Shown: positions 1-45,041 of the stretch, one piece after another
Position numbering within the stretch: position 1 is the first letter of the stretch
Layout of the letters: every line of letters starts with the position of its first letter
Virus record (IMG/VR): IMGVR_UViG_2802429245_000013
DNA: 45,041 nt
Reading direction: 5' to 3' (one strand)
Source: a virus
Lineage: Duplodnaviria > Heunggongvirae > Uroviricota > Caudoviricetes
Notes under the pieces: model-generated
What the model was told of the DNA's origin: nothing
Seen by the model: the letters and a program-made list of their open reading frames with translations, nothing else
The model's database searches: none
Program-made: the position numbers and the translations under genes

Positions 1-834
1 CTCGCCCTGACCTTCACTGGTAGGGATAAGGTGCAGGCACTCTTCCGAACGACGAAAAATCAGACCAAAGGCTTCGTTGAAAATCCTCAGCGCATTAACA
101 CCACGGATTTTCAGTTCCCCGGTCATCAAATCACCAGATTTTTTTACATATCGCAGATCAAAATCTGAATAGATATTTCCAGGATTTATCACACTGAAAT
201 AGCTTTTCTCGCTATCAAGAAGGCAAATCAAAGGAATACCCTTAATGATATCATTCGCCACCAGCTCGGACTTGTTCCCCTTATAAAGTGGGAACGTACC
301 AAGAACCTTTCCGCCTAGTGTTAGTTGAAGTGTCGCCGCGTTGGTATTGTTCTGAACGGGGAAAACGATAATCGGGGTTCGTAGCGTCCAATCTGTACCC
401 TCATTAACAAAAAACGTCGAGGGAAGTTCCAGCGTCAGTGTGTTTGCAGTGCCACCAGCAACACCCGCAATATAATGACCGCTCTGAAGCTGCGCAATCT
501 GTACGAAATAGTTTTCCGATCCACGCGTGGCAAAGTTAGCCACAACGTCATTAAGGGACCAACCTTTCGCGGTTGTTCCTTCCTGCCCACGAATGACTTT
601 CAGCACATCACCGCTTACCGATACCAGGTGACAAATCTCAAATGCAGACTCTTTATTATCGGTAAGCGTAATTTTTGCATAGACGCGTTGCCCGTTCGAT
701 TTATTTTCAAAATCGGCAGAAAGCAATTTTGCAAATTTAGCTCCCGTGCCCGGCATCACCGGAATATCAGTCTGAATCGTCGTAATATCACCAGCCAGTG
801 CTGAAACAACGTTATTGCCGAATCCAAGAATCAT
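1..834 (-). CDS. Tail fibre protein, N-terminal 278 codons; gene continues beyond window start
   Basis: Minus-strand frame open from 834 to position 1 (hand-translated; not in ORF track because no stop in window). ATG at 834-832 overlaps stop of upstream gene (ATGA). Translation MILGFGNNVVSALAGD...DLRYVKKSGDLMTGELKIRG is tail-fibre-like; last gene of tail operon. Confidence 0.6.
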   Translation of the reverse strand, partial: MILGFGNNVVSALAGDITTIQTDIPVMPGTGAKFAKLLSADFENKSNGQRVYAKITLTDNKESAFEICHLVSVSGDVLKVIRGQEGTTAKGWSLNDVVANFATRGSENYFVQIAQLQSGHYIAGVAGGTANTLTLELPSTFFVNEGTDWTLRTPIIVFPVQNNTNAATLQLTLGGKVLGTFPLYKGNKSELVANDIIKGIPLICLLDSEKSYFSVINPGNIYSDFDLRYVKKSGDLMTGELKIRGVNALRIFNEAFGLIFRRSEECLHLIPTSEGQGE

Positions 835-1457
835 TTTTGAATCACCGTTGTTGCATAGGAATAAATAAAAGGGAGTTTTACATATTTCTGGTCAATGGCA
901 TCTTTCAGAAAATAGCCTATACCATCACCATATTCTGGTATCTGAATAGAAAAAACACTGTCCGATACAGTCACGCTCACATCAAAAGTGTGCTGCAACG
1001 GCGGGTCTATTCCGTTTTTCCCATGAATGAACCGCGCCACACGGCGCTTTAACCAGTCAATGCAGAAATGCGAACCGTCAGCCTTATAAAAATTCCACGT
1101 TAATATTCGTTTGAAATAATCATCAGGGACATACGATGCCTGCCCCGGAACGTAATTCCGCATTGCTGCGTACGGGATCGTATTGTATTCAATGGTATCG
1201 TATGCGCCGCGTGCAATAGCCTCCTCGGAAACCTGTAGTAAAGGCCTTTCAACGCCATAAATCCCGAGTGCAATCCAGTCCAGCAATTGCCCGGTTATTG
1301 ATTCCGATGTCCAGCATGGCAATGCCAGATTGTTGAGTGAATCGAGGTATTCCTGAGCAATTTCATTGTATGCATCAAAGAACGCAACAACATTCGGATC
1401 ATCTCTGTACTGCACAAATGGATAAGCAGGGAGAATTTTCTCAGTCAGATATTGCAT
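831..1457 (-). CDS. Baseplate protein (P2 gpI / Mu gp48-like position), about 208 aa
   Basis: ORF 831..1565 trimmed to first ATG after upstream stop (MQYLTEKILPAYPF...); lies between J-like gene and tail fibre. Confidence 0.45.
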   Translation of the reverse strand: MQYLTEKILPAYPFVQYRDDPNVVAFFDAYNEIAQEYLDSLNNLALPCWTSESITGQLLDWIALGIYGVERPLLQVSEEAIARGAYDTIEYNTIPYAAMRNYVPGQASYVPDDYFKRILTWNFYKADGSHFCIDWLKRRVARFIHGKNGIDPPLQHTFDVSVTVSDSVFSIQIPEYGDGIGYFLKDAIDQKYVKLPFIYSYATTVIQK

Positions 1458-2667
1458 ACTTGTTGACCTGAACCTGTGATGCCACCGTTGAAAAATAGGA
1501 ATAGGTATCGCCATAAACCAGGCTTGTGTCTTTTGCCGGAAGAACAATATGGCCGTTAATACCAATGCTCACACTGATTGTTGAGATCAACGTCGCATCA
1601 ACCAGCAATTTTACGGAGCTGGTAAAAATATCCTGGATTCGCAGCAGATTTATCGGGTGACCGACTTCAATAGAATTGATGTAATCAGCAACGTTTTGCT
1701 GCACAGCCATAGCAATACCCGCCGGATCAACATAATCATCAGACACCGTGTTCCAGGTGATTAGCACCATGACGTTTTGTGATGACGGGATAACGAACGG
1801 CACCTGATAAACGTCCGGCGAAACGGTTATTGAAACCGTGCGTTTTTCCACTGCCGCACCGGATGGATTGCTAACATCGTTGGTCAGTTTCGAAATATCC
1901 GGTACAGATTTGTAAATCGCATAAGCCACATCATACGGATCACCGCCACCAACAACCGCAACCCATTTCCCCAACGACGACTGCCGGAAAGAAATCAGGT
2001 TTTCTCGCACACCGCTTACTGATTTGAGCATCGCTTTAAAGCAATCCGGTGTTCCCTGCACACCAAACATGCCGGACTCCATGACTTCGGCGCGGTATGA
2101 TGCCCACGTTTGCGCCTCCTGACCTGGCATCCCTGCGGTTAGGTTGGTGCATTTTACAGGCTGGTCTTTGGGTACTGATGTAATGACCTGCGTCACGGTC
2201 CCTTCCGGTACAGCCCATGAGCCTGACGTAGTGGCCACACAGTAGACTGGTTCAGTCTGCCCACTTTCCGGCACCACCGTATCGCGGGAAACCGCATACT
2301 GGTAGTTACCGTCTCCAACCACAAATCCTTTAGGGATACCAAACCCCGGCAACGCCTCAAACACCACGTATACCGCCGTATTTGTACTTAATCCCTTCTG
2401 TGCTCCATAAATGTTTCCGAGTTGCATCAGTAACGGAATATTTGCGCCGTATGGGCTTACGGAGTTAATAAGGTCCACCCGCGCCTGGTCTATTAATGCC
2501 AGCGCCCCGACAGCCGTGCTGGCAAGGTCTGTAATAAGTCCTGCCGGAAGGTTGGCTGTATATCCAGGTACTTTTTCAGCAACTCTGGTGATAAGATTCG
2601 CGAGCAAATCATTGGGTGGCGTAGGCTGCGCACCCGCACTGGTCATAGTAATTGGTATTTCAGACAT
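1441..2667 (-). CDS. Baseplate J-like protein (gp47/J family), 408 aa
   Basis: ORF track 1441..2667; size and position upstream of gpI-like and fibre genes in a contractile-tail baseplate cluster. Confidence 0.55.
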   Translation of the reverse strand: MSEIPITMTSAGAQPTPPNDLLANLITRVAEKVPGYTANLPAGLITDLASTAVGALALIDQARVDLINSVSPYGANIPLLMQLGNIYGAQKGLSTNTAVYVVFEALPGFGIPKGFVVGDGNYQYAVSRDTVVPESGQTEPVYCVATTSGSWAVPEGTVTQVITSVPKDQPVKCTNLTAGMPGQEAQTWASYRAEVMESGMFGVQGTPDCFKAMLKSVSGVRENLISFRQSSLGKWVAVVGGGDPYDVAYAIYKSVPDISKLTNDVSNPSGAAVEKRTVSITVSPDVYQVPFVIPSSQNVMVLITWNTVSDDYVDPAGIAMAVQQNVADYINSIEVGHPINLLRIQDIFTSSVKLLVDATLISTISVSIGINGHIVLPAKDTSLVYGDTYSYFSTVASQVQVNKYAISD

Positions 2668-2678
2668 ATCTACCCCAT

Positions 2679-2703
2679 AAAAAAACCGCCGAAGCGGTTT
2701 TAA
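2679..2703 (-). terminator. Rho-independent terminator of the moron gene (also usable on + strand)
   Basis: A-run then hairpin AACCGCCGAAGCGGTT then T-rich; on minus strand the hairpin is followed by TTTTTTT, immediately downstream of the 2710..3456 gene. Confidence 0.6.
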
Positions 2704-2709
2704 GTTAAC

Positions 2710-3456
2710 TTATTTTGCCTGTTTCATTTTTTCCACCCTCTCAAGCATTCTTTTTACATTTGATGGAGGATAGTTAAATTCATCGCCGTCTCCAAAAGAA
2801 ATTTTTATAGGCTTCATTTTCATAACCAATTCTTTCAGAACCGCTTTACCAATTTCAGTTTTTGGTACTATAAAACCATTTCCATACAAGCATGATTTAT
2901 AAGTTTTATAATATTCACCATTAATCAAAATTGGTGGATACTCTAATGGTCCATCAATTTGCACTGAATTATCGCAAAATCCATTGCCTTTAGATTTTGA
3001 AGCAATAAAAATAGCTATTGTCCCATCATCGCCATACATCAGGAATCTATTTTTACTAACACCTTCCAGTGGAGGTAATATTATCAGTGCACCATCAATA
3101 TACCATTCAGCGTAATTCTTTGATTCATTGATTATGTTCTCATTAATTTCATTTAAAGATGAATATTCCCTGAATGCATTAGAATACCATTGTCGAACAC
3201 ATGATTCTGTTTTGCACTTCTCTCTTTCATTCCACAAGTCTGAAACAATTTTTCTAAAAGCTTTCTTATCAGCGCTCTCTAACTTTACTTTTTGATATAA
3301 AGAATTTAATTTATCATCAAGTTCAGATAATTCACTGTTGCTGCAAATTAACTTTTCAGAATATGATTTAGCTTTCGAGCAATCAAAAGATACCGCATTC
3401 GCAGTTCCGATTTGTAATAAAAAAGCAAACACTACAAATAATTTAAACTTAATCAT
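2710..3456 (-). CDS. Secreted moron protein: signal peptide plus DUF1311/LprI-like Cys-containing N-terminal domain, unknown C-terminal domain
   Basis: ORF track 248 aa; N-terminal hydrophobic leader MIKFKLFVVFAFLLQIGTANA; motif CSKAKSYSEKLICSNSELSELDDKLNSLYQKV...C...C; strong RBS AAGGAG 7 nt before ATG; visibly AT-rich relative to flanks. Confidence 0.6.
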   Translation of the reverse strand: MIKFKLFVVFAFLLQIGTANAVSFDCSKAKSYSEKLICSNSELSELDDKLNSLYQKVKLESADKKAFRKIVSDLWNEREKCKTESCVRQWYSNAFREYSSLNEINENIINESKNYAEWYIDGALIILPPLEGVSKNRFLMYGDDGTIAIFIASKSKGNGFCDNSVQIDGPLEYPPILINGEYYKTYKSCLYGNGFIVPKTEIGKAVLKELVMKMKPIKISFGDGDEFNYPPSNVKRMLERVEKMKQAK

Positions 3457-3485
3457 CCGTAATCTCCTTAAAAACAGGAGATTAA

Positions 3486-3513
3486 ATTTTACCCATTCTT
3501 AATGTCCGTTCAA
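3486..3513 (-). promoter_or_regulatory. Candidate sigma70 promoter of the moron (TTGAAC-16-TAAAAT on minus strand)
   Basis: Minus-strand hexamers read from sequence: -35 TTGAAC (complement of 3508-3513), 16-nt spacer, -10 TAAAAT (complement of 3486-3491), about 25 nt upstream of the RBS. Confidence 0.4.
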
Positions 3514-3580
3514 GTTCATACTTTACAACCGCGCCCAGTTGAGTATGATTAAGCGCATGAGGCGTCGAAACCTCTTCTCA

Positions 3581-3659
3581 GTGCGGTCACAACCAACCCC
3601 GTTAGTGTTGGATTTTTTATGCCTGCTATTTAGTGATGGCACAATGTGCGGTCACATCC
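3581..3659. repeat. Two copies of a 14-bp direct repeat GTGCGGTCACA(A/T)CC, 65 bp apart, upstream of antA-like gene
   Basis: 3581-3594 gtgcggtcacaacc and 3646-3659 gtgcggtcacatcc; candidate regulator binding sites. Confidence 0.5.
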
Positions 3660-3788
3660 CCGAACAATGTCGGGAGGGCGACGAATACAACACCCGAAAG
3701 GGGAATAAGTCCGCGGCCTCACTGAGCCGTTTCGAACCTCCCGGCTCCACTCCGATAGTGGAAATTCGAAAAAATCAGTGAGGTCGTT

Positions 3789-4358
3789 ATGACAATACAA
3801 TTAATCCCCGTTTTCAACGGAACTATCTCAAACGAAACCGCCCTACTCTGTAATGCTCGTGATCTGCACGCTTTTCTTGGTGTAGGTAAGGTTTTCGCTG
3901 CCTGGATTACATCCCGCATCGCAGAATACGGATTTACAGAAAATCAAGATTACATTTTGCTTTCCAAAACAGGAAAGCAATCGTTAGGAGGCAGAGGAGG
4001 ACATAACCGCAAGGACTACCACCTCACCCTAGACACTGCCAAAGAGCTGGCAATGGTCGAGCGCAACGAAAAAGGACGCCAGATCCGCCGATACTTCATC
4101 GAGTGCGAGAAGAAGCTGCGCGAAGATACCACCAGCACACAATCCCCTCTGAATGTTGACATCATCATGCGCGTCAGAAACGGCTCGGTTACCCACATTG
4201 AGCACCACAAATCAGGCTCAGTTATCACCACAGAATGGGCAATTCACTTACTACGCAAAAGTGGATGGATTGTCATGCCACGCGATGAACTTCTTAACAC
4301 GCCACTGGCCCAACTGATGCCCGAAAATTTGACTCAAACCGGAACCTGCGTCCGGTAA
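3789..4358 (+). CDS. AntA/AntB-type phage antirepressor-like protein, 189 aa
   Basis: ORF track; N-terminal region ...ALLCNARDLHAFLGVGKVFAAWITSRIAEYGFTENQDYILL... resembles AntA antirepressor domain; opposite strand to surrounding tail genes; RBS GAGG 5 nt before ATG. Confidence 0.55.
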   Translation: MTIQLIPVFNGTISNETALLCNARDLHAFLGVGKVFAAWITSRIAEYGFTENQDYILLSKTGKQSLGGRGGHNRKDYHLTLDTAKELAMVERNEKGRQIRRYFIECEKKLREDTTSTQSPLNVDIIMRVRNGSVTHIEHHKSGSVITTEWAIHLLRKSGWIVMPRDELLNTPLAQLMPENLTQTGTCVR

Positions 4359-4681
4359 CTGGTCCCATTAAAAAACACAACATCAATGTTATAGGTGGGG
4401 TTCTCTGCCCCATCTACCTTTGAAATTGCCAGCGATGCAAAATACCCGGCAAACTGTTGCTGAACCATGTTCACATAGTAGTCCGGGTAAATTTGCTGCA
4501 CGATGCACTGCTGCGCTGGAATGCCGTAATTCGCGTAAAACGGCGACTCCCCCAACCCCAGCTTTAACGTCTGAATGAGCGTCGTCAGCCAGCCGTAGGA
4601 GAAATCACCGCTGGCGTCTGACTCTACTGCAACCCATTTTTTGTTGCCGTTCGCGTCGGTGACGCGGCCCCATGTTCTCAT
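4334..4681 (-). CDS. Phage tail/baseplate protein, 115 aa (occupies gp25/W-like wedge position)
   Basis: ORF track; size and position between spike (V-like) and J-like genes; sequence itself not recognisably gp25-like to me. Confidence 0.4.
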   Translation of the reverse strand: MRTWGRVTDANGNKKWVAVESDASGDFSYGWLTTLIQTLKLGLGESPFYANYGIPAQQCIVQQIYPDYYVNMVQQQFAGYFASLAISKVDGAENPTYNIDVVFFNGTSYRTQVPV

Positions 4682-4685
4682 GCGT

Positions 4686-4849
4686 CAACCTTTCAAGTAA
4701 ATTAGGGTACCGGTAACCAGAGCGGTGCAAATGATCCACGCTACTGGAGTCAGAATATGCCGAATCCCCCGACATACTGCGATTATTCTCGCAGCCTTAT
4801 CAGCCCCTTGTGGGGTTGTCTCAGCCTTAAGAATCAGTTCGCTATCCAT
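4686..4849 (-). CDS. Small membrane protein, 54 aa, C-terminal TM segment
   Basis: Hand-found ORF below track cutoff: MDSELILKAETTPQGADKAARIIAVCRGIRHILTPVAWIICTALVTGTLIYLKG; RBS AAAGG 6 nt before ATG; stop 5 nt before next gene start. Confidence 0.35.
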
Positions 4850-5009
4850 TTAGAACCTTTATGATCTCTGCGATTCCCGGAAGCGATTTAGCAACTGCAA
4901 ACCCTCCGATAACTATAAGAACTGCATAAAACATTCTTCTCAGAACCGGACTTCTTTCGAGCAATTTTAGAGCTTCCACAATCCAGTCTCCTCCGCTAAA
5001 ATTAATCAC
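4842..5009 (-). CDS. Small membrane protein, 55 aa, central TM segment, GTG start
   Basis: Hand-found ORF: VINFSGGDWIVEALKLLERSPVLRRMFYAVLIVIGGFAVAKSLPGIAEIIKVLNG; RBS GGAGG 6 nt before GTG; stop overlaps downstream ATG (ATGGATAG). Confidence 0.35.
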   Translation of the reverse strand: MINFSGGDWIVEALKLLERSPVLRRMFYAVLIVIGGFAVAKSLPGIAEIIKVLNG

Positions 5010-5064
5010 GGAAGACCTCCAAACATACGTAATTATCCCTTGCCTTATTCAAGGTCAGAAACAG

Positions 5065-5096
5065 AAAGCCCCGACTGTTTGCCCAGTCGGGGCTTT
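5065..5096 (-). terminator. Terminator-like hairpin just downstream of V-like gene
   Basis: Perfect 13-bp stem AAAGCCCCGACTG / CAGTCGGGGCTTT; on minus strand followed by CTGTTTCT (weak U-tract). Confidence 0.4.
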
Positions 5097-5134
5097 CGCT
5101 TTATGGATAGAATTTAAAGTGAAATGAACCGGTA

Positions 5135-5848
5135 TTAACCCGGATTTGGTTTCTTTGACGTGATCGTGCTGTTGCCGCTTTGAACCCCAGTCACATCGTG
5201 GCTGTGACCGCTGGCGCTGACACCTTTTATCATCGCGTCGTTTTGCACAGTAAGCGGGCCAATCAGCGAAGCAGTTGTATCCTTCATCTGGGCTTTGTCC
5301 TGGACGATCGGTCCGTTGAGGTGAATTTGACCGTTCATGAAGATATCTTCGGCCTCGAGGTAAACAGCTTTCGACTTTAGCCTGATTTCTTCCGGTGCCA
5401 CCGTTACCGAGCTACTGCCGTCCTCTGTTTTGAGGATCGCGCCATCCGGACCGTACAAAACGATTTTTTGCGGATCTTCGTCGGACCAGTCCTTGTTTGC
5501 CAGTGGCACGAAAAACAGTGGAGTGAGCGACATCGAGTAAGAAAGCGTCGCCATACCGGTTCCCAATCCGGACACACCGCGCAGGGATACATCAGCGGCA
5601 ATTGTTACTCCTCGATCGCCCGGCTGTATCGGGTAACGAATATACGGGAATGTGGCGACAGGGATTGTTATCTGCGGAAAGTTGATCCCCTCCGGCAGCA
5701 TATCAAACTGAACTGTCACTATCTGCCCGCTGACACCGACAACATGGCAGGGCAATTCACGGCCTTTAAGCTCGGCTTGCTGGTTGCCGGAAAAGGACAC
5801 CATTTCCGAAAAGCGTTGGAGAGGTAGTCGTTTTTGAGCGTTTGACAT
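5135..5848 (-). CDS. Baseplate spike / assembly protein V-like, 237 aa
   Basis: ORF track; position after hub gene; Gly/Ser-rich C-terminus typical of spike proteins. Confidence 0.5.
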   Translation of the reverse strand: MSNAQKRLPLQRFSEMVSFSGNQQAELKGRELPCHVVGVSGQIVTVQFDMLPEGINFPQITIPVATFPYIRYPIQPGDRGVTIAADVSLRGVSGLGTGMATLSYSMSLTPLFFVPLANKDWSDEDPQKIVLYGPDGAILKTEDGSSSVTVAPEEIRLKSKAVYLEAEDIFMNGQIHLNGPIVQDKAQMKDTTASLIGPLTVQNDAMIKGVSASGHSHDVTGVQSGNSTITSKKPNPG

Positions 5849-6855
5849 TACACCCTCACCCAGTTTTCAGCATACGCCTCGAACACTGTCACCCATGCAT
5901 CACCATCGGCCGTCAGATACGAGCCAATGTGTCTGACAGATTTAACCATAAATTTTCCGGTAAACGTGGTCGAGTTTTTGGAGATAACGCTAGGAGCCAT
6001 TGTATTAGCCATCACAATCGACGCTGCACCTGAATATAGCCCCTCCGGTAGTTTAACCACATCACCACATCTGATATCACCTCTCATTGGGCATTTGAAA
6101 CTGACAGTAAACGGCTCAATCCAAGTCGGCTGTCCAACCAGTTCATGGGCATGAATTGTTTTAGGTTCTCCCCACTTTGCCGACACGTTATCGTAAATTC
6201 GTATTCTGTCGGAAAGAATGCTGATGGCTATTCCGCTATATTTCGCATCACGCATCATCGCTATGGATGCGTTTTTTACGACCATCGCTAACGAGCCAAT
6301 ATTCTTATAGGACGCAGCCCATCTCTCAGGTAAAACAAGGCTGTCATTGACCAGACATTCAATCTTTTTTTTAGGAAAAGCTTCTTTCAGTGCACGTGCG
6401 ATAACATCCCCTACTTTCTCACCAGCTTCACCTTTACCCTCGATTGAGAAAGGGCTTCCATCTTCTTTTTTTCTGAGCGTTGGATTAATAACCAGATTCA
6501 ACGTCTGGTTGGTGCCAATCCAGTTAGCATAAGCCAGATAGACTTCACCGTAGATGATTTCCCCCTGCTGCTCAGGGTTGGCCAGAGGCAATCCTTCTGA
6601 AAACCCACCCCGCATTCTTACAATACACCCTTGCAAGTTAACGCTCTGTTTAAGCATATCGAGCGGTAAACCATATATCGCAAGCATGGTTCCCGAGTTC
6701 ACCACATCAAGTCCAGTCACCTGCACGTCAAATTCAATATGTAACCCACACCCGGGTGTTTTACTGGTATCAAAAGGCCCGATAGGTTTACCGTTGCAAT
6801 CCACTGGCGGCTTGCCTGTTTTAGGATTGATGATTTCCAGTCGGTAATAGCGCAT
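5848..6855 (-). CDS. Baseplate hub protein (Mu P / late control D-like position), 335 aa
   Basis: ORF track; start overlaps upstream stop; contractile-tail gene order. Confidence 0.45.
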   Translation of the reverse strand: MRYYRLEIINPKTGKPPVDCNGKPIGPFDTSKTPGCGLHIEFDVQVTGLDVVNSGTMLAIYGLPLDMLKQSVNLQGCIVRMRGGFSEGLPLANPEQQGEIIYGEVYLAYANWIGTNQTLNLVINPTLRKKEDGSPFSIEGKGEAGEKVGDVIARALKEAFPKKKIECLVNDSLVLPERWAASYKNIGSLAMVVKNASIAMMRDAKYSGIAISILSDRIRIYDNVSAKWGEPKTIHAHELVGQPTWIEPFTVSFKCPMRGDIRCGDVVKLPEGLYSGAASIVMANTMAPSVISKNSTTFTGKFMVKSVRHIGSYLTADGDAWVTVFEAYAENWVRV

Positions 6856-7121
6856 TACGAAACCTCAAACTGATTAGAACTTTCACGAAAAACGAGTTTC
6901 CCCGGCGAGCAAGGCAGCGCCAGATTGATGTCGTAATTGTCAGGTGACGCGATCAACGGTGTGTACACAATCACGTCGCCAGAACTGTCTTTCAGTTCCA
7001 GGTAGTAACGATTTGCATACAGATTAAACGGAACGCGGGCGAATGTTTCATATTCTCCGATTCTGGCCGTGAACTGAAACGGACCTCGCCCGTCCGGTTT
7101 GAAAGGAATTAACGTTGTCAT
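6855..7121 (-). CDS. Tail protein, 88 aa
   Basis: ORF track; translationally coupled within tail operon. Confidence 0.35.
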   Translation of the reverse strand: MTTLIPFKPDGRGPFQFTARIGEYETFARVPFNLYANRYYLELKDSSGDVIVYTPLIASPDNYDINLALPCSPGKLVFRESSNQFEVS

Positions 7122-7786
7122 AAGCCAATACCAAACTCCTGCACGACCTGGTTCTTAATACCTGACCACGATAGCGGACCGTCTGACGGCATCCCTTTAT
7201 CAAATTTATCCAGAACATTCGCCAGCGTCTTTACTGTTTGTTCGACAGACGACAATGGTTGCTCAAACTCAATCTGCCAGGTGTGCTGAACCTGCTTGTT
7301 CTGCTCAGAGAAACCGGATGTATCGATAAACGACCGCATCAGGCAGCGCGTGTAGATAAACGAGGGAGTCAGAACGGTGTAACAACCGCCATACTGGTTA
7401 TGCATATCAAGCGCCATTTTCAGCGCCGTGAACGTCATTCCCTTCGTGGTGTAGCCACCGTCCTCCGTTGATGCCGGACGGATCATCTGCATGGCTACCC
7501 GATTGGGCTTCCTGACGGTCGCATTCGCTGCCGTTACCTGGTTATAGAAATTCAGGTTACAAAGATCCTGCTGGACTAACGTTGTCCCCGCCATCGGGGT
7601 AAACGCCGCCATCGAACGTGTGCGTATCTCGCCATGCAGCAGACCGTTCGTGATGCTTAGCCCTTCAGTCAAAACAGCAATCGGCATCACCCCACCTGGA
7701 ATTTTCGACGCTATGCCGTCAACCAAAAGAATGGGCGAGACTTCAAACGCCAGTTTGAAAGCCTGTCCAAAGTAATTAAGTGACAT
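7118..7786 (-). CDS. Tail protein, 222 aa (between tape measure and hub)
   Basis: ORF track; operon context. Confidence 0.4.
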   Translation of the reverse strand: MSLNYFGQAFKLAFEVSPILLVDGIASKIPGGVMPIAVLTEGLSITNGLLHGEIRTRSMAAFTPMAGTTLVQQDLCNLNFYNQVTAANATVRKPNRVAMQMIRPASTEDGGYTTKGMTFTALKMALDMHNQYGGCYTVLTPSFIYTRCLMRSFIDTSGFSEQNKQVQHTWQIEFEQPLSSVEQTVKTLANVLDKFDKGMPSDGPLSWSGIKNQVVQEFGIGL

Positions 7787-7789
7787 GGT

Positions 7790-9907
7790 TTACCCCGGTA
7801 TTTGTTGCATTCCGGCGAGTTGTGCCAGTATATCTGAACCTGGTTTTTGTTGAACTTCGAGCCTGATTACCTGAGAAGCATTATTTGATGAATATACGTT
7901 CCCCCGGTTCATTGCCAGCGCCCGCATCACATCATCGCCACTTACAGCACGAGCGGCGGCCCCATTTTCATGGTTAATAATGCCCTGAATTAGCTTTCTC
8001 ATTAGCTCAAAATTAGAACCATCGATTTTCTCCTTAACACCTAATCCGGTGTACTGAGAGAGATAACTTTTATAGGACGATGTGTTATTTCCATCAGATG
8101 AAGGGGCATAAATATCAATAATCTGATCAATCGTATTTTTGCCGCGCTTCAGATATAGCATGACCTGTCGATCCAACGCAGCAATACCTTCCAGCATCGT
8201 CGGGAAGCTGGCAAAACGGGCATTTGGCCCCGATTCCAGGGTCGCCCCTTTTTGTCCTGCGAAATTAAGGTTTCCGGGATTGTTATTCCTGATCCCTCTG
8301 GATAAATATGCTGACCTGTTTACATTGTTTGAATATTCCTGCAATCCGTTTGCTGTCGCCACTCCCGGAATATCCATAGCAATTTCAGGCGTTCCCTGAA
8401 CGGTATTTTTACGCCCAAGATCGGTATCAATACCTATCCAGCGAAGCGCATCACCAACATTTCTCTTGGTGTAGTCCCATGATGAATTTGCCGAAGCGAT
8501 GATATTTTCGTGATCCTTATACGCATAAGCACCATAAGCCATTGCCGCAGAGATCAACGGATGCCTCATCATCGCAGTTACAACCGCACTCGCCACTCCA
8601 GTGAAAGCCCCGCTTCCTCCGGCAATAACCGCAGCCCCAAAAAGCCAGGGATGCTCAGCCGCAAAACCTACAAATCCGCCAAGAGCCTTAGTGACCTTTG
8701 CAACATTTCCGGCAAAATTATTCAGGTCGTTATTAAAATCCGGGCCATTTACGTACTTACCAAGCTTATCCAGCCCCGTTCCAACATCAGTCAGAATCCT
8801 TTTAAAGTTCTCACCATTCATGAAATTCAAGGCAGCATTCGTAGTACCATCAGAAATTCTGATTAAAGCGTCTGCATTCCCCGCCATAGCTCCTTGAAAT
8901 CCACTGGTCAGTCGATCCCAGTTATTTTCCAGGTTACTGGTAAGATTCTGATATTTACTTGTATGTGCAGATGTGAGCAACGAGTCATTCTGAGAAGCTC
9001 GCGATAAAAACTCTTTGTTGAGTTCAGGTATTTTGTCCTGATATTTGACTAACTGGTTAGCAAGACCAAAATTTACCCATCCAAGGCCACGGCCTCTGAG
9101 CATGCTCTGAGTAAGCCCGGAACCTTCATATTCCTTTGCAAGAGCAGCGACTCTTTCTAACAACACAGGGAGATTTTCTGCTGCCCCTTTTTTAGGATTT
9201 ATCCCTAACCCAATTAGCCCGTTGTAGGCAGGATGCTGAGTGTCATTCTGCGCGGCTGCCAGTGTATTGAGCAAATTACCAACACCGGAAAAATAAGGCG
9301 AATAGGTACTCTCTGCCGCCTTTAATTCTCCCGGCGTTGCCACAAGCTCATCTGCATTTTTCTGTTTTTCTACAACACTACGGGCCATCATGCCAAAGCC
9401 AAACGGCCCGGCAACGCCCATAACCGCAAGTTTTGTCCCCCACGATACGGTGGTTTTAAACAGGTTGTTTAATCTCGAAGTGGTCGTCCGTAGCGTAGAA
9501 TTGATCTGCTTGTAAGTTTTCAGCGTCTGTTTGGCGTTTTTCCCCAGCCCGCTGAGGTACTTATCAAACATCGTTTCGCCGCGACCTTTATAGTTGCTCA
9601 CCAGCGAATCCGCTGTTTTTCCGCTGCCAACAAAGCGCCCTTTTTCATCCCTTAAACGTCCATCACTGGACGCAGCCGGAACTGGCGCAGGTGAAGACGG
9701 TTTCCTGGGAGCCTGATTGGCTTCTCCGCCTGTGGTTGTCTGCCGGGCGCCACCTCCCTGACCTGTATTTGAAGGTATTTTAAGCGGCGTCCCGGCAGGA
9801 CCAATCATCAGCCCGTTGCGATACTTTTCAAATATCGCCTCAAGCCGCTTGAGGTGTTCTTCATTAACATCCAGCGTCAGAACTGGCATCTGGTTACCAG
9901 CCATCAC
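7790..9907 (-). CDS. Tail tape measure protein, 705 aa
   Basis: ORF track; large Gly/Ala-rich protein directly downstream of the frameshifted chaperone pair. Confidence 0.6.
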   Translation of the reverse strand: MMAGNQMPVLTLDVNEEHLKRLEAIFEKYRNGLMIGPAGTPLKIPSNTGQGGGARQTTTGGEANQAPRKPSSPAPVPAASSDGRLRDEKGRFVGSGKTADSLVSNYKGRGETMFDKYLSGLGKNAKQTLKTYKQINSTLRTTTSRLNNLFKTTVSWGTKLAVMGVAGPFGFGMMARSVVEKQKNADELVATPGELKAAESTYSPYFSGVGNLLNTLAAAQNDTQHPAYNGLIGLGINPKKGAAENLPVLLERVAALAKEYEGSGLTQSMLRGRGLGWVNFGLANQLVKYQDKIPELNKEFLSRASQNDSLLTSAHTSKYQNLTSNLENNWDRLTSGFQGAMAGNADALIRISDGTTNAALNFMNGENFKRILTDVGTGLDKLGKYVNGPDFNNDLNNFAGNVAKVTKALGGFVGFAAEHPWLFGAAVIAGGSGAFTGVASAVVTAMMRHPLISAAMAYGAYAYKDHENIIASANSSWDYTKRNVGDALRWIGIDTDLGRKNTVQGTPEIAMDIPGVATANGLQEYSNNVNRSAYLSRGIRNNNPGNLNFAGQKGATLESGPNARFASFPTMLEGIAALDRQVMLYLKRGKNTIDQIIDIYAPSSDGNNTSSYKSYLSQYTGLGVKEKIDGSNFELMRKLIQGIINHENGAAARAVSGDDVMRALAMNRGNVYSSNNASQVIRLEVQQKPGSDILAQLAGMQQIPG

Positions 9908-10197
9908 AATACTCCTGCGGGATTTTTGAATTTGAGCAGCTCACGAAACTGAGCTGCCGTTTTTACATTCAGACCGGAATCTGCACAGATGTCTCTGAAT
10001 CCGGCTCCGGCTGAGTAGTCGAGGATGTCGCTGATGACGTGTTCGCCGTCGCGCCAGAACTGGCGGCTGATTTCAATGTCGGCAATGAAACGATCCATTC
10101 CGTAAGATTCAATGACGAGCATTGAGTGCTCCATATTCCATTGACCACATCCATAGTCCCCTTCGCCTGCTCCGGTGAATTTATCGACGAGACGCAT
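9904..10197 (-). CDS. Tail assembly chaperone -1 frame extension (T-like part of G-T fusion)
   Basis: ORF in -1 frame relative to 9969..10598, opening right at the T8 run and ending 3 nt before tape measure start. Confidence 0.45.
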   Translation of the reverse strand: MRLVDKFTGAGEGDYGCGQWNMEHSMLVIESYGMDRFIADIEISRQFWRDGEHVISDILDYSAGAGFRDICADSGLNVKTAAQFRELLKFKNPAGVL

Positions 10198-10598
10198 GTA
10201 AAAAAAACGAGTTCACCCGCAACATCATCCAGCTCAACGATTTCACGCTCCAGCGCCATATCAAGAGGGATTGTGTCGTAACCTTTGCCCTCCACCGGAT
10301 AAACAAGGTTTGCCAGGCGAATTATTTCGTTCACCAGCGTATTACGAACTCCCTTATCATCGTCCCAGATACCGGAATCACGCGAGATCCGCTCCAGCAT
10401 CAGAAAAGCGATACGCGGACCCGCAACGACGCCAAGACCTTCAGAAAAAATGGCAGAAAAGGTTTTACTCAGAATGAAGAAATGCTCTTTAAACACCTCT
10501 TTGCTGATCGGCGTGGCATGGATCCAGCCATTACCCTTTTCTGTCCGGACAGGAATAATCAGATTCAGATTTCGGGAGATTTTCATACCAGATCCCAC
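9969..10598 (-). CDS. Tail assembly chaperone (G-like, zero frame)
   Basis: ORF track 209 aa; located between tube and tape measure genes; contains run of eight T on the coding strand. Confidence 0.5.
   Translation of the reverse strand: MGSGMKISRNLNLIIPVRTEKGNGWIHATPISKEVFKEHFFILSKTFSAIFSEGLGVVAGPRIAFLMLERISRDSGIWDDDKGVRNTLVNEIIRLANLVYPVEGKGYDTIPLDMALEREIVELDDVAGELVFFTCVSSINSPEQAKGTMDVVNGIWSTQCSSLNLTEWIVSLPTLKSAASSGATANTSSATSSTTQPEPDSETSVQIPV
10200..10207 (-). other. Candidate -1 ribosomal slippery site (eight consecutive T on coding strand)
   Basis: Plus strand aaaaaaaa at 10200-10207; zero frame reads GTT TTT TTT ACA, -1 frame continues into MRLVDKF... ORF. Confidence 0.45.
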
Positions 10599-11026
10599 AT
10601 TTCAGAGTTGATGTAATACGTACCGGTAATGGTGATGGCCACACCCGGCTCGCCCCCGGCGAAGGTCATATCCTGCACGTTGGTGATCGCCGTGTTATAG
10701 ATATCGAAGTCACCGAATACCGTGCTGTCGCTATACACTTTTGCGTCGCCGATCGTGGCGTTTTTTTCCCATTGCGCCTTGAATTGTTTTCCCAGCGCCT
10801 GGCTACGCAGCAGATGAACACGCGCCTGTAAAATCATGTATGGCTGCGGCGACTGCACAGCTCCCGTCATAGCGGGTAAAAACTCCGTGATATTGCCCTG
10901 AAAGGACAATTCGACGCCTTCTTTTGCCAGAAATGAGGCGGACACATTCAGTTCGGAATGAGAGGTGAATTTAACGCTGGCGCGAACCCGGTTAAGGGTG
11001 CCAACGGGAATCATTGGATTAGGCAC
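10583..11026 (-). CDS. Tail tube protein, 147 aa
   Basis: ORF track; small protein immediately after sheath gene. Confidence 0.55.
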   Translation of the reverse strand: MPNPMIPVGTLNRVRASVKFTSHSELNVSASFLAKEGVELSFQGNITEFLPAMTGAVQSPQPYMILQARVHLLRSQALGKQFKAQWEKNATIGDAKVYSDSTVFGDFDIYNTAITNVQDMTFAGGEPGVAITITGTYYINSEMWDLV

Positions 11027-11037
11027 GGTTCAGTCCC

Positions 11038-12375
11038 TCACGAAAGCTGCATTGTCACATTGATGTTAAAAATGATTTCGACAAATCCGCGCATCGGCGT
11101 ATAGGAGGCCGAAAGGCCTGCATAACGCCCGATACCGTAATCATTCGGATTAGTGTTGATATACTGGCGGAAAGGCACTGCATCGACGACAGGCTGGCCG
11201 TTGACCAGGCCGTAAGATACGCCCGTATTGAACACCGCCTGTGCGACCTGCTGTAGACGGTCGATCCCGTCCTGGTTGTAGTAAAGCGGGTTAATTGGGT
11301 TATTGCTGCCGTTGATCACCGTGTTGGCGAGCTGCATATCGACGTTAATCTGCACCCAGTCTACGGAATACCAGTACGTCATATCGTTACCGTCACTGGT
11401 AACGCCTTTCACCAGAATCGTGTTGGAAATTCCACCCTCAGCACCCGTATCGACGTAGTTAATATTCTGCTTTGTCATCGTGGCCAGAATGGAATTTTTG
11501 CCCTTGTGGGCGTTTACCGCCTGCAGATAGCGAAATGCCATCGGCGGCACCTTGTTGATTTCTGAAGGTGATGCGGAAACATAGTTCCACATTACGGCTG
11601 CTGCCGCGTTTGTCGCCGGGTACGTATCATCCGCCGTTGCAATAACCGACTTAATACCGGCATAAGGCGAAACGTAATTCGTGTCGTCCGGCGTTTTCGT
11701 CAGCACGAAGAAATACTGCATCGCTTCGTTGGCGGTGTGGAGTTTTGCCAGACTGATAAACTCTGCGTCACCATCCCACGGCTGCGGCACCAGATACGCA
11801 TAAAAACGCAGGAGCGGATCTTCCATATAAGCTTTCAGTGCAGCGATTTCCTTACTGATCCCGCCTTTCTGTACTCCCAGCTCCAGCAGGTAAATCCCAA
11901 CTGAATTTCCCTGGGCAAAAAACGTGTTTACTGCCGTCACCAGATTTTCACTGCCGACAATGGAAAACTGCCCCAGTGTCACTGGCGAACCGGAAAGCTG
12001 AGAATCAGCAATCGTCCAGGTCAGTGTTTTTTCATCCGTGACGGTAGCAGTATATTCGCCATTCCACGCGTCGGGCGAACACCCGGAAACAACAATTTTC
12101 ACCTCAGAACTGTTTTCGCGTCGGATGTTGCTCCCTTCCGGAAGCGTCATCGTAACGGTGACGTTTGCCGCAGATTTTCCTGCGGCAGCCGCCGACAACG
12201 CAGCAATCGGATTTTTAACCAGATCGTTAATATCCTGATTGCTGGTGAGTAATACAGGCTTCCCCGGCTCATGAGTCGTGGAGCCAAACGAGAGAACCGC
12301 AGACATCTGCTGCAAATTCGAGGGTATAGCCCCGATGGTCTGGGACACATTCACCGTGACGATATTAAATCCCAT
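11038..12375 (-). CDS. Tail sheath protein, 445 aa
   Basis: ORF track; size and order sheath-tube-chaperone-tape measure. Confidence 0.55.
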   Translation of the reverse strand: MGFNIVTVNVSQTIGAIPSNLQQMSAVLSFGSTTHEPGKPVLLTSNQDINDLVKNPIAALSAAAAGKSAANVTVTMTLPEGSNIRRENSSEVKIVVSGCSPDAWNGEYTATVTDEKTLTWTIADSQLSGSPVTLGQFSIVGSENLVTAVNTFFAQGNSVGIYLLELGVQKGGISKEIAALKAYMEDPLLRFYAYLVPQPWDGDAEFISLAKLHTANEAMQYFFVLTKTPDDTNYVSPYAGIKSVIATADDTYPATNAAAAVMWNYVSASPSEINKVPPMAFRYLQAVNAHKGKNSILATMTKQNINYVDTGAEGGISNTILVKGVTSDGNDMTYWYSVDWVQINVDMQLANTVINGSNNPINPLYYNQDGIDRLQQVAQAVFNTGVSYGLVNGQPVVDAVPFRQYINTNPNDYGIGRYAGLSASYTPMRGFVEIIFNINVTMQLS

Positions 12376-13319
12376 TATTTAACCTCATATTTACAAATAA
12401 CTTTTTCAATCAACTGCCGGGATATTTCCCGGGCGGTGCTCTGGTAGTAATTCACGTCAAAATCGACAATTTTTTTCTTCGCCAGAGCGTTGATTTCAAC
12501 CTGTCCCGACTTTGCGTCCTGAACCACCGGAATATTAGTTACACCAAACCTTTCCTCCTCCAGCGCCCTGTTCACCACCGAGTCGACAAGATCCAGCGCC
12601 ATTTTGTTGCTGAATCCGTAAAGCGTCAGGCGAACCGAATCCTGGACTAGCTGGAACCGCTCACCGCCGAAAACAACGGGAGCCACCTGCAACGGAATAC
12701 TGTTGCGAACATCCACCGCGATATACGGAGGGCGAAGGTTCTGCGGTACCAGGTAAGACGGATACACGGTCGCGGCATCTTTCATTTGCAGCCAGATCGG
12801 GATGCTGTTGGAGATGATCTGCTCGTCGCTGATATCCTTCTCGCAGTCAATAATCTGAGAACGCATGGTTGGTAAAATCGCCATGCCGCGATAATGAAAA
12901 ATACCCGACTGCTGATAACGGCTCTCCATTCGTGAAAAAGCGAACTGGACGCCTCCGTACTCACCGAGATAGATCGCATCGGGATTTTCCACATTAAAAT
13001 CATCAACCTGCTGAACAGGCGTGAAAATAATGTTGTTCACATCCTTCGAGACAGACTCGTCCTGAATCGCAATAACCTGACGATGCAGGCTGCCTTTGAT
13101 TTTCAGACGAGTTGGTGACTCAATATTCAGGCGACACAGTTCATCGCAACTGATGATTTCCGCATTAACCCAATAGACAAAGCCATCCAGCGGCAGAACC
13201 TGCCGGACATAGAGCCTGAACGTGATTTCCTGGTCTGACGAGATGGTTTCAACTGCGGATTTAAGAACGGACGAGAGCTGCGAACTGTGCTGTTCGGCTA
13301 ATTCCTCAAGACTCGGCAT
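12375..13319 (-). CDS. Phage structural protein, 314 aa (neck/tail completion region)
   Basis: ORF track; operon context only. Confidence 0.35.
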   Translation of the reverse strand: MPSLEELAEQHSSQLSSVLKSAVETISSDQEITFRLYVRQVLPLDGFVYWVNAEIISCDELCRLNIESPTRLKIKGSLHRQVIAIQDESVSKDVNNIIFTPVQQVDDFNVENPDAIYLGEYGGVQFAFSRMESRYQQSGIFHYRGMAILPTMRSQIIDCEKDISDEQIISNSIPIWLQMKDAATVYPSYLVPQNLRPPYIAVDVRNSIPLQVAPVVFGGERFQLVQDSVRLTLYGFSNKMALDLVDSVVNRALEEERFGVTNIPVVQDAKSGQVEINALAKKKIVDFDVNYYQSTAREISRQLIEKVICKYEVK

Positions 13320-13761
13320 TATTATCTATCCACGCTATAAAGCTGCCCTTAAACAGGCCGCCGTCTATGAATGACGGACGCCGCTCTCCGGTATATTTGT
13401 CCTTAAGCCTGGAGTTAACGCCCAGTAGCGCGGCCTGAGTTGGCACAGGGTTTCCGTTAATCGTCATCCCGGCCATTTCTTCAGTTTCAAGAAAAATATG
13501 GAAAATCTTCCCGGTCCCTTCCAGAAAATGCTCGCCAGGTAGCGGAGCCTTATACTTGAAGTGATTGACCAACTGGTACGCCAGTTCAGTACCTGCCTCC
13601 TGGATAATCTCGTCCTTATGCATTTCCCAGAAGTGCGTAAAAATTTCGTATCGCTCCTCGAGGTCACAGGCTACGTCAAACGTGGTTTTTCCCGGCTCGT
13701 CGCCGTAGTCATACGGCTGGTCGATAACCCCAAAACAAAGTTTCATGGCGTGTAACCCCAT
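13306..13761 (-). CDS. Head-tail joining protein, 151 aa
   Basis: ORF track; operon context only. Confidence 0.3.
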   Translation of the reverse strand: MGLHAMKLCFGVIDQPYDYGDEPGKTTFDVACDLEERYEIFTHFWEMHKDEIIQEAGTELAYQLVNHFKYKAPLPGEHFLEGTGKIFHIFLETEEMAGMTINGNPVPTQAALLGVNSRLKDKYTGERRPSFIDGGLFKGSFIAWIDNNAES

Positions 13762-14183
13762 ACCGTGCCCATCTGCATCAGCACCGCAACAACCTGTCGT
13801 CCATACGGATCCTGTAACATCTGCAAATCCAGCAAAGACAGATTACTCAGCGCATCGCTGATGGTGATCGAACCCGATGTCCCCTGGTCTGCTGCCGCAC
13901 TGACAAGCCCAGTAGCCAGTTTCCCAAGGTTGAGTTTTTTTCTCAGGTCGGCAAACCACGAGCCTGGAGCGAAATTCAGGAGAAATGAGGCGGCAGCGTT
14001 ATAAACCGTTCGCACATAGATGATGGGTAAACGCTCCAGCCCCTGATCGTGAGGGATTAGCTCCATCGCAGACTGAAAGCAACATTCCAGCGTCGGATCA
14101 TCGTCAGCAATAGCGTGAACCGGTACTTTCATGTCGTCACGAACAAAGCGAATAAACCCCTCCAGTGACGGACGCAGGGTCAT
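13743..14183 (-). CDS. Head-tail connector/adaptor protein, 146 aa
   Basis: ORF track; operon context only. Confidence 0.3.
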   Translation of the reverse strand: MTLRPSLEGFIRFVRDDMKVPVHAIADDDPTLECCFQSAMELIPHDQGLERLPIIYVRTVYNAAASFLLNFAPGSWFADLRKKLNLGKLATGLVSAAADQGTSGSITISDALSNLSLLDLQMLQDPYGRQVVAVLMQMGTVWGYTP

Positions 14184-14668
14184 TATTTTTTAACCTTAAT
14201 ATTTCGCTTTGTGCTGGGCGGATTTTCCTGTTCGGTGTTAACCGCTTCCCCGGTGATTTCCATTTCAATACCACCTGGTTGAGGTTTTTCGCCACTCTGA
14301 ATCACCGCCTGATCCACTGCGTTATTCAGCGATACAGCGCTGGCTGCGAGAATTTCTTCTGACAGGGATTCCAGATTTTCCGTTTTCTGCTCCGCGCAAT
14401 CCTCAATGCGACCAACGCTCACAGGTTTATCGATGGAATAGCAGATACCAGAAAAATTCTTGTCCACCTTGTCACAACGCTGGAATCCGTAAGGCTCATG
14501 CTGTCGGATGATGTGGTCGATAATATCGGACTGATTTTCGATCATATGCTGACGTCCGGACGGAATTGTCACACCGAACGACTGCATTTTTTCGGGGAGT
14601 TTGTAGTTGAACGTGTGCGGCTGACGTGAGCAGTTAGCGATGTAGAGTTTCATAAATTTTTCCCACAA
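14183..14668 (-). CDS. Head completion protein, 161 aa
   Basis: ORF track; operon context only. Confidence 0.3.
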   Translation of the reverse strand: MWEKFMKLYIANCSRQPHTFNYKLPEKMQSFGVTIPSGRQHMIENQSDIIDHIIRQHEPYGFQRCDKVDKNFSGICYSIDKPVSVGRIEDCAEQKTENLESLSEEILAASAVSLNNAVDQAVIQSGEKPQPGGIEMEITGEAVNTEQENPPSTKRNIKVKK

Positions 14669-14710
14669 AAAAGGGGAGCATTTAGCTCCCCGCGTTATCA
14701 GGTTGAACGT

Positions 14711-15739
14711 TTATGCGTATTTGGCAGACAACAGGGTGATCCCCTCAGGGCGGAAGTTCCAGCCCGGCGTCGCGCGCATGGTATACAACGTGGTCAGGCC
14801 ACCATCCGGCATAGGGGATGGTATTTCCGTCGGCGCTGCCATATCACAGAACATCACGTTGACGGCCTGCTGGTTAGGAACCAGCGTGGAGAAAATATTG
14901 GTGTTAATGGTATGACGCGCTTCCGGAACCTCAATCGTCGGGTTCGTAACGATGATCAGGTCATTACCACCAGCGCCTTTACCGATCAGCGTGTCGTCCT
15001 GGCAGAAAATGATGTCGTCGCCTGTCGCCTTATCGGCGACATCTTTAACCATCGTTCCCACCGTTCCGGTACCACCACCAGGACGCTGATAACTGGTCAG
15101 CTCAACAATTCCTGTCCACTCCAGCGCCTTCATGAATCGCTGTGGGCTCAGAATAACAGTCGTTAATGGCTGCCCCAGCAGCAACATGCGGGTTTTCTGG
15201 TCAGCAATCAGGCCAAGCATAAATTTAGCCATCTCGCCGGAATCCCAGGTGGTGTATGAATCGTTACCTTTGCTGTCGTTGCCCAGATTCAGTGTCACTG
15301 CATTCGGGGAGTTGGTGATCCCTTCGTTATTCTTCGCTTCAACACCGTACAGCAGCATATTACGCAACATTTGAGCGTGTCCCTGGCGGTTAGCCAGGCG
15401 CAGGCCTTCAATCAGAGAATAGCCCCAGCGATCTGCTGCATCAGTATCGAGATAGCTGTATTGCGAGCGGGAAGAAATTCGGTAAGTCATCATCCCGTCA
15501 TAGCCGCCAGAGATACTGGAAGACGGTAACTGGCCCGGCAGAGACTGGCTGACCTGAGCCTGCGAGGTCATGCGCAGATATTTCTGATAGACCATCAAAT
15601 CACTGGAACTGATTTTTACTGCCGGAGCACCACCAGCCAGGACTTCAAACGCCCCGGAAGCCATGCTCTGTTGCACGATCATTTCCGGCAGCACCATTGA
15701 CGGCGACACAATAGTAGTCGCAGGAGTAAATGCGCTCAT
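14711..15739 (-). CDS. Putative major capsid protein, 342 aa
   Basis: ORF track; largest head protein downstream of scaffold gene. Confidence 0.5.
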   Translation of the reverse strand: MSAFTPATTIVSPSMVLPEMIVQQSMASGAFEVLAGGAPAVKISSSDLMVYQKYLRMTSQAQVSQSLPGQLPSSSISGGYDGMMTYRISSRSQYSYLDTDAADRWGYSLIEGLRLANRQGHAQMLRNMLLYGVEAKNNEGITNSPNAVTLNLGNDSKGNDSYTTWDSGEMAKFMLGLIADQKTRMLLLGQPLTTVILSPQRFMKALEWTGIVELTSYQRPGGGTGTVGTMVKDVADKATGDDIIFCQDDTLIGKGAGGNDLIIVTNPTIEVPEARHTINTNIFSTLVPNQQAVNVMFCDMAAPTEIPSPMPDGGLTTLYTMRATPGWNFRPEGITLLSAKYA

Positions 15740-15753
15740 TAATTAATATCCCC

Positions 15754-16371
15754 TTAAATTAAAAACAGGCCGCACGGTTTGCCGATTTCCCAGACAACGT
15801 TACCGCCATCCTCTTTTTTCACCGTCAGGTTTCCGTCAACTGAAACCATCAGCAACTTAATATCCACTTTCGGATTAGCTCCGGGTGATCCCGAATAAAC
15901 ATCAACCATGTTTTTCGTCAGATCCCACACAAAACCACTGGCAGCAACGGTGTTATTTCCATCAGCCAGCGCAACAACTTCTGCACTGACAGGGAGAGGA
16001 ATGCGGGCACCTGAGCCAACGCGGTAATAGTGAACAAAGCCACCCGCGAGATATAACGGCACCGGATTATCCGGCGTGGTAATGCCATGAAATGCCTGAT
16101 TAAAGACAGTAAAGGCGTTACAGGCGTCCTTCGTGGCTTGTTTAATTACCGCGCCGTTAACGCTGTCTTTCGCGGGAGCAATGCACTCCATAACTCCAAC
16201 GCCACCCCATACCGGTTCAGTGATTTTGCTGTCCAGTCGACCGGAGCAAAGTTGCAGACGAATTGCCGGATCATCCTGCGCATCCCCCTGCATCAGCCCA
16301 CGGGATTCGACGTTAAAAAGGCCACCAAATGCTCCACGGTTTTTAAACGGATGAAAGTTAATATCAGCCAT
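15754..16371 (-). CDS. Head protein, 205 aa (decoration or minor capsid protein)
   Basis: ORF track; between scaffold and capsid genes. Confidence 0.3.
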   Translation of the reverse strand: MADINFHPFKNRGAFGGLFNVESRGLMQGDAQDDPAIRLQLCSGRLDSKITEPVWGGVGVMECIAPAKDSVNGAVIKQATKDACNAFTVFNQAFHGITTPDNPVPLYLAGGFVHYYRVGSGARIPLPVSAEVVALADGNNTVAASGFVWDLTKNMVDVYSGSPGANPKVDIKLLMVSVDGNLTVKKEDGGNVVWEIGKPCGLFLI

Positions 16372-17686
16372 TGTTCAGGCTCCCTTGAGTGTTAATTTTT
16401 GCCAGACGACGCCCCGGAATTTTGAAGGCACTCAGCCAGACGTTCGGATCGCCCTGATATTCAGTAATGCGACGCCCGGCTTCATCGTTGCGGATACGTT
16501 TATGCAGTTGCCCCTGGGTACTCATCATTTCTTTTTCGATGGACTGACGGGCGGCACTGAAAATTGCGTCCTCAAGCACAGCCAGCGTTGCAGAATCCGC
16601 AATCGCGCGAATATTGACGTCCTTATGTGCCGGAGAGTGTTTCTGCATAGCGATTAGCGCACGCTTGCGGTAGTCCAGCGCATTTTCACCAGAAAACGGT
16701 GCTGGCGCGTTTTTACCGCAGGCACTGAATGCGGAGTCGGCTTTTGCCTGCGCTTCTGCCAGGGCAGAATCATTGCGTTCTTTTTCTGCCTCCTCGTCGG
16801 CCTTACGCTGTTCTTCTGCTTCGGAATCAGCCTTTGCTTTCTCCTCAGCATCTTTAGCTGCTGCCTCGTCAGCTTTGGCTTTTTCTTCCGCCTCCTTTGC
16901 CGCAGCTTCATCAGCTTTACGCTGTTCCTCTGCGGCTTCATCGGCTTTGGCCTTTTCTTCGGCCTCTTTTTTCGCCTGTTCTTCGGCATCCGCCCGCGCT
17001 TTGTCCCGCTGTTCCAGTGAGTCCATGCGCGTAACGACACCATCGATTTTCTGATTAATGCCTTGCAGGGCATCGCTCACAACCCCCTGTAACAGGGCCT
17101 GGAGTTCTTCTTTTTCCATCTCGATTTCACCTGTGTTTGTCACTTCAACCCCTGCGGGGATCCGGTCTTTATCCCACACGCCCAGCGAGCCGTGGGCTTT
17201 CGTCACCAGGGCGATGTGATCAACCAGGAAAGGAACGCCCTCGATTAAAAAATTGGTGTCACCTTCCTGTACTTCCACATTTCCTGATGTGCTGTTGAAC
17301 ACCACCGACGGACTTGTCGAAACATCCCCCTCAGTGATTTCTTCAACAATGCTCTGGAGGTAAACGCGGCACACCGCCCATACCTCATCACCCCGGATAT
17401 ACGGCAGCATGACGCTACCGACGATCCGCGATTTAAAATCCTCCTCCGTCAGAACTGCGTCGTCAGGATGGTTTGTGATAACCGGAAGGCCATTGCATCG
17501 CCTTAAAAACTCCTCGTTCAGATAGAGCTTTGGATCACGCCAGACGTGCTCTTTCAGCCCGGCGCGATAGGCAAGCCCGGTTCCGGTTATGCGCAAATTC
17601 ACCAACCACATGTTGGAGAATTTCACCGGAGACGGTACGGTTCCGTCCCTGATGCGTTCTGCCACTTCAAGCTCGGTTAAACTCAC
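16364..17686 (-). CDS. Head scaffolding / prohead protease-like protein with Ala-Glu-Lys repeat region, 440 aa
   Basis: ORF track; C-terminal half contains coiled-coil-like repeats EEKAKADEAAEEQRKADEAAAKEAEEKAKADEAAAK... Confidence 0.45.
   Translation of the reverse strand: MSLTELEVAERIRDGTVPSPVKFSNMWLVNLRITGTGLAYRAGLKEHVWRDPKLYLNEEFLRRCNGLPVITNHPDDAVLTEEDFKSRIVGSVMLPYIRGDEVWAVCRVYLQSIVEEITEGDVSTSPSVVFNSTSGNVEVQEGDTNFLIEGVPFLVDHIALVTKAHGSLGVWDKDRIPAGVEVTNTGEIEMEKEELQALLQGVVSDALQGINQKIDGVVTRMDSLEQRDKARADAEEQAKKEAEEKAKADEAAEEQRKADEAAAKEAEEKAKADEAAAKDAEEKAKADSEAEEQRKADEEAEKERNDSALAEAQAKADSAFSACGKNAPAPFSGENALDYRKRALIAMQKHSPAHKDVNIRAIADSATLAVLEDAIFSAARQSIEKEMMSTQGQLHKRIRNDEAGRRITEYQGDPNVWLSAFKIPGRRLAKINTQGSLNNG
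16780..16990 (-). repeat. Imperfect tandem DNA repeats (about 72 nt units) encoding the Ala-Glu-Lys repeats of the scaffold protein
   Basis: Recurring units such as CTTTACGCTGTTC(C/T)TCTGC and GGCTTTGGC(C/T)TTTTCTTC seen directly in sequence. Confidence 0.5.
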
Positions 17687-18500
17687 GTTTGCCCTTCTCC
17701 GTTAAAAATTCGTCGGGTAGTTTCTGAGGGGCGTAGATCGGCAGAGCATCGCAACTGCAATAAACCTCCTCCCCGGCAGCAGTGATTTCGTCATAAAAAC
17801 CATATACGGGCTTAATAAGCCCCTGCTCCAGCGCCCACGAATCGCGGAGGAGATAAATTTTCTCGTCGCGCTCTTTGTGGTCCTGTCGGTATTTGTAGCC
17901 CGGACGCCGCCAGTTAGAATGCCAGCGCAGAGCAATCGCACCACTCTGAACAGCCAGCAGATACTTAACGTTGCTCGCCAGCTTATGTCCCTGGTCAATT
18001 GCCACCCGGCGACTGATAAAATCCATATCCTTCACGGACTTCTGAAAACCGGACTTCACTTCCCGGCGATCAATTTCGCTCACCCCGTCAGGCGGAATGG
18101 ACGTAACCCATCCCTGAAAACGCTGTATAGTTTTCTCGATAGCCTGTTCGCGGTTGAGTTTTATCAGGTTGGCACTGGCGAAAATTCGCCTGTCGAGTTC
18201 CTTGCGAAACTCAGGTTTCAGTTTTTCAACAGTGATTTTTTTAGGGCCGTCAGGAGGCTGATCCCGTAATGCCCCGCCGTCGATGACAAGACGGCTGTAG
18301 ATAGCGGTGAGGTGTTTTCTGGCTACGGTATCATCAGGGGTTTCTCGCTGAGCGGCTACACGGAGTTTCCGGCACCATTCGAGCAATGATTTTTCGCTAT
18401 CCCACCCGTGATTTACGTAGTAGTTAACGGCATCCGTCAGAACCTCATATAGCGTCCTGATCCGTTTCTTCTTCCTCACCGCCCGGCTGGAAATTGCCAT
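17667..18500 (-). CDS. Head morphogenesis protein (Mu F / SPP1 gp7-like), about 277 aa
   Basis: ORF 17667..18638 trimmed to ATG at 18500 with RBS AGGAG 7 nt upstream; follows portal gene. Confidence 0.45.
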   Translation of the reverse strand: MAISSRAVRKKKRIRTLYEVLTDAVNYYVNHGWDSEKSLLEWCRKLRVAAQRETPDDTVARKHLTAIYSRLVIDGGALRDQPPDGPKKITVEKLKPEFRKELDRRIFASANLIKLNREQAIEKTIQRFQGWVTSIPPDGVSEIDRREVKSGFQKSVKDMDFISRRVAIDQGHKLASNVKYLLAVQSGAIALRWHSNWRRPGYKYRQDHKERDEKIYLLRDSWALEQGLIKPVYGFYDEITAAGEEVYCSCDALPIYAPQKLPDEFLTEKGKREFNRA

Positions 18501-19881
18501 CAGGCGTCTCCTGCTTCGGTGGTTCATAATTCGCCAGCGCGTCCACATCAATGATGAGTGGAGCTTCGCCATAGGTTTGCGTGGCATTAACAAGGCTTGC
18601 CAGCCATTCAGTGACGGCGGCACGGTTTTCAGGATCAACCTGTGGCGACACGGCAGAGAAAAGTGCTATCGCCTGTTGAATCACTTTACTGTCGCTTTCC
18701 CGGCGTTTGTCCGGCGACTCCTCCACCAGCTCCTGCCATGTCGCGGTAAATTCACGTCGCCACTGGTAAAACGTGGTTTTATAGTCATCAGTTATGATGT
18801 CCGGGTAATCATTTTTCAGCGACTGATAAAATTCCTCGTTCCAGGCGATGTACTGCACCAGGCGTTCGAAATAATCCATCACGGGTTCAATCTGCTGGCG
18901 TACACCATCGATATACTGGCTGATGGCTTTCGAATCTTCGGTCCCCTCACCGAAACCATTCGAAAAGGCTTCCTCTTTGATGAGGATCGCCGGAACGTCA
19001 CTCCCTGACGCAATATCGGAAATAATATTGTCGCGTGCAGCGTTTAGCGCACCATCGATGTTTTGTAGATTTAGCGAGGTAACGTCCTCATCCTTCCCGA
19101 TACTAAGCACACCTTTATTTTTTGCCTCTTTGACGTTTTCCCTTTTTCGTCCCGTGGCGGCAGCCATGAGCCCGTCAAGTTTCGAACCGTACTGCACAAC
19201 TTTAGCTACCAGTACGCCCGCCTTCTGGCTGACGAGATCATTCGCCTCCATCGTGTTGATATAGGATTTCAGGGAATAAAGAACGCGCTGAAACACACTT
19301 CGTCCGGTGAATCCGAACGATGAACTCTGAAACTCCAGATAAATCGGTGTGCCGTTGAAGATTTTCAGTGTGCGTGACGGATGCCAGTCTTTTCCGCCAA
19401 TCTTCAGTTTTTTATTGGCTTCCTGGAAAAACGGGCTGTTGGGGTTCTGGTCAGTCACCATCGAACCGGAAGCGTTCAACGGGTCCCACGCGTTGATATA
19501 CACGTCATCTTCTGTCAGTCCGAACGTCGGAAGCGGTTCACGACATGAAACACTGTCGGTGCCCACGCCGATCGCTGCGGCACCGTAGCAACGAGACAGA
19601 AAAAACAGATTTTTAATCTTCTCGTTAACCTTCATACGTTCCCATACCTCCTGGAAACGCCGCACAACCCGCTCGTCAGGGTCTGTCTCCACGTTGTACT
19701 GGCGCGGCTTACACATCGCCATAAGTATGGGTTTTTCGACAAGTTTCCCGCCCAGCGGGTGGTACTGCCACAGCAGTTTACACAGTTCATAGCCAATGTC
19801 GGTTCCCGGCTGAATTTCTTCAGCCTCAAGAATGCGCATCAACGAAGAACTGAGATTTACAGAAATCTCGATCTCAGCCAT
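18445..19881 (-). CDS. Portal protein, 478 aa
   Basis: ORF track; size and position directly after terminase large subunit; acidic C-terminus. Confidence 0.6.
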   Translation of the reverse strand: MAEIEISVNLSSSLMRILEAEEIQPGTDIGYELCKLLWQYHPLGGKLVEKPILMAMCKPRQYNVETDPDERVVRRFQEVWERMKVNEKIKNLFFLSRCYGAAAIGVGTDSVSCREPLPTFGLTEDDVYINAWDPLNASGSMVTDQNPNSPFFQEANKKLKIGGKDWHPSRTLKIFNGTPIYLEFQSSSFGFTGRSVFQRVLYSLKSYINTMEANDLVSQKAGVLVAKVVQYGSKLDGLMAAATGRKRENVKEAKNKGVLSIGKDEDVTSLNLQNIDGALNAARDNIISDIASGSDVPAILIKEEAFSNGFGEGTEDSKAISQYIDGVRQQIEPVMDYFERLVQYIAWNEEFYQSLKNDYPDIITDDYKTTFYQWRREFTATWQELVEESPDKRRESDSKVIQQAIALFSAVSPQVDPENRAAVTEWLASLVNATQTYGEAPLIIDVDALANYEPPKQETPDGNFQPGGEEEETDQDAI

Positions 19882-19900
19882 CAGAAAAAAATCCAGATTT

Positions 19901-21229
19901 TTACAATTCCGCGTAATTACCGTGCGCGATGATCAATCCATAGGTGTAACAATCGAAAAGGTCATCAGCACGTTTATGCGCATCTTTGTCTGCCAGGTGG
20001 AACCCGGCGATTTGTTTTATGAGGTGGTTTGCGGTGGTGCGTTTGAATGAAACGGTCTTGTCGTAAGCCTCCCGGACGATTTTGCACATCCCCTGATAGT
20101 GGTAGCTGGATGCCATCACCGCCCGTTCGTCTTTGCCCTTGCTGGTTAGTGCCGATTTAATCGGCGTCATATCCCAGCCTTCGGTTTCCGCCTTCTGGTT
20201 GAGGATTGCCCCCATCGCGGCGTCTTCCATAAAAATACCCTGGCTGCCCAGACGCGGACGGCATAATTTCGCGAGGCGCTCGAGGTTGTCATAAACGCCG
20301 GGGATATACTCAGGAAGCAATGACGCTTTAATTTGCGTCACATCCCAGTCAATAATCGTCAGTTTTGGATCGTCCGAATACGTTGACTCATAAGAGAAAT
20401 ACACCACGCCAGTACCATCATTTTCGGTCCCGCCTTTCAGCGCCGTATCCATCACTGCGAAAATCATGTCGCAGTACGGCGGCATCTCAATTGGTTGACC
20501 GTCCACCAGCAGCTTATCGACATCGAGTAACGCGTCTTTGGACCAGTCTACGAACTCTGCAAGATATTCCTGCTGCCAGACGCGCGGATCGGATTTCTTC
20601 TCCGTTTCCTCCAGTTCTTCTTTCGGAATATACGGATTCGATGAAGTTGGCGCATGGTGCATAACAAATCCCAGGGATTCATCGTGGCATATCGCGTAGA
20701 AAAAATTGCTCTCGTCGATACCGTTTGGTGTGGAAAATACCCACGCACAGCCGCGGTAATCGACAAGCGTCGGGCGTATCGCTCGGGGCCAGATTTCCTC
20801 GAGCATTTCCGGCGATTTAGTGAATGCGGCCTCATCAATCAGCACAGCGTGATATTTACGCCCACGCCCGGCCAGTTTGTTATTGTCCGTTACCCAAAAG
20901 TCGATGCGCCCCCCATTACGGAGAATGATGCGCTTTTCATTTTTTGACTGACTGAGGATCAGCGGTTGCAGAACGGCGCTAATTTCATCCCAGATTTCCT
21001 GGTACTGGCGGTATTGCGCGGTAAAAATCCCCACCCTACCCGCGATAAGTTGCCCGGTGGTAGGAACGGCAAATTTCCGCGTAGCGAAACTGGTAGCGAT
21101 GTTCACCAGCATCACCGTTTTACCCCAGCGACGACCACAGCATACCGCGTGGAAGCGTTCCTCTATTGCCGCCGTCCATGCAGCTATTTGCCCCTCATGA
21201 GGTTTTGGGAGGTAGATTTCAATCGACAT
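19901..21229 (-). CDS. Terminase large subunit, 442 aa
   Basis: Walker A-like CCGRRWGKT and Walker B-like VLIDEAA motifs in ORF translation; followed by portal. Confidence 0.75.
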   Translation of the reverse strand: MSIEIYLPKPHEGQIAAWTAAIEERFHAVCCGRRWGKTVMLVNIATSFATRKFAVPTTGQLIAGRVGIFTAQYRQYQEIWDEISAVLQPLILSQSKNEKRIILRNGGRIDFWVTDNNKLAGRGRKYHAVLIDEAAFTKSPEMLEEIWPRAIRPTLVDYRGCAWVFSTPNGIDESNFFYAICHDESLGFVMHHAPTSSNPYIPKEELEETEKKSDPRVWQQEYLAEFVDWSKDALLDVDKLLVDGQPIEMPPYCDMIFAVMDTALKGGTENDGTGVVYFSYESTYSDDPKLTIIDWDVTQIKASLLPEYIPGVYDNLERLAKLCRPRLGSQGIFMEDAAMGAILNQKAETEGWDMTPIKSALTSKGKDERAVMASSYHYQGMCKIVREAYDKTVSFKRTTANHLIKQIAGFHLADKDAHKRADDLFDCYTYGLIIAHGNYAEL

Positions 21230-22310
21230 TATCCACTCCCGGCATCGGCAGAGAGTTGTGGATAATTATTTCGTTATTCTCACCACCCACGCCTTTTTTG
21301 AGGTTTTCAATCTCAGTGCGCAGCTTTTCGTTGCGAAGCCTCAGTCCTTCAAGCTCCAGATCATTGCGACTGTCAGTTGCACCACCAGCAGAACTTCCTT
21401 TCGTCGCCATTATCAGCTTGATAAGTTCACGCCGGGCGGCAGCCTTATCCTCCAGCAGGATCTCAACACCAAATTTCCCGAGCTTTGCCCCTGCATATAA
21501 TTGCCGCGCATCCCCATCAAGCAGAGTGGTATCAGCCATATAAAGCTGCCCCGTTCCCTCACCGCAGCACTTCGGGCAGTCCGGATTGGGTATGGCGTTA
21601 TCAACAAAGCCGAGGCCTCCATATTCCGGCTCGGGTTTGCCATCTCTGGAGGCCTGTGCCGCTGCCTTATCGAATTCTGCAATATCACGCCACTGGTAGA
21701 GATGATTCTCGCCCCAGCAATAACGGCAGTTAACACGGCGAAATTGTGCCAACTGATTGGGGTCGGCCTGGACAATGGCCATCAACTGACTCACCAGTAA
21801 ATCCAGGTCTGCGGTATAGCGTTTCTGGTACTGATTGCGGAAGTAGCTGATAGCGCGAAAAACCTTAGGATTTCTTAGGAGCTGGCTGGCGGTTACGTAG
21901 GCCGCATTCCCCTCTGACTCGTATCCTGCCAGGCGATATGCCTCAACGAGTTTTTTCCCCTGGGCAACCAGCATTGCGAATTTCGCCTGCTGGTCTGAAA
22001 TACCGAATTCATCGGGACAGAATGAAATTTCCTCCGCGTCGCCCTCATTCAGGCACGCATCGGATACTGACTTTTTTTTCTGAGATTTTCCGTTCCGCTT
22101 TTGCGCAGTCTGCGCAAATTTTTTCTGCGCACTTTTTTGCGCAGTTTTGCGCACTTCTGTCTGCGCATTTTTCGGAGGTTTTTTGATGTAACGACGGGCT
22201 GTTGCGTAATTCAGTCCCCTTGCTTCACACCATGCCACCGGAGATATACCGGAGCGGGTGTATTCAGCAATATACTCCTGCTGCAACGCCCCCCAGTCCG
22301 GTCTGCTCAT
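21219..22310 (-). CDS. Terminase small subunit-like DNA-binding protein (N-terminal HTH, Cys4 motif), 363 aa
   Basis: ORF track; N-terminus ISPVAWCEARGLNYATARRYIKK is HTH-like; CxxC...CxxCC cluster; start overlaps terminase large subunit region by 11 nt. Confidence 0.45.
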   Translation of the reverse strand: MSRPDWGALQQEYIAEYTRSGISPVAWCEARGLNYATARRYIKKPPKNAQTEVRKTAQKSAQKKFAQTAQKRNGKSQKKKSVSDACLNEGDAEEISFCPDEFGISDQQAKFAMLVAQGKKLVEAYRLAGYESEGNAAYVTASQLLRNPKVFRAISYFRNQYQKRYTADLDLLVSQLMAIVQADPNQLAQFRRVNCRYCWGENHLYQWRDIAEFDKAAAQASRDGKPEPEYGGLGFVDNAIPNPDCPKCCGEGTGQLYMADTTLLDGDARQLYAGAKLGKFGVEILLEDKAAARRELIKLIMATKGSSAGGATDSRNDLELEGLRLRNEKLRTEIENLKKGVGGENNEIIIHNSLPMPGVDNVD

Positions 22311-22313
22311 CAG

Positions 22314-22523
22314 TTAGTCCTGATTTTTATCCACCCTGAGTAGTTCGCGCAGGGCAAAGGCATCCCCTTTTCTGGCAAGCTTAAACAATGCCGCCCGTAG
22401 CTCGGCTTCACCTTTCGCTCTGCCCTTACGGATGGACGCATAAAAATTTGTCATTGCTTCCCGATTTTCTTTCAGTCGGTTCAGATCAACATCCAGAACG
22501 TCAGCTATTTGTTGTGCAGTCAT
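22314..22523 (-). CDS. Hypothetical small protein, about 69 aa
   Basis: ORF track 22314..22565 trimmed to internal Met; start uncertain. Confidence 0.3.
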   Translation of the reverse strand: MTAQQIADVLDVDLNRLKENREAMTNFYASIRKGRAKGEAELRAALFKLARKGDAFALRELLRVDKNQD

Positions 22524-23433
22524 CCGGCACGCTGCCAGAGACTCGACTTTCGAATACGGAATCATTTGTCACCCCCATTGATATGCAGGGTGTCTTCTTC
22601 CTGTATTTTTCGTGAAGGATTTTTACTGCAGCGTTGTTCCAGGTGACCTGATGGTGAATGCGTTTATGGCTGGCACCCATCAGTGAGATTTTTACGCACG
22701 ACGGCGCATACATGACGGAGTAAAAACTTTTAACGTAGGTTCCGGAATCCAGATACAGCTCGGTCATTCCGCCGCTGTTTTTCTGCGTCTGTTTCTGCCC
22801 TAACTGGACAGCACCGATCGTCATAAACAATTCACCACGGCGACCGAGATTCGTGTACGTATTCACATCCTCGTTAATGCGCCCCATGAATGAGAACGGT
22901 CGCTCGACCGAACAGATAAAGCTGTTCATTGCCTTGCGTTTCACCCATGAAGCATGGCCGCCATTGTCACCAAGAAAATCCCCGCCCTGCGACATAGCGA
23001 TGGAAAGAGCAGGTATTGATTCGTAATACGCCAGCATTTCAGAAAGGATCGCATCCAGTTTCCTTATCGGAAAATAGGCCTGGTCATAGTTGCGATCCAC
23101 CCGAAACTGAAACTCGTGATAATCATCATCGAGCTGAATGAAGTATTTACACCCGACCTTTTTTGCCAGGTCAAAACTGGCATTACGGGCGTAAAAAATT
23201 GAGCGACGATCACCGAAATTATCGGCTTCGTCAAAACGACTGGCGATATCGGCTTTGGAAAACACCAGCACCTGTTCACCAAATTCTGCTATGTACTGAT
23301 GCCGGGTTTTATCTTCATCATCAACGACGATAAAAATTTTCCCGGTATAGCCAGCACGACGCAAAGTCCGGTAAGTCAGAACTTTGTCCGGTCGCCCGTG
23401 AGTCAGAATAAAGGCGCAAAAATCATCACGCAT
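22501..23433 (-). CDS. Unknown enzyme-like protein, about 310 aa, possible GT-A-fold DxD-type transferase
   Basis: ORF 22501..23451 trimmed to ATG at 23433 with RBS GGGAGG; strand-DxD-like YFIQLDDDYHEF and N-terminal CAFILTHGRP...KIFIVVDDED suggest a Rossmann-like nucleotide-dependent transferase; start overlaps ParB-like stop by 8 nt. Confidence 0.35.
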   Translation of the reverse strand: MRDDFCAFILTHGRPDKVLTYRTLRRAGYTGKIFIVVDDEDKTRHQYIAEFGEQVLVFSKADIASRFDEADNFGDRRSIFYARNASFDLAKKVGCKYFIQLDDDYHEFQFRVDRNYDQAYFPIRKLDAILSEMLAYYESIPALSIAMSQGGDFLGDNGGHASWVKRKAMNSFICSVERPFSFMGRINEDVNTYTNLGRRGELFMTIGAVQLGQKQTQKNSGGMTELYLDSGTYVKSFYSVMYAPSCVKISLMGASHKRIHHQVTWNNAAVKILHEKYRKKTPCISMGVTNDSVFESRVSGSVPDDCTTNS

Positions 23434-24214
23434 ATTCCTCCTCCCCGCCATGCATGATCTCCACCATGCACTGCGTCATCCGGACAAAACCATTTTCGAT
23501 GGCTTGCTGATAATCAATGATCACCAGCGCCGACTCTTCGAAAAGCGCCTGAACTTCAGCGGGCGCATGGGCGTAATAGTCCGCAATTCTGCTGAAATTA
23601 AACACTGTGTGGCGTTCTGCCGCACACAGGAGGAATTTTTCGATATCAGGATCAAGGGACGCCGAACGTATCCGGCTGACCAGCTCCTGAGTTTTCGTAT
23701 CGTCGTACAGTTCGCCGATATCCGGTTTATCGCCTGACGGCTCATAAACAGGTGTATCAATTTTCGTCGTGTACTGCTCCTCCTCATTTCCGGTACCTGG
23801 CAAAACATCCGTCAACAGTTCATCAATTTCTGTTGGGCTGAATCCTGTCAGGGAGATATCAAAATCAGCATTGATTAGCTCCGACAGTTCCACCCGTAAC
23901 AGTTCTTCATCCCAGCCAGCGTTGAGCGGCAGGCGATTATCTGCCAGGCGGTACGCCTTTTTCTGATCATCCGTCAGGCCAGACAGAACAATGACCGGAA
24001 CCGAATCCATTTTGAGCATTTCAGCCGCCATCACGCGACCGTGACCAGCAATAATTTCGCCCTTTTCGTCAATCAGCACCGGATTGGTCCAGCCGAATTG
24101 CTTAATGCTTTCTACCAGTTGTGCCACCTGCTCAGGGCTGTGTGTCCTGGCGTTGTGCGCATACGGAGACAGTTTTTGCAACGGGCGATAGACGATCTTT
24201 AATTTCTCGCTCAT
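23426..24214 (-). CDS. ParB N-terminal domain (ParB/sulfiredoxin-like) protein, 262 aa
   Basis: ORF translation has ParB-N hallmark ...NPVLIDEKGEIIAGHGRVMAA... near N-terminus. Confidence 0.6.
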   Translation of the reverse strand: MSEKLKIVYRPLQKLSPYAHNARTHSPEQVAQLVESIKQFGWTNPVLIDEKGEIIAGHGRVMAAEMLKMDSVPVIVLSGLTDDQKKAYRLADNRLPLNAGWDEELLRVELSELINADFDISLTGFSPTEIDELLTDVLPGTGNEEEQYTTKIDTPVYEPSGDKPDIGELYDDTKTQELVSRIRSASLDPDIEKFLLCAAERHTVFNFSRIADYYAHAPAEVQALFEESALVIIDYQQAIENGFVRMTQCMVEIMHGGEEEYA

Positions 24215-24332
24215 ACAGCCTCGCTTGATGAATAAAAAAGCTCACTAACAGCCAGTGCGCTGGGTGCGCGGCGGGTGCTGTTGGTGAGCCTGGCATTATC
24301 GCAGCCCCTCACTGAAGGGCTGCTGTAATGCC

Positions 24333-24521
24333 TTAACCCAGTTTCGCTCGCACCAGAGCATCTTTTGCTTCAAGCAATTTACGTAACCCAGCCGACTTTT
24401 CCGGACCGTCTGGCAAAGATTCATCCATTACTCTTGCCAGATCACCAATTGGCTTACTCACTTCCTTTAACGAAGTCGGAAGATGCTCATAATTGAAATA
24501 TTTCATAATTGGCGATTCCAT
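24333..24521 (-). CDS. Hypothetical protein, 62 aa
   Basis: ORF track; RBS AAGGAG favours second Met. Confidence 0.3.
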   Translation of the reverse strand: MESPIMKYFNYEHLPTSLKEVSKPIGDLARVMDESLPDGPEKSAGLRKLLEAKDALVRAKLG

Positions 24522-24553
24522 CATTTCTCCTTAGTAAAACAATTATCAGGCGA

Positions 24554-24736
24554 TCAGTTCTGCATACACTGCCGGACACCGTCGACAATTTCACAGACCT
24601 GAGAAGCTGTATCGAAAAGCTGGCGCGCCTTATCCAGGCTGACGCATCCCACCAATAAAAAAGGCACCAGTATCGCTACCAGTGCCCATTTCGCTGCCGT
24701 TCGCGGCATTCTGTGTGTCCAGTGTTTTCGACTCAT
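24554..24736 (-). CDS. Lysis-associated lipoprotein (lipobox LLVGC), about 60 aa; o-spanin-like position
   Basis: ORF 24554..24808 trimmed to Met after endolysin stop: MSRKHWTHRMPRTAAKWALVAILVPFLLVGCVSL... Confidence 0.4.
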   Translation of the reverse strand: MSRKHWTHRMPRTAAKWALVAILVPFLLVGCVSLDKARQLFDTASQVCEIVDGVRQCMQN

Positions 24737-24750
24737 AACTCGCCCGGCTA

Positions 24751-25128
24751 TCAGCGTTTCAATTGGAAGTGCGGCCCGTCCTTCAGCGTTTTCCAGTCCC
24801 CGCCCCATTCGATGGCGACTCCCAGCTCTGCGGCAGCCTGCTTAAATGCCTGTGCGATTTTCTCGTACAGAGGCCAGTCCCATGACACCTGGCTGCCAAC
24901 ATAAGCCACAACATCCACAGCATCACCGGTCAGGTGGCGGCTGTTCATGGTCTGGCTTTTCCCTTCCGCGACCAGCTGTTTCTGGCGTTCTTTCGTGCGC
25001 AGCCCTTCCGTAATACCGAAATCAACCTCCGTCAATTCCAGCGCACGGCGAACGACAGCAACCAGCTGTGGTTTGACGCCCTCCAGATTTTTTTCACTGC
25101 GACGACTGAATCTGAATTTACCCGACAT
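24751..25128 (-). CDS. Endolysin, L-alanyl-D-glutamate peptidase (peptidase M15 / VanY-like)
   Basis: Motifs ...SRHLTGDAVDVVAYVG...W...DGPHFQL typical of M15 phage endopeptidases; ATG at 25128 with RBS GGAGG 5 nt upstream (ORF-track first codon is GTG). Confidence 0.75.
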   Translation of the reverse strand: MSGKFRFSRRSEKNLEGVKPQLVAVVRRALELTEVDFGITEGLRTKERQKQLVAEGKSQTMNSRHLTGDAVDVVAYVGSQVSWDWPLYEKIAQAFKQAAAELGVAIEWGGDWKTLKDGPHFQLKR

Positions 25129-25130
25129 GC

Positions 25131-25406
25131 TCACCTCCGGAATGAAAGGATTTTTGAAACGTTCCCGCGTGCACGTATCACCAGCACGCAGAACAGCAGA
25201 TTAAGCCCCACCGCCAGCCAGTTCGCCGCTAACGGGCGACCGCACAGATAGCTGAGGGGTGCAAAGGCATACAGCAGCATCAGCAGCCAGGCCAGCCATG
25301 ACATCAGCGGTTTGTGTCTGGAATCACGGCGACGATAAAAAAAGAGCGTCAGCACGATAACCGTGCATAACGCCACATTCAGCAATCCGGAAAGGTTACT
25401 TAACAT
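25131..25406 (-). CDS. Small membrane protein (holin/antiholin-like), about 91 aa
   Basis: ORF 25131..25460 trimmed to Met with RBS GGAGG; two to three hydrophobic segments; stop overlaps endolysin start. Confidence 0.45.
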   Translation of the reverse strand: MLSNLSGLLNVALCTVIVLTLFFYRRRDSRHKPLMSWLAWLLMLLYAFAPLSYLCGRPLAANWLAVGLNLLFCVLVIRARGNVSKILSFRR

Positions 25407-25788
25407 TGCCGCCTCCTCCGCCCCGCAGGCGGGAGAACAGGCCGGACACCAGCGATGCAATATCCTGCTGGTGGATGAACGAGAGAATCTTCACCGACAC
25501 CACTGACACCAGTACTGCACACAATGCGTCGACAGGCGCGCTGTCAAATCCTGTGTGCTTTACCAGCCAGGCAGCCAGAACCTCTGCGCCCAGCACGCCA
25601 ATAATGAACGACACCAGAAAATGCGCCGCCACACGCCAGGCTGAAAGCGCCTGCGGCATCGTTGCCACAAATAACGCCCCGGCGAACGCACCAAACACAA
25701 TCCCGAAATCCGTTCCGGTAAACAGCCCGTACACCGTCGCCCCACCGAGCGCCGCAGCCGTGCCGGAACCGGATAAGGGTTCAGACAT
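25396..25788 (-). CDS. Holin-like multi-TM protein, about 131 aa
   Basis: ORF 25396..25860 trimmed to Met with RBS AGGAG; Gly/Ala-rich transmembrane segments; first gene of lysis cassette. Confidence 0.5.
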   Translation of the reverse strand: MSEPLSGSGTAAALGGATVYGLFTGTDFGIVFGAFAGALFVATMPQALSAWRVAAHFLVSFIIGVLGAEVLAAWLVKHTGFDSAPVDALCAVLVSVVSVKILSFIHQQDIASLVSGLFSRLRGGGGGNVK

Positions 25789-25802
25789 ACTTTTTTCTCC
25801 TG

Positions 25803-25829
25803 TAAATAAAAAAGGGCCACCAGCGGCCC
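25803..25829 (-). terminator. Hairpin plus U-tract immediately upstream of holin RBS (minus strand)
   Basis: Stem GGGCC/GGCCC with 6-nt loop; on minus strand followed by TTTTTTATTT. Confidence 0.45.
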
Positions 25830-26107
25830 GTAAAAAACACCCCGTCAAAAGCACCGGCATCCGCAGATGCCCTTTGCGTGGCGTTATTTGATGCGCGCCA
25901 GATGTGGCGCAAAGAAATGAAATAAGACTTATCGGAAATTAAGGTTAATTTGAGGATTTAAACCACTTCTGAAGCTTAGTAGTATGAACATGTCCCCGGA
26001 AGGGGGCCAATACTTATTATTCTTCATGGACTTTGTCCCGCGGTCTTAATCCGACGACCGCGCTACTTTTCACCCTCTCGCAAATTGCTATCCAAAGGAC
26101 GTTGTCC

Positions 26108-26140
26108 CACGAGTATTCCTGGATGCTCGTGTCTTTTTTC
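26108..26140 (+). terminator. Plus-strand terminator-like hairpin (CACGAG...CTCGTG then TCTTTTTTC)
   Basis: Read from sequence; convergent with minus-strand terminator 20 nt away. Confidence 0.35.
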
Positions 26141-26154
26141 GTCCTGAGAAAGGA

Positions 26155-26180
26155 ATAAAAAAAACCGCCAGATATGGCGG
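26155..26180 (-). terminator. Rho-independent terminator downstream of the tRNA pair (minus strand)
   Basis: Hairpin CCGCCAGATATGGCGG; on minus strand followed by TTTTTTTT. Confidence 0.55.
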
Positions 26181-26546
26181 TTGGTCAATGCAAGGGATGA
26201 ATTTTTTTAATTGTTATTAAACCGAGGCGTCGGGTGCCTCCCGAAGTATTCCGTGCTGTATGGATACTGTGGTTTCCCGCTAAACCGACTCTTTAAACCA
26301 CCCTCGCACTGAGGTGCGCCTCTTTGGTGCGATTTACAACACCAGAATGATGCATCACCGACCCTGCCAGGAAATACAAAATCTCCACCGATAATGCACC
26401 ATTCTGCTGTCGTAAAAAAATCAGCACTGAGGCTACACCTGGCCTCAAATCATAGCCAGAGAACAGAATGCTTTTTCAAAACAACCTGCTCCCACGTAAT
26501 AAAAAATACGCCAGTGCCGCAATACAATAAGGCTTGTTTCAAATGC

Positions 26547-26621
<75 letters not shown>

Positions 26622-26624
26622 ATA

Positions 26625-26700
<76 letters not shown>

Positions 26701-26937
26701 ATTGGTTCTTCAGGGGAGCGATATCACCGAGCAAAGAAGAGTTCCCCCCTCAGAACCGTTTTCGATGATACGATTTAATATTCCAATCGCAACAACACTT
26801 TACGTCAAGTTATGTAAATTAATTTATATGTTTTTATTTTATGTGAATAATTCACTTTCATTTAAAATATACATGACAATATATAAACAAATTTATTTTG
26901 AAGGCGATTATTAAATGTCGTTTCTTATATCACACCA

Positions 26938-26966
26938 TAGAAACAACAAAACCCGCTCGATGGCGG
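26938..26966 (-). terminator. tR-prime-like terminator about 100 nt downstream of Q-like gene
   Basis: Hairpin CCCGCTCGATGGCGGG; on minus strand followed by TTTTGTTGTT. Confidence 0.5.
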
Positions 26967-27066
26967 GTTCTATTAAAGTTCAATTGCGCTTGGTTCGCCT
27001 CGCGATACAGCTTTGCGAAGCATAGCTGAATTGAAGCAGTTTATTGGCAAAAATGCAATAACTTTT

Positions 27067-27522
27067 TTATTGGCTTTCTCCGCATAACGCCAATTTCATT
27101 GGTATATACAGAATGTGTTCAGCAACACCCAACCATGCATCAATGCGATTTCTGCAAGTTTTCAAGCTCCAGCCAGGGCGATACTTATTTAACTGTTGTG
27201 CCATTTTCAGCTTACTCATCCCCCGCCCTTCATATCTTTGTCGGAGGATAAAAATCAATCCAGGATGCTCTGCCATCACTTCACTAATTACCCGGTCAAT
27301 ACATAACGCCTCGGCATCAGTGCAATGGGACAGCCAGCTTTTTTGCTTACTGTCGATCATCTCACGCAAAAATGCTTCCAGCTCTGGCTTCTCTATTCCC
27401 GCTTTTTTCATTCTGCGCAGAGCTTCATTGATGGCTGTTTTCGTCAATTTTTTGGATGCCAGCAACTGGTTGAACATATTCCCCGTCTTACCGCCACCAA
27501 TATACGACCAGCGCCCCCACAT
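27067..27522 (-). CDS. Late-gene antiterminator Q-like protein, about 151 aa
   Basis: Position (last early gene before late terminator and lysis genes); ORF 27067..27729 trimmed because its 5-prime part overlaps the upstream gene; assignment is positional plus weak sequence impression. Confidence 0.45.
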   Translation of the reverse strand: MWGRWSYIGGGKTGNMFNQLLASKKLTKTAINEALRRMKKAGIEKPELEAFLREMIDSKQKSWLSHCTDAEALCIDRVISEVMAEHPGLIFILRQRYEGRGMSKLKMAQQLNKYRPGWSLKTCRNRIDAWLGVAEHILYIPMKLALCGESQ

Positions 27523-27605
27523 ACGCAGTTTTCCCTGAATCCAGACACTTTCCAGCGTGGTGAGACGAAGGTGTTCTCCGCTTTTTCCTGTATTCGTTGG
27601 GTAAA

Positions 27606-27896
27606 TCACAAATATCCCTCCTTTCTCCAGATTTCTTGTGTGCGAAAAACACCTTCTGCATGCATCAGGCGTAATTCTTCTTTGGTGTAATCGCTGGTTT
27701 TTACCCGCCCGTCGATTAAATCGTGGCACGAGCTACAGGCAATCGCGGCCTGCATATCGTGTGGCTTTATCGCTGTTCCGCACGTTCCCGCCAGTCGGTA
27801 ATGCGCCAGCACAGACGTTTCGGGATTGTGATTGCAGTAGCCAGGAATTCTGACCTGGCACATCTGGCCCCGCGCCGCTTTACGTAAATCCACCAT
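27606..27896 (-). CDS. YbcO-like Cys-rich nin-region protein, 96 aa
   Basis: ORF track; Cys pattern C..C....C...CSSCH; nin-region position upstream of Q. Confidence 0.5.
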   Translation of the reverse strand: MVDLRKAARGQMCQVRIPGYCNHNPETSVLAHYRLAGTCGTAIKPHDMQAAIACSSCHDLIDGRVKTSDYTKEELRLMHAEGVFRTQEIWRKEGYL

Positions 27897-28507
27897 TACG
27901 CAAACTCCAGCAGCTGCACGGCCACATTTTCGACTTGTTCCGGAGAGGAAAATTTACGGAACAGAATCCAGTTCCACAGCACATTCAGTACAGATTTATA
28001 AACCTGCTGAAACTCGGTTTCGTCCATATTCGCAAACGAGATGGATTTCGCCCTGCGCCCACGGCTACCGTCCGGATAAATATGCTCGGTGTAAAATCCG
28101 GCCTGAATGGTTACCCACTCGCGGAAAGCCTCAAACGACTTTAGCAATGCTGTATCTCGGGTTCTGCGTGTCGCAACTGTATTCAGATATTGCTCTGCGG
28201 CTTCGCTCAGAGCTGGCGTATGTTCCCGGCCTACTGATTCGCACAGATAATCAACGAAACCGGACACCAGTTTTCGCTCGCGAGGAGTGATCGCCCCACC
28301 GACCGGAGTCCAGTAATCGAATCCGAGTTGCAGAAGTTTGAAAAAACGCTTATGGAATGCGTAGTTACGAACGCGCTTAAAATCAGCGTGTATCCACTCG
28401 CCTATTTTGATTTGATGCAGAAAATCACAACTCTCCGGCGTCGCCGGGAGAAGTAATCCGGAAGAGGTTTGTTTGACCAGTTGTATATGCGCCATTGCTG
28501 TCTCCAA
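27896..28507 (-). CDS. YbcN-like nin-region protein, 203 aa
   Basis: ORF track; stop overlaps start of YbcO-like gene. Confidence 0.5.
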   Translation of the reverse strand: METAMAHIQLVKQTSSGLLLPATPESCDFLHQIKIGEWIHADFKRVRNYAFHKRFFKLLQLGFDYWTPVGGAITPRERKLVSGFVDYLCESVGREHTPALSEAAEQYLNTVATRRTRDTALLKSFEAFREWVTIQAGFYTEHIYPDGSRGRRAKSISFANMDETEFQQVYKSVLNVLWNWILFRKFSSPEQVENVAVQLLEFA

Positions 28508-28554
28508 TGGCGCTGTAGGTTGCCAGTTGTTCAGGCTGGCTTACGAATTATAAC

Positions 28555-28731
28555 TCATTCCCGAACCACCTTGAAACCGAGCCTTTCCAGGTATTCAATG
28601 AATGCCTCGATAGATAAAATCACATGATCATCAGGAATTAACGTTGTGTAGATAACGTCTCCATTCTCAACGCGCACAGCATAGAGGCCATTTTCACTAA
28701 AAATTTCACCCAATTCTTCGATTTTCATCAT
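28555..28731 (-). CDS. Hypothetical protein, 58 aa
   Basis: Hand-found ORF below track cutoff: MMKIEELGEIFSENGLYAVRVENGDVIYTTLIPDDHVILSIEAFIEYLERLGFKVVRE; RBS AAGGA upstream. Confidence 0.35.
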   Translation of the reverse strand: MMKIEELGEIFSENGLYAVRVENGDVIYTTLIPDDHVILSIEAFIEYLERLGFKVVRE

Positions 28732-28914
28732 CAGAATCCTTCCAGATAAATAGCTCTCCCCTTCGGGGTCCGTCCTTCTTATCCTTGCGCGCTATTTAAG
28801 AGCCCACGATTCTAGCCGTGAAGACACACCAATCAACAGCAACAAGCCACCGAAATAACAAAATTAGTCACCCACATCAGTACAACCAGATGCATCATGC
28901 TCACCGAAAATAAA

Positions 28915-28939
28915 CAACAAAAAACCCGCCGAAGCGGGT
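28915..28939 (-). terminator. Rho-independent terminator at 3-prime end of hok transcript
   Basis: Hairpin ACCCGCCGAAGCGGGT; on minus strand followed by TTTTTTGTTGTTT; about 70 nt after hok stop. Confidence 0.6.
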
Positions 28940-29008
28940 TAAATGCGGGTGCGTTGAGGATGTCTGGCACATCAGAGGTGGCGAGGGATTTCTCCCCCGC
29001 CTGGTCTC

Positions 29009-29164
29009 TTACTCCTCAGGTTCGTAAGCTGTGAAGACAGCGACCTCCGTCTGGCCGGTTCGGATTCGTACCTCGCAGAGGTCTTTCCTCGTTACCAGTG
29101 CCGTCACTATGACGGTTAAACAGATGACGATCAAGGCGATTAACATCGCCTTTTGCTGCTTCAT
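29009..29164 (-). CDS. hok: Hok/Gef family type I toxin (HokD/RelF-like), 51 aa
   Basis: Translation MKQQKAMLIALIVICLTVIVTALVTRKDLCEVRIRTGQTEVAVFTAYEPEE is a canonical Hok-family sequence (single TM, conserved C-terminal periplasmic part). Confidence 0.85.
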   Translation of the reverse strand: MKQQKAMLIALIVICLTVIVTALVTRKDLCEVRIRTGQTEVAVFTAYEPEE

Positions 29165-29222
29165 AGCCTGCTTCTCCTTGCCTTTCGGCACGCAAGAGGC
29201 TAATCTTCAGTTGTCGAGACAT
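29016..29222 (-). CDS. mok: Mok-like overlapping reading frame (translation coupled to hok)
   Basis: ORF 29016..29312 in a different frame overlapping hok almost completely and ending 7 nt from hok stop, as in hok/mok/sok loci; start uncertain. Confidence 0.4.
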   Translation of the reverse strand: MSRQLKISLLRAERQGEAGYEAAKGDVNRLDRHLFNRHSDGTGNEERPLRGTNPNRPDGGRCLHSLRT

Positions 29223-29435
29223 AAGACTGGCCTCACTTCGATTTATAGTCGGGTGGGGCTTTTCTCTATCTGCCTTTTGGTGTTCATGCCCGAGGCAGAT
29301 AGCCTCAAGCACCCGCAGTAATTCTACTTAACTCTCCTTTTCCCGCAAACCGTTTTTATCCCCATCGGCAAATCGAATACACAACCAGCGCCACCGCCAG
29401 TGCAATTCCTACCGTTGTGAATGCTTCAGGCCAGG

Positions 29436-30032
29436 TCATCGTAAAATATCCTCCGCGCTTATCAGTCCGTTTCGCTTCAGGTAGACCATCGCCTTCTCCG
29501 GTAATTTGCAGTCCGGCTTCGCTTTCCTCAATTGGCTAACCAGTTGTTTAATCAGCATTGTTAATTCCCGTACCTGAACGTCCCCTTTGGTATCCTCATT
29601 GGTGAGGATACCATCGTCTTTCCCCTGAAGCATGGCGGCGCAGCAGGCGTTCCATGAAATTTCCTGAAGGGAACGACGAATCTGTGTGCTGCATATACTC
29701 CTCCCTGACTCCTGGCTGTTAAACCATGTTTCAAATTCCGGCACTACCGTCGCTGGCGGGGCGGTGTAAAGTGGAACAACTCGCCCTCCCCATTGCTTAA
29801 CACTACTCTCCGCGAACACTAAATGCTCAGTCCGATAATACCCGGGGGCATCAATATCTTTTCTTTCGCTATCCCACATGTAAACCACCGGCTCTGCTTC
29901 CAGCGATGCCAGTGCGATACGAAACACATTAGTAAGCAGGCTGTTTGAAGATTGGTTATCGTGCGCCGGATCGCTCAGGAAACCAGTGATGAATGATTTA
30001 ATTTCCGCGTTTTCTCTGGTAATAGTGGTCAT
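29436..30032 (-). CDS. Hypothetical protein, about 198 aa
   Basis: ORF 29436..30122 trimmed to Met whose ATG lies 1 nt after upstream stop (TGATATG). Confidence 0.4.
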   Translation of the reverse strand: MTTITRENAEIKSFITGFLSDPAHDNQSSNSLLTNVFRIALASLEAEPVVYMWDSERKDIDAPGYYRTEHLVFAESSVKQWGGRVVPLYTAPPATVVPEFETWFNSQESGRSICSTQIRRSLQEISWNACCAAMLQGKDDGILTNEDTKGDVQVRELTMLIKQLVSQLRKAKPDCKLPEKAMVYLKRNGLISAEDILR

Positions 30033-30033
30033 A

Positions 30034-30252
30034 TCAGTTTTCCTTATACGGATTAATTTTATTGTGTAGTGTGTTGAACGGCGCCCATACCACGTCGTTA
30101 TACAATTCAATAACTGGCTCAATTATTTTCCCGATTGCCCAGACAAAAATTAGAGGGGATATCGGTATCATCAACACGATAAACAGAATGAGAAACAAAA
30201 ATTCTGTCGCTCTACTTTTTCGCAGATATTCTTTTCTGAATAATGTAGGCAC
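30034..30252 (-). CDS. Small membrane protein, 72 aa
   Basis: ORF track; hydrophobic core FLFLILFIVLMIPISPLIFVWAIG. Confidence 0.35.
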   Translation of the reverse strand: MPTLFRKEYLRKSRATEFLFLILFIVLMIPISPLIFVWAIGKIIEPVIELYNDVVWAPFNTLHNKINPYKEN

Positions 30253-30253
30253 A

Positions 30254-30469
30254 TCACTCTCCTTTGTTGCTCCTCAAAATTTTATGCCCTGGCGCAAAAG
30301 CACGCGTTTTGTCGGCGCTTATTCGCCACCCATCTTTACGTGCCTCTTTTGCACAGCCAGCCCATGACGTACCGATATACTCACCGAAGTCTGGTGACTG
30401 ATATTTACCATTTGTACACTGGCGACAATCACAGTAGAGATGCATGGTGTAACTTGCGGCAATAGCCAT
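30254..30469 (-). CDS. Cys-rich small protein, 71 aa
   Basis: ORF 30254..30577 trimmed to Met with RBS AAGGAG 7 nt upstream; motif CDCRQC...C. Confidence 0.4.
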   Translation of the reverse strand: MAIAASYTMHLYCDCRQCTNGKYQSPDFGEYIGTSWAGCAKEARKDGWRISADKTRAFAPGHKILRSNKGE

Positions 30470-30470
30470 A

Positions 30471-30662
30471 TCAGGCTCCTTTAGTGCGCAAGTGGTTTTT
30501 CCAGCGGTTTTGCGCCGCGCTGCGCTTATCTTTGATTCCCTCTCTGGCAATTCCAGAATATAAGTACAACACCACACGGCGATTGCTAACTCTCAACCAC
30601 TGGCTGGGATAGCAACGTCTGTATACACGGGAAATAAGCATCTTTGCTTTACGGTTTTTCAT
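30471..30662 (-). CDS. Basic small protein, 63 aa (doubtful)
   Basis: ORF track; stop overlaps downstream RBS/start. Confidence 0.25.
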   Translation of the reverse strand: MKNRKAKMLISRVYRRCYPSQWLRVSNRRVVLYLYSGIAREGIKDKRSAAQNRWKNHLRTKGA

Positions 30663-30992
30663 CGTTTTGCTCTCCTGCGTCTCTTTGCTGCACGTCGCGC
30701 CGCTGCAATACCGGTATGGCGCTTTGGTGCCGGGATAATATTGTCAGCCATCATGACATGTGGAATAACTGTTAATGACGACGCCCCAAACCGCACCAGA
30801 TACGGCAATAAACAATTTTCCATCCGCATTTCTCACCTCAATTGATCTGAATATCAGTAATTGTTTGTTGCAACCATTCTTTAGTTAGTTCTGCCATTTT
30901 TATTACCGCCCTTTCGGGCGGCCTCCGGATGATTTGAGGGTGCAGGAATCCCTCCGGTTAAGGATTAAAATTATTTACAGTGCTAAATTTAA

Positions 30993-31349
30993 TTATTCAG
31001 TTCTGTTTTTTTTCGCCCTGCGTATCCGCGCTTTCGCGTTACGCTCAATCTGAATTAACTTTTCTATATTTTTCCGCCTTTCCTGTTCCTCCTGGCGCAA
31101 TAGCCTTACATCATCTGCCAGTCTGGTTTCTCTTTTCGCCACAGAGAGCATCCAGTCAAACGGCTCCACAACTGCACCGCAGATTTTACAGCGGACCTGA
31201 CGCTCTTTTTCGTCAACCCGAACAGAGGCGTGATGACAATATGGTCTTTCCGATGACTCATAAAGAAAATTAACCTGATTACGTGGGTCATCCTCTTTTA
31301 CCGGAAATAAAACAATATTACTTAACTCATCTTCTGGTTTTATTTCCAC
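30993..31349 (-). CDS. Hypothetical protein with CxxC motif, about 118 aa, GTG start
   Basis: ORF 30993..31430 trimmed to GTG 1 nt after upstream stop with RBS AAGGAG; C-terminal basic stretch. Confidence 0.4.
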   Translation of the reverse strand: MEIKPEDELSNIVLFPVKEDDPRNQVNFLYESSERPYCHHASVRVDEKERQVRCKICGAVVEPFDWMLSVAKRETRLADDVRLLRQEEQERRKNIEKLIQIERNAKARIRRAKKNRTE

Positions 31350-31350
31350 G

Positions 31351-31881
31351 TCACTCTCCTTTGATGCGAATGCCAGCGACGCGTGGCACATTAACTTCCA
31401 CGATGCGCACATTTGGTTTGTACATCTCAATCGCTGTCAGCCAGTCAGCGCCGGTCATACGCTTTTCTGCATCGCCATTAGTCCATTGAACCGGCGCACC
31501 AATAGCTTTCATCGCAATTTCTATTTCCCCGGCAATGGCGCTTTTCCCGCAACCAGTAAAACCAGATACAACGACAAGAACTTCACCTTTGGCTGGTTTT
31601 ATTTCCCGTGCTTCCAGTTCTGCAATGCGCTTTTTGGCTGCTTCCAGTTCATCCAGTAGTGCCTGCACTACTGCTGGGTTGAAAGCTGCGATATAACGAG
31701 CGTTGTTCTCTGCGTTTTTCTGTCCGTCAAAGCCGGGCCATTTGATAACGTCTTCACATCGTTTATCACCGGGCGTATGCACCGCATACGTACCAGTACC
31801 CGACGAAATAAATGCGCACCATTCGCCCTGCGTGGCCTGTTTTGCTATCTTACGCAGTACCTTATATTCAATTTTGCCCAC
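31351..31881 (-). CDS. Ead/Ea22-like protein, 176 aa
   Basis: N-terminal region ...ATQGEWC...[28 protein letters not shown]... shared with paralog at 32131..32778; GTG start with RBS GGAGG. Confidence 0.5.
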   Translation of the reverse strand: MGKIEYKVLRKIAKQATQGEWCAFISSGTGTYAVHTPGDKRCEDVIKWPGFDGQKNAENNARYIAAFNPAVVQALLDELEAAKKRIAELEAREIKPAKGEVLVVVSGFTGCGKSAIAGEIEIAMKAIGAPVQWTNGDAEKRMTGADWLTAIEMYKPNVRIVEVNVPRVAGIRIKGE

Positions 31882-32134
31882 TGGTCGCCTCCGCTTCCCA
31901 CGTTTTCAGACTTTCACCACAGAACGGGCAAAATGAAACCCGAACTGGTGATTTAGAAAATTCACCGGAACGCAACATCACCAAATCAGGGCCGCGAGTT
32001 AAACTCTCATTCCAGATTTTGTATATCAGCAGACCTTTTCGCGTCGTGTATTCAGCATCATGCTCAAGGGATTTTGCCAGAGCCGTACACGGTTCTATCT
32101 TGTTGCCATTAATTTGGCATTTTGACTCACTCAC
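31868..32134 (-). CDS. Small Cys4 zinc-ribbon-like protein, about 88 aa
   Basis: ORF 31868..32167 trimmed to GTG overlapping upstream stop (GTGA) with RBS AAGGAG; Cys pattern C-x10-C ... CPFC. Confidence 0.4.
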   Translation of the reverse strand: MSESKCQINGNKIEPCTALAKSLEHDAEYTTRKGLLIYKIWNESLTRGPDLVMLRSGEFSKSPVRVSFCPFCGESLKTWEAEATSGQN

Positions 32135-32778
32135 TGGTTGTCTCCTTTGCGAATCTGTTCCACCCATTCTTCAAGGGATTTCTCCGCATATTCACCGGAC
32201 AGGCCATCAATCGGGTGCGGTTCATTAGCCAACTCTTCTTTCGCTGACAGAATCATGCGCGTAACGTCGAAAACTTCACGTAAAGACTTATTGATAAATC
32301 CGTGGTTGAAAGCAGCAGCAAGACGGCTGGCGGTATAGTTAATCCCCTCGTTGCGAGCCTCCGCACGTACTTCAGCCAGGAAAGCATCGGTGGCTGGGGT
32401 TTGCGGCATCCTTCCGTCTATTGCGCAGATATACGCATCAGATAGTTCATCCTGCTCGCCATCAAACACGTAGCAACTCTGTACGATAAATTTATTCAGC
32501 CCCGCATTCTCCGCCGCCAGCGCCACAAGATTAGCTTCCAGCTCTGCAATGCGTTTGCTTTGGGCTTCCCGTTCATCAAGCACTGCCAGCACGGTAGCCG
32601 GATTGGCTGCCGCTATGAATCGCTTATTGGCGCGATTATCTGGTCCTGAGCATGATGCTATGTAGTAATTTGCGTTCAGTCCGGCATCGGCAATTACCCC
32701 ATAATCATCAGAACACCATTCGCCAGGGGTTGCATTTTCTGCCGCCATTCGCAGTGCCTGGTAATTAATGTTGCTCAC
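32131..32778 (-). CDS. Ead/Ea22-like protein (paralog), about 215 aa
   Basis: ORF 32131..32808 trimmed to GTG with RBS AGGAGG; N-terminal ...ATPGEWC...[28 protein letters not shown]... Confidence 0.5.
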
Positions 32779-33508
32779 TGGTTTCCTCCTGGCAAAGCTG
32801 GGCGACAATATCGCGATATTTATTCAGCTCCCGCAGCGCGGCGCAGACTCGCTCCCATTTCCGGATATCACTTTTCGCCCGACGCAGTTCGCGGTTTGCC
32901 TGTCGCAGCGATGGCAGAACCAGATTATCCACTCGCTTCTCAAGCGGCTGCACAATGTCCGCCACAGTTTCTGTTTTAATATCTTCCTGTGTTGCAGCTT
33001 CCTGTACTGGTAACGCAACATATGCAGGCTGAGGAAAGGCTTTACCATCAGTTTCCGCTACCGATGCCGCTTTCGGCTCTGCTGGTAAATTACCGCCCGG
33101 CATGCAGTAACGAAATTTACCGTTCTGATTAACACGAATCAGACGACCTTTGCTGATTGCCATTGCCAGCGTTGAAGCCACTTTGCGGGATGTTGTACCG
33201 AACAGAGTAGCCAGTTCATCCGCCGTTTGTGGTCCGCGTTGTTCAATCGTCGCGGTTAAATCGCACTCTGAGATTTTCGCTACTGTCGCCGTGGTGGTTT
33301 CTTCCGGCTGTTCTTCTGGCGCTGGCTGTTCCTGCTGAACGTTGTTATCAGCCACACGCCAGGTGTATACGCTTTTATCAACGAAGCCAGCCTTTTTCAG
33401 TTCCCACAGCTCGTTCAGTACTTCTTCACGACTGATATCAAGTCGCGCAGCCAGCTCTACCGACGTGGCTTTTCCCATCGCTTTCAGTGCGTCAAAAACA
33501 GTCTCCAT
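32765..33508 (-). CDS. Winged-helix DNA-binding protein of early region, 247 aa
   Basis: ORF track; N-terminal HTH-like [30 protein letters not shown]; RBS GGAGG. Confidence 0.45.
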
Positions 33509-33528
33509 AAATTTCCTCCCGGTAAAAA

Positions 33529-34275
33529 TTACTTTTCAATACCTGGCTGACCAACATTCGGGCGCCAGCTCTCCCAGTTAAAATTCACCCAGCGCCCGCC
33601 GTTCATGGTCATGCGATCCATAATCCGCTCGCCGAGCAATGTTTTCATGGCCTCATAGTTCAGGTTTGTCAGCATTCCCACGCTACGCATCGACGCTGTC
33701 CGTCGATCAATAATCTGGTGCAGTACCACCTGCTCGTTTTTCGTCTCGCGCTGAATGCCAATTTCATCAAGAACCAGCAGATCCACTTCGCACAGTTCCC
33801 GCAAAAATTTTTCGCCTGACTGCCCGTCGTCATAGCTGGCGTGCAGGGCGCTCATAACATCAGCCACGGTAACCACAATCACTGTCTGACCGTCTTTCAG
33901 CAGGCGATTCCCGATAGCTGCCGCTAAGTGATTCTTCCCGGTACCAGGTTTTCCGCTGAACGCAAAATTTGTACACCCGGTCATCAGTTCATCGGCGATG
34001 GATTTCGCCTGGCTTAACGCGTATCGCTGGTCGTCGTTCTGCACCTGGTAATTCGCAAACGAGCATTTACGGTGCAACGGCTGGATGCCTGAGCGATTCA
34101 GAATTTTTTCCACCCGCAACTGGCGATTCAGGCGGTTGATCTCCTCGCTACGTTTCTGGCCTTCAGCAAGTTGCCACTCGCGCCACTCCGCAACCGTTCT
34201 GAATGGGGCGGTTACATGTGGTGGGGCCAGTCTGCGGATACGCTCCAGAACGCCTCCTGTCGCAATATTTTTCAT
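33529..34275 (-). CDS. DnaC-like replication helicase loader (IstB-like AAA+ ATPase), 248 aa
   Basis: Walker [18 protein letters not shown] and Walker [10 protein letters not shown] in ORF translation; follows O-like gene. Confidence 0.75.
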
Positions 34276-34281
34276 GGTCTG

Positions 34282-35070
34282 TTACCCCCTGAAGCCTGGC
34301 GGGATCGCACTGTCCGGCAACGAGACGGTGTTAACCTGTCGGAGCAACGTCTCAGGCCGAACGCCTTTCGGCGCGAACAAGCCCTGGTATTCATTGGCGA
34401 TGCTGTGTCTAATCACCTGCTCAGGGGTAAAACCCTGCTGGCGGAATTTTTCCAGCTCCCGTATCGCCCCGTTAGCGCCCTGCTCCGTTCGAATCGGTTT
34501 TCGTAATGCCTGTCTGAACCGGACCCACTCATGCCAGAGTGTTTCCGGCAACCAATCGGGCAACTCAATAGCCTCCGGCTCGAATTTTTTAGATGCTCGT
34601 TTTTGGCGAGGGGGATTTAGGGGGAGATCAGTATTTATATCTTCCTCTTCCTCTTCCTCTGGTAACGCTTTTTGATCCGTTTGTGTAACGCTGCCAGCGT
34701 TACCTTTTCGTTTCAGCTCGCGTAATTTTGTAACCCTCTCGTTTGTAATCGCCCGTTTTTTAGAGCTTTTTCCGTTATGGCGTTCAAAGTTAGGTAGAGA
34801 AAGCCCAACGTCATTTTCGACCAGCCATCCAACCTGAATTAACGCATCAGCAAAACCAGCCATAAAAGTGATGCGATCTATTGCACTTTTTGTAACGCCG
34901 CGAGCGTTACAATCTGCATTACCGTCTATCATTTGTTGATCCGCCCATGCCCAGAAGCGAATAACCTTCCCTAATGCGGCATCTGGATCAATATTCAGAA
35001 TCTCAGCAAGCCTGAATATTTCCGGCTTATCCGGCGTAATAACCTCGAGCTTTATCCAGTTTGAAGCCAT
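34282..35070 (-). CDS. Replication initiation protein (O-like / YdaU-like), 262 aa
   Basis: ORF track; position between CII-like and DnaC-like genes; acidic linker EEEEEED; contains two 19-bp palindromes. Confidence 0.5.
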   Translation of the reverse strand: MASNWIKLEVITPDKPEIFRLAEILNIDPDAALGKVIRFWAWADQQMIDGNADCNARGVTKSAIDRITFMAGFADALIQVGWLVENDVGLSLPNFERHNGKSSKKRAITNERVTKLRELKRKGNAGSVTQTDQKALPEEEEEEDINTDLPLNPPRQKRASKKFEPEAIELPDWLPETLWHEWVRFRQALRKPIRTEQGANGAIRELEKFRQQGFTPEQVIRHSIANEYQGLFAPKGVRPETLLRQVNTVSLPDSAIPPGFRG

Positions 35071-35102
35071 TTGTTTTCACCTTGTAACGCTCGCAGCGTT
35101 AC
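34685..35102. repeat. Three 19-bp palindromes GTAACGC-N5-GCGTTAC at 34685-34703, 34892-34910 and 35084-35102
   Basis: Read directly: gtaacgctgccagcgttac, gtaacgccgcgagcgttac, gtaacgctcgcagcgttac; two inside the O-like gene, one just upstream of its RBS. Confidence 0.6.
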
Positions 35103-35147
35103 ATTTAACTGATACCGAACAAAACAATCCGGCACGATTAATTTCAA

Positions 35148-35570
35148 TCAATGCACTACGACAGAATCACCGGGCGACCCACCACCGCTGAAATGTGCTT
35201 TCCGGTAAACGGCCTGGACTGCATCATCATGCGCATCAATTGCCGTACTCAACGCTTCCTGCGCCGCCAGTAATGCACGGCGTTCCAGGGTATCGAAGAT
35301 GCAGAGTCGGTGACGCAGCTCGCGCGGAAGAATTGCCAGAACCGCAGGGATCAGTGTCTGAATTTTTTCCCTTTGCGCTTTCGTTTCACCTTTTAACCAA
35401 CGGTGATAGATGTTCTGCTGATTATTCCAGTCCTTGCCTGGTACCAGGGGCAATTCGCCGCCCCCCTGGCGCAGATATTCTTCAGTAATTGCATTGGCTA
35501 CCCATGCCTGCCCTTTTTCAGCGGCCAGGGCTAACAGCACTGATTCGATGTGCTCATGCCTGATTTTCAT
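35148..35570 (-). CDS. CII-like / YdaT-like regulatory protein, 140 aa
   Basis: ORF track; second gene of the Cro-side operon. Confidence 0.45.
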   Translation of the reverse strand: MKIRHEHIESVLLALAAEKGQAWVANAITEEYLRQGGGELPLVPGKDWNNQQNIYHRWLKGETKAQREKIQTLIPAVLAILPRELRHRLCIFDTLERRALLAAQEALSTAIDAHDDAVQAVYRKAHFSGGGSPGDSVVVH

Positions 35571-35829
35571 GAATCAACTCCTGTGCATTTTGTGTGTTAG
35601 CCTTACATCCAACAGGTAAACCATCGGTCGGATTCGGGTAGATATCAGGCCGGAGTTCATGAGGTGTAACCTCGAAATTCGTTACTTCAGCAACACGTAA
35701 TGCTTTTTCAGGGCTGAATCTTTCATAGCCCCCCAGCACTCGACTTACATGCACCTGAGATAAACCCGTTAGCTTCCCAAACTGTAACTGGGTGATATGT
35801 TTCTCTTTTAAATAGTCTCTTAAGTTCAT
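35554..35829 (-). CDS. Cro-like HTH regulator (YdaS-like), about 91 aa
   Basis: ORF trimmed to ATG at 35829 with RBS GAAGGT; HTH QLQFGKLTGLSQVHVSRVLGG; divergent from repressor gene. Confidence 0.55.
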   Translation of the reverse strand: MNLRDYLKEKHITQLQFGKLTGLSQVHVSRVLGGYERFSPEKALRVAEVTNFEVTPHELRPDIYPNPTDGLPVGCKANTQNAQELIHENQA

Positions 35830-35859
35830 AGCCAACCTTCTACGTTATGCCTCGAACAA

Positions 35860-35888
35860 ATATTAGCTCCACTAATTTTAAAGATCAA
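35860..35888 (-). promoter_or_regulatory. Candidate Cro-side promoter (TTGATC-17-TAATAT on minus strand)
   Basis: Hexamers read from sequence in the 100-bp divergent intergenic region. Confidence 0.45.
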
Positions 35889-35904
35889 CAGTCAGACTAT
35901 CTTT
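35880..35904. promoter_or_regulatory. Operator-like inverted repeat AAAGAT-N13-ATCTTT in the immunity intergenic region
   Basis: Read from sequence; overlaps both candidate divergent promoters. Confidence 0.3.
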
Positions 35905-35930
35905 GATAATATTGGTAAAACAAATAAACT
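35903..35930 (+). promoter_or_regulatory. Candidate repressor promoter (TTGATA-16-TAAACT) giving a leaderless or near-leaderless transcript
   Basis: -10 hexamer ends 6 nt before the repressor ATG and no Shine-Dalgarno is present. Confidence 0.4.
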
Positions 35931-35936
35931 CTATGT

Positions 35937-36398
35937 ATGAAAAAAACACGCGAAGTGATTGCAACTCCAGAAGCGAGCAAGAATTTAAAAGCCGCATGGA
36001 ATGCAAGAAAAAAAGAGCTGAAGCTGACTCAAGAGCTGGCGGCTGAGTTGTTGGGATTCGAATCTCAAGGCACCGTTAGCCAGTATCTGAACGGCAAGAT
36101 ACCGGTAAATACCGACGCTGCGCTAAAATTTGCGGCTCTATTAAAGGTAAAACCAGAGGACATTCGAGAAGACCTTAAAGACTTAATGAATTATGTAAGA
36201 TCATCAGATACTTATGATGATAGCTTTTCAGGCAAAGGATGGAGGCTGGTCAATGAAGAACAGGCTGAGTTACTTAACCTCTTCGAGATTCTACCTGCGT
36301 CAGAAAAAGCCAAACTCCTTAACCAGCTACGTGGACTAAACAAGCTCTACGAGGAAGCCTTCGAGAACATGCTGGCACTAAAGAAACGTAACCAGTAG
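35937..36398 (+). CDS. CI/RacR-like prophage repressor (XRE-type HTH), 153 aa
   Basis: HTH LTQELAAELLGFESQGTVSQYLNGK; divergent from Cro-like gene; own terminator downstream. Confidence 0.6.
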   Translation: MKKTREVIATPEASKNLKAAWNARKKELKLTQELAAELLGFESQGTVSQYLNGKIPVNTDAALKFAALLKVKPEDIREDLKDLMNYVRSSDTYDDSFSGKGWRLVNEEQAELLNLFEILPASEKAKLLNQLRGLNKLYEEAFENMLALKKRNQ

Positions 36399-36413
36399 CC
36401 ACCACTCACTACC

Positions 36414-36447
36414 CCCTCCACAACAAAAAAACCGACGTCTTAGTCGG
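36414..36447 (+). terminator. Rho-independent terminator after repressor gene (bidirectional shape)
   Basis: AAAAAAA-AACCGAC-GTCTTA-GTCGGTT-TTTTTT. Confidence 0.6.
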
Positions 36448-36551
36448 TTTTTTTGTGCCATAACTTCTGCAAATCAGCTGTATAACTAATATTTTTCCCT
36501 TGAAAAAACATTTACATAGTTACTAAATCAAAAATATCATACGCCATACTG

Positions 36552-36580
36552 TTGACTTAAAATATCCGTGTTACTAATAT
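36552..36580 (+). promoter_or_regulatory. pL-like early-left promoter (TTGACT-17-TAATAT)
   Basis: Near-consensus hexamers 70 nt upstream of ydaG RBS; flanked by repeated GTTACTAA motif. Confidence 0.5.
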
Positions 36581-36647
36581 TTCTATCAAGAACAGCACGG
36601 CGCTGTAGGTTTTAGTTCCGCCACCCGGCGTTAAGGGGAGAGATAAG

Positions 36648-36782
36648 ATGGTGCATTACGAAGTAGTTCAGTATTTGATGGATTGTTGCGGTATCACTTA
36701 CAACCAGGCTGTGCAGGCTTTACGCAGCAACGACTGGGATCTCTGGCAGGCAGAAGCCTCTATCCGCAACAACAAGATGTGA
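36648..36782 (+). CDS. ydaG: YdaG-like small protein, 44 aa
   Basis: Hand-found ORF MVHYEVVQYLMDCCGITYNQAVQALRSNDWDLWQAEASIRNNKM; RBS AAGGGGAG; Rac gene order. Confidence 0.55.
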   Translation: MVHYEVVQYLMDCCGITYNQAVQALRSNDWDLWQAEASIRNNKM

Positions 36783-36793
36783 GGGTTCCCAAA

Positions 36794-36946
36794 ATGCAAA
36801 AAATCGACCTCGGCAACAACGAATCCCTAGTTTGTGGCGTGTTCCCCAACCAGGATGGAACGTTCACTGCCATGACTTATACCAAAAGCAAGACATTCAA
36901 AACGGAAACGGGCGCACGTCGCTGGCTTGCCAAAAATACCAGCTAA
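36794..36946 (+). CDS. ydaF: YdaF-like small protein, 50 aa
   Basis: ORF 36683..36946 trimmed to MQKIDLGNNESLVCGVFPNQDGTFTAMTYTKSKTFKTETGARRWLAKNTS. Confidence 0.55.
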   Translation: MQKIDLGNNESLVCGVFPNQDGTFTAMTYTKSKTFKTETGARRWLAKNTS

Positions 36947-37366
36947 TCCATTTATTGGATTAATTCAATATTCTCGCTGTAGGGGTATAGCCGAGGCCAC
37001 CAAAGCCCGGAGGTGGTGAAATAAAACCGGGCACAACACGAAGGCGCATTTCCGATATCCATAAAGAGTCGGTCTTGTCTGTTAAATTTAAATGGTGGGA
37101 ATGCGCCTCCGGTTGTGAATAACAACACCGCTGTGTGTAGTCTTGGTGGCATCAGTTTTTTCTTGAAGTTCGACTGATGTCCGCCCTTTTTAAAGTGAAT
37201 TTTGTGATGCGGTGAATGCGGCTAAGCGCACGCGGCACAGTTAAAAGTCATGTTAGTCCTTATTGGTTTGGGTGGGAAAGCCGACTGTAATTGTTAACTG
37301 GTTGCAGTCACCTGGAGGCACCAGGCACCGCATCAACAAAGTTCATTTGTAAAAATGGAGATAATT

Positions 37367-37588
37367 ATGATTGCACATCACTTCGGAACTGATGAAATAC
37401 CACGTCAGTGTGTGACTCCTGGTGATTATGTTCTTCATGAAGGCCGGACATATATCGCCTCGGCAAACAATATTAAAAAGCGAAAACTTTATATTCGTAA
37501 CCTGACTACAAAAACATGCATTTCTGACTGCATGATTAAAGTCTTCCTCGGTCGTGATGGTTTACCTGTAAAGGCGGAGTCATGGTGA
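37367..37588 (+). CDS. kilR: KilR, prophage-encoded cell division (FtsZ) inhibitor, 73 aa
   Basis: Translation [49 protein letters not shown]... recognised as Rac KilR; RBS GGAG. Confidence 0.8.
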
Positions 37589-37758
37589 TGACTAAGAAAA
37601 TAAAATGTGCTTACCACCTTTGCAATAAAGAAATTGAAGAAAGCAAAAGTATTAAAAGACCTCTTCATTTCATGCGTGGAGTTATCCCAATGACGGAAAT
37701 GAAAAAATATTGTAGTGAAAGTTGTGCCGAAAAAGACCAGATGGCACACGAACTTTAA
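37588..37758 (+). CDS. ydaE: YdaE-like zinc-binding small protein, 56 aa
   Basis: Hand-found [59 protein letters not shown]; ATG overlaps kilR stop (TGATG). Confidence 0.65.
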   Translation: MTKKIKCAYHLCNKEIEESKSIKRPLHFMRGVIPMTEMKKYCSESCAEKDQMAHEL

Positions 37759-37832
37759 TTAACTGACTATTCGAAACTGAATTTATGCCAGCAATGGCAG
37801 GGATTCGCTCAACCTTAATTAAGGAGAAAAAC

Positions 37833-38108
37833 ATGATTACCAATTATGAAGCCACTGTTGTAACGACCGATGACATTGTTCACGAGGTTAATCTGGAAGG
37901 AAAGCGTATTGGCTACGTGATTAAAACAGAAAATAAAGAAACCCCATTCACTGTGGTTGATATCGACGGTCCATCAGGCAACGTAAAAACACTTGATGAA
38001 GGTGTCACAAAAATGTGCCTGGTTCACATCGGAAAGAATCTGCCCGCAGAAAAAAAAGCCGGATTTCTGGCAACTCTGATTGCAATGAAATTAGGCGGTG
38101 AAATCTGA
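37833..38108 (+). CDS. racC: RacC, 91 aa
   Basis: ORF 37785..38108 trimmed to MITNYEATVVTTDDIVHEVNLEGKRIGYVIKTENKETPF... with RBS AAGGAG. Confidence 0.7.
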   Translation: MITNYEATVVTTDDIVHEVNLEGKRIGYVIKTENKETPFTVVDIDGPSGNVKTLDEGVTKMCLVHIGKNLPAEKKAGFLATLIAMKLGGEI

Positions 38109-38209
38109 AAGAAATAGCCTGCGCCATACGCAGGCTATGAACAGTGTGTATCCGGCAAGATCATTCACTGAACAAAACGAATTTTAATCTGAGTTGAGGT
38201 TAAAAAACA

Positions 38210-41200
38210 ATGAGCACAAAACCACTCTTCCTGTTACGGAAAGCGAAAAAATCATCCGGTGAACCTGACGTCGTCCTGTGGGCAAGCGACGATTTTGAAT
38301 CGACCTGTGCCACTCTGGACTACCTGCTCGTTAAGTCAGGTAAAAAACTGAGCAACTATTTTAAAGCTGTTGCCACAAATTTTCCTGTCGTTAATGACCT
38401 TCCCCCTGAAGGTGAGATCGATTTTACCTGGAGTGAACGCTATCAACTCAACAAAGACTCCATGACCTGGGAACTAAAACCGGGAGCAGCGCCAGACGAC
38501 GTTCACCATCAGGAGGATGCACCGGAAACCGAAGAACCGACGGGAGGCCAGGAAGAAAACGCGCAGGCAGACGCCCACGAGGATTGCCAGGATTGCGAAG
38601 TCTCTGTAGCCACTTTGCGGTTCACACAGCGTCTTCTGCACATTTTTACGTATGCAGCCGGGGATCGAAAATACCTGCATCATGCCACCCGTGAACAACG
38701 CAAACACATTACTGCTCTTGAGATGGATCAGGAAAACAGCTATGTCCAGAATCTGCTGTTGGCCATACGCAGCATGGCAGAACCGACAACTCTGGATAAT
38801 GCCGCCCTGCTCCGCCTGACTGATGCAATTAAGGCAGTGTTCTCTATCACGAAAAAACATCAGCCCTATGAATTTAAGAATTTCATTTCAGCCTGGCTGG
38901 ATACCGAACACATTGATCGCGGTCTTCTGACAAAAGAATGGCGAAAAGGGAATCGTGTTTCACGCATCACTCGCACGGCTTCCGGTGCTAATGCTGGCGG
39001 CGGGAACCTCACCGATCGCGGCGAAGGTTTCGTCCACGATCTGACGTCACTGGCGCGCGATGTAGCCACTGGCGTACTGGCCCGTTCAATGGACGTGGAC
39101 ATCTATAACCTTCATCCGGCACACGCTAAACGCATTGAGGAAATTATCGCTGAAAATAAACCGCCCTTTTCTGTTTTCCGCGACAAATTCATCACCATGC
39201 CTGGCGGGCTGGATTATTCCCGCGCCATCGTGGTTGCGTCCGTGAAAGAAGCACCAATTGGGATCGAGGTCATCCCCGCACACGTCACTGAATATCTGAA
39301 CAAAGTACTGACTGAAACCGATCATGCCAACCCTGATCCGGAAATCGTGGATATTGCCTGCGGTCGCTCCTCGGCCCCGATGCCGCAGCGAGTAACAGAA
39401 GAAGGAAAACAGGACGATGAAGAAAAACCACAACCATCTGGCGCAATGGCAGATGAACAGGCAACGGCTGAAACAGTGGAACCGAATGCAACTGAACATC
39501 ATCAGAACACGCAGCCGCTGGATGCTCAGTCACAGGTAAATTCTGTTGATGCGAAATATCAGGAACTGCGGGCAGAACTCCATGAAGCCCGGAAAAACAT
39601 TCCATCAAAAAATCCTGTCGATGCCGATAAATTGCTTGCTGCATCACGTGGTGAATTTGTTGACGGAATTAGCGACCCGAACGATCCGAAATGGGTTAAG
39701 GGGATCCAGACTCGCGATTCTGTGTACCAGAACCAGCCAGAAACGGAAAAAATCAGCCCGGATGCGAAACAACCTGAGCCAGTAGTGCAACAGGAACCGG
39801 AAATAGTCTGCAATGCCTGCGGTCAGACTGGCGGGGATAACTGCCCTGACTGTGGTGCGGTGATGGGCGACGCAACGTATCAGAAAACCTTTAATGAAGA
39901 AAATCAGAATGAATATCAGGAAAAAGGTCTGGAGGAAATGGAAGGCGCTGAACATCCGCACAATGAGAATGCTGGCAGCGATCCGCATCGCGATTGCAGT
40001 GATGAAACTGGCGAAGCGTCAGCTCCTGTAGCAACTGAAATCATGTGGCCGTCATATTTCGAGCCAGGCCGCTATGAAAACCTCCCGAACGAGGTTTATC
40101 ACTCCGCCAACGGAATAAGCAGCACGATGCTGAAGGATGCCCGTATCAGCCTGATGTATTACCACGGGAGGCACATTGCCGGAACTATTCCGAACGAGGA
40201 AAGTGATGCACTGCTGCGTGGGCGGATCATTCACAGCTATGTTCTGGAAACGGATAAATTCGCTGATGAATATGCCATTCCGGTACCGGTTCCTGAATAT
40301 GTGGTTACTACTTCTAACGAACTGATCGCCATCATTAAAAAACACAATGCCAGTCTGCCAGCACTGATGACACCAGAGCAGATGAAAGAGTGGATCGAAA
40401 GCTACAACAGCACTCTTATACAGCCACTGTCTGTAAGTGCTGGGGCCGAAGAAACAGGCATCCTTTACGGTTCACTTCCGGTGGAATTTCGGCGTATTCC
40501 TGAGGGGGAAAAACACACAGCATCAGCAATGAAAGCCTGTATTAAAGAATACAACGCAAGCCTCCCTCCTCTGTTGAAAACCAGTGGAGCACGGGAGCAG
40601 CTTCTGGATCAAATTGAAACTGTAGACCCAGAACTGGCAAAAAAAGAACGTGCTAAATCGTTGCCTTACAACATCAGTGGCACAAAAGAGCAATTAACCG
40701 AAATCGCACGGAAAATTCGCCCGGAACTGGTGACACTGGAGGACTGGCAAAAACGCCAGCAAGAAGAAAACGCCGGGAAAACGTTTATCAGTCCGGATAT
40801 GTATGAACAGGCAAAAAATATTCACGCGGCACTGCAAAACAATACCGATGCAGCAAGGCTACTCAACCACCCGGATCGCAAATCTGAAATCAGCTATTTC
40901 GGGTTTGATGAAGAAACCGGGCTGGAAATCAGGGTCCGCCCTGATATCGAAATCCGGCTGCCATACGAAAGCATTTGCGCTGACGTGAAGTCAGTCAGCC
41001 TCGGTTATGTGCGGCAGGAACGACTTAAAGATCGCCTGCACCTTGAAATTATTGAGCGTGATTATCACCTCAGCGCCGCAATGTATTGCGATGTGGCAAA
41101 CCTGGACAAATTTTTCTGGATCTTCGTCAACAAAGATGTTGGCTATCACTGGGTGGCAGTCGTGGAAGCCTCGCAGGAACTCCTGGAGCTTGGTCGACAG

Positions 41201-41335
41201 GAATATCGCCGGACGCTACGCCAGATAAACGAAGCCCTAGAGACAAACAACTGGCCAGCACCTATTACCGAAAGTTACACCGACGAATTAAACGACTTTG
41301 ATCTTCGTCGTCTTGAAGCACTGCATCTGGCTTAA
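38210..41335 (+). CDS. recE: RecE-like exonuclease VIII, 1041 aa, with C-terminal PD-(D/E)XK (YqaJ/lambda-exo-type) nuclease domain
   Basis: N-terminus [26 protein letters not shown]... and central ...[30 protein letters not shown]... recognised as RecE; C-terminal ...RPDIEIRL...ADVKS... nuclease-like. Confidence 0.75.
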
Positions 41336-42438
41336 TGGAGAACCTGACCATGCAAAATACCAATATCATCACGACAGAGCAGACACCAAATACCATTTCT
41401 GCCAGTAACACTATTTTTAACGTTCAGGCGTTGACGCAACTTCAGGAAGTAGCCGGGTTGATGTCACAGGCCACCGTCACAGTTCCCGATCACCTTCGCG
41501 GAAAACCTGCCGACTGCATGGCAATTATCATGCAAGCCATGCAATGGGGCATGAACCCCTACGCTGTGGCTCAGAAAACACACCTGGTAAACGGAGTTCT
41601 GGGTTATGAAGCACAACTGGTTAACGCTGTGATCTCTAGCTCAAGTGCAATTGTAGGCCGCTTCCATTACAAGTACGAGGGAGACTGGGAGAAATGCTCT
41701 CGCACCCGAGTGGAGACCGTTAAGAAAACGGCCAAAGGAGGCGGAATCTATGAGAAAAAAGAAACGATCCCATGTTGGACCAGTGAAGATGAGTATGGTC
41801 TATCAGTTCGAGTGGGTGCAGTTCTTCGCAGTGAAAGTGAGATTACCTGGGGAGAACCGGTGTTTCTTTCCAGCGTGATTACGCGTAATTCTCCTTTATG
41901 GACCTCAAACCCGAAACAACAGCTCGCCTATCTGGCGTTGAAATACTGGGCTCGCCTTTATTGTCCTGACGTCATCCTGGGCGTGTATACCCCCGACGAA
42001 CTGGAAGAGCCACAGGAAAAAATCATCAATCCTGTGCCGGTACAGAATTATAGCGAGGTAAGCGAGCAGCGAACAGAAACCATCGAACAGCGTATTGACG
42101 AAGCGTGGATTGATGAATTCCGGCAGCGCGTCGAAAGCGCGGCCACGACTGAGGAAACCACTGCATTACGCCAAGAGATAGAGGATCAGAAAAACCAGAT
42201 CGGCGAATTCTTTGCCGAGCTTAAAGGAAAAGTGGTTCGGCGCCATCACCGTCTCAATGCTATTGCCAGTATCGAGAAGATGATAAATGACCTGCCTTCA
42301 TCAGGTGATCCAGAAGCAGAACAAAAATTTACTGCTCTGGAAAATACGCTGAATGCTGCACGACCACATCTGGGTGAATTATATGAGGCGTATAAAACGA
42401 CACTGACAGATATAAAACCAGAATATATCAGCTCCTAA
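41335..42438 (+). CDS. RecT/Redbeta-type single-strand annealing protein, 367 aa
   Basis: Immediately downstream of recE with overlapping stop/start (TAATG); recombinase partner position; N-terminus does not match the K-12 RecT sequence as I remember it. Confidence 0.55.
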   Translation: MENLTMQNTNIITTEQTPNTISASNTIFNVQALTQLQEVAGLMSQATVTVPDHLRGKPADCMAIIMQAMQWGMNPYAVAQKTHLVNGVLGYEAQLVNAVISSSSAIVGRFHYKYEGDWEKCSRTRVETVKKTAKGGGIYEKKETIPCWTSEDEYGLSVRVGAVLRSESEITWGEPVFLSSVITRNSPLWTSNPKQQLAYLALKYWARLYCPDVILGVYTPDELEEPQEKIINPVPVQNYSEVSEQRTETIEQRIDEAWIDEFRQRVESAATTEETTALRQEIEDQKNQIGEFFAELKGKVVRRHHRLNAIASIEKMINDLPSSGDPEAEQKFTALENTLNAARPHLGELYEAYKTTLTDIKPEYISS

Positions 42439-42501
42439 TATTGACTTTGGCGGTGTAGCCTCACCGCCATCACAAAATTTTATTATATGAGAGAAAAGAC
42501 A

Positions 42502-42696
42502 ATGCGGTATGAAAAAGTCAAACCATGTCCGTTTTGTGGTTGTCCATCAGTAACGGTGAAAGCCATTTCAGGATATTACCGCGCAAAGTGTAACGGATGC
42601 GAATCCCGAACCGGTTATGGTGGAAGTGAAAAAGAAGCACTCGAAAGATGGAATAAACGAACCACTGGAAATAATAATGGAGGTGTTCATGTATAA
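42502..42696 (+). CDS. ralR: RalR (Lar) restriction-alleviation protein / type I toxin, 64 aa
   Basis: Translation MRYEKVKPCPFCGCPSVTVKAISGYYRAKCNGCESRTGYGGSEKEALERWNKRTTGNNNGGVHV recognised as RalR. Confidence 0.8.
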   Translation: MRYEKVKPCPFCGCPSVTVKAISGYYRAKCNGCESRTGYGGSEKEALERWNKRTTGNNNGGVHV

Positions 42697-42877
42697 AATT
42701 ACCGCCACTATTGAAAAGGAAGGTGGCACTCCTACTAACTGGACAAGATATTCAAAATCTAAACTAACGAAATCAGAATGCGAAAAAATGCTCTCAGGGA
42801 AAAAAGAAGCAGGCGTTTCCAGAGAGCAGAAAGCAAAACTGATAAATTTTAATTGCGAGAAACTTCTGTCATCGTGA
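42689..42877 (+). CDS. ydaC: YdaC-like protein, 62 aa
   Basis: ORF 42617..42877 trimmed to MYKITATIEKEGGTPTNWTRYSK... with RBS GGAGG 5 nt upstream; overlaps ralR end. Confidence 0.55.
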   Translation: MYKITATIEKEGGTPTNWTRYSKSKLTKSECEKMLSGKKEAGVSREQKAKLINFNCEKLLSS

Positions 42878-42983
42878 GTTGCATTATATCCAAACTAGAA
42901 CTTCATAGGTGATTATTAAAAATCAACCACGCCCGCCAGTATTCTGTATATTTACTGGCGGTCATATCGTAAGAGGTATGGCA

Positions 42984-43265
42984 ATGAATCTTGTGACACT
43001 CAAAACGTGGGGAAAACTCAGATATCCGGATAACCCACCATCAATATCAACGCTGAGACGATGGGCAAGGAATGGAAACATTTATCCTGCACCTGAACTA
43101 CACGGGAGGAGTTACAGGGTGGTTCCGGAGGCTTTCTATATCAACCCAAATAAGGTTGATACCGATATAACACACCATCAACCTAATGGGCGACAAGGGA
43201 GAGACAGTCCGTTACTGGAGAAGTTAAAACATGCAGCGGAAAAAATACGATCCCAATTTGCCTAA
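42984..43265 (+). CDS. xis: Excisionase (Xis), about 93 aa
   Basis: ORF 42909..43265 trimmed to Met with RBS AAGAGG; ...TLKTWGKLRYPDNPPSISTLRRWARNGNIYPAPEL... resembles lambda Xis; overlaps int start by 35 nt. Confidence 0.6.
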   Translation: MNLVTLKTWGKLRYPDNPPSISTLRRWARNGNIYPAPELHGRSYRVVPEAFYINPNKVDTDITHHQPNGRQGRDSPLLEKLKHAAEKIRSQFA

Positions 43266-44307
43266 AAACTTAACATATCGAAGGAGGGACAAAGCATATT
43301 ACTGGCGCAACCCTCTGACGAAAGAAGAATTTACACTAGGTAAAATTTCAAGGAGAGATGCAGTAGCGCAGGCAATTGAAGCAAATCATTATATATACAA
43401 AAACTACTCTCCTGCAGCCTTAATTGAAAAGCTTAAAGGGTTCGACTCATTTACTATGGCAGACTGGATTGAACGTTACAAAACGATTCTTATAAGGAGA
43501 AAAGTGTCCAGAAATACTTATAAAATTCGGATAAATCAACTGGAGACAATAAAAGAAAAATTGGGAGGAATTTTACTGACAGAAATAACCACTCGCCATA
43601 TTGCCGAGTTTCTTGATTTGTGGATTGAAGGAGGGAAAAACACAATGGCAGGATCAATGCGTTCTGTGTTGTCTGATATGTTTCGCGAGGCCATTGTTGA
43701 AGGACGTATATCTCAAAATCCAGTAACGCCAACAAGAGCACCGAAAATAGTAGTTACAAGAGAACGACTGAAACTAAAGACATACAACTGCATCAGGGAG
43801 GCAGCAGATCAACTTCCGGCATGGTTCCCATTAGCTATGGATTTAGCCCTTGTAACAGGACAACGTCGCGAAGACATAACGAATATGCGGTTCAGTGATA
43901 TTTATGATGATCGTCTCCACATCAGGCAAATTAAGACAGGAATGATGATTGCTATCCCCCTGTCACTCAGCCTTCCTGTCGCTGGTCTACGGCTTGGTAC
44001 AGTAGTTGAACGGTGCCGCCTGGTAAGCCGGGGAGATTATCTAATCAGTGCCGGGATTAGAAAAAACAGCCCTGACGGCAGCATTCACCCGGATGGCCTG
44101 ACAAAAAAATTTGTCGCAGCCAGAAAATTAACAGGTATCCAGTTCAGTGAAAACCCACCAACTTTTCACGAGATCAGAAGTCTGGCTGGACGATTGTACA
44201 AAGAAACATGTGGAGAAGAATTTGCCCAGCGCCTACTTGGTCACACATCGGAGAAGACAACAAAAATGTATCTTGATGAGCGAGAAAAAACGTACTTACT
44301 GCTCTGA
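43231..44307 (+). CDS. int: Integrase, lambda-family tyrosine recombinase, 358 aa
   Basis: N-terminus aligns with lambda Int by eye ([38 protein letters not shown] versus MGRRRSHERRDLPPNLYIRNNGYYCYRDPRTGKEFGLG); C-terminal [11 protein letters not shown]...[13 protein letters not shown] catalytic region. Confidence 0.85.
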
Positions 44308-44354
44308 TTTTAACGTAAATGGATTGTTAAATGTATATTGGTTGTGATATAACC

Positions 44355-44472
44355 AAAAAAGACCGGAATACAGAAATTCGAGTAAATTTCGGGGGATTTC
44401 GGGGAGATGCTTGCAACTAATTGATTTTAAATACAATTAAAAAGAGACCGAATACGATTCCTGTATTCGGTC
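44355..44472. repeat. att-region repeats: three copies of GACCGAATAC(A/G) (one inverted, forming a 10-bp-stem palindrome) plus tandem TTTCGGGG(G/A)
   Basis: 44361-44373 gaccggaatacag; 44446-44472 gaccgaatacgattcctgtattcggtc; 44386-44406 atttcgggggatttcggggag. Confidence 0.4.
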
Positions 44473-44616
44473 CAGGGAAATGGCTCTTGGGAGAGAGCCG
44501 TGCGCTAAAAGTTGGCATTAATGCAGGCTTAGTTGCCTTGCCTTTTAAGAATAGATGACGACGCCAGGTTTTCCAGTCCGCGCGTAAAGTGGTCAGAAAA
44601 AAAGCGCGTTTATCAT

Positions 44617-44660
44617 CCTCTAAAATGTTAAAAACCGCCCGTTCTGGTGAAAGCACCCGG
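44617..44660. terminator. Bidirectional rho-independent terminator ending the host gene
   Basis: AAAAA-CCGCCCG...CGGGCGG-TTTTTTATTT; downstream of minus-strand host ORF. Confidence 0.5.
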
Positions 44661-44699
44661 GCGGTTTTTTATTTAAAATCAAAAAATTACTATAGATAA

Positions 44700-45041
44700 T
44701 TAACAGAGTCTCTCAGCTCTTTCAATAAACGGTGCCAGACTCACTTTTTCACCTGGTTTATTGGGATCATCAATCTGGATCACCGAAATGGGCTGGGCTT
44801 TAGTCTTCCCGCTGGCTACTTCCTTTTGTGCGATATCGTTTAAAGGATACTGTACCAGGGTACTTGGGTTAATGACATACAAAGCATTGCCCGGACGACA
44901 GGTCAGCATCACCTCTTCGCGATTAAACGCCCATTTGTCTTTACCCATTTCAAAACGGCTGACGGTAATCACCTGCGGAGCCGCCAACGCCGCTGCCGAA
45001 CTGGTGAGTAACAGAAACGCCAGAATACTTTTTTTCATCAT
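44700..45041 (-). CDS. Host small secreted protein with signal peptide, 113 aa (possibly YebY/DUF2511-like)
   Basis: ORF track; signal peptide [22 protein letters not shown]; lies outside prophage beyond the int-proximal att region; family name is recollection only. Confidence 0.45.

What the first reader, a model, noticed from the sequence alone, without database searches (positions are those of the whole stretch)
1..44400. Mosaic architecture: Rac-type early region joined to a Mu/SfV-type contractile tail module
Early genes follow Rac synteny, whereas the morphogenesis module has sheath, tube, tape measure, hub, spike and J/I baseplate genes typical of Mu-like or SfV-like myovirus tails. 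Such hybrids are known but the combination with an apparently intact recET module suggests a functional ancestor-like form of a prophage that is cryptic in laboratory strains.
Basis: inference. Interest (0 to 1): 0.4.

Follow-up and report, generated by a model that had tools for sequence, protein, structure and literature searches.

The report
Rac-like prophage with myovirus virion genes
This is an intact-looking prophage in Escherichia marmotae that joins Rac-like early genes to a contractile-tail virion module; the combination is already in the databases, the tail is not Mu- or SfV-type, and the phage is not the ancestor of the K-12 Rac remnant.

Summary
The mosaic is real but ordinary. Window 1-44469 is most of one prophage, cut at its left end inside a tail-fibre gene. 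It is integrated at the 3' end of the sdsR/ryeB small-RNA gene next to yebY in Escherichia marmotae.

About 47% of the early region (32765-44469) aligns with K-12 Rac at 91-95%. This covers kilR, ydaE, racC, the N-terminal part of recE, ralR, rcbA and ydaT/U/V/W. The integrase, excisionase, attachment site, repressor, RecT and the RecE nuclease domain are different alleles.

The virion module (1-22310) has 24 full-length genes plus the cut tail-fibre gene, and it does encode sheath, tube, tape measure, hub, spike and baseplate J. It shows no detectable sequence similarity to Mu or SfV. From terL to the fibre it is collinear with Pantoea phage PdC23 (Certevirus) at 31-60% amino-acid identity.

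The same hybrid is already deposited as Rac-SA53 and pPE4 (94-95% nucleotide identity). It occurs in 79 of 5426 complete E. coli genomes.

K-12 Rac is a deletion derivative of a siphovirus-type prophage like vB_EcoS-683R6 (95.5-99.7% identity), so the "ancestor-like form" reading fails. The join with the Rac-common DNA lies inside terS at about 21426.

The parts
1..834 (-). tail-fibre gene, N-terminal 278 codons only; the gene runs off the window start
   Evidence: No stop codon in the 278 codons. 98.6% identical to the first 278 aa of the Rac-SA53 tail1 and pPE4 fibre proteins. Weak match to the PdC23 fibre.
831..1565 (-). baseplate protein in the 'I' position (probable start near 1457, 208 aa)
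   Evidence: PHROG 8212. 43% identical to PdC23 gp22, annotated DUF2612. The role is inferred from its position after J.
1441..2667 (-). baseplate J-like wedge protein
   Evidence: Pfam Baseplate_J E=8e-8. PHROG 6. 99-100% identical to the relatives.
2710..3456 (-). moron: LprI-like protein, named 'lysozyme inhibitor LprI family' by RefSeq
   Evidence: Weak Pfam LprI hit, E=0.003. Among the fetched relatives it is present only in ETEC1706.
3669..3753 (+). Rfam sRNA-Xcc1 element upstream of ant
   Evidence: 72.4 bits against a gathering score of 53.
3789..4358 (+). AntA/AntB-type antirepressor, a moron on the opposite strand inside the baseplate operon
   Evidence: Pfam AntA E=1e-25.
4334..4681 (-). 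small baseplate protein in the W/gp25 position
   Evidence: PHROG 7986, function unknown. 46% identical to PdC23 gp20. The role is inferred from position.
5135..5848 (-). central spike
   Evidence: phmmer hit to phi92 gp138, PDB 3pqi, E=3.4e-5. The homologue in PdC23 is annotated 'puncturing protein'.
5848..6855 (-). baseplate hub
   Evidence: PHROG 196 'baseplate hub', E=6e-43. Full length here, but frameshifted in ETEC1706.
6855..7786 (-). two baseplate/tail genes of 88 aa and 222 aa between the tape measure and the hub
   Evidence: PHROGs 8737 and 7750, function unknown. Homologous to PdC23 gp17 and gp16.
7790..9907 (-). tape measure protein with a transglycosylase-like C-terminal half
   Evidence: PHROG 7694, PHROG 2276 'tape measure', and PHROGs 873 and 7182, which are transglycosylase-containing families. 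The central part varies among relatives.
9904..10598 (-). tail assembly chaperone (209 aa) with an overlapping 97-aa ORF; a T8 run at about 10201-10208
   Evidence: ORF list. PHROG 11810. The T8 run sits just before the overlapping ORF. A programmed frameshift is inferred.
10583..11026 (-). tail tube
11038..12375 (-). tail sheath
   Evidence: PHROG 205 'tail sheath', E=5e-55. 37-38% identical to PdC23, Chronis and Yersinia vB_YenM group-1 phages, which have contractile tails by electron microscopy (PMC9224151). No Pfam sheath family is hit.
12375..14668 (-). four head-tail connector / tail completion genes (314, 151, 146 and 161 aa)
   Evidence: PHROGs 6359, 6560, 6356 and 6737, function unknown. 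Collinear with PdC23 gp8-gp11 at 34-41%. The roles are inferred from position.
14711..15739 (-). major capsid protein
   Evidence: PHROG 6671, and PHROG 264 'major head protein'. Weak Pfam Major_capside hit. 42% identical to the PdC23 major capsid protein.
15754..17686 (-). head protein of 205 aa, and a 440-aa DUF2213 protein that is probably a prohead protease/scaffold
   Evidence: Pfam DUF2213. Weak matches to 'head maturation protease' PHROGs and a TolA-like repeat region.
17667..18638 (-). head morphogenesis protein
   Evidence: PHROG 324, E=2e-37.
18445..19881 (-). portal
   Evidence: Pfam Phage_portal_3. PHROG 146 'portal', E=2.5e-74.
19901..21229 (-). terminase large subunit
   Evidence: Pfam Terminase_6N. 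60% identical to PdC23 TerL. No similarity to the TerL of the siphovirus-type Rac relative.
21219..22310 (-). terminase small subunit; it contains the mosaic junction at about 21426
   Evidence: Pfam Terminase_2. Residues 1-338 are 85% identical to the TerS of vB_EcoS-683R6, and the C-terminal ~40-60 residues diverge.
22314..24214 (-). accessory cassette: 83-aa ORF, TAGT/GREB1-like glycosyltransferase (22501-23451) and ParB_N protein (23426-24214)
   Evidence: Pfam TAGT E=1.4e-35 and ParB_N E=1e-6. Shared with siphovirus-type Rac relatives at 94%. Complete in 867 of 5426 E. coli genomes.
24751..25860 (-). lysis genes: M15 endopeptidase and two holins
   Evidence: Pfam Peptidase_M15_4, Phage_holin_3_7 and Phage_holin_8.
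26547..26700 (-). tRNA-Gly(TCC) and tRNA-Thr(TGT)
   Evidence: ARAGORN. Rfam tRNA.
27067..28507 (-). late-regulation block: Q-like antiterminator (DUF1133), YbcO nuclease and DUF1367
   Evidence: Pfam.
29009..29314 (-). hok/sok type I toxin-antitoxin locus
   Evidence: Rfam sok, 120 bits. Matches the mok/hok region of Rac-SA53.
31351..32808 (-). two Ead/Ea22-like genes flanking a 99-aa ORF
   Evidence: Pfam Ead_Ea22.
32765..35070 (-). replication block: ydaW (DUF1627), ydaV (DnaC/IstB-like ATPase) and a ydaU-like gene
   Evidence: Pfam. 93%, 95% and 81% (C-terminal half only) amino-acid identity to K-12 YdaW, YdaV and YdaU.
35148..36398 (.). immunity region: ydaT (cII-like, -), cro-like HTH gene (35554-35835, -) and a divergent HTH_3 repressor (35937-36398, +)
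   Evidence: Pfam. The repressor is 100% identical to the Rac-SA53 gene annotated dicA and has no match in K-12 Rac. YdaT is 94% identical to K-12 YdaT.
37355..38108 (+). kilR, ydaE and racC
   Evidence: 96%, 74% and 96% amino-acid identity to the K-12 Rac proteins.
38210..41335 (+). recE (1041 aa)
   Evidence: Pfam Exonuc_VIII at the N-terminus and DUF3799 (PDDEXK-like) at the C-terminus. Residues 1-753 are 66% identical to K-12 RecE, and the nuclease domain is only 29% identical.
41335..42438 (+). recT-family annealase (367 aa), a different allele from K-12 RecT
   Evidence: Pfam RecT E=6e-36. No blastp hit to K-12 RecT at E<=10. 99% identical to Rac-SA53 RecT and 63% to pPE4 RecT.
42487..42877 (.). 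ralR toxin (+), a DUF1187 rcbA-like gene (+) and the RalA antitoxin sRNA (42695-42873, -)
   Evidence: Pfam Lar_restr_allev and DUF1187. Rfam RalA, 218 bits.
42909..44307 (+). lambda-type excisionase and tyrosine integrase (358 aa)
   Evidence: Pfam Exc, Arm-DNA-bind_1, Phage_int_M and Phage_integrase. No match to IntR or XisR of K-12 or Rac-SA53. 98% identical to the integrases of pPE4 and JNEC-KY178.
44438..44469 (.). attR core, overlapping the 3' end of sdsR/ryeB
   Evidence: Homology to empty chromosomal sites starts at 44438. Homology to the pPE4 attP region ends at 44469. Rfam places SdsR/RyeB at 44439-44538 (-) and SraC/RyeA at 44435-44579 (+).
44700..45041 (-). host gene yebY (Escherichia marmotae)
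   Evidence: The exact protein is named 'YebY family protein [Escherichia marmotae]'. The flank is 99.3-99.7% identical to four assemblies that carry this exact YebY protein. It is at most 90.9% identical to any of 5426 complete E. coli genomes.

Best explanation
The window holds one temperate phage genome in the prophage state, in Escherichia marmotae. It belongs to the already sequenced Rac-SA53 / pPE4 kind.

How it is built and is expected to work (gene content shown, function inferred):
- A lambda-type Int/Exc pair inserted it into the terminator end of the sdsR (ryeB) small-RNA gene beside yebY.
- A DicA-like HTH repressor faces a cro-like gene and the cII-like ydaT.
- The leftward early operon carries kilR, ydaE, racC, recE, a RecT-family annealase and ralR/RalA.
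- The rightward operon carries ydaU/V/W replication genes, Ead-like genes, hok/sok, a Q-like antiterminator, two tRNAs and lysis genes.
- The late operon then starts with a ParB-like / TAGT-like pair and terS.

From the last ~40-60 codons of terS onward the DNA belongs to a different lineage. This is a complete head-plus-contractile-tail module, collinear gene for gene with Pantoea phage PdC23 (Certevirus), Klebsiella phage Chronis and Yersinia vB_YenM group-1 myoviruses.

The Rac-type early and regulatory region is thus a shared chassis that recombination inside terS has joined to unrelated virion modules. This window carries the myovirus version. K-12 Rac descends from a siphovirus version.
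For: One element:
- The window shows a single integrase, one immunity region, one lysis cassette and one att end.
- The 47.5-kb pPE4 record is collinear with the window and joins the tail-fibre end to int through an attP-like sequence.

Same kind already deposited:
- Rac-SA53 covers 86% and pPE4 covers 87% of window 1-22500, at 94-95% identity. Each covers 48% of the rest at 92-94%.
- 79 of 5426 complete E. coli genomes hold at least 80% of window 1-24000.
- E. coli JNEC-KY178 and M8 carry it at the same yebY site.

Intactness:
- Every virion ORF has the length of its homologue in Rac-SA53 and pPE4, whereas ETEC1706 has three frameshifts.

Virion lineage:
- 22 consecutive genes from terL to the fibre match PdC23 at 31-60% amino-acid identity, in the same order.
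- Relatives with the same sheath are mitomycin-inducible myoviruses by electron microscopy (PMC9224151).
- The tube fold and a gp138-like spike are confirmed.

Junction:
- TerS residues 1-338 are 85% identical to the siphovirus-type TerS. TerL and portal show no similarity to the siphovirus-type proteins.

Host and site:
-.
- sdsR is a known phage attachment site (PMC3333887).
Against: - The left end (the rest of the tail-fibre genes and attL) lies outside the window, so completeness is not shown.
- No experiment bears on this particular prophage.
- No perfect LexA box exists in the window, so the route of induction is unknown.
- The repressor has no visible cleavage domain.
- Whether pPE4 was sequenced from particles could not be checked, because no paper was found.
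- The tube model has only moderate confidence, with mean pLDDT 64.
Confidence: 0.85

Rival explanations
1. One reading: a Rac-type early region joined to a Mu/SfV-type tail module, representing a functional, ancestor-like form of the cryptic Rac of laboratory strains.
For: - The gene order sheath, tube, chaperone, tape measure, hub, spike, W, J, I, fibre is that of Mu and SfV too.
- J falls in the same broad PHROG 6 as Mu gp47 and SfV orf19.
- Several early genes are 91-96% identical to K-12 Rac.
Against: - No sequence similarity to any Mu or SfV virion protein.
- Sheath, tube, hub and W fall in different PHROGs from Mu and SfV.
- There is no Mu N-like DNA-circulation gene; two genes of 222 and 88 aa stand in its place.
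- The head genes are neither Mu-like nor HK97-like.
- K-12 Rac is 95.5-99.7% identical to a siphovirus-type prophage and differs from it by two deletions. Its late remnant shares 297 bp with the window.
- Integrase, att site, repressor and RecT differ from Rac.
Confidence: 0.04
2. A defective prophage that only looks intact. All ORFs are open, but the element can no longer excise, replicate or assemble, through regulatory or missense lesions or a lesion outside the window.
For: - A close relative in ETEC1706 carries three frameshifts in hub, chaperone and terS, so decay of this phage kind is common.
- The left end is unseen.
- E. marmotae HT073016 carries only an integrase remnant and late-regulation genes at the same site.
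Against: - There are no frameshifts, stops or insertion sequences in the window, and all lengths equal those of relatives.
- A near-identical genome is deposited as a complete phage genome, pPE4.
- Related-module phages are inducible (PMC9224151).
Confidence: 0.2
3. Two neighbouring elements rather than one hybrid: a myovirus prophage lying next to a Rac-like remnant.
For: The two halves have different closest relatives.
Against: - No second integrase, repressor, lysis cassette or att site lies between them.
- The switch of relatedness falls inside one open terS gene.
- The same joined arrangement exists in a 47.5-kb phage record and in 79 E. coli genomes.
Confidence: 0.02

Closest known systems
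Escherichia phage Rac-SA53 (KU052037; full-size Rac-like prophage of type II ETEC, Jobling 2016)
   Same: - The same virion module at 94-97% nucleotide identity over about 19.3 kb.
- Identical repressor, 99% identical RecT, 95% identical RecE.
- The same overall order.
   Different: - Rac-SA53 sits at ttcA with IntR/YdaQ, whereas the window sits at sdsR/yebY with a lambda-type Int/Exc.
- Rac-SA53 carries LT-IIa and pertussis-like toxin genes and an IS1, all absent here.
- The nin-like region and the morons in the baseplate operon differ.
'Actinobacillus' phage vB_Apl-pPE4 (PP818812, 47.5 kb)
   Same: - Virion module at 95-97% identity.
- The same integrase (98%) and the same attP core.
- Collinear throughout.
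   Different: - A different RecT allele (63%), a different repressor and different replication genes.
- It lacks the ParB/TAGT cassette and the LprI-like moron.
Cryptic prophage Rac of E. coli K-12
   Same: rcbA, ralR/RalA, the N-terminal part of recE, racC, ydaE, kilR, ydaF/G, ydaT, ydaV, ydaW and the 5' end of ynaK are shared, at 91-95% nucleotide identity over the aligned segments and 66-98% amino-acid identity.
   Different: - intR, xisR, the ttcA att site, racR, ydaS, recT and the RecE nuclease domain are not shared.
- The K-12 late remnant (trkG, ydaY, ynaA, lomR, stfR, tfaR, pinR) has no counterpart here.
- K-12 Rac derives from a siphovirus-type phage.
Siphovirus-type Rac prophages (vB_EcoS-683R6, ON470595) and the lambda-type KingRac
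   Same: - Shared Rac-type early and late-regulatory DNA, the ParB/TAGT cassette and most of terS.
- KingRac shows that full-size Rac-like prophages are inducible and transfer in the mouse gut (PMC6731689).
   Different: - Their virion genes are a P22-like coat with a lambda-like tail (683R6) or fully lambda-like by gene sizes (KingRac; PMC12251178 Table S6).
- TerL and portal are unrelated to the window's.
Pantoea phage PdC23 (genus Certevirus), Klebsiella phage Chronis, Yersinia vB_YenM group 1
   Same: - The whole morphogenesis module from terL to the fibre is collinear, at 31-60% amino-acid identity over 22 genes.
- The Yersinia phages have contractile tails by electron microscopy (PMC9224151).
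   Different: - Early, regulatory, lysis and terS regions show no detected similarity; only the virion proteins, terS and its two upstream neighbours were compared.
- The identity is far below genus level.
- PdC23 shows no integrase in its annotation.
Phages Mu and SfV (Mu-type contractile tail)
   Same: The generic order of contractile-tail genes, and a Baseplate_J-family protein.
   Different: - No pairwise similarity in any protein.
- Different PHROGs for sheath (205 vs 165), tube (6566 vs 185), hub (196 vs 177) and W (7986 vs 180).
- No N-like gene, and different head genes.

Membership tests
Rac prophage in the strict sense (K-12 Rac and prophages at its locus) | Integration into the 5' end of ttcA by IntR/XisR | tested here: not met
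   Int and Exc have no match to IntR or XisR. attR lies in sdsR next to yebY.
Rac prophage in the strict sense (K-12 Rac and prophages at its locus) | RacR/YdaS immunity region | tested here: not met
   The repressor and the cro-like gene have no hit in K-12 Rac. They equal the Rac-SA53 genes annotated dicA and dicC.
Rac prophage in the strict sense (K-12 Rac and prophages at its locus) | Orthologous recE-recT pair | tested here: inconclusive
   RecE residues 1-753 are 66% identical to K-12 RecE and the nuclease domain 29%. RecT belongs to the same Pfam family but gives no blastp hit to K-12 RecT.
Rac prophage in the strict sense (K-12 Rac and prophages at its locus) | Shared early genes kilR-ydaE-racC and ydaT-U-V-W, in Rac order and at high identity | tested here: met
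   91-95% nucleotide identity over 5462 bp, in the same order.
Rac prophage in the strict sense (K-12 Rac and prophages at its locus) | Late region homologous to the K-12 late remnant (trkG, ydaY, ynaA, lomR, stfR) | tested here: not met
   Only 297 bp, the 5' end of ynaK, are shared. A siphovirus-type relative shares 4090 bp.
Mu/SfV-type contractile tail module | Sequence homology of sheath, tube, hub, W and I to Mu L, M, P, gp46 and gp48 (as SfV has) | tested here: not met
   No blastp hit below E=0.037 and none to the corresponding protein; no phmmer hit at E<=1. Different PHROGs, whereas Mu and SfV share theirs.
Mu/SfV-type contractile tail module | A DNA-circulation protein (Mu N, about 450-495 aa) between tape measure and hub | tested here: not met
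   Two unrelated genes of 222 and 88 aa occupy that place.
Mu/SfV-type contractile tail module | Order sheath, tube, chaperone, tape measure, hub, spike, W, J, I, fibre | tested here: met
   Present. This order is common to many contractile tails and does not discriminate.
Rac-SA53 / pPE4 kind (Rac-like early region plus PdC23-like myovirus module) | Near-identical virion module joined to Rac-like early genes in one element | tested here: met
   86-87% of window 1-22500 at 94-95% identity, and 48% of the rest at 92-94%.
Certevirus-like morphogenesis module | Collinear homologues of all virion genes from terL to the fibre | tested here: met
   22 of 22 genes match in order, at 31-60% amino-acid identity.
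Genus Certevirus (taxonomic membership) | Genome-wide nucleotide similarity at genus level | tested here: not met
   No megablast match to PdC23. terS and the two genes upstream of it give no tblastn match to PdC23. The identity of the virion proteins is 31-60%.
Lambdoid temperate phages | Divergent repressor and cro/cII-like genes, leftward recombination operon, rightward replication genes, Q-type antiterminator before lysis and late genes, Int/Xis at one end | tested here: met
   The gene content and order fit. Function was not tested.
Functional (inducible) prophage | Excision, particle production and lysogenisation | not testable with these tools
   Only ORF intactness could be checked. 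The left end lies outside the window.

The most novel reading that the evidence does not exclude
The Rac-type early and regulatory region may be a promiscuous chassis that recombination in the 3' end of terS couples to at least three unrelated virion modules. These are a lambda-type module (KingRac), a P22-coat/lambda-tail module (the K-12 Rac ancestor type) and this PdC23-like myovirus module.

The myovirus module would then be a structurally uncharacterised contractile-tail lineage, because no Pfam sheath or tube model detects it. The ParB-like plus TAGT-like glycosyltransferase pair kept just upstream of terS in all these phages, with K-12 ynaK as its stump, could be a DNA-modification or packaging accessory system that nobody has studied.
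Probability: 0.25. Interest if true: 0.4.

Novelty: already known. Interest (0 to 1): 0.15.

Why it matters
The value is mainly in correcting the interpretation.

- "Rac-like" describes only part of the early region. The laboratory Rac remnant descends from a siphovirus, not from this myovirus hybrid.
- The hybrid itself has been in GenBank since 2016 and is found in about 1.5% of complete E. coli genomes.
- The precise junction inside terS, the swapped nuclease/annealase cassettes behind a conserved RecE N-terminus, and the move to the sdsR attachment site in E. marmotae are tidy examples of modular exchange. None of them is surprising.
- The widespread ParB/TAGT cassette next to terS may deserve its own look.

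Tried and rejected
- Pfam on ten tail proteins found only Baseplate_J, so Pfam could not type the tail.
- PDB sequence searches with the sheath and the hub gave nothing significant: sheath best E=0.059 to a phage Sf14 chain, hub none.
- A search for a perfect LexA box (CTGT-N8-ACAG), to link the antirepressor or repressor to the SOS response, gave no match.
- An exact 50-mer from yebY was not found in the species-representative genomes. The host was identified through the exact YebY protein instead.
- The sheath search in representative genomes found only other Enterobacterales: Pseudescherichia, Pantoea, Erwinia, Winslowiella, Budvicia and Serratia, at 52-75%.
- Jobling 2016 (PMC4957749) is not held, so what it says about the Rac-SA53 tail could not be read.
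- No paper on pPE4 was found.
- I suspected that KingRac might be this myovirus type. Its gene sizes show lambda-type virion genes, so that idea was dropped.
- I first suspected a frameshifted integrase, because of adjacent 118-aa and 358-aa ORFs. They are a normal excisionase and integrase.
- Literature searches for a ParB + TAGT system found nothing.

Full report
WHAT IS IN THE WINDOW

Almost all genes from base 1 to about 35900 lie on the minus strand. The genes from 35937 to 44307 lie on the plus strand. There are two tRNA genes at 26547-26700.

The right end is chromosomal. Rfam finds the paired small RNAs SraC/RyeA and SdsR/RyeB at 44435-44579, followed by yebY at 44700-45041.

The host is Escherichia marmotae, not E. 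coli:
- This flank is at most 90.9% identical to any of 5426 complete E. coli genomes.
- It is 99.3-99.7% identical to four assemblies that carry the exact same YebY protein.
- That exact protein is named "YebY family protein [Escherichia marmotae]" by NCBI and UniRef.

The attachment site was mapped by two comparisons. Homology to empty chromosomal sites begins at 44438. Homology to the attP region of phage record pPE4 ends at 44469. The attR core is therefore about 32 bp and overlaps the 3' end of sdsR. This locus is a known phage attachment site (PMC3333887, citing Balbontin 2008).

At the left end the window starts inside a tail-fibre gene. Its first 278 codons are open and 98.6% identical to the Rac-SA53 and pPE4 fibres. 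The prophage therefore runs off the window there.

IS THE EARLY REGION RAC-TYPE?

Only in part. Six segments align with K-12 Rac (locus L003) at 91-95% nucleotide identity: 33059-34643, 35150-35576, 36612-36925, 36972-38511, 38915-40030 and 42448-42927. Together they make 5462 of the 11705 bp between 32765 and 44469.

| K-12 Rac protein | Amino-acid identity in the window |
|---|---|
| RcbA | 98% |
| KilR | 96% |
| RacC | 96% |
| YdaF | 96% |
| RalR | 95% |
| YdaV | 95% |
| YdaT | 94% |
| YdaW (first 151 residues) | 93% |
| YdaU (C-terminal half) | 81% |
| YdaE | 74% |

The genes that define Rac as a locus and as an immunity type are not shared:
- The integrase (358 aa, with a lambda-type arm-binding domain) and the excisionase have no match to IntR or XisR.
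- The repressor and the cro-like gene have no match to RacR or YdaS. They equal the Rac-SA53 genes annotated dicA and dicC.
- RecE is 66% identical to K-12 RecE over residues 1-753, but only 29% over 133 residues of the nuclease domain.
- The 367-aa RecT-family protein gives no blastp hit at all to K-12 RecT.

Relatives carry still other cassettes behind the same RecE N-terminus. pPE4 has a RecT that is 63% identical. E. coli M8 and KingRac have lambda gam-bet-exo.

Both recE and recT are open and full length. So are the K-12 genes. Their intactness therefore says nothing about ancestry.

IS THE VIRION MODULE A CONTRACTILE TAIL, AND IS IT MU/SFV-TYPE?

It is a contractile tail:
- The 445-aa protein matches PHROG 205 "tail sheath" (E=5e-55).
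- The 335-aa protein matches PHROG 196 "baseplate hub".
- The 408-aa protein matches Pfam Baseplate_J.
- The 705-aa protein matches a tape-measure PHROG and transglycosylase-containing families.
- The 237-aa protein matches the phi92 gp138 spike (PDB 3pqi, E=3.4e-5).

It is not Mu/SfV-type:
- 25 window virion proteins were compared with 44 Mu and SfV virion proteins. blastp gave no hit below E=0.037 and none between corresponding proteins. phmmer gave nothing at E<=1.
- Mu and SfV share PHROGs 165 (sheath), 185 (tube), 177 (hub), 180 (W), 6 (J) and 203 (I). The window's proteins fall in 205, 6566, 196, 7986, 6 and 8212. Only the very broad J family is common.
- There is no Mu N-like gene.
- The head genes are neither Mu-like nor HK97-like as in SfV: a Phage_portal_3 portal, a DUF2213 protease/scaffold-like protein and a weak DUF2184-type capsid match.

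The true relatives are few among isolated phages:
- Rac-SA53 and pPE4 are nearly identical to the window.
- Pantoea phage PdC23 (genus Certevirus), Klebsiella phages Chronis and RothC/D, and five Yersinia vB_YenM phages have sheaths 37-38% identical.

All 22 genes from terL to the fibre match PdC23 in the same order, at 31-60% amino-acid identity. The Yersinia phages are mitomycin-inducible and have contractile tails by electron microscopy (PMC9224151).

IS IT INTACT?

Within the window, yes.
- Every virion ORF has the length of its Rac-SA53 and pPE4 homologue. The closest complete E. coli genome, ETEC1706 (97.5% identity), has frameshifts in hub, chaperone and terS.
- No transposase or insertion sequence was seen.
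- The chaperone gene has a T8 run just before an overlapping 97-aa ORF, which looks like the usual programmed frameshift.
- Regulatory, replication, lysis, Int and Exc genes are all present.

Function itself is inferred, not shown.

WHERE IS THE JOIN?

Siphovirus-type Rac prophages such as vB_EcoS-683R6 share window 21426-24280 at 94% identity. This stretch holds most of terS, an 83-aa ORF, a TAGT-like glycosyltransferase and a ParB-like gene. Nothing to the left of it is shared.

At protein level, TerS residues 1-338 are 85% identical and the last ~40-60 residues diverge. TerL and portal show no similarity. The exchange point is thus the part of terS that would contact its own TerL, which is a classic module boundary (inference).

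A second exchange point lies at 42927, where the Rac-SA53 and K-12 int/xis region is replaced by the lambda-type int/exc.

IS IT AN ANCESTOR-LIKE FORM OF THE LABORATORY RAC?

No. K-12 Rac aligns with 683R6, which also sits at ttcA, at 95.5-99.7% identity. It differs by two clean deletions (L008 15112 to 23311, and 25741 to 37302). These removed the nin/Q/lysis region and everything from inside the ParB-like gene to ydaY.

The surviving K-12 late genes trkG, ynaK, ydaY and ynaA are pieces of that phage. It has a P22-like coat gene and lambda-like H, M, L and I tail genes. Of the K-12 late part (15300-26959 of locus L003), 4090 bp are covered by 683R6 and 297 bp by the window.

IS IT NEW?

No.
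- Rac-SA53 was deposited with Jobling's 2016 description of full-size Rac-like prophages (cited in PMC5917428).
- pPE4 is a second record.
- 79 of 5426 complete E. coli genomes carry at least 80% of the virion half.
- E. coli JNEC-KY178 and mouse strain M8 have it at the same yebY site.
- Full-size Rac-like prophages have been shown to be inducible and to spread in the mouse gut (KingRac, PMC6731689). KingRac's gene sizes indicate lambda-type virion genes (PMC12251178 Table S6).

Rac-type early regions are therefore known with at least three different virion modules. The window adds an E. marmotae instance with its own combination of cassettes.

VERDICT

The "Mu/SfV-type" label and the "ancestor-like form of Rac" idea are both contradicted by direct comparison. 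Interest is low.

Noticed in passing
window 22314-24214 (minus strand): A ParB_N-domain protein (23426-24214), a TET-associated/GREB1-like glycosyltransferase (Pfam TAGT, E=1.4e-35; 22501-23451) and an 83-aa ORF sit directly upstream of terS, with overlapping ends. The cassette is complete in 867 of 5426 complete E. coli genomes, far more than carry the myovirus module (79). K-12 ynaK is its truncated 5' stump. No TET/JBP partner was seen, and no literature on this pairing was found.
   Followed up: partly
window 3669-3753 (+), upstream of ant at 3789-4358: Rfam family sRNA-Xcc1 matches at 72 bits (gathering score 53), immediately upstream of an AntA/AntB antirepressor gene. That gene lies on the opposite strand inside the baseplate operon. 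Together with an LprI-like gene (2710-3456), it forms a variable moron island between the W-like and J genes. Relatives carry other genes there (a Rha regulator in ETEC1706, rac61/62 in Rac-SA53).
   Followed up: no
window 38210-42438; loci L003, L004, L016: The N-terminal ~750 residues of RecE are conserved across relatives (66% to K-12). The nuclease plus annealase part behind them is swapped as a cassette. The variants are the K-12 type, the window/Rac-SA53 type (DUF3799 plus a 367-aa RecT), a third RecT in pPE4 (63%), and lambda gam-bet-exo after a shortened RecE in E. coli M8 and KingRac.
   Followed up: partly
locus L004 (PP818812.1): The record named 'Actinobacillus phage vB_Apl-pPE4' is 95% identical to Escherichia prophages. 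Its attP region matches the Escherichia sdsR terminator, so the stated host looks doubtful.
   Followed up: partly
window 18445-19881 (minus strand): RefSeq annotation of the homologues calls this protein 'anti-CBASS protein Acb1 family'. Here it matches Pfam Phage_portal_3 and PHROG 146 'portal' (E=2.5e-74) and sits in the portal position. The RefSeq name is probably misleading.
   Followed up: partly
window 42487-42877 and 29009-29314: Two type I toxin-antitoxin loci are carried by the prophage: ralR with the RalA sRNA (Rfam, 218 bits), and hok with sok (Rfam, 120 bits).
   Followed up: no
window 9904-10598 (minus strand), T8 run at about 10201-10208: The tail chaperone gene has a run of eight T just before an overlapping 97-aa ORF. 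This is likely a programmed translational frameshift. The ETEC1706 homologue is flagged 'frameshifted' by RefSeq.
   Followed up: no
locus L018 (CP025979.1), 6735-12342: The assembly CP025979.1 (from memory, E. marmotae HT073016) has a shortened integrase (266 aa), a transposase and a DUF1367/YbcO/Q-like block at the same sdsR-yebY site. This is a decayed relative of the window's prophage.
   Followed up: no
loci L010-L015: Sheath homologues at 52-75% identity occur in prophage-like regions of Pseudescherichia, Pantoea stewartii, Erwinia, Winslowiella, Budvicia and Serratia. The tube protein is 'hypothetical' with no Pfam domain in all 106 database clusters found. This contractile-tail lineage is widespread in Enterobacterales but unannotated.
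   Followed up: partly

Follow-up and report, generated by a model that had tools for sequence, protein, structure and literature searches.

Do the genes that lie among the baseplate genes of virus IMGVR_UViG_2802429245_000013 belong to its tail, or are they cargo inside an essential structural operon, and if so, how would the genes beyond them still be expressed? The original prediction, made from the sequence of the window (the whole stretch of 45,041 nucleotides that was analyzed), was that the run V, gp25, J and I is interrupted at two junctions by three unrelated cargo units. The coordinates and profile matches of the features in this region (Table 1) agree with that layout.

Organization of the baseplate genes

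The tail module lies on the minus strand, and its baseplate genes follow the order hub, V, gp25, J and I, opened at exactly two junctions. The V/gp25 junction (4682-5134, 453 nt) contains a strong hairpin and two overlapping small membrane ORFs, and the gp25/J junction (2668-4333, 1666 nt) contains an AntA antirepressor gene (ant) on the plus strand, a low-GC gene for a secreted LprI-like protein on the minus strand, and a hairpin with U7 before J. The ant gene is convergent with the gp25-like gene and overlaps its 3′ end by 25 nt. J and the I-position gene overlap (-17 nt), a spacing that does not change in close relatives.

Table 1. Features of the baseplate region and the Q-like gene, with positions counted from the first letter of the window.
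Feature	Position	Strand	Basis
gpI / Mu gp48-position gene	831-1457	-	phrog_8212, E 2.8e-119
Baseplate J gene, conserved right flank of junction 2 (gp25/J)	1441-2667	-	Pfam Baseplate_J 8.3e-8; phrog_6, E 3.9e-38
T2, hairpin AAAACCGC-UUCG-GCGGUUUU then U-run (U7), ending ~12 nt before J start	2679-2700	-	Sequence, fold
LprI-like gene, secreted 248-aa protein, 'LprI family' per PGAP	2710-3456	-	Signal-peptide-like N terminus
Promoter-like TTGAAC-16-TAAAAT upstream of LprI-like gene	3486-3513	-	9/12, consensus match only
Promoter-like TTTACA-16-TATGAT upstream of ant leader	3522-3549	+	10/12, consensus match only
sRNA-Xcc1 (RF02221) structured RNA motif, 36 nt upstream of ant	3669-3753	+	Rfam covariance model
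Target site TCAGTGAGGTCG, overlapping the ant Shine-Dalgarno, complementary to motif loop 3714-3725	3775-3786	+	Inverted repeat I12
ant, AntA/AntB-family antirepressor (PF08346), 189 aa	3789-4358	+	Pfam AntA 1.1e-25, 90.5 bits vs cutoff 27
Core baseplate gene, 115 aa, gp25 / Mu gp46 / TssE position	4334-4681	-	phrog_7986
Small ORF 2, 54 aa, one predicted membrane helix	4685-4849	-	Family F8
Small ORF 1, 55 aa, one predicted membrane helix, GTG start after GGAGG	4842-5009	-	Family F1
T1, 14-bp GC-rich hairpin ~35 nt past V stop; A-tract before, T-tract after	5064-5097	both	Terminator scan
V-like baseplate spike gene, 237 aa, conserved left flank of junction 1 (V/gp25)	5135-5848	-	Synteny, weak V profile
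Hub	5848-6855	-	phrog_196
Q-like late antiterminator, head of late operon	27067-27609	-	phrog_753 'anti-termination protein Q-like', E 4.6e-76

Profile evidence differed among the flanking genes. The V-like gene gave a weak match to TIGR01644 phage_P2_V (E 3e-4, under the cutoff), and is labelled 'phage baseplate protein' in an E. coli record that is 99.6% identical. The 115-aa protein had no Pfam (GPW_gp25) or NCBIfam match, and a PDB-chain sequence search with it gave nothing significant; its gene, referred to here as gp25-like, sits between the spike gene (V) and the J-like wedge gene, in a synteny of hub, V, the 115-aa gene, J and I that was found in 110 loci from several phyla.

The two small ORFs are closely packed, ORF 2 overlapping ORF 1 by 8 nt and ending 3 nt short of the gp25-like start. 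No match to ORF 1 was found in Pfam, PHROGs, PADLOC or NCBIfam. Its homologues (51-100% identity) occur in many loci and are absent from others, and family F8, to which ORF 2 belongs, was found in only a subset of loci.

Variability of the two junctions among related phages

The sample of 110 related loci was compared as close, mid-distance (gp25-like 73-90% identical) and far relatives. The gap between V and the gp25-like gene measured 242-1528 nt in all 61 close relatives examined, and -4 to +17 nt in all 31 mid-distance relatives. Between the gp25-like gene and J, the two genes overlapped or abutted (-7 to +20 nt) in most far relatives, including Burkholderia, Acinetobacter, Nitrospira and others, while the spacer was empty (48-61 nt) in 11 Enterobacterales loci and 469-3135 nt long elsewhere. 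The V/gp25 and gp25/J junctions presented 53 and 72 unique gap sequences, in about 15 and 29 gene layouts, respectively, with cargo at both drawn from at least 18 protein families. HSDR_N endonuclease, a YafO toxin pair, Rha, KilA-N and AntA proteins, and many signal-peptide proteins and lipoproteins are included in the cargo of relatives. At both junctions, the same position was thus filled, differently filled or empty, between conserved flanks. The variability of the two junctions exceeds chance, as the neighbouring control junctions hub/V and J/I are closed in almost every one of these loci.

Since both junctions are hypervariable, and since V, gp25 and J abut or overlap in distant relatives, the genes at the junctions are cargo and not core genes, which supports the proposal of an insertion hotspot; related phages do not keep these genes as core tail components. 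The three units are also unrelated to one another, each occurring independently of the others among relatives. Alignment of the tail module with these relatives placed the junctions sharply at the boundaries of conserved genes, with homology breakpoints exact at the J start (2667/2668) and the gp25-like start (4681), and just beyond the V hairpin (5038-5058). The J gene itself was 99% identical among E. coli-type loci, independent of the cargo next to it. Transposition or site-specific insertion was rejected as the source of the cargo, as no flanking direct or inverted repeats were found beyond short chance matches; we infer that recombinational exchange is the preferred explanation for its movement.

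The LprI-like gene and promoter-like sites

The LprI-like gene has a GC content of 31% (range 30-32%), compared to about 50% (45-55%) in its flanks, while ant and the small ORFs range from 45 to 51%; it is cargo of foreign composition. Its name, assigned by PGAP, is weakly founded, because the match to Pfam LprI (PF07007) is below the cutoff (18.2 bits against 22) and partial, covering residues 26-66 and only profile positions 1-47 of 106. The protein is matched by phrog_33858 (E 4.9e-26) in its N-terminal half only, and is a near-orphan, with only 3 homologue clusters among 5.8 billion proteins.

Two promoter-like sites stand back to back in the intergenic region between ant and the LprI-like gene. 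The one directed towards ant is located inside the ant module, which is exchanged as one block whose left breakpoints fall at 3516-3558. The original proposal that each unit carries its own transcription signals was not confirmed in that form. The number of promoter-like sites in the region (6) is at the shuffle expectation (5.6 +/- 2.4), and the hexamer scan found none before the small ORFs.

Terminator-like hairpins at both junctions

T1, a bidirectional terminator-like hairpin, is highly stable on either strand, with a dG of -31.1 kcal/mol (z -6.45) on the minus strand and -29.1 kcal/mol (z -5.2) on the plus strand, and its U-tract in the window is weak (UGUUUCUG). A first regular expression for T1 matched 12 of 60 loci, missing most of them because both loop and stem vary; folding each variant recovered the hairpin in all 32 unique variants with co-varying stems, representing 60 of 60 loci with an open V/gp25 junction. 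Rfam matches of 'sar' and 'rimP leader' to T1 were sub-threshold (24 against 43 bits and 26 against 47 bits) and were rejected as probable hairpin look-alikes.

T2 folds at -10.3 to -11 kcal/mol, and was absent from the terminator-scan list because its U's were counted into the stem. It was called per sequence by folding and a rule-based scan, given that variable loop lengths misalign the 5′ arms. An equivalent hairpin with T6-T9 was present in 10 of 11 empty Enterobacterales gp25/J sites. Where cargo adjacent to J was co-oriented with it, an equivalent was found in 37 of 42 loci, the rule-based scan and folding detecting none in the other five, compared to 1 of 39 loci with divergent cargo. 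This gives a testable rule, in which J is preceded by a terminator if the neighbouring cargo is directed towards it, but not if that cargo is directed away.

These results modify the idea that two of the cargo units end in terminators. Although T2 lies after the LprI-like gene, it recurs in cargo-free relatives and is thus a fixed element of the site, not of the LprI cassette. T1 comes directly after V and therefore precedes the small ORFs, being upstream of them on their strand. The comparative correlation suggests that T1 and T2 may insulate the bay that they enclose from the neighbouring operon. Alternatively, T2 could be a mere remnant of earlier cassettes.

A structured RNA upstream of the antirepressor gene

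The ant product matches PHROG anti-repressor families at E values of 3e-66 to 3e-54, and the gene is preceded by a complete match to the sRNA-Xcc1 model that scores 72.4 bits (gathering threshold 53; E 1.7e-13) and spans model positions 1-87 of 87. Nine more matches were found in relatives (57-78 bits). Among relatives, the motif precedes every full-length ant or KilA-N gene and is missing where ant is missing, and the genes downstream of it span six antirepressor-type domain families. The C4 RNA model (RF01695) gave no match at E <= 1 in positions 2400-5400.

The loop of the motif and its target site form an inverted repeat of 12 nt with 92% complementarity, and they are paired with each other in the minimum-energy fold. 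Complementarity between the loop and the sequence before the Shine-Dalgarno averaged 7.3 nt for cognate pairs and 5.2 nt for non-cognate pairs, and 0 of 2000 permutations reached the observed mean. The loop and the downstream ribosome-binding region co-vary, with 41 loop variants, and a second co-varying contact joins the linker UUUCGAA with UUCGAAA. The outer stem is followed by an RCCA-like sequence, GGCUCCAC in the window and GGCACCAC in most relatives. From this pattern of pairing, the translation of ant is probably held in check by a c4-like RNA, through contact between the loop and the ribosome-binding region, and by analogy the sRNA-Xcc1 motif may work like the c4 RNA of phage P1.

Two other candidates for control of ant were rejected. 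For LexA, no CTGT-N8-ACAG box with one mismatch or fewer was found near ant, and the window-wide count was at chance; an attenuator hairpin with U-run at 3592-3620 in the ant leader proved unstable (dG -4.7, z +0.8).

Alternative explanations

The ant unit could also be read as a resident second immunity region of this phage lineage, like immI of P1 or P22, and not as cargo, so that only the segment from the promoter to J and the V/gp25 gap would be true hotspots. No other occupant is as common as ant with its c4-like RNA; the 3′ end of ant is fixed, and its left boundary at 3516-3558 is a recurrent breakpoint with variable genes beyond; P1 immI logic fits the RNA, and P22 likewise has ant in its late operon. 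However, while 37 of 62 close loci have ant, the remaining 25 lack it and carry other cargo, with an endonuclease or toxin pair instead, some loci have a 5′-truncated ant lacking the RNA, and ant is absent from mid-distance relatives, except one with a KilA-N version. We regard this explanation as possible, although on the doubtful side.

Prophage decay, in which junk would have been inserted into a defective Rac-like element whose tail operon was no longer needed, is improbable. The early region is indeed Rac-like (recET, kilR, ydaST), some of the early genes nearby are labelled partial, and the hub gene is frameshifted in one relative, but every ORF for tail, head, lysis and terminase proteins in the window is intact, as are the cargo ORFs, and breakpoints respect gene boundaries next to a J gene as conserved as described above. 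Moreover, Rac-SA53 and vB_Apl-pPE4, both deposited as complete phage genomes, have cargo-bearing layouts, and the same junction architecture was seen in about 60 IMG/VR viral contigs.

It is more improbable still, to the point of being hardly credible, that the genes at the junctions are conserved accessory parts of the tail or baseplate, specific to this lineage, such as assembly factors or minor structural proteins: the spacing of the small ORFs suggests translational coupling with the gp25-like gene, and ant always ends at the same position inside the gp25-like 3′ end, but all of these genes are missing from mid-distance and far relatives with intact hub, V, gp25, J and I, close relatives swap in unrelated genes (Rha, HSDR_N endonuclease, YafO pair), and ant and the LprI-like gene bear regulatory and secreted-protein signatures, not structural ones.

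Proposed transcription through the hotspot

The hotspot reading leaves the downstream baseplate and fibre genes in need of read-through. The order on the minus strand is Q, tRNAs, lysis, terminase, head and tail, and the need is probably met most simply by the Q-like antiterminator of the prophage, as membership in its family would imply. It is quite likely, in our judgment, that in this E. coli prophage, which is Rac-like and Q-regulated and has a contractile tail, the junctions flanking the gp25-like gene form a moron hotspot that is fenced by T1 and T2, occupied by cargo with its own promoters, and read through with the help of Q.

In a lysogen, cargo would be transcribed from its own promoters. 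Leftward transcripts, from the LprI-like gene or other co-oriented cargo, would end at T2, short of J, the I-position gene and the fibre genes, and rightward transcripts, from ant or other divergent cargo, would run antisense through the gp25-like gene and end at T1, which would keep them from V, the hub gene and the tape-measure gene. During lytic growth, Q-modified RNA polymerase would pass both T1 and T2, so that the downstream baseplate and fibre genes could still be made.

A wider proposal, which we put forward tentatively and at somewhat less than even confidence, joins the hotspot to the RNA. The bay would be an insulated, bidirectionally terminated platform for lysogen-expressed functions, and sRNA-Xcc1, hitherto regarded as a virulence sRNA of Xanthomonas that acts in trans, would be a widespread P1 c4-type phage immunity RNA, gating the translation of at least six antirepressor-like gene families by a programmable contact between loop and ribosome-binding site, with loop variants as specificity (hetero-immunity) classes.

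Comparison with known systems

The clustering of cargo in a structural operon was originally described as unusual, a view that does not hold, as hotspots in late or structural operons are already known from the HK97/HK022 morons and P2 Z/fun, and the hotspot reported here belongs to this known phenomenon. Morons have been described in the late operons of lambdoid phages HK97 and HK022 (Juhala et al. 2000), including the HK97 gp15 moron (Cumby et al. 2012). Like those, the cargo studied here consists of extra genes between conserved late or structural genes, present only in some relatives, with atypical composition (here in the LprI-like gene) and promoter-like and terminator-like signals, in an operon that is probably Q-antiterminated. 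Unlike the HK97/HK022 morons as described there, two open junctions surround one baseplate gene in dozens of layouts, the terminators belong to the site and not to the cassette, and some of the cargo runs antisense to the operon.

P2-like phages have hotspots at Z/fun, between tail genes, and at old/tin (Rousset et al. 2022; iLund4u survey). The resemblance lies in a hypervariable locus between conserved tail or baseplate genes, in a temperate phage with a contractile tail, and in cargo of nuclease-like and toxin-antitoxin genes. In contrast to P2, the prophage studied here has a Rac-like early region, Q regulation and non-P2 baseplate proteins, its cargo lies on either side of the gp25-like gene and not after the fibre genes, and a PADLOC search of 10 cargo proteins matched no known defence family.

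In P22, the immI region (mnt-arc-ant with sar antisense RNA) is located inside the late operon. Both phages therefore have an antirepressor module among late structural genes and small-RNA control of translation, which is putative here. They differ in orientation. In P22, sar comes from the strand opposite to ant, which itself runs in the direction of the late genes; the regulator studied here is co-linear with ant and upstream of it, and ant is antisense to the operon.

The closest parallel to the RNA itself is found in immI of P1 and P7, where c4 antisense RNA controls icd-ant (Citron and Schuster 1990; Hartmann et al. 1995; PMC5320573). As in the c4 system described in those sources, a small structured RNA is encoded upstream of the antirepressor gene on the same strand, variable single-stranded elements are complementary to two downstream mRNA sites, one of them at the ribosome-binding site, and RCCA comes after an outer stem, a feature of RNase P substrates that in our case is a resemblance in sequence. 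The RNA reported here differs from c4 in matching Rfam sRNA-Xcc1 and not C4, in having no icd-like upstream ORF, and in the six domain families encoded downstream.

Significance

The hotspot is a precisely bounded and richly sampled accessory-gene locus. Its landmarks are the gp25-like stop, T2 and the J start towards J, and the V stop, T1 and the gp25-like start towards V. Enterobacterales prophages can be mined at this locus for genes of lysogenic conversion, superinfection exclusion or defence, and most of its cargo is uncharacterized, including many secreted proteins and lipoproteins, an HSDR_N endonuclease and a YafO pair. The dependence of the terminator before J on cargo orientation suggests how phages may tolerate foreign transcription units within an essential operon. 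The RNA, although a side finding, is more novel than the hotspot itself. If true, it would give a curated RNA family a new interpretation, and c4-type antisense control of antirepressors would reach well past P1 and P7.

Organization of the tail module and its open junctions

The contractile-tail module occupies positions 1 to ~12,400 of the window on the minus strand (see table), and its neighbouring genes all abut or overlap except at two junctions, V-115 and 115-J, on either side of the 115-aa gene. The region is 99.6% identical to E. coli strain 401651 and ~92% identical to phage Rac-SA53. The window DNA is E. coli prophage; its early region is Rac-like (recET, kilR, ydaS/T), and a single late operon on the minus strand is headed by a Q-like gene. 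Phage-borne tRNA genes Gly-tcc and Thr-tgt were found at the start of this operon (26547-26700, minus strand), flanked by the Q-like gene on one side and the lysis cassette on the other. In a related locus, L089, a portal-adjacent gene (20841-22277, corresponding to ~18445-19881 of the window, minus strand) bears the RefSeq label 'anti-CBASS protein Acb1 family protein'. The tail region is also 93% identical to PP818812.1 (L002), deposited as 'Actinobacillus phage vB_Apl-pPE4', which is surprising for a Pasteurellaceae host; contamination, or induction of an E. coli prophage, may account for this record.

Features of the tail module, the two open junctions and the late-operon regulator
Feature	Position	Strand	Remarks
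Q-like antiterminator	27067-27609	-	phrog_753, E 4.6e-76
Sheath, tube, chaperone genes		-	first in tail-module order
Tape-measure gene		-	after chaperone genes; lytic transglycosylase domain
Two small genes		-	between tape-measure gene and hub
Hub	5848-6855	-	phrog_196
V-like spike gene	5135-5848	-	
Junction 1, V-115	4682-5134		453 nt
T1 hairpin	5064-5097		14 bp, GC-rich; dG -31 kcal/mol, z -6.5
115-aa gene	4334-4681	-	phrog_7986
Junction 2, 115-J	2668-4333		1666 nt
ant	3789-4358	+	AntA 90.5 bits, cutoff 27
Signal-peptide protein (LprI-like), 248 aa	2710-3456	-	31% GC
T2 hairpin	2679-2700		AAAACCGC-UUCG-GCGGUUUU then U-run; ends ~12 nt short of J start codon
Baseplate J	1441-2667	-	Pfam Baseplate_J
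gpI-position gene	831-1457	-	phrog_8212
Fibre genes		-	last in order, past gpI-position gene

Thus, the interruption of the baseplate operon by three units at two junctions, as stated in the original prediction, is real. Junction 1 holds two ORFs (55 and 54 aa) that overlap each other and have one hydrophobic helix apiece. In junction 2, ant is convergent with the 115-aa gene (25-nt overlap), and a divergent control region spans 332 nt. Each unit had been proposed to carry its own transcription signals, which was partly borne out: promoter-like hexamers matched the consensus at 10/12 positions for ant and 9/12 for the LprI-like gene, although their count in the region equalled shuffle expectation and the same regional scan found none upstream of the small ORFs. 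Because T1 comes after V, it stands ahead of the small ORFs and does not terminate them. The name given by PGAP to the 2710-3456 product, 'lysozyme inhibitor LprI family', should be used with caution; the Pfam match scored 18.2 bits, below the cutoff of 22, and was limited to the first ~40 mature residues. A search of 5.8 billion proteins gave 3 homologue clusters, making the protein a near-orphan.

Comparison of related loci

By means of the 115-aa protein, 80 loci were sampled from IMG/VR and 23 from genomes, and annotated records of E. coli and phages were added; four junctions, hub-V, V-115, 115-J and J-I, were measured in each. Close relatives (at least 90% identity of the 115-aa protein) had 242-1528 nt at V-115 in 61/61 loci and more than 100 nt at 115-J in 60/61, with a maximum of 3135 nt. 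In mid relatives (73-90%), V-115 was -4 to +17 nt in 31/31 and 115-J was either 48-61 nt or 469-1682 nt, and in far relatives (<73%) V-115 mostly overlapped and 115-J was mostly -7 to +20 nt. The control junctions hub-V and J-I were closed throughout the sample, with two exceptions at hub-V, which probably result from a frameshifted hub gene. We counted 53 distinct gap sequences at V-115 and 72 at 115-J, in ~15 and ~29 gene layouts, respectively. Homology to the window stopped precisely at the J start (2667/2668), at the start of the 115-aa gene (4681) and immediately beyond the V hairpin (5038-5058). The inner breakpoints of junction 2 (3516-3558, 3865 or 4324) were edges of the ant module. 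No flanking repeats pointing to transposition were found around the cargo. The original prediction would have been refuted had related phages kept the interrupting genes as conserved core tail components, and the comparison came out in its favour; it is largely correct, and its insertion hotspot reading is supported.

In 110 loci, ranging from Enterobacterales to Burkholderia, Acinetobacter, Nitrospira and Desulfobulbia, the 115-aa gene always lay between V and J. We treat its product as a core baseplate protein that takes the place of gp25, gp25-like by position rather than by family match.

The cargo at 115-J in relatives included AntA and KilA-N antirepressors, the LprI-like protein, a YafO toxin with its partner, a ProQ/FinO-looking protein (by-eye sequence resemblance) and at least 10 unrelated signal-peptide or lipoprotein families, and that at V-115 included four families of small membrane proteins and a Rha regulator. 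In ~20 close loci (the L023-L048 group), a 391-aa HSDR_N endonuclease (phrog_4225 'endonuclease', E 4.7e-149) stands at 115-J in place of the ant/LprI content (e.g. L027:5520-6700, plus strand of the locus), in the same orientation as the tail genes and followed by T2. This protein had no PADLOC match, and is by its sequence a candidate prophage-encoded nuclease.

Terminators as elements of the site

Empty 115-J spacers of Enterobacterales (48-61 nt) contained, in all but one case (10/11), a GC-rich hairpin followed by T6-T9 directly before the J ribosome-binding site, with stems varying compensatorily (CCCGC/GCGGG, CACCC/GGGTG, CACCCG/CGGGTG). T2 was likewise found at 37/42 sites where the J-adjacent cargo was co-oriented with J, regardless of cargo identity, and at 1/39 sites where it was directed away from J, a class in which a divergent ORF begins ~21 nt away from the ATG of J. 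T1 has an A-tract 5′ and a T-tract 3′ of the hairpin, and all 32 sequence variants (60 loci) with an open V-115 carry it, their stems co-varying. The terminators belong to the site, and T1 and T2 thus bracket the bay.

Variable content within fixed boundaries, two conserved hairpins, the T2 orientation rule and an upstream Q-family gene were observed. We infer that in a lysogen the cargo promoters would be active, with leftward transcripts ending at T2 and rightward ones (ant, divergent cargo) at T1, and these stops would spare the structural genes outside both transcription and antisense transcription. After induction, Q-modified polymerase would pass T1 and T2, which would answer the concern of the original prediction about read-through into downstream genes. 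Clustering of cargo in a structural operon had also been called unusual, yet its kind is already known: the mode of action proposed here is the classical moron logic of HK97 and HK022, and the P2 Z/fun tail-region hotspot resembles the present bay. The hotspot itself is a fresh, well-delimited case of that phenomenon, notable for how many alternatives crowd two adjacent junctions and for terminators that belong to the site.

An sRNA-Xcc1 motif upstream of ant

A full-length Rfam sRNA-Xcc1 motif (RF02221; 72.4 bits, gathering score 53) was detected at 3669-3753 on the plus strand, 36 nt 5′ of ant. In relatives, it preceded every full-length ant as well as a KilA-N gene, and was absent where ant was absent or 5′-truncated. 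A pattern scan of IMG/VR yielded 120 further motif loci; motif-bearing loci are L001, L006, L007, L010, L014, L016, L021, L047, L060, L064 and L113-L232. Among 25 scanned representatives, 22 downstream proteins had antirepressor-type N-terminal domains (KilA-N 5, Bro-N 5, P22_AR_N 4, pRha 4, AntA 2, ORF6N 2).

The variable loop of the 3′ hairpin (3714-3725) is complementary over 12 nt (92%) to 3775-3786, which abuts or overlaps the ant Shine-Dalgarno sequence, and loop and site co-varied in eight local variants. Over 41 distinct loop variants, cognate complementarity averaged 7.3 nt (minimum 6) vs 5.2 nt for non-cognate pairs, a cognate mean reached by 0/2000 permutations. A second co-varying contact pairs the linker UUUCGAA with UUCGAAA, ~18 nt before the ATG, and RCCA follows the outer stem of the motif. 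No LexA box was found near ant.

A 14-nt direct repeat, GTGCGGTCACA[A/T]CC, has two copies on the plus strand (3581-3594 and 3646-3659, at a distance of 65 nt) in the stretch that separates the promoter-like site of ant from the RNA motif, and inverted partial copies fall within V (5196-5211). The repeat may function as an operator or as a signal for processing. In L060 (3942-4240, minus strand), a tandem sRNA-Xcc1 pair lies upstream of ant. The distal member of the pair belongs to another loop specificity class (L014 type) and lacks its own gene; such an orphan could act in trans.

RNase P processes the c4 antisense RNA of P1/P7, whose loops base-pair with two sites of the icd-ant mRNA, one at the RBS and the other upstream of it (PMC5320573). 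The two loop/linker contacts at and before the RBS and the RCCA after the outer stem resemble c4, and by this analogy the sRNA-Xcc1 motif appears to follow c4 logic. An Rfam scan of the motif region gave no C4 hit. In the literature, sRNA-Xcc1 is regarded as a Xanthomonas or Xylella sRNA; it has also been noted ahead of symE (integron cassettes) and ahead of an ORF6N gene (APSE phages), and these mentions do not describe a c4-like mechanism. The putative c4-like role of sRNA-Xcc1 is the newest element of the present analysis.

Follow-up and report, generated by a model that had tools for sequence, protein, structure and literature searches.

A predicted c4-type antisense immunity module on an sRNA-Xcc1 scaffold upstream of a prophage antirepressor gene

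The antirepressor gene and its insertion slot

How is an antirepressor gene kept silent when it lies antisense among the tail genes of a prophage? Such a gene, here termed ant, had been proposed on the + strand of the window (the whole stretch of 45,041 nucleotides that was analysed), as an insertion in the minus-strand tail module with a 25-bp overlap, and under the control of something other than LexA. The genes concerned are:

3789-4358, + strand, ant, gene of an AntA/AntB-family antirepressor of 189 aa (Pfam, PHROG, RefSeq)
2710-3456, - strand, gene of an LprI-like lipoprotein (weak Pfam LprI match below the cutoff; RefSeq name)

The profile search bore out the family assignment. Residues 22-93 of the ant product matched the Pfam AntA model (PF08346) with 90.5 bits (curated cutoff 27; E 1.1e-25), the PHROG anti-repressor families were matched with E values of 3e-66 to 7e-54, and RefSeq annotates an antirepressor at the E. 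coli C5 locus, which is 100% identical to the window locus. By its AntA domain the product is a member of this family and is predicted to act on a phage repressor. The position of the gene also agreed with the proposal: ant is flanked by minus-strand tail genes, a 115-aa gene at the gp25 position (4334-4681) and a Baseplate_J gene (1441-2667), and the 3′ ends of ant and of the gp25-position gene overlap by 25 bp (4334-4358). That ant is an insertion is confirmed by Klebsiella phage Chronis, in which the slot is empty and a homologous 115-aa gene directly adjoins baseplate J. The same slot carries ant plus variable cargo in Rac-SA53, pPE4 and the window. The cargo here is the LprI-like gene, which is divergent from ant, is replaced by other genes in Rac-SA53 and pPE4, and lies outside the regulatory module.

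No SOS box (CTGT-N8-ACAG with at most one mismatch) was found between positions 3400 and 3800, and thus the hallmark of a Gifsy-type LexA-controlled antirepressor is absent. The absence of a LexA box had been foreseen, and silencing of ant by something other than LexA is supported.

The ant leader, its structured RNA and their pairing

The key element, overlooked in the original prediction, is an RNA of the sRNA-Xcc1 family at 3669-3753. The features of the region, in order along the strand, are:

3522-3549, + strand, predicted sigma-70 promoter (consensus scan, 10/12 match)
3559-3574, + strand, 5′ leader hairpin GAGG-CGUCGAAA-CCUC (by-eye inspection)
3565-3571, + strand, a1 site UCGAAAC in the loop of the leader hairpin (complementary to the a′ junction of the RNA)
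3577-3588, + strand, b1, CUCAGUGCGGUC, a mimic of the ant ribosome-binding site (RBS) with a dead Shine-Dalgarno (SD) motif (sequence, covariation)
3593-3618, + strand, terminator-like hairpin CCAAC-9 nt-GUUGG (3593-3611), then A and U6 (3613-3618) (sequence)
3633-3655, + strand, spacer hairpin GUGAUGGCAC-AAU-GUGCGGUCAC (MFE folds)
3669-3753, + strand, sRNA-Xcc1-family RNA, Rfam RF02221 (cmscan)
3714-3727, + strand, b′, CGGCCUCACUGAGC, anti-SD segment made up of the loop of hairpin 2 with neighbouring stem bases (complementarity)
3729-3736, + strand, a′, GUUUCGAA, single-stranded 3′ junction of the RNA (complementary to a2 and a1)
3747-3761, + strand, small hairpin CCACU-CCGAU-AGUGG directly 3′ of the RNA, taking in its tail CCA (sequence)
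3765-3771, + strand, a2, UUCGAAA, predicted target of a′ (complementarity)
3775-3786, + strand, b2, UCAGUGAGGUCG, predicted target of b′ (complementarity, covariation)

We consider it likely, with a probability of about 80%, that the segment 3522-4358 is a c4-type antisense immunity module, of the P1 immI type, built on an sRNA-Xcc1 scaffold.

The RNA was recovered by cmscan over the entire model (positions 1-87 of 87) with 72.4 bits (gathering score 53; E 5.8e-13). It consists of an outer stem (3669-3677/3737-3745), a hairpin 1 with a GAAA tetraloop and a hairpin 2 (3713-3730), and the closed 9-bp stem is followed by a 3′ tail, UCCA (3746-3749); in most of 94 elements CC is found at the outer stem or 1 nt past it. 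The small hairpin at 3747-3761 is kept in 8 of 10 sequences (RNAalifold columns 191-195/205-209). The scaffold is conserved and its b′ loop is hypervariable, with 75 distinct loops among 98 viral elements, which is consistent with a′ and b′ setting heteroimmunity specificity. The b′ loop of the window includes CUCACUGA.

The predicted promoter (-35 TTTACA at 3522-3527, a 16-nt spacer, and -10 TATGAT at 3544-3549) would start transcription near 3556. An equivalent promoter (TTGACn-17/18-TAnnnT), ending 7-9 nt before the leader, was present in 10/10 subfamily loci, the upstream flanks of which are otherwise unrelated, and homology with Rac-SA53 begins at 3558. The leader is ∼230 nt long and includes the RNA as well as two 14-bp repeats that are considered below. 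Its terminator-like hairpin, which an automated terminator scan passed over because the loop is of 9 nt, is near-invariant across the 10 subfamily leaders, and a T-run lies between b1 and the RNA in 60/73 loci. The spacer hairpin is kept with different sequences in relatives (GUGGUUGCAU/GUGCAACCAC in L001, GUGAUAGCAC/GUGCUGUCAC in L066 and UGGUUGAU/AUCAACCA in L050).

Both recognition segments of the RNA are complementary to the start region of ant. The nonamer CCTCACTGA (3717-3725) is perfectly complementary to TCAGTGAGG, which occupies 3775-3783, and b2 includes the ant SD, GAGG (3780-3783), 5 nt before the ATG. The b′/b2 duplex extends over 13 bp with -23.9 kcal/mol, and that of a′ with a2 over 7 nt with -6.2 kcal/mol. 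These pairings covary across relatives. The b′ loop paired better with its own SD-proximal window than with those of other loci in 75 viral elements (cognate -11.04 versus non-cognate -7.58 kcal/mol) and in 77 elements from bacterial genomes (-11.81 versus -9.23 kcal/mol), a difference reached in 0/10000 permutations in both sets. The clear result was obtained with the target narrowed to this window; when the loop was compared with the whole 330 nt downstream, the rank signal was weak (7/75 at rank 0), blurred by the GC-rich flanks of the stem and by frequent SD motifs. At some loci, notably in the Xanthomonas group, b2 was not found in the searched window. Likewise, the Watson-Crick run of a′ with a2 was 5.09 for cognate and 3.83 for non-cognate pairs (0/10000 permutations).

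The same two segments pair upstream of the RNA. The b1 site departs from b2 only in its first base, which is not part of the 11-nt core, and in an A>C change that turns GAGG into GCGG (core TCAGTGCGG in b1 versus TCAGTGAGG in b2). The duplex of b1 with the RNA loop has -18.6 kcal/mol and that of a1 with a′ -8.7 kcal/mol. Across homologues, 57/73 b1 sites had [GA]CGG, and only 5/73 had an SD-like motif. The b′ loop covaries with b1 in viral loci (cognate -12.84 versus -10.78) and in genomic loci (-13.95 versus -10.63), and the a′ segments of 78 elements match their own upstream regions with a Watson-Crick run of 5.18, against 4.14 for those of others, each with 0/10000 permutations. The a′ junction thus covaries with a1 and a2, as in the pairs UUUGAG/CUCAAA, UCUGAA/UUCAGA, UCUUAA/UUAAGA and UACGAA/UUCGUA. 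When the complete 240-nt leaders of 10 relatives were submitted to RNAalifold, covarying a1-a′ pairs again appeared (columns 9/178 and 10/177); for the rest the program returned mixed alternative long-range pairings over invariant columns, so that its prediction is informative for the a1/a′ pairs only and was not adopted as a structure.

The genes downstream of sRNA-Xcc1 elements coded for antirepressor-type domains in at least 35 of 67 cases. By family the counts were KilA-N 18, P22_AR_C 13, Rha 9, Bro-N 9, P22_AR_N 6, ORF6N 6, AntA 5 and ANT 1, and they overlap, since a protein may be counted under two or more families; the lower bound is the sum of KilA-N, Bro-N, P22_AR_N and ORF6N (39) minus 4 possible overlaps. 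In some relatives the first ORF after the RNA is of ∼85-100 aa.

We propose that a single constitutive promoter would direct transcription of the leader, then of the sRNA-Xcc1-family antisense RNA and then of ant, in what would be a self-contained and horizontally mobile module. The RNA would expose b′ in the hairpin-2 loop and a′ at its 3′ junction; pairing of b′ with b2 and of a′ with a2 would block ribosome binding, and Ant would stay untranslated in the lysogen. The RNA is probably excised from the precursor, with RNase P, by analogy with c4, generating the 5′ end, and a tRNA-like NCCA tail following the stem. Once excised it would act in trans, and possibly in cis too before processing. 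The SD-dead a1/b1 sites and the terminator-like hairpin most likely constitute a short decoy or feedback RNA that would titrate the RNA or sense its level, a role that may resemble that of the short IsrK RNA in Gifsy-1.

Other explanations and the two 14-mers

The leader could also be purely cis-acting, a structural switch or thermosensor in which the hairpin-2 anti-SD sequesters the ant SD and no RNA is excised. In the MFE and centroid folds of 3570-3810 the SD is indeed bound in cis by the hairpin-2 region (z-score -3.9), and the whole-leader MFE fold pairs b′ with b2 in this way, so that trans action is not required by the data; furthermore, covariation cannot tell cis from trans pairing. 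However, members of the family build up as discrete RNAs. The Xanthomonas founder is an ∼88-nt RNA detected by Northern blot and end mapping (PMC2996969), and in E. coli O157:H7 EDL933 the RNA-seq reads show the copy to be abundant and nearly free of ribosome footprints (PMC5331693). In addition, the closed outer stem and the NCC(A/C) tail are conserved far beyond the needs of an anti-SD, the a1/b1 mimics upstream are understandable chiefly if the RNA diffuses, and P1 c4 works in trans. We therefore regard an exclusively cis-acting leader as improbable.

It is very unlikely that the RNA mainly regulates host genes in trans, in connection with virulence, and stands before ant by accident. The sRNA-Xcc1 of Xanthomonas and Xylella has been described as trans-acting, HrpG/HrpX-controlled and endowed with many predicted host targets (PMC2996969; PMC12189769), and a third TCAGTGAGG site does occur in the window, at 24307-24315. 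Against this, in about 150 independent elements the variable loop changes with the SD of the gene next to it, and the downstream genes are predominantly of antirepressor type. The site at 24307-24315 was rejected as a target of this kind. It falls within the loop of a terminator-like hairpin, in the intergenic stretch that separates the lysis genes from a ParB_N gene, and only a doubtful 54-aa ORF follows, with no convincing RBS.

The original prediction had attributed the silence of ant to two near-identical 14-bp repeats upstream of it, 65 bp apart, taken as paired sites for a protein regulator. The repeats are there: GTGCGGTCACAACC at 3581-3594 and GTGCGGTCACATCC at 3646-3659 are identical in 13/14 positions, start 65 bp apart and have an exact 11-mer in common. 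Of 5000 shuffles of the 332-bp intergenic region, 46 contained an exact direct repeat of 11 nt or longer; the repeat is thus real, and its occurrence by chance is modestly improbable (about 1%). A short GTG..CAC dyad lies inside each copy. An ORF of 80 aa that runs across both copies (3539-3781, TTG start) had no Pfam match and was rejected as coding because homologous leaders show 1-2-nt indels.

The proposed function was not supported. Both copies lie downstream of the conserved sigma-70 promoter and are therefore transcribed; the first overlaps b1, which covaries with the RNA loop, and the second is the 3′ arm of the spacer hairpin, the pairing of which is preserved by compensatory changes in relatives. 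Although the 11-nt core and the dyads could suit a repressor, and in P1 a C1 operator overlaps one c4 promoter, it is scarcely credible that the 14-mers serve as operator half-sites through which a protein represses the ant promoter, since both are situated 25-100 nt downstream of that promoter and not over it, they follow the RNA loop (copy 1) or a hairpin (copy 2) across homologues, no further exact copy of the degenerate 14-mer exists in the 45-kb window, and the repeat relationship is absent in relatives, phage TL-2011c having an identical copy 2 and a different b1 in place of copy 1. Across homologues the direct-repeat relationship was not significant (cognate 4.70 versus non-cognate 4.54; 831/10000 permutations), and the repeat was dropped as a defining feature of the module.

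Relation to known immunity RNAs

The c4-type module proposed for the window has its closest counterparts in the immI regions of P1 and P7, where c4 controls icd-ant (Rfam C4, RF01695; c4-a1b1, RF03163), and in the P22, P4, Gifsy-1 and Xanthomonas systems described below. The P1 record annotates, in this order, promoters, a1, b1, a terminator, c4, a2, b2 over the RBS, and icd/ant, and labels the a1/b1 sites "putative". The window has the same order, promoter-a1-b1-terminator-structured RNA-a2-b2-antirepressor gene, on one strand and in one predicted transcript. As in the window, P1 b1 (GTTAGTGCGG) differs from b2 (GTTAGTGAGG) by an A>C change that kills the SD, and the P1 terminator hairpin occupies the same position after b1. 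Both RNAs are built of an outer stem, a tetraloop hairpin, a variable-loop hairpin, a single-stranded junction and a CCACC-like tail. The window presents a co-oriented RNA and antirepressor gene with a shared promoter, targets for a′ and b′, and a1/b1 with a terminator hairpin; it lacks membership in Rfam C4 or c4-a1b1 and an icd-like ORF with translational coupling.

The C4, c4-2, c4-a1b1 and isrK models gave no match at E≤1 in 3300-4500, the leader included, and none reached the gathering threshold in 19 related loci; reciprocally, P1 c4 did not match the sRNA-Xcc1 model at E≤10. Since neither covariance model recognises the other RNA, the likeness to c4 is one of architecture, and homology is not demonstrated. 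Hairpin 1 of the window differs from P1 c4 in a conserved AAUACAA / GAAU internal loop. The target in the window is the SD of ant itself, whereas in P1 it is that of the small upstream icd ORF; no icd-like small ORF was found between b2 and ant, and b2 sits directly on the ant SD, so that the translational coupling and Rho-dependent termination of P1 are not transferable as such. No C1-type operator is evident in the window, and the module belongs to the tail operon of a Rac-site lambdoid-type prophage, whereas P1 is a plasmid prophage.

In P22 the ant gene of the second immunity region, immI, is partly checked by a small antisense RNA, sar, that covers its RBS. Unlike the RNA of the window, sar is read from the strand opposite its target, to which it is complementary along its full length; the Mnt and Arc proteins exert most of the control, and there are no mimic sites. 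The CI RNA of satellite phage P4 causes premature transcription termination of the replication genes and not occlusion of an antirepressor RBS, and its scaffold differs. Like the RNA of the window, it has sites on either side of it to which it is complementary (seqA and seqC), and it is a small processed immunity RNA located inside the transcript that it controls (PMC4825925).

The Gifsy-1 region IsrK-STnc1160-orf45-anrP (isrK, RF01394) resembles the window in that transcription of a leader RNA can stop at an internal terminator, beyond which read-through yields the mRNA of the antirepressor. Acting in trans, short IsrK activates the translation of the antirepressor operon that follows it, and a stable RNA produced by processing is located downstream of IsrK (PMC4825925). 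The isrK model matched the a1/b1-plus-terminator stretch of P1 with 35.1 bits, below the gathering score of 50, which loosely links the Gifsy-1 and P1 systems. In contrast, it does not recognise the leader of the window, which also has no orf45-type coupling ORF, and IsrK is an activator that works via alternative mRNA structures, in a published model without a c4-like repressor.

The sRNA-Xcc1 of Xanthomonas campestris (RF02221) belongs to the same covariance-model family as the RNA of the window. It is carried by a mobile cassette, in which it precedes the potentially harmful symE on the same strand (10.1101/2025.06.18.660453). It has been described as integron-borne, trans-acting and tied to virulence regulators; in the part of the sRNA-Xcc1 literature examined no anti-SD loop, a1/b1 mimics or link to c4 are described.

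More tentatively, sRNA-Xcc1 RNAs could be a second scaffold, and a very widespread one, on which programmable c4-type immunity RNAs are built, within a three-part RNA circuit of SD-dead decoy leader (a1/b1 and terminator) that sponges or senses the antisense RNA, the antisense RNA and the SD target; we hold this to be possible but somewhat doubtful. If it were true, the ratio of terminated leader to processed RNA would set a LexA-independent threshold for the translation of antirepressors or toxins, the hypervariable loops would be orthogonal immunity barcodes among co-resident prophages, and the leader would be an uncatalogued RNA motif that no Rfam model recognises. The module proposed for the window, for its part, gives an RNA family of open role since 2010 a testable function and a cognate target, and the annotations of that family in EHEC, Xylella, Xanthomonas and Haemophilus would point to prophage or cassette immunity and not to host virulence regulation. 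P1 c4, Gifsy-1 IsrK/STnc1160 and sRNA-Xcc1 all fit one layout, the a1/b1 function of which can be approached through about 150 natural covarying examples. RNA specificity, and not LexA, would gate the antirepressor of the window and those of many Stx phages that share its leader, which would bear on cross-induction among co-resident prophages. A scaffold with swappable a′/b′ loops would also be a modular translational repressor, and possibly an engineering part. The sRNA-Xcc1 RNAs occur in Alpha-, Beta-, Gamma- and Deltaproteobacteria, and matches to the core motif were also found in assemblies of Acidobacteriota, Bacteroidota, Planctomycetota and Verrucomicrobiota.

sRNA-Xcc1 element upstream of the antirepressor gene

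The AntA-family antirepressor gene ant is preceded by a recognizable RNA element. An Rfam scan of positions 3300-4500 placed sRNA-Xcc1 (RF02221) at 3669-3753 on the plus strand (72.4 bits; gathering score, 53), and returned no RNA family besides it. The loop of its second hairpin (b′) contains CCUCACUGA, whose exact reverse complement, UCAGUGAGG, is found at 3775-3783 and takes in the ant Shine-Dalgarno (SD) GAGG, 5 nt ahead of the ATG. The loop/SD duplex has 13 bp and -23.9 kcal/mol. This anatomy and complementarity are established.

Features of the ant locus
2710-3456, minus strand: LprI-like lipoprotein gene, the window's cargo in the ant slot; weak match to LprI (lysozyme inhibitor)
3522-3549, plus strand: best promoter match, TTTACA-16-TATGAT, just 5′ of the leader
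3577-3588, plus strand: b1, CUCAGUGCGGUC; overlapped, with its conserved 3′ flank, by 14-mer copy 1 (3581-3594)
3633-3655, plus strand: spacer hairpin, GUGAUGGCAC-AAU-GUGCGGUCAC; its 3′ arm is 14-mer copy 2 (3646-3659)
3789-4358, plus strand: ant, 189 aa; N-terminal AntA domain (Pfam PF08346, E 1.1e-25)
4334-4681, minus strand: tail gene of 115 aa, overlapped over 25 bp by the 3′ end of ant

In 10 of 10 close relatives, an equivalent TTGACn-17/18-TAnnnT promoter ends 7-9 nt 5′ of the conserved start of the leader (GAGGCGTCGAAACCTC), and the sequence farther upstream is unrelated among them. Homology with phage Rac-SA53 begins at 3558. Both 14-mers are therefore transcribed.

Covariation of the RNA with its downstream and upstream sites

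A scan of IMG/VR for the invariant hairpin-1 core (AATACAANACCCGNAAGGGGAA) recovered 120 loci. Their sRNA segments comprise 98 distinct sequences on a conserved scaffold, and the hairpin-2 loop is hypervariable, with 75 distinct versions. The loop usually finds its best partner 10-40 nt 3′ of the RNA, right at the SD of the ORF that follows (CUCGUUGA with AUCAACGAGGUCAUUAUG; ACCUGUGGA with ACCACAGGAGC..AUG; ACUUUUGG with UCCAAAAGGAGU..AUG). When the target was confined to this 10-40 nt interval, cognate b′/b2 pairs (b2 being the downstream target) averaged -11.04 kcal/mol versus -7.58 kcal/mol for non-cognate pairs, a value reached in 0/10000 permutations. The loop also pairs above chance with a site ∼80 nt upstream of the RNA, b1 (-12.84 versus -10.78; 0/10000). 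This b1 duplicates the SD target except that GCGG replaces GGAG/GAGG, as in the b1/b2 pairs ACTTCAAAGCGG/ACTTCAAAGGAGG and AAGTTCAGCGG/AAGTTCAGGAG, and in the window's own TCTCAGTGCGG/ATCAGTGAGG. The motif [GA]CGG was present in 57/73 upstream sites and an SD-like motif in only 5, whereas 60/73 downstream sites were SD-like. A T-run separates b1 from the RNA in 60/73 loci.

The RNA's single-stranded 3′ junction, a′, covaries with two sites, a2 (short, and located after the RNA but before the SD) and a1 (upstream of b1) (0/10000 each); examples are UUUGAG/CUCAAA, UCUGAA/UUCAGA and UCUUAA/UUAAGA. Both loop tests were reproduced in a second, independent set of one genome per bacterial species with 77 distinct loops (b′/b2, -11.81 versus -9.23; b′/b1, -13.95 versus -10.63; 0/10000 each). 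The three-way covariation, of b′ with b2 and b1 and of a′ with a2 and a1, is established, as is the association with antirepressor-type genes. The first downstream ORFs of 67 distinct elements matched Pfam KilA-N (18), P22_AR_C (13), Rha (9), Bro-N (9), P22_AR_N (6), ORF6N (6), AntA (5) and ANT (1), where one protein may match more than one family; the rest were mostly small ORFs.

The leader, with the a1 hairpin, b1 and the terminator (window 3559-3660; equivalents in loci L003-L206), is conserved and covaries with the sRNA. No Rfam model, including c4-a1b1 and isrK, recognized it, and it may deserve a separate RNA family.

Phage TL-2011c (L002, JQ011318) carries two tandem sRNA-Xcc1 elements near the int end of this Stx2 phage, at 2540-2629, before a 94-aa ORF, and at 3079-3164, before the antirepressor gene, each with its own loop/SD match. 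Arrays of up to five copies are reported in Xylella (PMC12189769).

The paired 14-mers and a proposed c4-like mode of control

The original prediction took the two 14-mers for likely regulator-binding sites that keep the antirepressor silent. The near-identical pair is real, with an exact 11-mer in common (when the 332-bp intergenic region was shuffled, a repeat of that length arose ∼1% of the time), and, as it had also stated, no LexA-box-like site was found near the locus. The likeness of the two copies is particular to the window's lineage, because across the 73 loci the b1 flank was no closer to its own spacer than to those of others (4.70 versus 4.54; 831/10000), TL-2011c keeps copy 2 unchanged while its b1, CCCAAAAGCGG, fits its own loop, and the pairing of the loop with copy 2 is weak (-10.6 kcal/mol). 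The spacer hairpin is kept in relatives by different sequences.

The same layout is established in phage P1, whose record gives the C1 operator Oc4, promoters P2c4 and P1c4, 'putative a1', 'putative b1' and the 77-nt C4 RNA, followed by a2, b2, icd and ant1/ant2. P1 b1 (GTTAGTGCGGACAA) is followed by a terminator hairpin, and differs from b2 (GTTAGTGAGGCCGTAACTATG) by an A-to-C change identical to that in the window. C4 and the sRNA-Xcc1 RNA both consist of an outer stem, a tetraloop hairpin, a variable-loop hairpin, a single-stranded junction and a CCACC-like tail; in most of 94 elements CC lies ≤1 nt after the outer stem. With Rfam, P1 scored 68.8 bits for C4 and 51 bits for c4-a1b1, its a1/b1-terminator stretch matched isrK below threshold (35.1 bits; gathering score, 50), and no sRNA-Xcc1 match was obtained even at E≤10, whereas the window and 19 related loci gave sRNA-Xcc1 matches only. 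C4 and c4-a1b1 both belong to clan CL00128, whereas sRNA-Xcc1 has no clan.

Two papers summarize the excision of c4 from its precursor by RNase P, and its blocking of the ribosome-binding site via b′ with a′ contributing specificity (PMC5320573; PMC12197685). In Gifsy-1, the isrK promoter yields some transcripts that end at an internal terminator and others that continue into an antirepressor operon; downstream of isrK there is a stable RNA formed by processing, and the short RNA switches on translation in trans (PMC4825925). The sRNA-Xcc1 copy of EHEC EDL933 is abundant and untranslated (PMC5331693), and the Xanthomonas founder RNA is ∼88 nt long (PMC2996969) and lies upstream of the toxin gene symE (10.1101/2025.06.18.660453). 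For the window's locus, constitutive transcription would start at ∼3556, some transcripts would end at 3618, and the sRNA would be cut out of read-through transcripts. In the lysogen it would then cover the SD of ant, with the a1/b1 leader serving as decoy or feedback sensor.

P1 and P7 already provide examples of an antirepressor under antisense control by a processed RNA from the same transcript, and the sRNA-Xcc1 family is already catalogued. That its members are c4-type anti-SD regulators with a1/b1 mimics is not stated in the Rfam clan assignment or in the part of the sRNA-Xcc1 literature examined. An APSE phage study does no more than mention a copy upstream of an ORF6N gene, and the integron study (10.1101/2025.06.18.660453) records a copy upstream of symE, with a mechanism that it terms 'divergent'.

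The insertion slot of ant and other features

The window represents an E. coli prophage at the Rac site, and the locus is 100% identical to that of strain C5 (NZ_CP010122). The predicted AntA identity of the 3789-4358 product is borne out by Pfam and by strong matches to PHROG anti-repressor families, and the plus-strand gene does lie amid minus-strand tail genes with the 25-bp overlap proposed. It is an insertion in the tail module: in Klebsiella phage Chronis the homologue of the 115-aa gene directly abuts baseplate J, and ant plus differing cargo fill that slot in Rac-SA53, pPE4 and the window. The product of 2710-3456 has 248 aa and a signal-peptide-like N-terminus; the genes at this place in Rac-SA53 and pPE4 are unrelated, so that the slot resembles a moron hot-spot within the baseplate operon. 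Late transcription of the tail operon has to pass through ant, the sRNA and the leader in antisense before it arrives at the baseplate J gene, so that RNA complementary to the sRNA would be made during lytic growth. A minus-strand terminator-like hairpin lies at 3806-3822, inside the 5′ end of ant.

The baseplate-region protein of 'Actinobacillus phage vB_Apl-pPE4' (L126, PP818812) is 99.1% identical to those of Rac-SA53 and the window, which is odd for a phage given a Pasteurellaceae host. Its ant is annotated just 18 bp from the adjacent gene, so its leader may be absent or mis-annotated.

The sRNA target TCAGTGAGG recurs exactly, for a third time, at 24307-24315 on the minus strand (chance expectation, 0.17 copies). 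The hairpin whose loop holds it (GCAGCCC-TTCAGTGA-GGGGCTGC) resembles a terminator and separates the lysis genes (M15 peptidase, 24751-25134) from a ParB_N gene (23426-24214). This third copy may be either a trans target or a coincidence.

Other Rfam gathering-level matches in the window
26550-26700, minus strand: two tRNA genes
29159-29314, minus strand: sok antitoxin RNA
42695-42873, minus strand: RalA antitoxin RNA
44435-44579, plus/minus strands: host SraC/RyeA-SdsR/RyeB pair, which marks the chromosomal flank of the prophage

In the C5 annotation (L123), 34641-36077 (∼18097-19533 of the window) encodes a 478-aa RefSeq 'anti-CBASS protein Acb1 family protein', in the head module between the terminase gene and a DUF2213 gene.

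Follow-up and report, generated by a model that had tools for sequence, protein, structure and literature searches.

A hairpin-led pair of small membrane-protein genes, probably a mobile cassette, between the baseplate genes of a tailed phage

The window, by which we mean the whole 45,041-nt stretch of E. coli prophage DNA analysed here, carries on its minus strand a short insert between two baseplate genes (Table 1). Read along that strand, the spike gene is followed by a hairpin, a leader, two small open reading frames (ORF55 and ORF54) and then the gene for a 115-aa baseplate protein. The spike gene, which ends in a TAA codon at 5137-5135, encodes a product that matches phi92 gp138 (PDB 3pqi, E 3.4e-5) and, weakly, both TIGR01644 phage_P2_V and the GpV Apex motif; its homologue in phage Rac-SA53 is annotated bppV. 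An earlier, sequence-only reading had placed the hairpin and both ORFs at 4686-5096, between baseplate spike and wedge genes, and all of its coordinates hold on re-checking. That the segment is inserted is also literally correct: in part of the relatives nothing separates the two genes, the V stop touching or overlapping the 115-aa start. We are confident of this genetic anatomy. What the earlier reading did not contain is that the hairpin and both ORFs together appear to form one mobile unit that lacks a recognisable promoter.

Table 1. Positions of the insert, its flanking genes and other features of the window discussed in the text
Feature	Position	Strand	Basis or remark
Spike gene (gpV / phi92 gp138 type, 237 aa)	5135-5848	minus	upstream flank
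Intrinsic-terminator-like hairpin (13-14 bp stem, 6-nt loop)	5064-5097	minus	terminator scan, folding, covariation
Leader	5010-5063	minus	conserved 24-nt TTTCTGACCTTGAATAAGGCAAGG at 5061-5038
ORF55 (55-aa single-pass membrane protein, type A)	4842-5009	minus	GTG start, frame-specific selection, AlphaFold2
Candidate internal ORF55 start	4977-4994	minus	GGAGGAG 4994-4988, GTG codon 11 4979-4977
Candidate promoter-like site TCCACA-16-TAAAAT	4975-5002	plus	antisense to ORF55 codons 3-12
ORF54 (54-aa tail-anchored membrane protein, type B)	4685-4849	minus	ATG start, selection, AlphaFold2
115-aa baseplate gene (phrog_7986)	4334-4681	minus	downstream flank; P2 gpW position
Q antiterminator gene	27067-27729		
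hok/sok type I system	29009-29314		Hok gene detected at 2e-23

The perfect 13-bp-stem hairpin reported after the V-like gene is present. Its arms, AAAGCCCCGACTG and CAGTCGGGGCTTT, pair without mismatch over 13 bp, or 14 if the closing G-C pair is counted, around the loop GGCAAA, and are followed on the 3′ side by TGTTTCTGA. A terminator scan scores 14 pairs, nine of them G-C, with the tail UGUUUCUG; stronger tails, such as UUUUUGUUUCUG, are found in relatives. Folding of the hairpin alone gives -30.7 kcal/mol for the sense and -28.9 for the antisense strand, and the 140-nt region that holds it gives a folding z of -3.7 against shuffles. In an alignment of 21 variants, stem pairing is kept in 91.6% of cells, five stem pairs have changed on both sides (one pair is AU in 10 variants, GC in 10 and CG in one) and the observed covariation score was reached by none of 500 shuffles. 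The hairpin is thus maintained through compensatory changes. Its G+C-rich, covarying stem and U-tract are those of an intrinsic (rho-independent) terminator, and it is a predicted terminator on these grounds. An A-tract at 5098-5104, conserved among cassettes, lies upstream of the stem and a U-rich tail at 5054-5063 lies on the opposite side, so that termination may plausibly be bidirectional. This type of hairpin occurs once in the window, with no further copy elsewhere. The leader behind it contains a small CCTTG...CAAGG hairpin (5054-5038) and, in its 3′ part, a segment of about 25 nt that is specific to type A cassettes and carries a GGAGG ribosome-binding site (5020-5016). Hairpin and leader together are the best-conserved part of the slot.

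Substitution patterns indicate that ORF55 and ORF54 are real genes under purifying selection, with dN/dS values of 0.02-0.15 that are specific to the proposed frames. The ratio is 0.10-0.15 for ORF55; for ORF54 it is 0.02 against the copy in L004 and 0.10 against a Salmonella copy, and comparison with a diverged copy gives 28 synonymous and four non-synonymous changes. Plus-strand ORFs at 4725-4853 and 4757-4864 were rejected, their frames having dN/dS of 0.16-12.6 against 0.02-0.15 in the called frame; the only plus-strand frame with a low ratio mirrors the coding frame in codon phase. Homologues reach down to 63-65% identity, and the loss of either frame in homologous regions, named earlier as the outcome that would speak against the genes, was not found. 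PGAP annotates neither ORF in any genome checked. This omission, and the high conservation of hairpin and leader, would suit an explanation in which the ORFs are filler without selection and the function lies in the hairpin alone, be it as terminator, mRNA stabiliser or recombination joint. This explanation is largely refuted and hardly credible, given the strength and frame specificity of selection on both ORFs, the retention of the reading frames by diverged homologues in three different genomic contexts, the fact that no filled slot is without an intact small membrane ORF, and a truncated ORF54 remnant whose 23 retained codons have gained three amino-acid changes.

The translation signals of the two genes differ. 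ORF55 has GGAGG six nucleotides upstream of its start, which is GTG, ATG or TTG among copies, whereas ORF54 has only a weak AAGG as Shine-Dalgarno sequence, so the claim of a good ribosome-binding site for each stands for the former and not for the latter. The overlapping stop and start codons likewise apply to one junction, where ORF55 and ORF54 share eight nucleotides (ATGGATAG); the ORF54 stop falls three nucleotides short of the ATG of the 115-aa gene (TGAcgcATG). Initiation of ORF54 is more likely to occur by coupling through the 8-nt overlap. Within ORF55, codons 4-13 are almost invariant in nucleotides, though the flanks are saturated with changes. A candidate internal start lies here (GGAGGAG-N8-GTG, at codon 11) and would yield a 45-aa short form. 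In a Salmonella copy CTG replaces the first start and the gene is called from the internal GTG, which is also where the database members P0009, P0019, P0059, P0061 and P0062 begin. Recombination, or an internal start with its ribosome-binding site, may explain the invariant island equally well.

Each protein has one hydrophobic span, in agreement with the single transmembrane helix claimed for it: residues 29-47 in ORF55 (Kyte-Doolittle mean about 1.9) and 32-50 in ORF54 (mean 2.0). Both are predicted to be all-helical, AlphaFold2 giving helices at 8-19 and 21-54 for ORF55 (pLDDT 84) and at 2-10 and 13-53 for ORF54 (pLDDT 75). The K/R residues of ORF55 lie N-terminal to the span, and the charge distribution predicts an N-in topology for both proteins. 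In ORF54 the core KAETTPQGADKAAxIIAxCRGIRHxLTP is invariant; its free-standing relatives are 65 aa long, and its N-terminus was remodelled at the junction.

By homology the two genes represent orphan families limited to prophages of Escherichia, Salmonella and Yersinia, which so far have been met only in prophages and IMG/VR contigs. The homologues of ORF55 fall into 40 clusters, every one from these three genera, and an ORF54 profile run against 1.84 billion cluster representatives returned 11 matches, all close relatives or frameshifted fragments. A tblastn search with both proteins gave no match in 50,697 phage genomes. ORF55, ORF54 and the sister proteins match nothing in Pfam (E <= 0.1), PHROGs or NCBIfam, and with PADLOC models the two proteins and three sisters from other cassettes gave no family at E <= 1. 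In these four collections ORF55 and ORF54 match none of the known families of toxins, holins, exclusion or defence proteins. Literature searches on Rac-SA53, on small membrane proteins with moron or exclusion roles and on lysis-cassette inserts turned up no account of the two genes.

The junction behaves as an insertion hot spot. It is empty in 26 of the 79 related phages from IMG/VR, and the same holds for Erwinia, Pantoea, Serratia and genomes further removed; where the insert is lacking, the V stop and the 115-aa gene are in direct coupling, so that the cassette sits where spike and next baseplate gene are, from their arrangement, translationally coupled. Filled slots in E. coli-type relatives span 242-1528 bp and always hold the hairpin and one to four interchangeable small membrane-protein genes. 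Every one of the 53 filled IMG/VR slots has at least one such ORF, in at least eight combinations, and at least seven types of micro-protein have one boundary element in common. Cassette types turn over on backbones that are 89-100% identical; E. coli 401651 and ETEC1734 have types A and B together, E. coli W types B and C. The base composition of the two genes is foreign to their neighbours, with GC3 of 0.34 in ORF55 and 0.44 in ORF54 against 0.58 in the spike gene and 0.64 in the 115-aa gene. Some relatives have Rha/Ant-like genes in the same slot, and at the next junction there may be Ant or an LprI-like gene, one relative having instead a gene annotated as type I restriction endonuclease. 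A structural role for the ORFs was rejected: many relatives share the baseplate genes but lack the ORFs, which are freely swapped. An obligate pair was rejected as well: each ORF is found alone in other phages, and joint action is therefore not required.

The same boundary element recurs in other settings. The exact 24-nt leader is present in 38 IMG/VR contigs, 23 times between the spike and 115-aa genes and 15 times between endolysin and Rz, and the phages SPN3UB, GER2 and PhiR12_1 have it too, in sister cassettes between endolysin and Rz. In these lambdoid copies the same hairpin and leader are followed by small membrane ORFs that include homologues of ORF55, and the ORF55-family proteins of baseplate and lysis settings are 65-91% identical. 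Homologues of ORF54 in Salmonella prophages lie 3′ of a tail-fibre gene, after hairpins. In every case the cassette points the same way as the late genes, and the stop of its final ORF touches or overlaps the start codon downstream. Taken together, these comparisons indicate that hairpin and ORFs travel as a horizontally mobile unit. The lysis region of the E. coli K-12 Qin prophage has no slot, rrrQ and rzpQ overlapping there, and offers no named homologues.

A consensus scan, which could miss an atypical promoter, found no sense-strand sigma-70-like site of at least 9/12 between 5063 and 5010; the best candidate, TTCTGA-17-GATAAT, scores 8/12 and is not conserved in other cassettes. No terminator is found 3′ of ORF54, the insert's only one being the upstream hairpin, and further sense-strand terminators occur within the late region. 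The lack of a sense promoter in a phage with a Q antiterminator suggests that ORF55 and ORF54 are probably accessory inner-membrane proteins expressed late. Late expression by read-through is the more probable arrangement, though by no means a secure one.

We propose that the insert is a horizontally mobile, promoter-less accessory cassette of the late operon that encodes small inner-membrane proteins, most probably for exclusion, and give this reading as a whole a probability of roughly 0.4. The cassette would have a fixed 5′ end, made of the bidirectional terminator hairpin and about 30 nt of leader, and a variable body of one to four genes for single-pass inner-membrane proteins of 35-65 aa. 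In a lysogen the hairpin would insulate the ORFs from upstream transcription; late in infection, Q-antiterminated RNA polymerase would read through it and transcribe ORF55 and ORF54. Translation of ORF54 would then depend on its coupling to ORF55, and coupling to the baseplate gene would be restored by whichever small ORF comes last. N-in insertion would leave a conserved cytoplasmic helix of 25-40 residues anchored to the membrane. The least certain step is the last, in which the proteins would serve as accessory, non-structural inner-membrane factors rather than in baseplate assembly.

As to what such factors do, the sequence-only reading had thought of toxins, exclusion factors or holin-like modulators; hot-spot behaviour and the accessory genes nearby favour an exclusion or accessory role, and our leading guess, a tentative one drawn by analogy, is that ORF55 and ORF54 hinder the genome entry of other phages in the manner of HK97 gp15. 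That small inner-membrane exclusion protein is encoded by an insert in the tail operon (Cumby et al. 2012; reviewed in PMC3594210). The cassette resembles it in encoding small inner-membrane proteins of atypical composition in an insert that close relatives lack, which for HK97 lies between essential tail genes of a lambdoid late operon and here between baseplate genes. However, gp15 comes from the host protein YebO and is a prophage-expressed gene with a promoter and terminator of its own, whereas the cassette has its terminator upstream and no promoter that we could see, and neither ORF shows similarity to gp15/YebO, Imm or Sie proteins. The cassette also differs in forming arrays of interchangeable genes, which occur in lysis cassettes too. 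Two further points weigh against exclusion: prophage exclusion needs expression in the lysogen, yet a terminator stands upstream and no promoter is recognisable, and the recurrent home of the sister cassettes between endolysin and spanin points to lysis equally well.

The comparison with other accessory elements is similarly partial. Like the classical lambdoid morons (Juhala/Hendrix; lambda bor, lom), the cassette is additional DNA of atypical GC that sits between genes and is exchanged horizontally; the junction is empty in related phages and the base composition departs from that of the neighbours. In contrast to the promoter-gene-terminator order of morons, it runs from terminator through leader and gene(s) to coupling into the next essential gene, with neither a recognisable promoter of its own upstream nor a terminator of its own downstream. 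Temperate phages such as P2 and P4 have hot spots for accessory and defence genes in their structural modules. The fixed junction, the cargo that differs between near-identical phages, and the neighbouring junction with antirepressor and restriction-annotated genes recall these; the cargo itself, tiny membrane proteins with no PADLOC match, does not.

A different role is kept alive by the lambdoid phages that have this cassette among their lysis genes: the proteins would modulate lysis timing by binding holins, spanins or membrane-tethered endolysins, and the baseplate location would be a by-product of cassette mobility. Antiholins and releasin-type factors act on timing in this way, as in the holin/antiholin pair S107/S105 of lambda or the releasin gp25 of Mu (PMC9239132), and the cassette shares with them small membrane proteins, apparently late expression, sisters between endolysin and spanin (15 of the 38 leader matches and the three named phages) and homologues of ORF55 within those lysis cassettes. 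The possible second ORF55 start recalls holin/antiholin dual starts. Against this, no holin or lysis-protein family is matched in Pfam or PHROGs, and the same protein family lies beside unrelated lysis systems. The window's own lysis genes (Phage_holin_8, Phage_holin_3_7 and an M15 peptidase) have no relation to the class II holin and lysozyme found beside the lambdoid copies; they lie at 24554-25860, about 20 kb from the cassette, endolysin adjacency being confined to the lambdoid sister cassettes. Free swapping of cassette types between near-identical phages would also be unexpected of a partner-specific timing device. We consider lysis timing fairly unlikely. A type I toxin-antitoxin-like module is less likely again. 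Here ORF55 would be a membrane toxin silenced in lysogens by an antisense RNA of about 85-95 nt, which would start in the first ORF55 codons, cross the ribosome-binding site and end at the bidirectional hairpin, much as in hok/sok or the symE/symR layout, where a hydrophobic peptide of less than 60 aa is likewise encoded. The plus-strand promoter-like site (9/12) lies within the near-invariant island of ORF55, a transcript from it would take this path, and the conserved A-tract upstream of the stem would let termination be expected both ways. Similar antisense hexamers that resemble a -10 element are seen in the opening codons of cassette types A, B-long, C, E and E′. However, the promoter match is at chance level (4 found against 3.8 expected in shuffles), sense-strand scores are similar, and the island fits an internal start or recombination as readily. 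An Rfam scan of the slot gave nothing above threshold; weak plus-strand matches to the antisense RNAs sar (24 bits against a threshold of 43) and ohsC (22.8 against 50) fall far short and are probably driven by the hairpin. The genuine hok/sok and RalR/RalA of the same window were cleanly detected by Rfam or Pfam, and the slot was not. No toxin promoter was found when looked for, Pfam places neither ORF in the Hok, Ldr, Ibs, TisB, ShoB or other toxin families, and the cassette, unlike type I loci, sits co-directionally inside an operon, with coupling to an essential gene. In both proteins the conserved parts are soluble N-terminal helices outside the membrane span, residues 4-25 in ORF55 and 8-31 in ORF54, which is atypical of pore-forming toxins and speaks for binding to a specific partner more than for general damage to membranes.

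Elements of these readings could be combined. Terminator-first cassettes may hop between endolysin-Rz and spike-wedge junctions, recombining at the hairpin and at a Chi-like 3′ end (...RWW-stop), be silenced by antisense RNA in lysogens and deliver a late burst of exclusion or lysis-timing factors; cis-antisense RNA and hairpin would then act together in the lysogen, the same hairpin terminating the antisense RNA. This is a speculation to which we attach little weight, and the thought that terminator-first mobile cassettes in Q-antiterminated late operons are a previously undescribed class is just as conjectural.

Membrane proteins of less than 60 aa are routinely missed by annotation, and such proteins, HK97 gp15 among them, can decide which phages infect. 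If the cassette proteins are exclusion or lysis-timing factors, they would help to explain differences among otherwise identical prophages of E. coli, ETEC and STEC and would contribute new families to the known accessory genes of phages; if they are neither, two verified genes and a conserved terminator are still there for annotation to carry. With at least seven types behind one boundary element at two unrelated late-operon junctions, the cassettes amount to a natural experiment in modular exchange.

The window is an E. coli prophage, and among sequenced phages Escherichia phage Rac-SA53 is the nearest to it. Used as a query, the 1.6 kb around the slot (4300-5900) matches the chromosome of strain 401651 at 99.6% identity, and related sequence occurs in 93 of 5,426 complete E. 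coli genomes. A chromosomal sRNA pair close to one end suggests that the prophage gives way to host flank near 44 kb. One genome used for comparison, NZ_CP026085.1 (4.83-Mb, labelled E. coli DH5alpha), carries the prophage and has the coverage, identity and score profile of E. coli W; as the prophage is unexpected in a K-12 derivative, this record may be mislabelled.

Features of the window (positions are those of the whole stretch)
Feature	Position	Strand	Remarks
Tape measure protein	9907-7790	minus	late gene
Two small conserved genes	after tape measure, before baseplate hub	minus	
Baseplate hub	6855-5848	minus	phrog_196
Spike, gpV / phi92 gp138 type	5848-5135	minus	PDB 3pqi at E 3.4e-5
Slot under study	5134-4682	minus	spike gene to 115-aa gene
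Hairpin	5096-5065		37 nt past spike stop
ORF55	5009-4842	minus	GTG start; GGAGG six nt upstream
ORF54	4849-4685	minus	ATG start overlapping ORF55 stop (ATGGATAG); 3 nt before ATG of 115-aa gene
115-aa gene	4681-4334	minus	phrog_7986
Second variable region	2668-4333	minus-strand late order	between 115-aa gene and baseplate J
AntA/AntB antirepressor	3789-4358	plus	
Rfam sRNA-Xcc1 match	3669-3753	plus	72 bits, gathering score 53; directly upstream of antirepressor gene
LprI-like secreted protein	2710-3456	minus	31% GC
Baseplate J	2667-1441	minus	
Terminator-like hairpin	26163-26182	minus	strong; run of eight T; after tRNA genes
Two tRNA genes	26550-26700	minus	between Q antiterminator and holin genes
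Q-type antiterminator	27067-27729		DUF1133 plus Phage_antitermQ
hok/sok locus	29009-29314	minus	complete type I toxin-antitoxin; Hok/Gef ORF 29009-29191 (Pfam 2e-23), sok RNA 29159-29314 (120 bits)
RalA antitoxin RNA	42695-42873	minus	Rac-type RalR/RalA system; 218 bits
SraC/RyeA and SdsR/RyeB	44435-44579		chromosomal sRNA pair

The sequence-only reading had described a hairpin after the V-like gene and, past it, two unannotated small ORFs with one membrane span each, and all of these elements are present. NCBI PGAP calls neither ORF in any inspected genome. When the ORFs were compared with diverged copies in all six frames, their reading frames proved to be conserved, with substitutions overwhelmingly synonymous. 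ORF54 differs from an STEC383-type copy by 28 synonymous and 4 non-synonymous changes (dN/dS 0.02) and gives 0.10 against a Salmonella copy, while ORF55 gives 0.14-0.15 against two lambdoid-prophage copies. The other five frames of the same alignments range from 0.16 to 12.6, and comparably low ratios occur only in the reverse-strand frame that mirrors the coding frame in codon phase. By this pattern of substitution both ORFs are to be regarded as genes. The ORF55 start codon varies among copies between GTG, ATG and TTG, and a truncated ORF54 remnant on two contigs has three amino-acid changes within its 23 retained codons.

AlphaFold2, run with the family alignments, predicts for each protein a short N-terminal helix followed by a long second helix (mean pLDDT 84 for ORF55, 75 for ORF54). 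Each has a single hydrophobic span. Lysine and arginine are concentrated N-terminal to the span (4-9, vs 0-2 on the other side), which predicts an N-in topology that leaves hardly any periplasmic tail. The soluble N-terminal parts are the best conserved (FSGGDWIVEALK...LRRM in ORF55; KAETTPQGADKAA-IIA-CRGIRH-LTP in ORF54) and the span is variable in both, suggesting that the proteins act by specific binding rather than by generic membrane damage. Within ORF55, about 30 nt at 4974-5003 (codons 3-12, also given as 4-13) are near-invariant in nucleotides, even between copies with saturated leader and coding flanks; the stretch overlaps an internal GGAGGAG-N8-GTG as well as a promoter-like site in antisense orientation.

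The hairpin stem, AAAGCCCCGACTG-GGCAAA-CAGTCGGGGCTTT, is followed by UGUUUCUGA, and has 14 pairs when the closing G-C (5097/5064) is included, 9 of them G-C in a terminator scan; its folding energy is -30.7 kcal/mol for the sense strand, against -28.9 for the other. Across 21 distinct versions from relatives the stem is retained through compensatory changes (GCCCC/GGGGC, ACCCC/GGGGU, CCCCC/GGGGG, with G-C to A-U deeper), 91.6% of cells being paired and five pairs changed on both sides. None of 500 shuffles reached its covariation score, and pairing collapses when the 3′ partner is shifted by one to three columns, marking the hairpin as a conserved structure. Because an upstream A-tract and a downstream U-tract are both conserved among relatives, it is plausibly bidirectional. 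The loop (5078-5083) occurs in both orientations, with mutually reverse-complementary versions in different phages (GGCAAA/TTTGCC-type; TTGGCC and GGCCAA), as if the palindrome had been inverted or either strand used as a recombination template.

The hairpin and the next ~30 nt also match lambdoid phages and prophages, where they stand between endolysin and Rz, with small membrane ORFs again following: type C in SPN3UB, type E in GER2, types E′ and F in PhiR12_1, and, in E. coli and Salmonella prophages, ORF55 homologues, some of which are followed by another small ORF that overlaps them. Exact copies of the 24-mer TTTCTGACCTTGAATAAGGCAAGG are present on 38 IMG/VR contigs, at 23 spike/115-aa junctions and 15 endolysin/Rz junctions, and a small membrane ORF follows in all but one, a truncated contig. 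Relatives of ORF54 in Salmonella prophages stand after a tail-fibre gene and before a DUF1353 gene, again behind hairpins and with overlapping stop and start. This arrangement, shared across contexts, indicates that the moving unit has the hairpin at one end and the last small ORF's stop codon at the other.

The 115-aa protein was used to fetch 80 IMG/VR loci, in 79 of which both genes were present and the distance from spike stop to 115-aa start was measured. The two genes overlap or lie no more than 17 nt apart in 26 loci from more distant relatives, and the same arrangement is seen in Erwinia, Pantoea, Pseudescherichia, Serratia, Caballeronia and alphaproteobacterial genomes. Slots of 242-1528 bp are found in the 53 E. 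coli-type loci, and also in Yersinia similis; every filled slot begins with the hairpin, followed by at least one small membrane ORF; from this comparison the slot is judged an insertion hot spot. Its contents fall into type A (ORF55-like, with sub-variants), B (ORF54-like, normally 65 aa), C (...KFLLIWLVFLILASGYFVGQIRWW, the rac58 of Rac-SA53), its paralogue C′, and D (MEIVNVTPKDICRILWHVVASICVIMLAWKLISLI). Types occur singly (C in ~21 loci, an A variant in ~15, B in 4, A in 2) or together (A+B in 5 plus the window; also B+C′+C, A+B+C′+C, and D plus others), and a Rha/Ant-like gene is present as well in four larger slots. A distant relationship between types A and C is probable (hhalign probability 63%, with chimeric members). 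GC3 is 0.34 and 0.44 in the two ORFs, vs 0.58 and 0.64 in the flanking genes. The second variable region carries the antirepressor and LprI-like genes here; in Rac-SA53 it holds two plus-strand hypothetical genes, and in strain GmM062 a gene with the annotation type I restriction endonuclease.

A promoter scan found no sigma-70-like site on the sense strand between hairpin and ORF55, and looser sense-strand candidates are not conserved in other cassettes. The cassette always has the orientation of the late genes, its last stop abuts the next start, and the late region holds several further sense-strand terminators, for example at 14691-14673 after the capsid gene. The phage also encodes a Q-type antiterminator. 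On the simplest reading, transcription of the cassette would be late and due to antiterminated polymerase; in the lysogen, any polymerase that is unmodified would be stopped at the hairpin, and ribosomes would reach the 115-aa gene through translational coupling. The hairpin after the tRNA genes is possibly a terminator that Q overrides.

Neither protein is matched by a model of Pfam, PHROG, NCBIfam or PADLOC, and tblastn against 50,697 sequenced phages returned nothing. Searches of 5.8 billion proteins gave 20-40 clusters for ORF55 and 28 for ORF54, those named all being Escherichia, Salmonella or Yersinia, and an ORF54 profile matched only 11 of 1.84 billion cluster representatives; by these searches both proteins are orphans. 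The element belongs to no known family of holins, toxins, exclusion or defence proteins, and no description of it was found in the searchable literature. It behaves like a moron, but has neither its own promoter nor a downstream terminator, two defining features. While small accessory genes in late operons are already familiar as a general phenomenon, what is new is best described as a promoter-less cassette of several genes for orphan micro-proteins that starts with its terminator and is common to two late-operon junctions. The anatomy is well supported, and the genes had been missing from annotation; the function of the cassette is only putative.

We tentatively prefer an accessory, conflict-type role such as exclusion, at a probability of about 0.3-0.35. 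Cassette types turn over fast among near-identical backbones, antirepressor-like genes share the slot, and the next junction carries Ant, the LprI-like gene or, in one relative, the annotated restriction endonuclease. A precedent exists in HK97, whose gp15, a small exclusion protein of the inner membrane, is inserted in a tail operon (PMC3594210). Modulation of lysis seems unlikely: the lambdoid home of the cassette between endolysin and spanin, its apparently late expression and a possible internal ORF55 start (GGAGGAG 4994-4988, GTG 4979-4977), which seems to be the only one used in a Salmonella copy lacking the first, all speak for it, but unrelated lysis systems accompany the same protein family. 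A type I toxin-like module is less probable still. The case for it consists of the antisense promoter-like site (4975-5002), similar -10-like hexamers in other cassette types and the invariant island of ORF55; the promoter scores at chance level, Rfam finds nothing above threshold in the slot, and the island is explained equally well by the internal start or by recombination. These arguments rank the exclusion or accessory role first, ahead of lysis modulation and then the type I-like module.

Many cassette proteins end in ...IRWW (related loci L014, 5230-5245; L099; L110, 3228-3243; and IMG/VR slots), a motif absent from the window's own cassette. Its codons CGC TGG TGG form an exact Chi site in some copies, while most others have GATGGTGG or GTTGGTGG. 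The same G-rich stretch precedes the downstream start by 1-8 nt and could serve there as a Shine-Dalgarno sequence, so that three overlapping constraints may act on it. The window as a whole has ten Chi sites (GCTGGTGG) vs 1.2 expected, nine on the late-gene sense strand (258, 452, 4129, 14967, 15630, 18723, 20503, 21382 and 25817, minus) and one at 25467 (plus), a richness resembling that of Chi-rich lambdoid phages (PMC12315714).

Follow-up and report, generated by a model that had tools for sequence, protein, structure and literature searches.

A probable T-run slip site and two overlapping C-terminal reading frames in a putative tail assembly chaperone gene of an E. coli prophage

Programmed frameshifting in tail genes is already known in phages. 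In lambda, a -1 frameshift at gpG/gpGT makes two tail chaperone products (Levin 1993; Xu, Hendrix and Duda 2004, 2013, 2014; summarised in PMC5009743). For P2, a contractile-tailed phage of E. coli, the description of E/E+E' places a -1 shift on the sequence TTTTTTG, with no downstream structure (Christie et al. 2002; described in PMC3091744). Here we describe a gene found in the tail module of an E. coli prophage, contained in a stretch of 45,041 nucleotides (IMG/VR record IMGVR_UViG_2802429245_000013, referred to below as the window). A programmed -1 shift in this putative tail assembly chaperone is well supported by sequence comparison, since the heptamer at the slip site is invariant and the conserved domain found in the -1 frame has no conserved start of its own. 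The feature that appears unusual is the unusually long stretch read in two frames.

Layout of the tail module

All the genes of the module are located on the minus strand (Table 1). Their order, sheath, tube, chaperone and tape measure, was the same in loci L008, L010, L175 and L176, and a putative tube gene was found between the sheath and the chaperone in every locus examined. The sheath gene upstream of the chaperone (phrog_205, E = 5e-55) agrees with the contractile-tail module proposed in an earlier sequence-only reading of this DNA. The tape measure gene starts at ATG 9904..9902, with AGGAG 7 nt upstream, and the equivalent ATG is the PGAP start in the relatives. Sequence searches of Pfam, NCBIfam and PDB gave no match for the chaperone, tube or sheath.

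Between the tube and tape measure genes there are, as had been noted before, two overlapping ORFs in the 0 and -1 frames. The frame-0 ORF begins with ATG 10586..10584, which forms an ATGA together with the tube stop, and ends with TGA 9971..9969; the ORF listing stretches it to GTG 10598, and its length is counted here from the ATG. In the relatives it is annotated everywhere as a 618-nt "hypothetical protein". The -1 frame is open from 10212 to the TGA at 9906..9904. It had been said to open exactly at the T8 run, and it does open near the run, the actual opening being two codons upstream; in most relatives the opening lies only 5–32 nt before the run. The same reading had the -1 ORF ending 3 nt before the tape measure start. 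Instead, its stop overlaps the ATG by one base (TGATG), and an alternative tape measure GTG (9907..9905) by two bases, and is coupled to the tape measure start. The predicted fusion product has 227 aa, with the junction ...AGELVFF/YMRLVDK..., and is absent from every annotation examined; these show a 64-nt "gap" ahead of the tape measure gene instead. The predicted peptides are EIVELDDVAGELVFFYMR for the fusion junction and EIVELDDVAGELVFFTCVSSINSPEQAK for its frame-0 counterpart.

Table 1. Features of the chaperone locus and its neighbours, in positions of the window.
Feature	Position	Strand	Basis or match
Tail sheath protein, 445 aa	11038..12375	-	phrog_205 "tail sheath", E = 5.1e-55
Putative tail tube protein, 147 aa	10583..11026	-	position only; phrog_6566, unknown function
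Frame-0 chaperone ORF (G), 205 aa, N-domain + G-specific tail	9969..10586	-	phrog_11810, unknown function
Shared N-domain, codons 1–129 (M1..F129), common to both products	10200..10586	-	frame-0 third-position variability
-1 frame TGA, closes the frame two codons before the T run	10213..10215	-	sequence
T8 run (A8 on + strand)	10200..10207	-	then A
-1 segment (T part), TAC 10200..10198 to TTG 9909..9907 (98 codons), TGA	9904..10200	-	phrog_14324
G-specific tail, frame 0, 76 codons + stop	9969..10199	-	protein-level conservation
Tape measure protein with lytic transglycosylase domain	7790..9904	-	phrog_7694, phrog_2276 (tape measure)

The two products would share the N-domain and differ in their C-terminal parts, and this was also the picture given by structure models of both. 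In the N-domain the variability by codon position in frame 0 was [20,10,81], the third position being clearly the most variable. Its AF2 model, with pLDDT >90 at residues ~20–140, consists of a beta-hairpin, helices, a second beta-hairpin and a long helix. The G tail contains a helix and a Ser/Thr-rich linker and ends in ..SVQIPV. Its mean protein identity was ~33% over 27 lineages, 18 of which carry a C-terminal [IVL]-P-x. The T domain, conserved at about 100 aa in the related loci, was modelled as helical (pLDDT ~75–83) and has the conserved motif YG..RF.aD[IV][DE]..R.FWRDG...LDW...GF...FRQR.

Conservation of the slip site and of both frames

A profile search of genome contigs with a 7-sequence alignment gave only 3 loci. 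The locus survey comprises 175 loci, 116 of them distinct, and the relatives were clustered into 27 lineages for the tests. HMM matches to the N-domain, the G tail and the T domain were found together in 172/175 loci, and in 112 of the 116 distinct ones frame 0 carried the G tail and the -1 frame the T domain.

The frame-0 codons at the run are GAA CTC GTT TTT TTT ACA. With this phasing of GTT TTT TTT, the last seven T (10206..10200) form T_TTT_TTT in the X_XXY_YYZ phase, with TTT 10205..10203 at the P-site and TTT 10202..10200 at the A-site. The T8 was intact in 8 relatives of 86–99% DNA identity, and the phased T_TTT_TTT was present in 116/116 distinct loci, with N-domain identities down to ~30%. 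The T8 slip site that had been proposed in the chaperone gene is hence present, phased and conserved. Among the distinct loci we found T7 in 19, T8 in 92 and T9 in five, and the heptamer is kept even where the genome GC is 60–65%. For the codon-choice tests the 27 lineages had <70% identity to each other. Both Phe codons were TTT in 54/54 cases, compared to 47% TTT elsewhere (P ~2e-18). The codon before the Phe pair had T as its third base in 27/27 lineages (log10 P = -19.5), and this T is maintained even where the third-position T frequency is 4–9%. Directly after the run, every one of the 116 except L160 (T9 then C) has A[CT], so that Tyr is encoded in the -1 frame and TAA/TAG are avoided. 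Such an invariant T7/T8 heptamer might serve as a simple marker for locating tail modules of this kind.

Neither the region downstream of the run folded as a single sequence (z = +0.9) nor the MFE z-scores of the 27 lineages (mean -0.35) revealed a stimulatory or conserved RNA structure, alifold gave no consensus structure there and Rfam no match. Many lineages, though not all, have an SD-like GGAGGT that precedes the run by ~15 nt; it is absent from the window. The element upstream of the run considered for an SD effect is GCGGGTGA or GGAGGT. In E. coli test constructs U_UUU_UUU is less shift-prone than A_AAA_AAG (PMC5009743).

After the slip site, frame 0 stays open for 76 codons in the window and for 53–92 in the relatives. 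The predicted products are thus of 205 and 227 aa rather than a short and a long one, and from the pair expected earlier the two products remain while the "short" form does not. About 230 nt are read in both frames, the G tail lying over the stretch that encodes codons 1 to ~77 of the T part. In close relatives alone the codon-position counts were ambiguous, [9,20,20] vs [20,9,20], and for this reason distant relatives were searched. With them, the conservation exceeded the expectation for a by-product of the other frame in both cases (G tail, z = 47; T, z = 51). As judged from this comparison, the ~230 nt are truly dual-coding, with selection on both frames. At the level of sequence, the anatomy of the locus, the conservation of the slip site and this double selection are established. 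Such an overlap is a small natural system in which to study the limits that coding in two frames sets on evolution.

A ribosomal slip and its alternatives

We consider it probable that a -1 ribosomal slip gives rise to 205-aa and 227-aa chaperone products. Most ribosomes would stay in frame 0 and make the 205-aa protein, i.e., the N-domain of ~129 aa and a 76-aa tail ending in I-P-V. A minority, holding tRNA-Phe in both the P and the A site over U_UUU_UUU (10206..10200), would move back one base. TAC would then be decoded next, yielding the 227-aa protein with the N-domain followed by the helical T domain of ~98 aa. By analogy with lambda, the role of the shared N-domain might be to coat the tape measure protein, and that of the T domain to recruit tube subunits. 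That slippage takes place, how efficient it is and which partners bind are inferred. No sequence or fold similarity was found to known tail assembly chaperones (lambda gpG, P2 gpE, the Pfam/NCBIfam TAC models and solved structures), and the chaperone role is therefore proposed from position and frameshift signature. Position, heptamer, -1 domain and stop coupling all favour the programmed -1 shift and the G/GT-like pair in a contractile module that had been suggested. The match to the conserved G/GT frameshift holds for signature and position, and fails for homology and for the geometry of the zero frame.

We are also inclined to see the slip site as a selector between two overlapping C-terminal modules (53–92 codons), both of them selected, and not as a switch between short and long forms. 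The abundant product would then have a partner-binding function of its own and not be merely GT minus T. The frame-0 tail could, for example, dock to the tube, the sheath or the tape measure protein, or mask the N-domain. As a rarer extension of this proposal, T8/T9 length changes in the DNA might flip the default product. This raises the question of which roles the major form of the chaperone has besides coating the tape measure.

The same fusion could be made by transcriptional slippage, with RNA polymerase adding one U on the A8 template and the resulting U9 mRNAs encoding N+T. The site is indeed a pure homopolymer of 7–8 lacking a downstream stimulatory structure, and bacterial sites of this type are covered in a review (PMC5009743). 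Moreover, the T9 DNA variants L008, L009, L079 and L088 code for the fusion as they stand, their G tail being in +1, and the T9 fusion protein P0001 (227 aa, T9 assemblies), which has the same sequence as the predicted fusion, was found in at least two samples. However, the runs stay at 7–8, and 9 or more flips the frames, except once with C next. In well-documented bacterial genes that depend on polymerase slippage, Shigella mxiE and Thermus dnaX among them, the runs are about 9 or more long, and such slippage needs no particular codon phase. The minimal form of the site, in the 19 T7 loci, is the exact in-phase heptamer for tandem slippage. In addition, the related P2 site TTTTTTG is described as a translational frameshift (PMC3091744 and the annotation of the P2 record). 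Codon phase is uninformative between ribosome and polymerase, since the coding needs of the two frames already determine where the run ends on its 3' side. Altogether we regard transcriptional slippage as unlikely and ribosomal slippage as the likelier of the two.

Two ordinary genes, the 205-aa ORF and an independent 97-aa ORF starting at ATG 10197, with the T run being incidental, are an arrangement that we consider very improbable. In the clade of the window there is an ATG one codon past the run, and the 97-aa ORF is a separate PHROGs family, phrog_14324. However, no SD was found in the window before ATG 10197, and across the loci of the relatives no start codon belonging to the T domain is conserved. 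An ATG beside the run is limited to the enterobacterial clade (65/110); outside it the first NTG is often ~19–24 or more codons in, and in 11 loci the -1 segment has no ATG at all. In most distant lineages, then, the ATG is missing while the T domain and the T run remain. Two separate genes would also leave unexplained the invariance of the heptamer at synonymous sites and the opening of the -1 frame just before the run.

That the true gene is a single 227-codon ORF (T9), with T8 a miscall or an inactivating change, is hardly credible: four "fused" proteins of 226–227 aa do exist among 428 close homologues, and in 4/116 distinct loci T9 joins the N-domain in frame to the T domain, but the T7/T8 two-frame layout is found in 111/116 distinct loci that span isolates, complete genomes, metagenomes and many platforms, selection acts on the frame-0 tail as a protein too, and three of the four fused proteins switch frame elsewhere, like random indels. 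The "fused" proteins of 226–233 aa were considered as a natural single-ORF state and rejected, P0002–P0004 changing frame at different places; P0125 and P0128, taken into account in the same way, come from T9 loci in which an undamaged G tail is kept in +1.

Distribution and comparison with known systems

The chaperone family comprises at least 626 clusters at 50% identity, 626 being the number of representative-cluster matches of the N-domain. It was detected in 92/5426 complete E. coli genomes, and also in isolated Klebsiella and Pantoea phages that belong to the proposed gut-associated order Felixvirales. It is "hypothetical" in all annotations, for which a function and a corrected gene model can now be proposed. 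If the reading given above is correct, the conserved chaperone frameshift would also operate in a lineage for which homology to known chaperones is not detectable.

The tail layout matches those of the minimal myophage Pam3 and of the proposed Felixvirales (Chronis, RothC/D, PdC23), which share sheath, tube, chaperone, tape measure with lytic domain and a small baseplate set. In the relative L010, a downstream 90-aa protein matches PF22479 Pam3_gp18. Chronis (T8) and PdC23 (T7) have the same two-frame arrangement. All the Pam3 and Felixvirales counterparts of the chaperone gene are annotated as hypothetical, and the frameshift is unmentioned in the Pam3 structure paper and the KlebPhaCol preprint.

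Outside phage tails, the E. coli dnaX tau/gamma pair also relies on tandem -1 slippage at a homopolymeric heptamer, which sets the ratio of two proteins sharing their N-terminus. An upstream SD element like that of dnaX may contribute here, GGAGGT being found ~15 nt upstream in many relatives. In dnaX, however, the shifted frame meets a stop codon almost immediately and a strong downstream hairpin is required, whereas here both frames encode long conserved segments and there is no conserved downstream structure.

P2 E/E+E' is similar in the contractile tail, the E. coli host, the T-run slip site and the lack of a downstream hairpin. P2 E' overlaps the tape measure gene T, and the -1 ORF described here overlaps the tape measure start. 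There is no homology to P2 E, a protein of 91 aa that ends about 7 codons past its slip site (19685 vs 19705). P2 has neither a long dual-coding overlap nor a separate conserved zero-frame tail, both of which are present here.

With lambda gpG/gpGT the locus shares the position of the gene, flanked by the major tail gene on one side and the tape measure gene on the other, the -1 shift on an X_XXY_YYZ heptamer with products sharing the N-terminus, the absence of an evident obligatory stimulatory structure and a -1 ORF that abuts or overlaps the tape measure gene. It differs in the contractile tail, in the heptamer (G_GGA_AAG in lambda, T_TTT_TTT here) and in having no sequence homology to gpG (hhalign probability 0.2). 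Lambda G stops 6 codons past the slip site. Here 76 conserved codons follow in frame 0, indicating that the G product is not simply a truncated GT.

The tail module and its proposed slip site

The tail module genes are all located on the minus strand, in the 5'-3' order sheath, tube-sized protein, chaperone ORF and tape measure.

Coordinates of the tail module genes in the window
Feature	Coordinates	Strand	Description
Sheath	12375..11038	-	445 aa; phrog_205 "tail sheath", E = 5e-55
Tube-sized protein	11026..10583	-	147 aa
Chaperone ORF	ATG 10586 to TGA 9971..9969	-	205 aa; start overlaps tube stop (ATGA)
Tape measure / lytic transglycosylase	9904..7790	-	phrog_7694 and phrog_2276

The sequence-only reading had described ORFs in the 0 and -1 frames overlapping at a run of eight T upstream of the tape measure gene, and this was borne out. 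The run (T8, 10207..10200, minus strand) is read within the 205-codon ORF as GAA CTC GTT TTT TTT ACA TGC, its final seven bases forming T_TTT_TTT in the X_XXY_YYZ phase that is required for tandem -1 slippage. The -1 frame is shut by a TGA (10215..10213) two codons 5' of the T-run, and from there it is open as far as TGA 9906..9904. This stop had been placed 3 nt before the tape measure start, which was wrong, as the two overlap and have an A in common (TGATG); an AGGAG is located 7 nt upstream of the tape measure ATG. A -1 slip at T8 would produce a 227-aa protein in which AGELVFF is joined to YMRLVDK.

Two other places of the window deserve a comment. An A8 run at 6365-6372 (minus strand), inside the 335-aa ORF 5848..6855, is read CCT AAA AAA AAG ATT and contains, in X_XXY_YYZ phase, A_AAA_AAG, which has been reported to shift more readily than any other heptamer in E. 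coli. In the -1 frame a TGA follows after two codons, so that slippage here would shorten the product of this hub-like baseplate gene to ca. 165 aa. Downstream of the tape measure, the related locus L010 (5518-6538) codes for a 90-aa protein with a match to Pam3_gp18 (PF22479), which in the minimal myophage Pam3 forms the baseplate 'plug', and the position of an 88-aa ORF at the equivalent place in the window (6855-7786) suggests a Pam3-like simple baseplate.

Conservation of the two-frame layout

Escherichia phage Rac-SA53 and the record Actinobacillus phage vB_Apl-pPE4 match the region at 91-95% identity, and of 5426 complete E. coli genomes 92 carry it (identity 86-99%). In all these records just the 618-nt frame-0 ORF is annotated, as "hypothetical protein", and the 64 nt in front of the tape measure gene are left unassigned. 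Over eight aligned sequences T8 was unvarying and both frames were open. The variable sites among close relatives were distributed over the three frame-0 codon positions upstream of the T-run as in ordinary coding sequence (20, 10 and 81), and downstream symmetrically between the frames (9, 20 and 20 vs. 20, 9 and 20), a first hint that both frames matter. The vB_Apl-pPE4 record (PP818812.1) has 95% DNA identity to the E. coli prophage tail module over window 9700-11100, a surprising similarity for a Pasteurellaceae host, and its host label may need checking. Relatives of the prophage region are also present in two genomes labelled E. coli DH5alpha (NZ_CP026085.1 and NZ_CM135829.1, 87% identity) and in E. 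coli W (NC_017664).

With the fused protein as query against 1.84 billion cluster representatives we found 626 matches, the majority of 186-205 aa and aligned to query residues 1-130 alone; a few were full-length as one ORF and some covered the -1 part alone. We gathered the DNA of 180 loci from genomes, viral contigs, metagenomes and public assemblies and analysed 175 with the window. HMMs for the common N-domain, for the frame-0 continuation past the T-run (G tail) and for the -1 part (T domain) all matched in 172 of the 175. Among 116 distinct loci there was no T-run of fewer than seven T's. The G tail was in frame 0 and the T domain in -1 in the 92 with T8 (NTT TTT TTT), the 19 with T7 (NNT TTT TTT) and the single one with T9 then C (L160), while in the four with T9 the N-domain continued directly into the T domain and the G tail was in +1. 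Directly after the run came A[CT] in 115 of them, the exception being L160; these bases make the next -1 codon Tyr and not TAA or TAG. The -1 frame usually opened just 5-32 nt 5' of the run, the frame-0 tail had 53-92 codons and the T part 93-118. The same arrangement was found in isolated phages, i.e., Klebsiella phage Chronis (T8), Pantoea phage PdC23 (T7) and, by tblastn, RothC/D, all with the chaperone gene annotated as hypothetical.

For the T9 variants with the N-domain in frame with the T domain and a conserved G tail in +1 (loci L008, L009, L079, L088, L179 and L180), homopolymer miscalls, inactivating mutations and genuine differences in run length are all conceivable explanations. 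The sequences flanking the run in L079 and L088 match those of T8 relatives exactly, and the P0001 form, a fused 227-aa protein, was present in public assemblies from two or more samples (ERR200279, SRR18964995).

Selection on the slip site and on both frames

We compared 27 lineages with N-domain identity <70% and G+C from 31% to 65%. Both slip-site Phe codons were TTT in 54 of 54 cases, vs. 47% TTT for Phe elsewhere in the same domains (P ~2e-18), and the preceding codon ended in T in 27 of 27 lineages (log10 P = -19.5), values that overstate the exact significance because the lineages were treated as independent, which is not strictly true, although the margin is very large. The residue of this preceding codon varied (V, I, S, T, C, A, G), and third-position T frequency was locally down to 4-9%.

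Many GC-rich lineages (including L014, L133, L136, L143, L149 and L156) carry a perfect Shine-Dalgarno (SD) core, GGAGGT or GAGGT, ca. 15 nt 5' of the slip site, in place of which the window has GCGGGTGA at 10220-10213; some SD-like tetramer was found within 20 nt of the site in 24 of 27 lineages. This element overlies conserved E-V-E codons and is missing from AT-rich lineages, and it may be a dnaX-like stimulator or a mere codon effect.

The products could also arise by transcriptional slippage on the T-run, which we consider less likely than ribosomal slippage. The slip site is a pure U-run, a search for conserved RNA structure downstream of it found none and T9 DNA variants recur, all as slippage of this kind would have it; however, the T-runs stay within 7-8 T's, the shortest version coincides precisely with the phased heptamer, and frameshifting at the related P2 site, TTTTTTG, has been described as translational and as working without a hairpin (PMC3091744; P2 record). 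Independent translation of the -1 part as a 97-aa ORF is unlikely, its ATG lacking an SD and adjoining the T-run in the enterobacterial clade alone (65 of 110 loci); outside this clade the first NTG frequently comes only after ~19-24 or more codons of the conserved T domain, and 11 loci have no ATG whatever for it. The sequences come from too many and too varied sources for the layout to be a sequencing error. The T9 loci retain an intact G tail in the +1 frame, and three of four "fused" proteins among close homologues shift frame elsewhere, like random indels.

Translational frameshifting would give two products with different C-termini, and both are conserved. The alignment of ~190-aa proteins showed conservation of the C-terminal ~60 residues in frame 0 (VFF[TIM].aSa.hk+......LWg.qtTsLN.TE[FYW]..SLp.sTet..sGe...SS[IVL]P-x). 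The -1 part, too, was conserved (YG..RF.aD[IV][DE]..R.FWRDG...LDW...GF...FRQR). In a dual-coding test, the protein of one frame was fixed, its synonymous codons were resampled and the translation of the other frame was scored. The geometric-mean probability per lineage of frame 0 being open over the observed length with T proteins fixed was 0.095, and in the reverse test (G tails fixed, -1 frame) 0.05. Mean pairwise identity in frame 0 was 0.344 against an expected 0.188 (sd 0.003, z = 47), and in the -1 frame 0.326 against 0.150 (z = 51), indicating that the conservation of either frame is not a by-product of the other.

The G product ended in [IVL]-P-x in 18 of 27 lineages irrespective of tail length, the clade of the window, with 17 extra codons, among them. 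In the same number the extreme C-terminus (window 9969-9986 and relatives) was S-S-[IVL]-P-x, which resembles a short docking peptide. AlphaFold predicted the common N-domain confidently (pLDDT >90), its last helix passing through the slip site. In the frame-0 product this helix extends to about residue 157 and a disordered linker follows, and in the -1 product a disordered linker precedes a helical domain (pLDDT 75-83). The interpretation of the gene as a frameshifted chaperone is supported, with slippage by the ribosome, how efficient it is and the roles as a chaperone being inferred.

Comparison with known tail chaperones

A literature search of incomplete coverage found no description of frameshifting in this chaperone family, and neither the Pam3 structure paper nor the KlebPhaCol preprint (Chronis, RothC/D) reports such a frameshift. 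The finding is ordinary in one sense, a frameshifted tail chaperone being what one would expect to precede a tape measure gene; it is raised by the family, which is large, unannotated and without sequence relation to known chaperones, and by the long overlap conserved in both frames. Like lambda G/GT and P2 E/E+E' (PMC5009743), this gene has the same position, a predicted -1 shift on a phased heptamer, products with a common N-terminus and coupling of the -1 ORF to the tape measure, and to this extent the G/GT match proposed from sequence alone stands. The geometry departs from it. Lambda G stops 6 codons past the slip site (G 9711..10133, T ORF from 10115) and P2 E ca. 7 codons past it (site 19685, E end 19705), whereas in the window frame 0 continues for 76 codons and 37% of the zero-frame product, also conserved, lies beyond the site. 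With so long and doubly conserved an overlap, the two products would differ in carrying alternative C-termini and would not be a shorter and a longer version of one protein.
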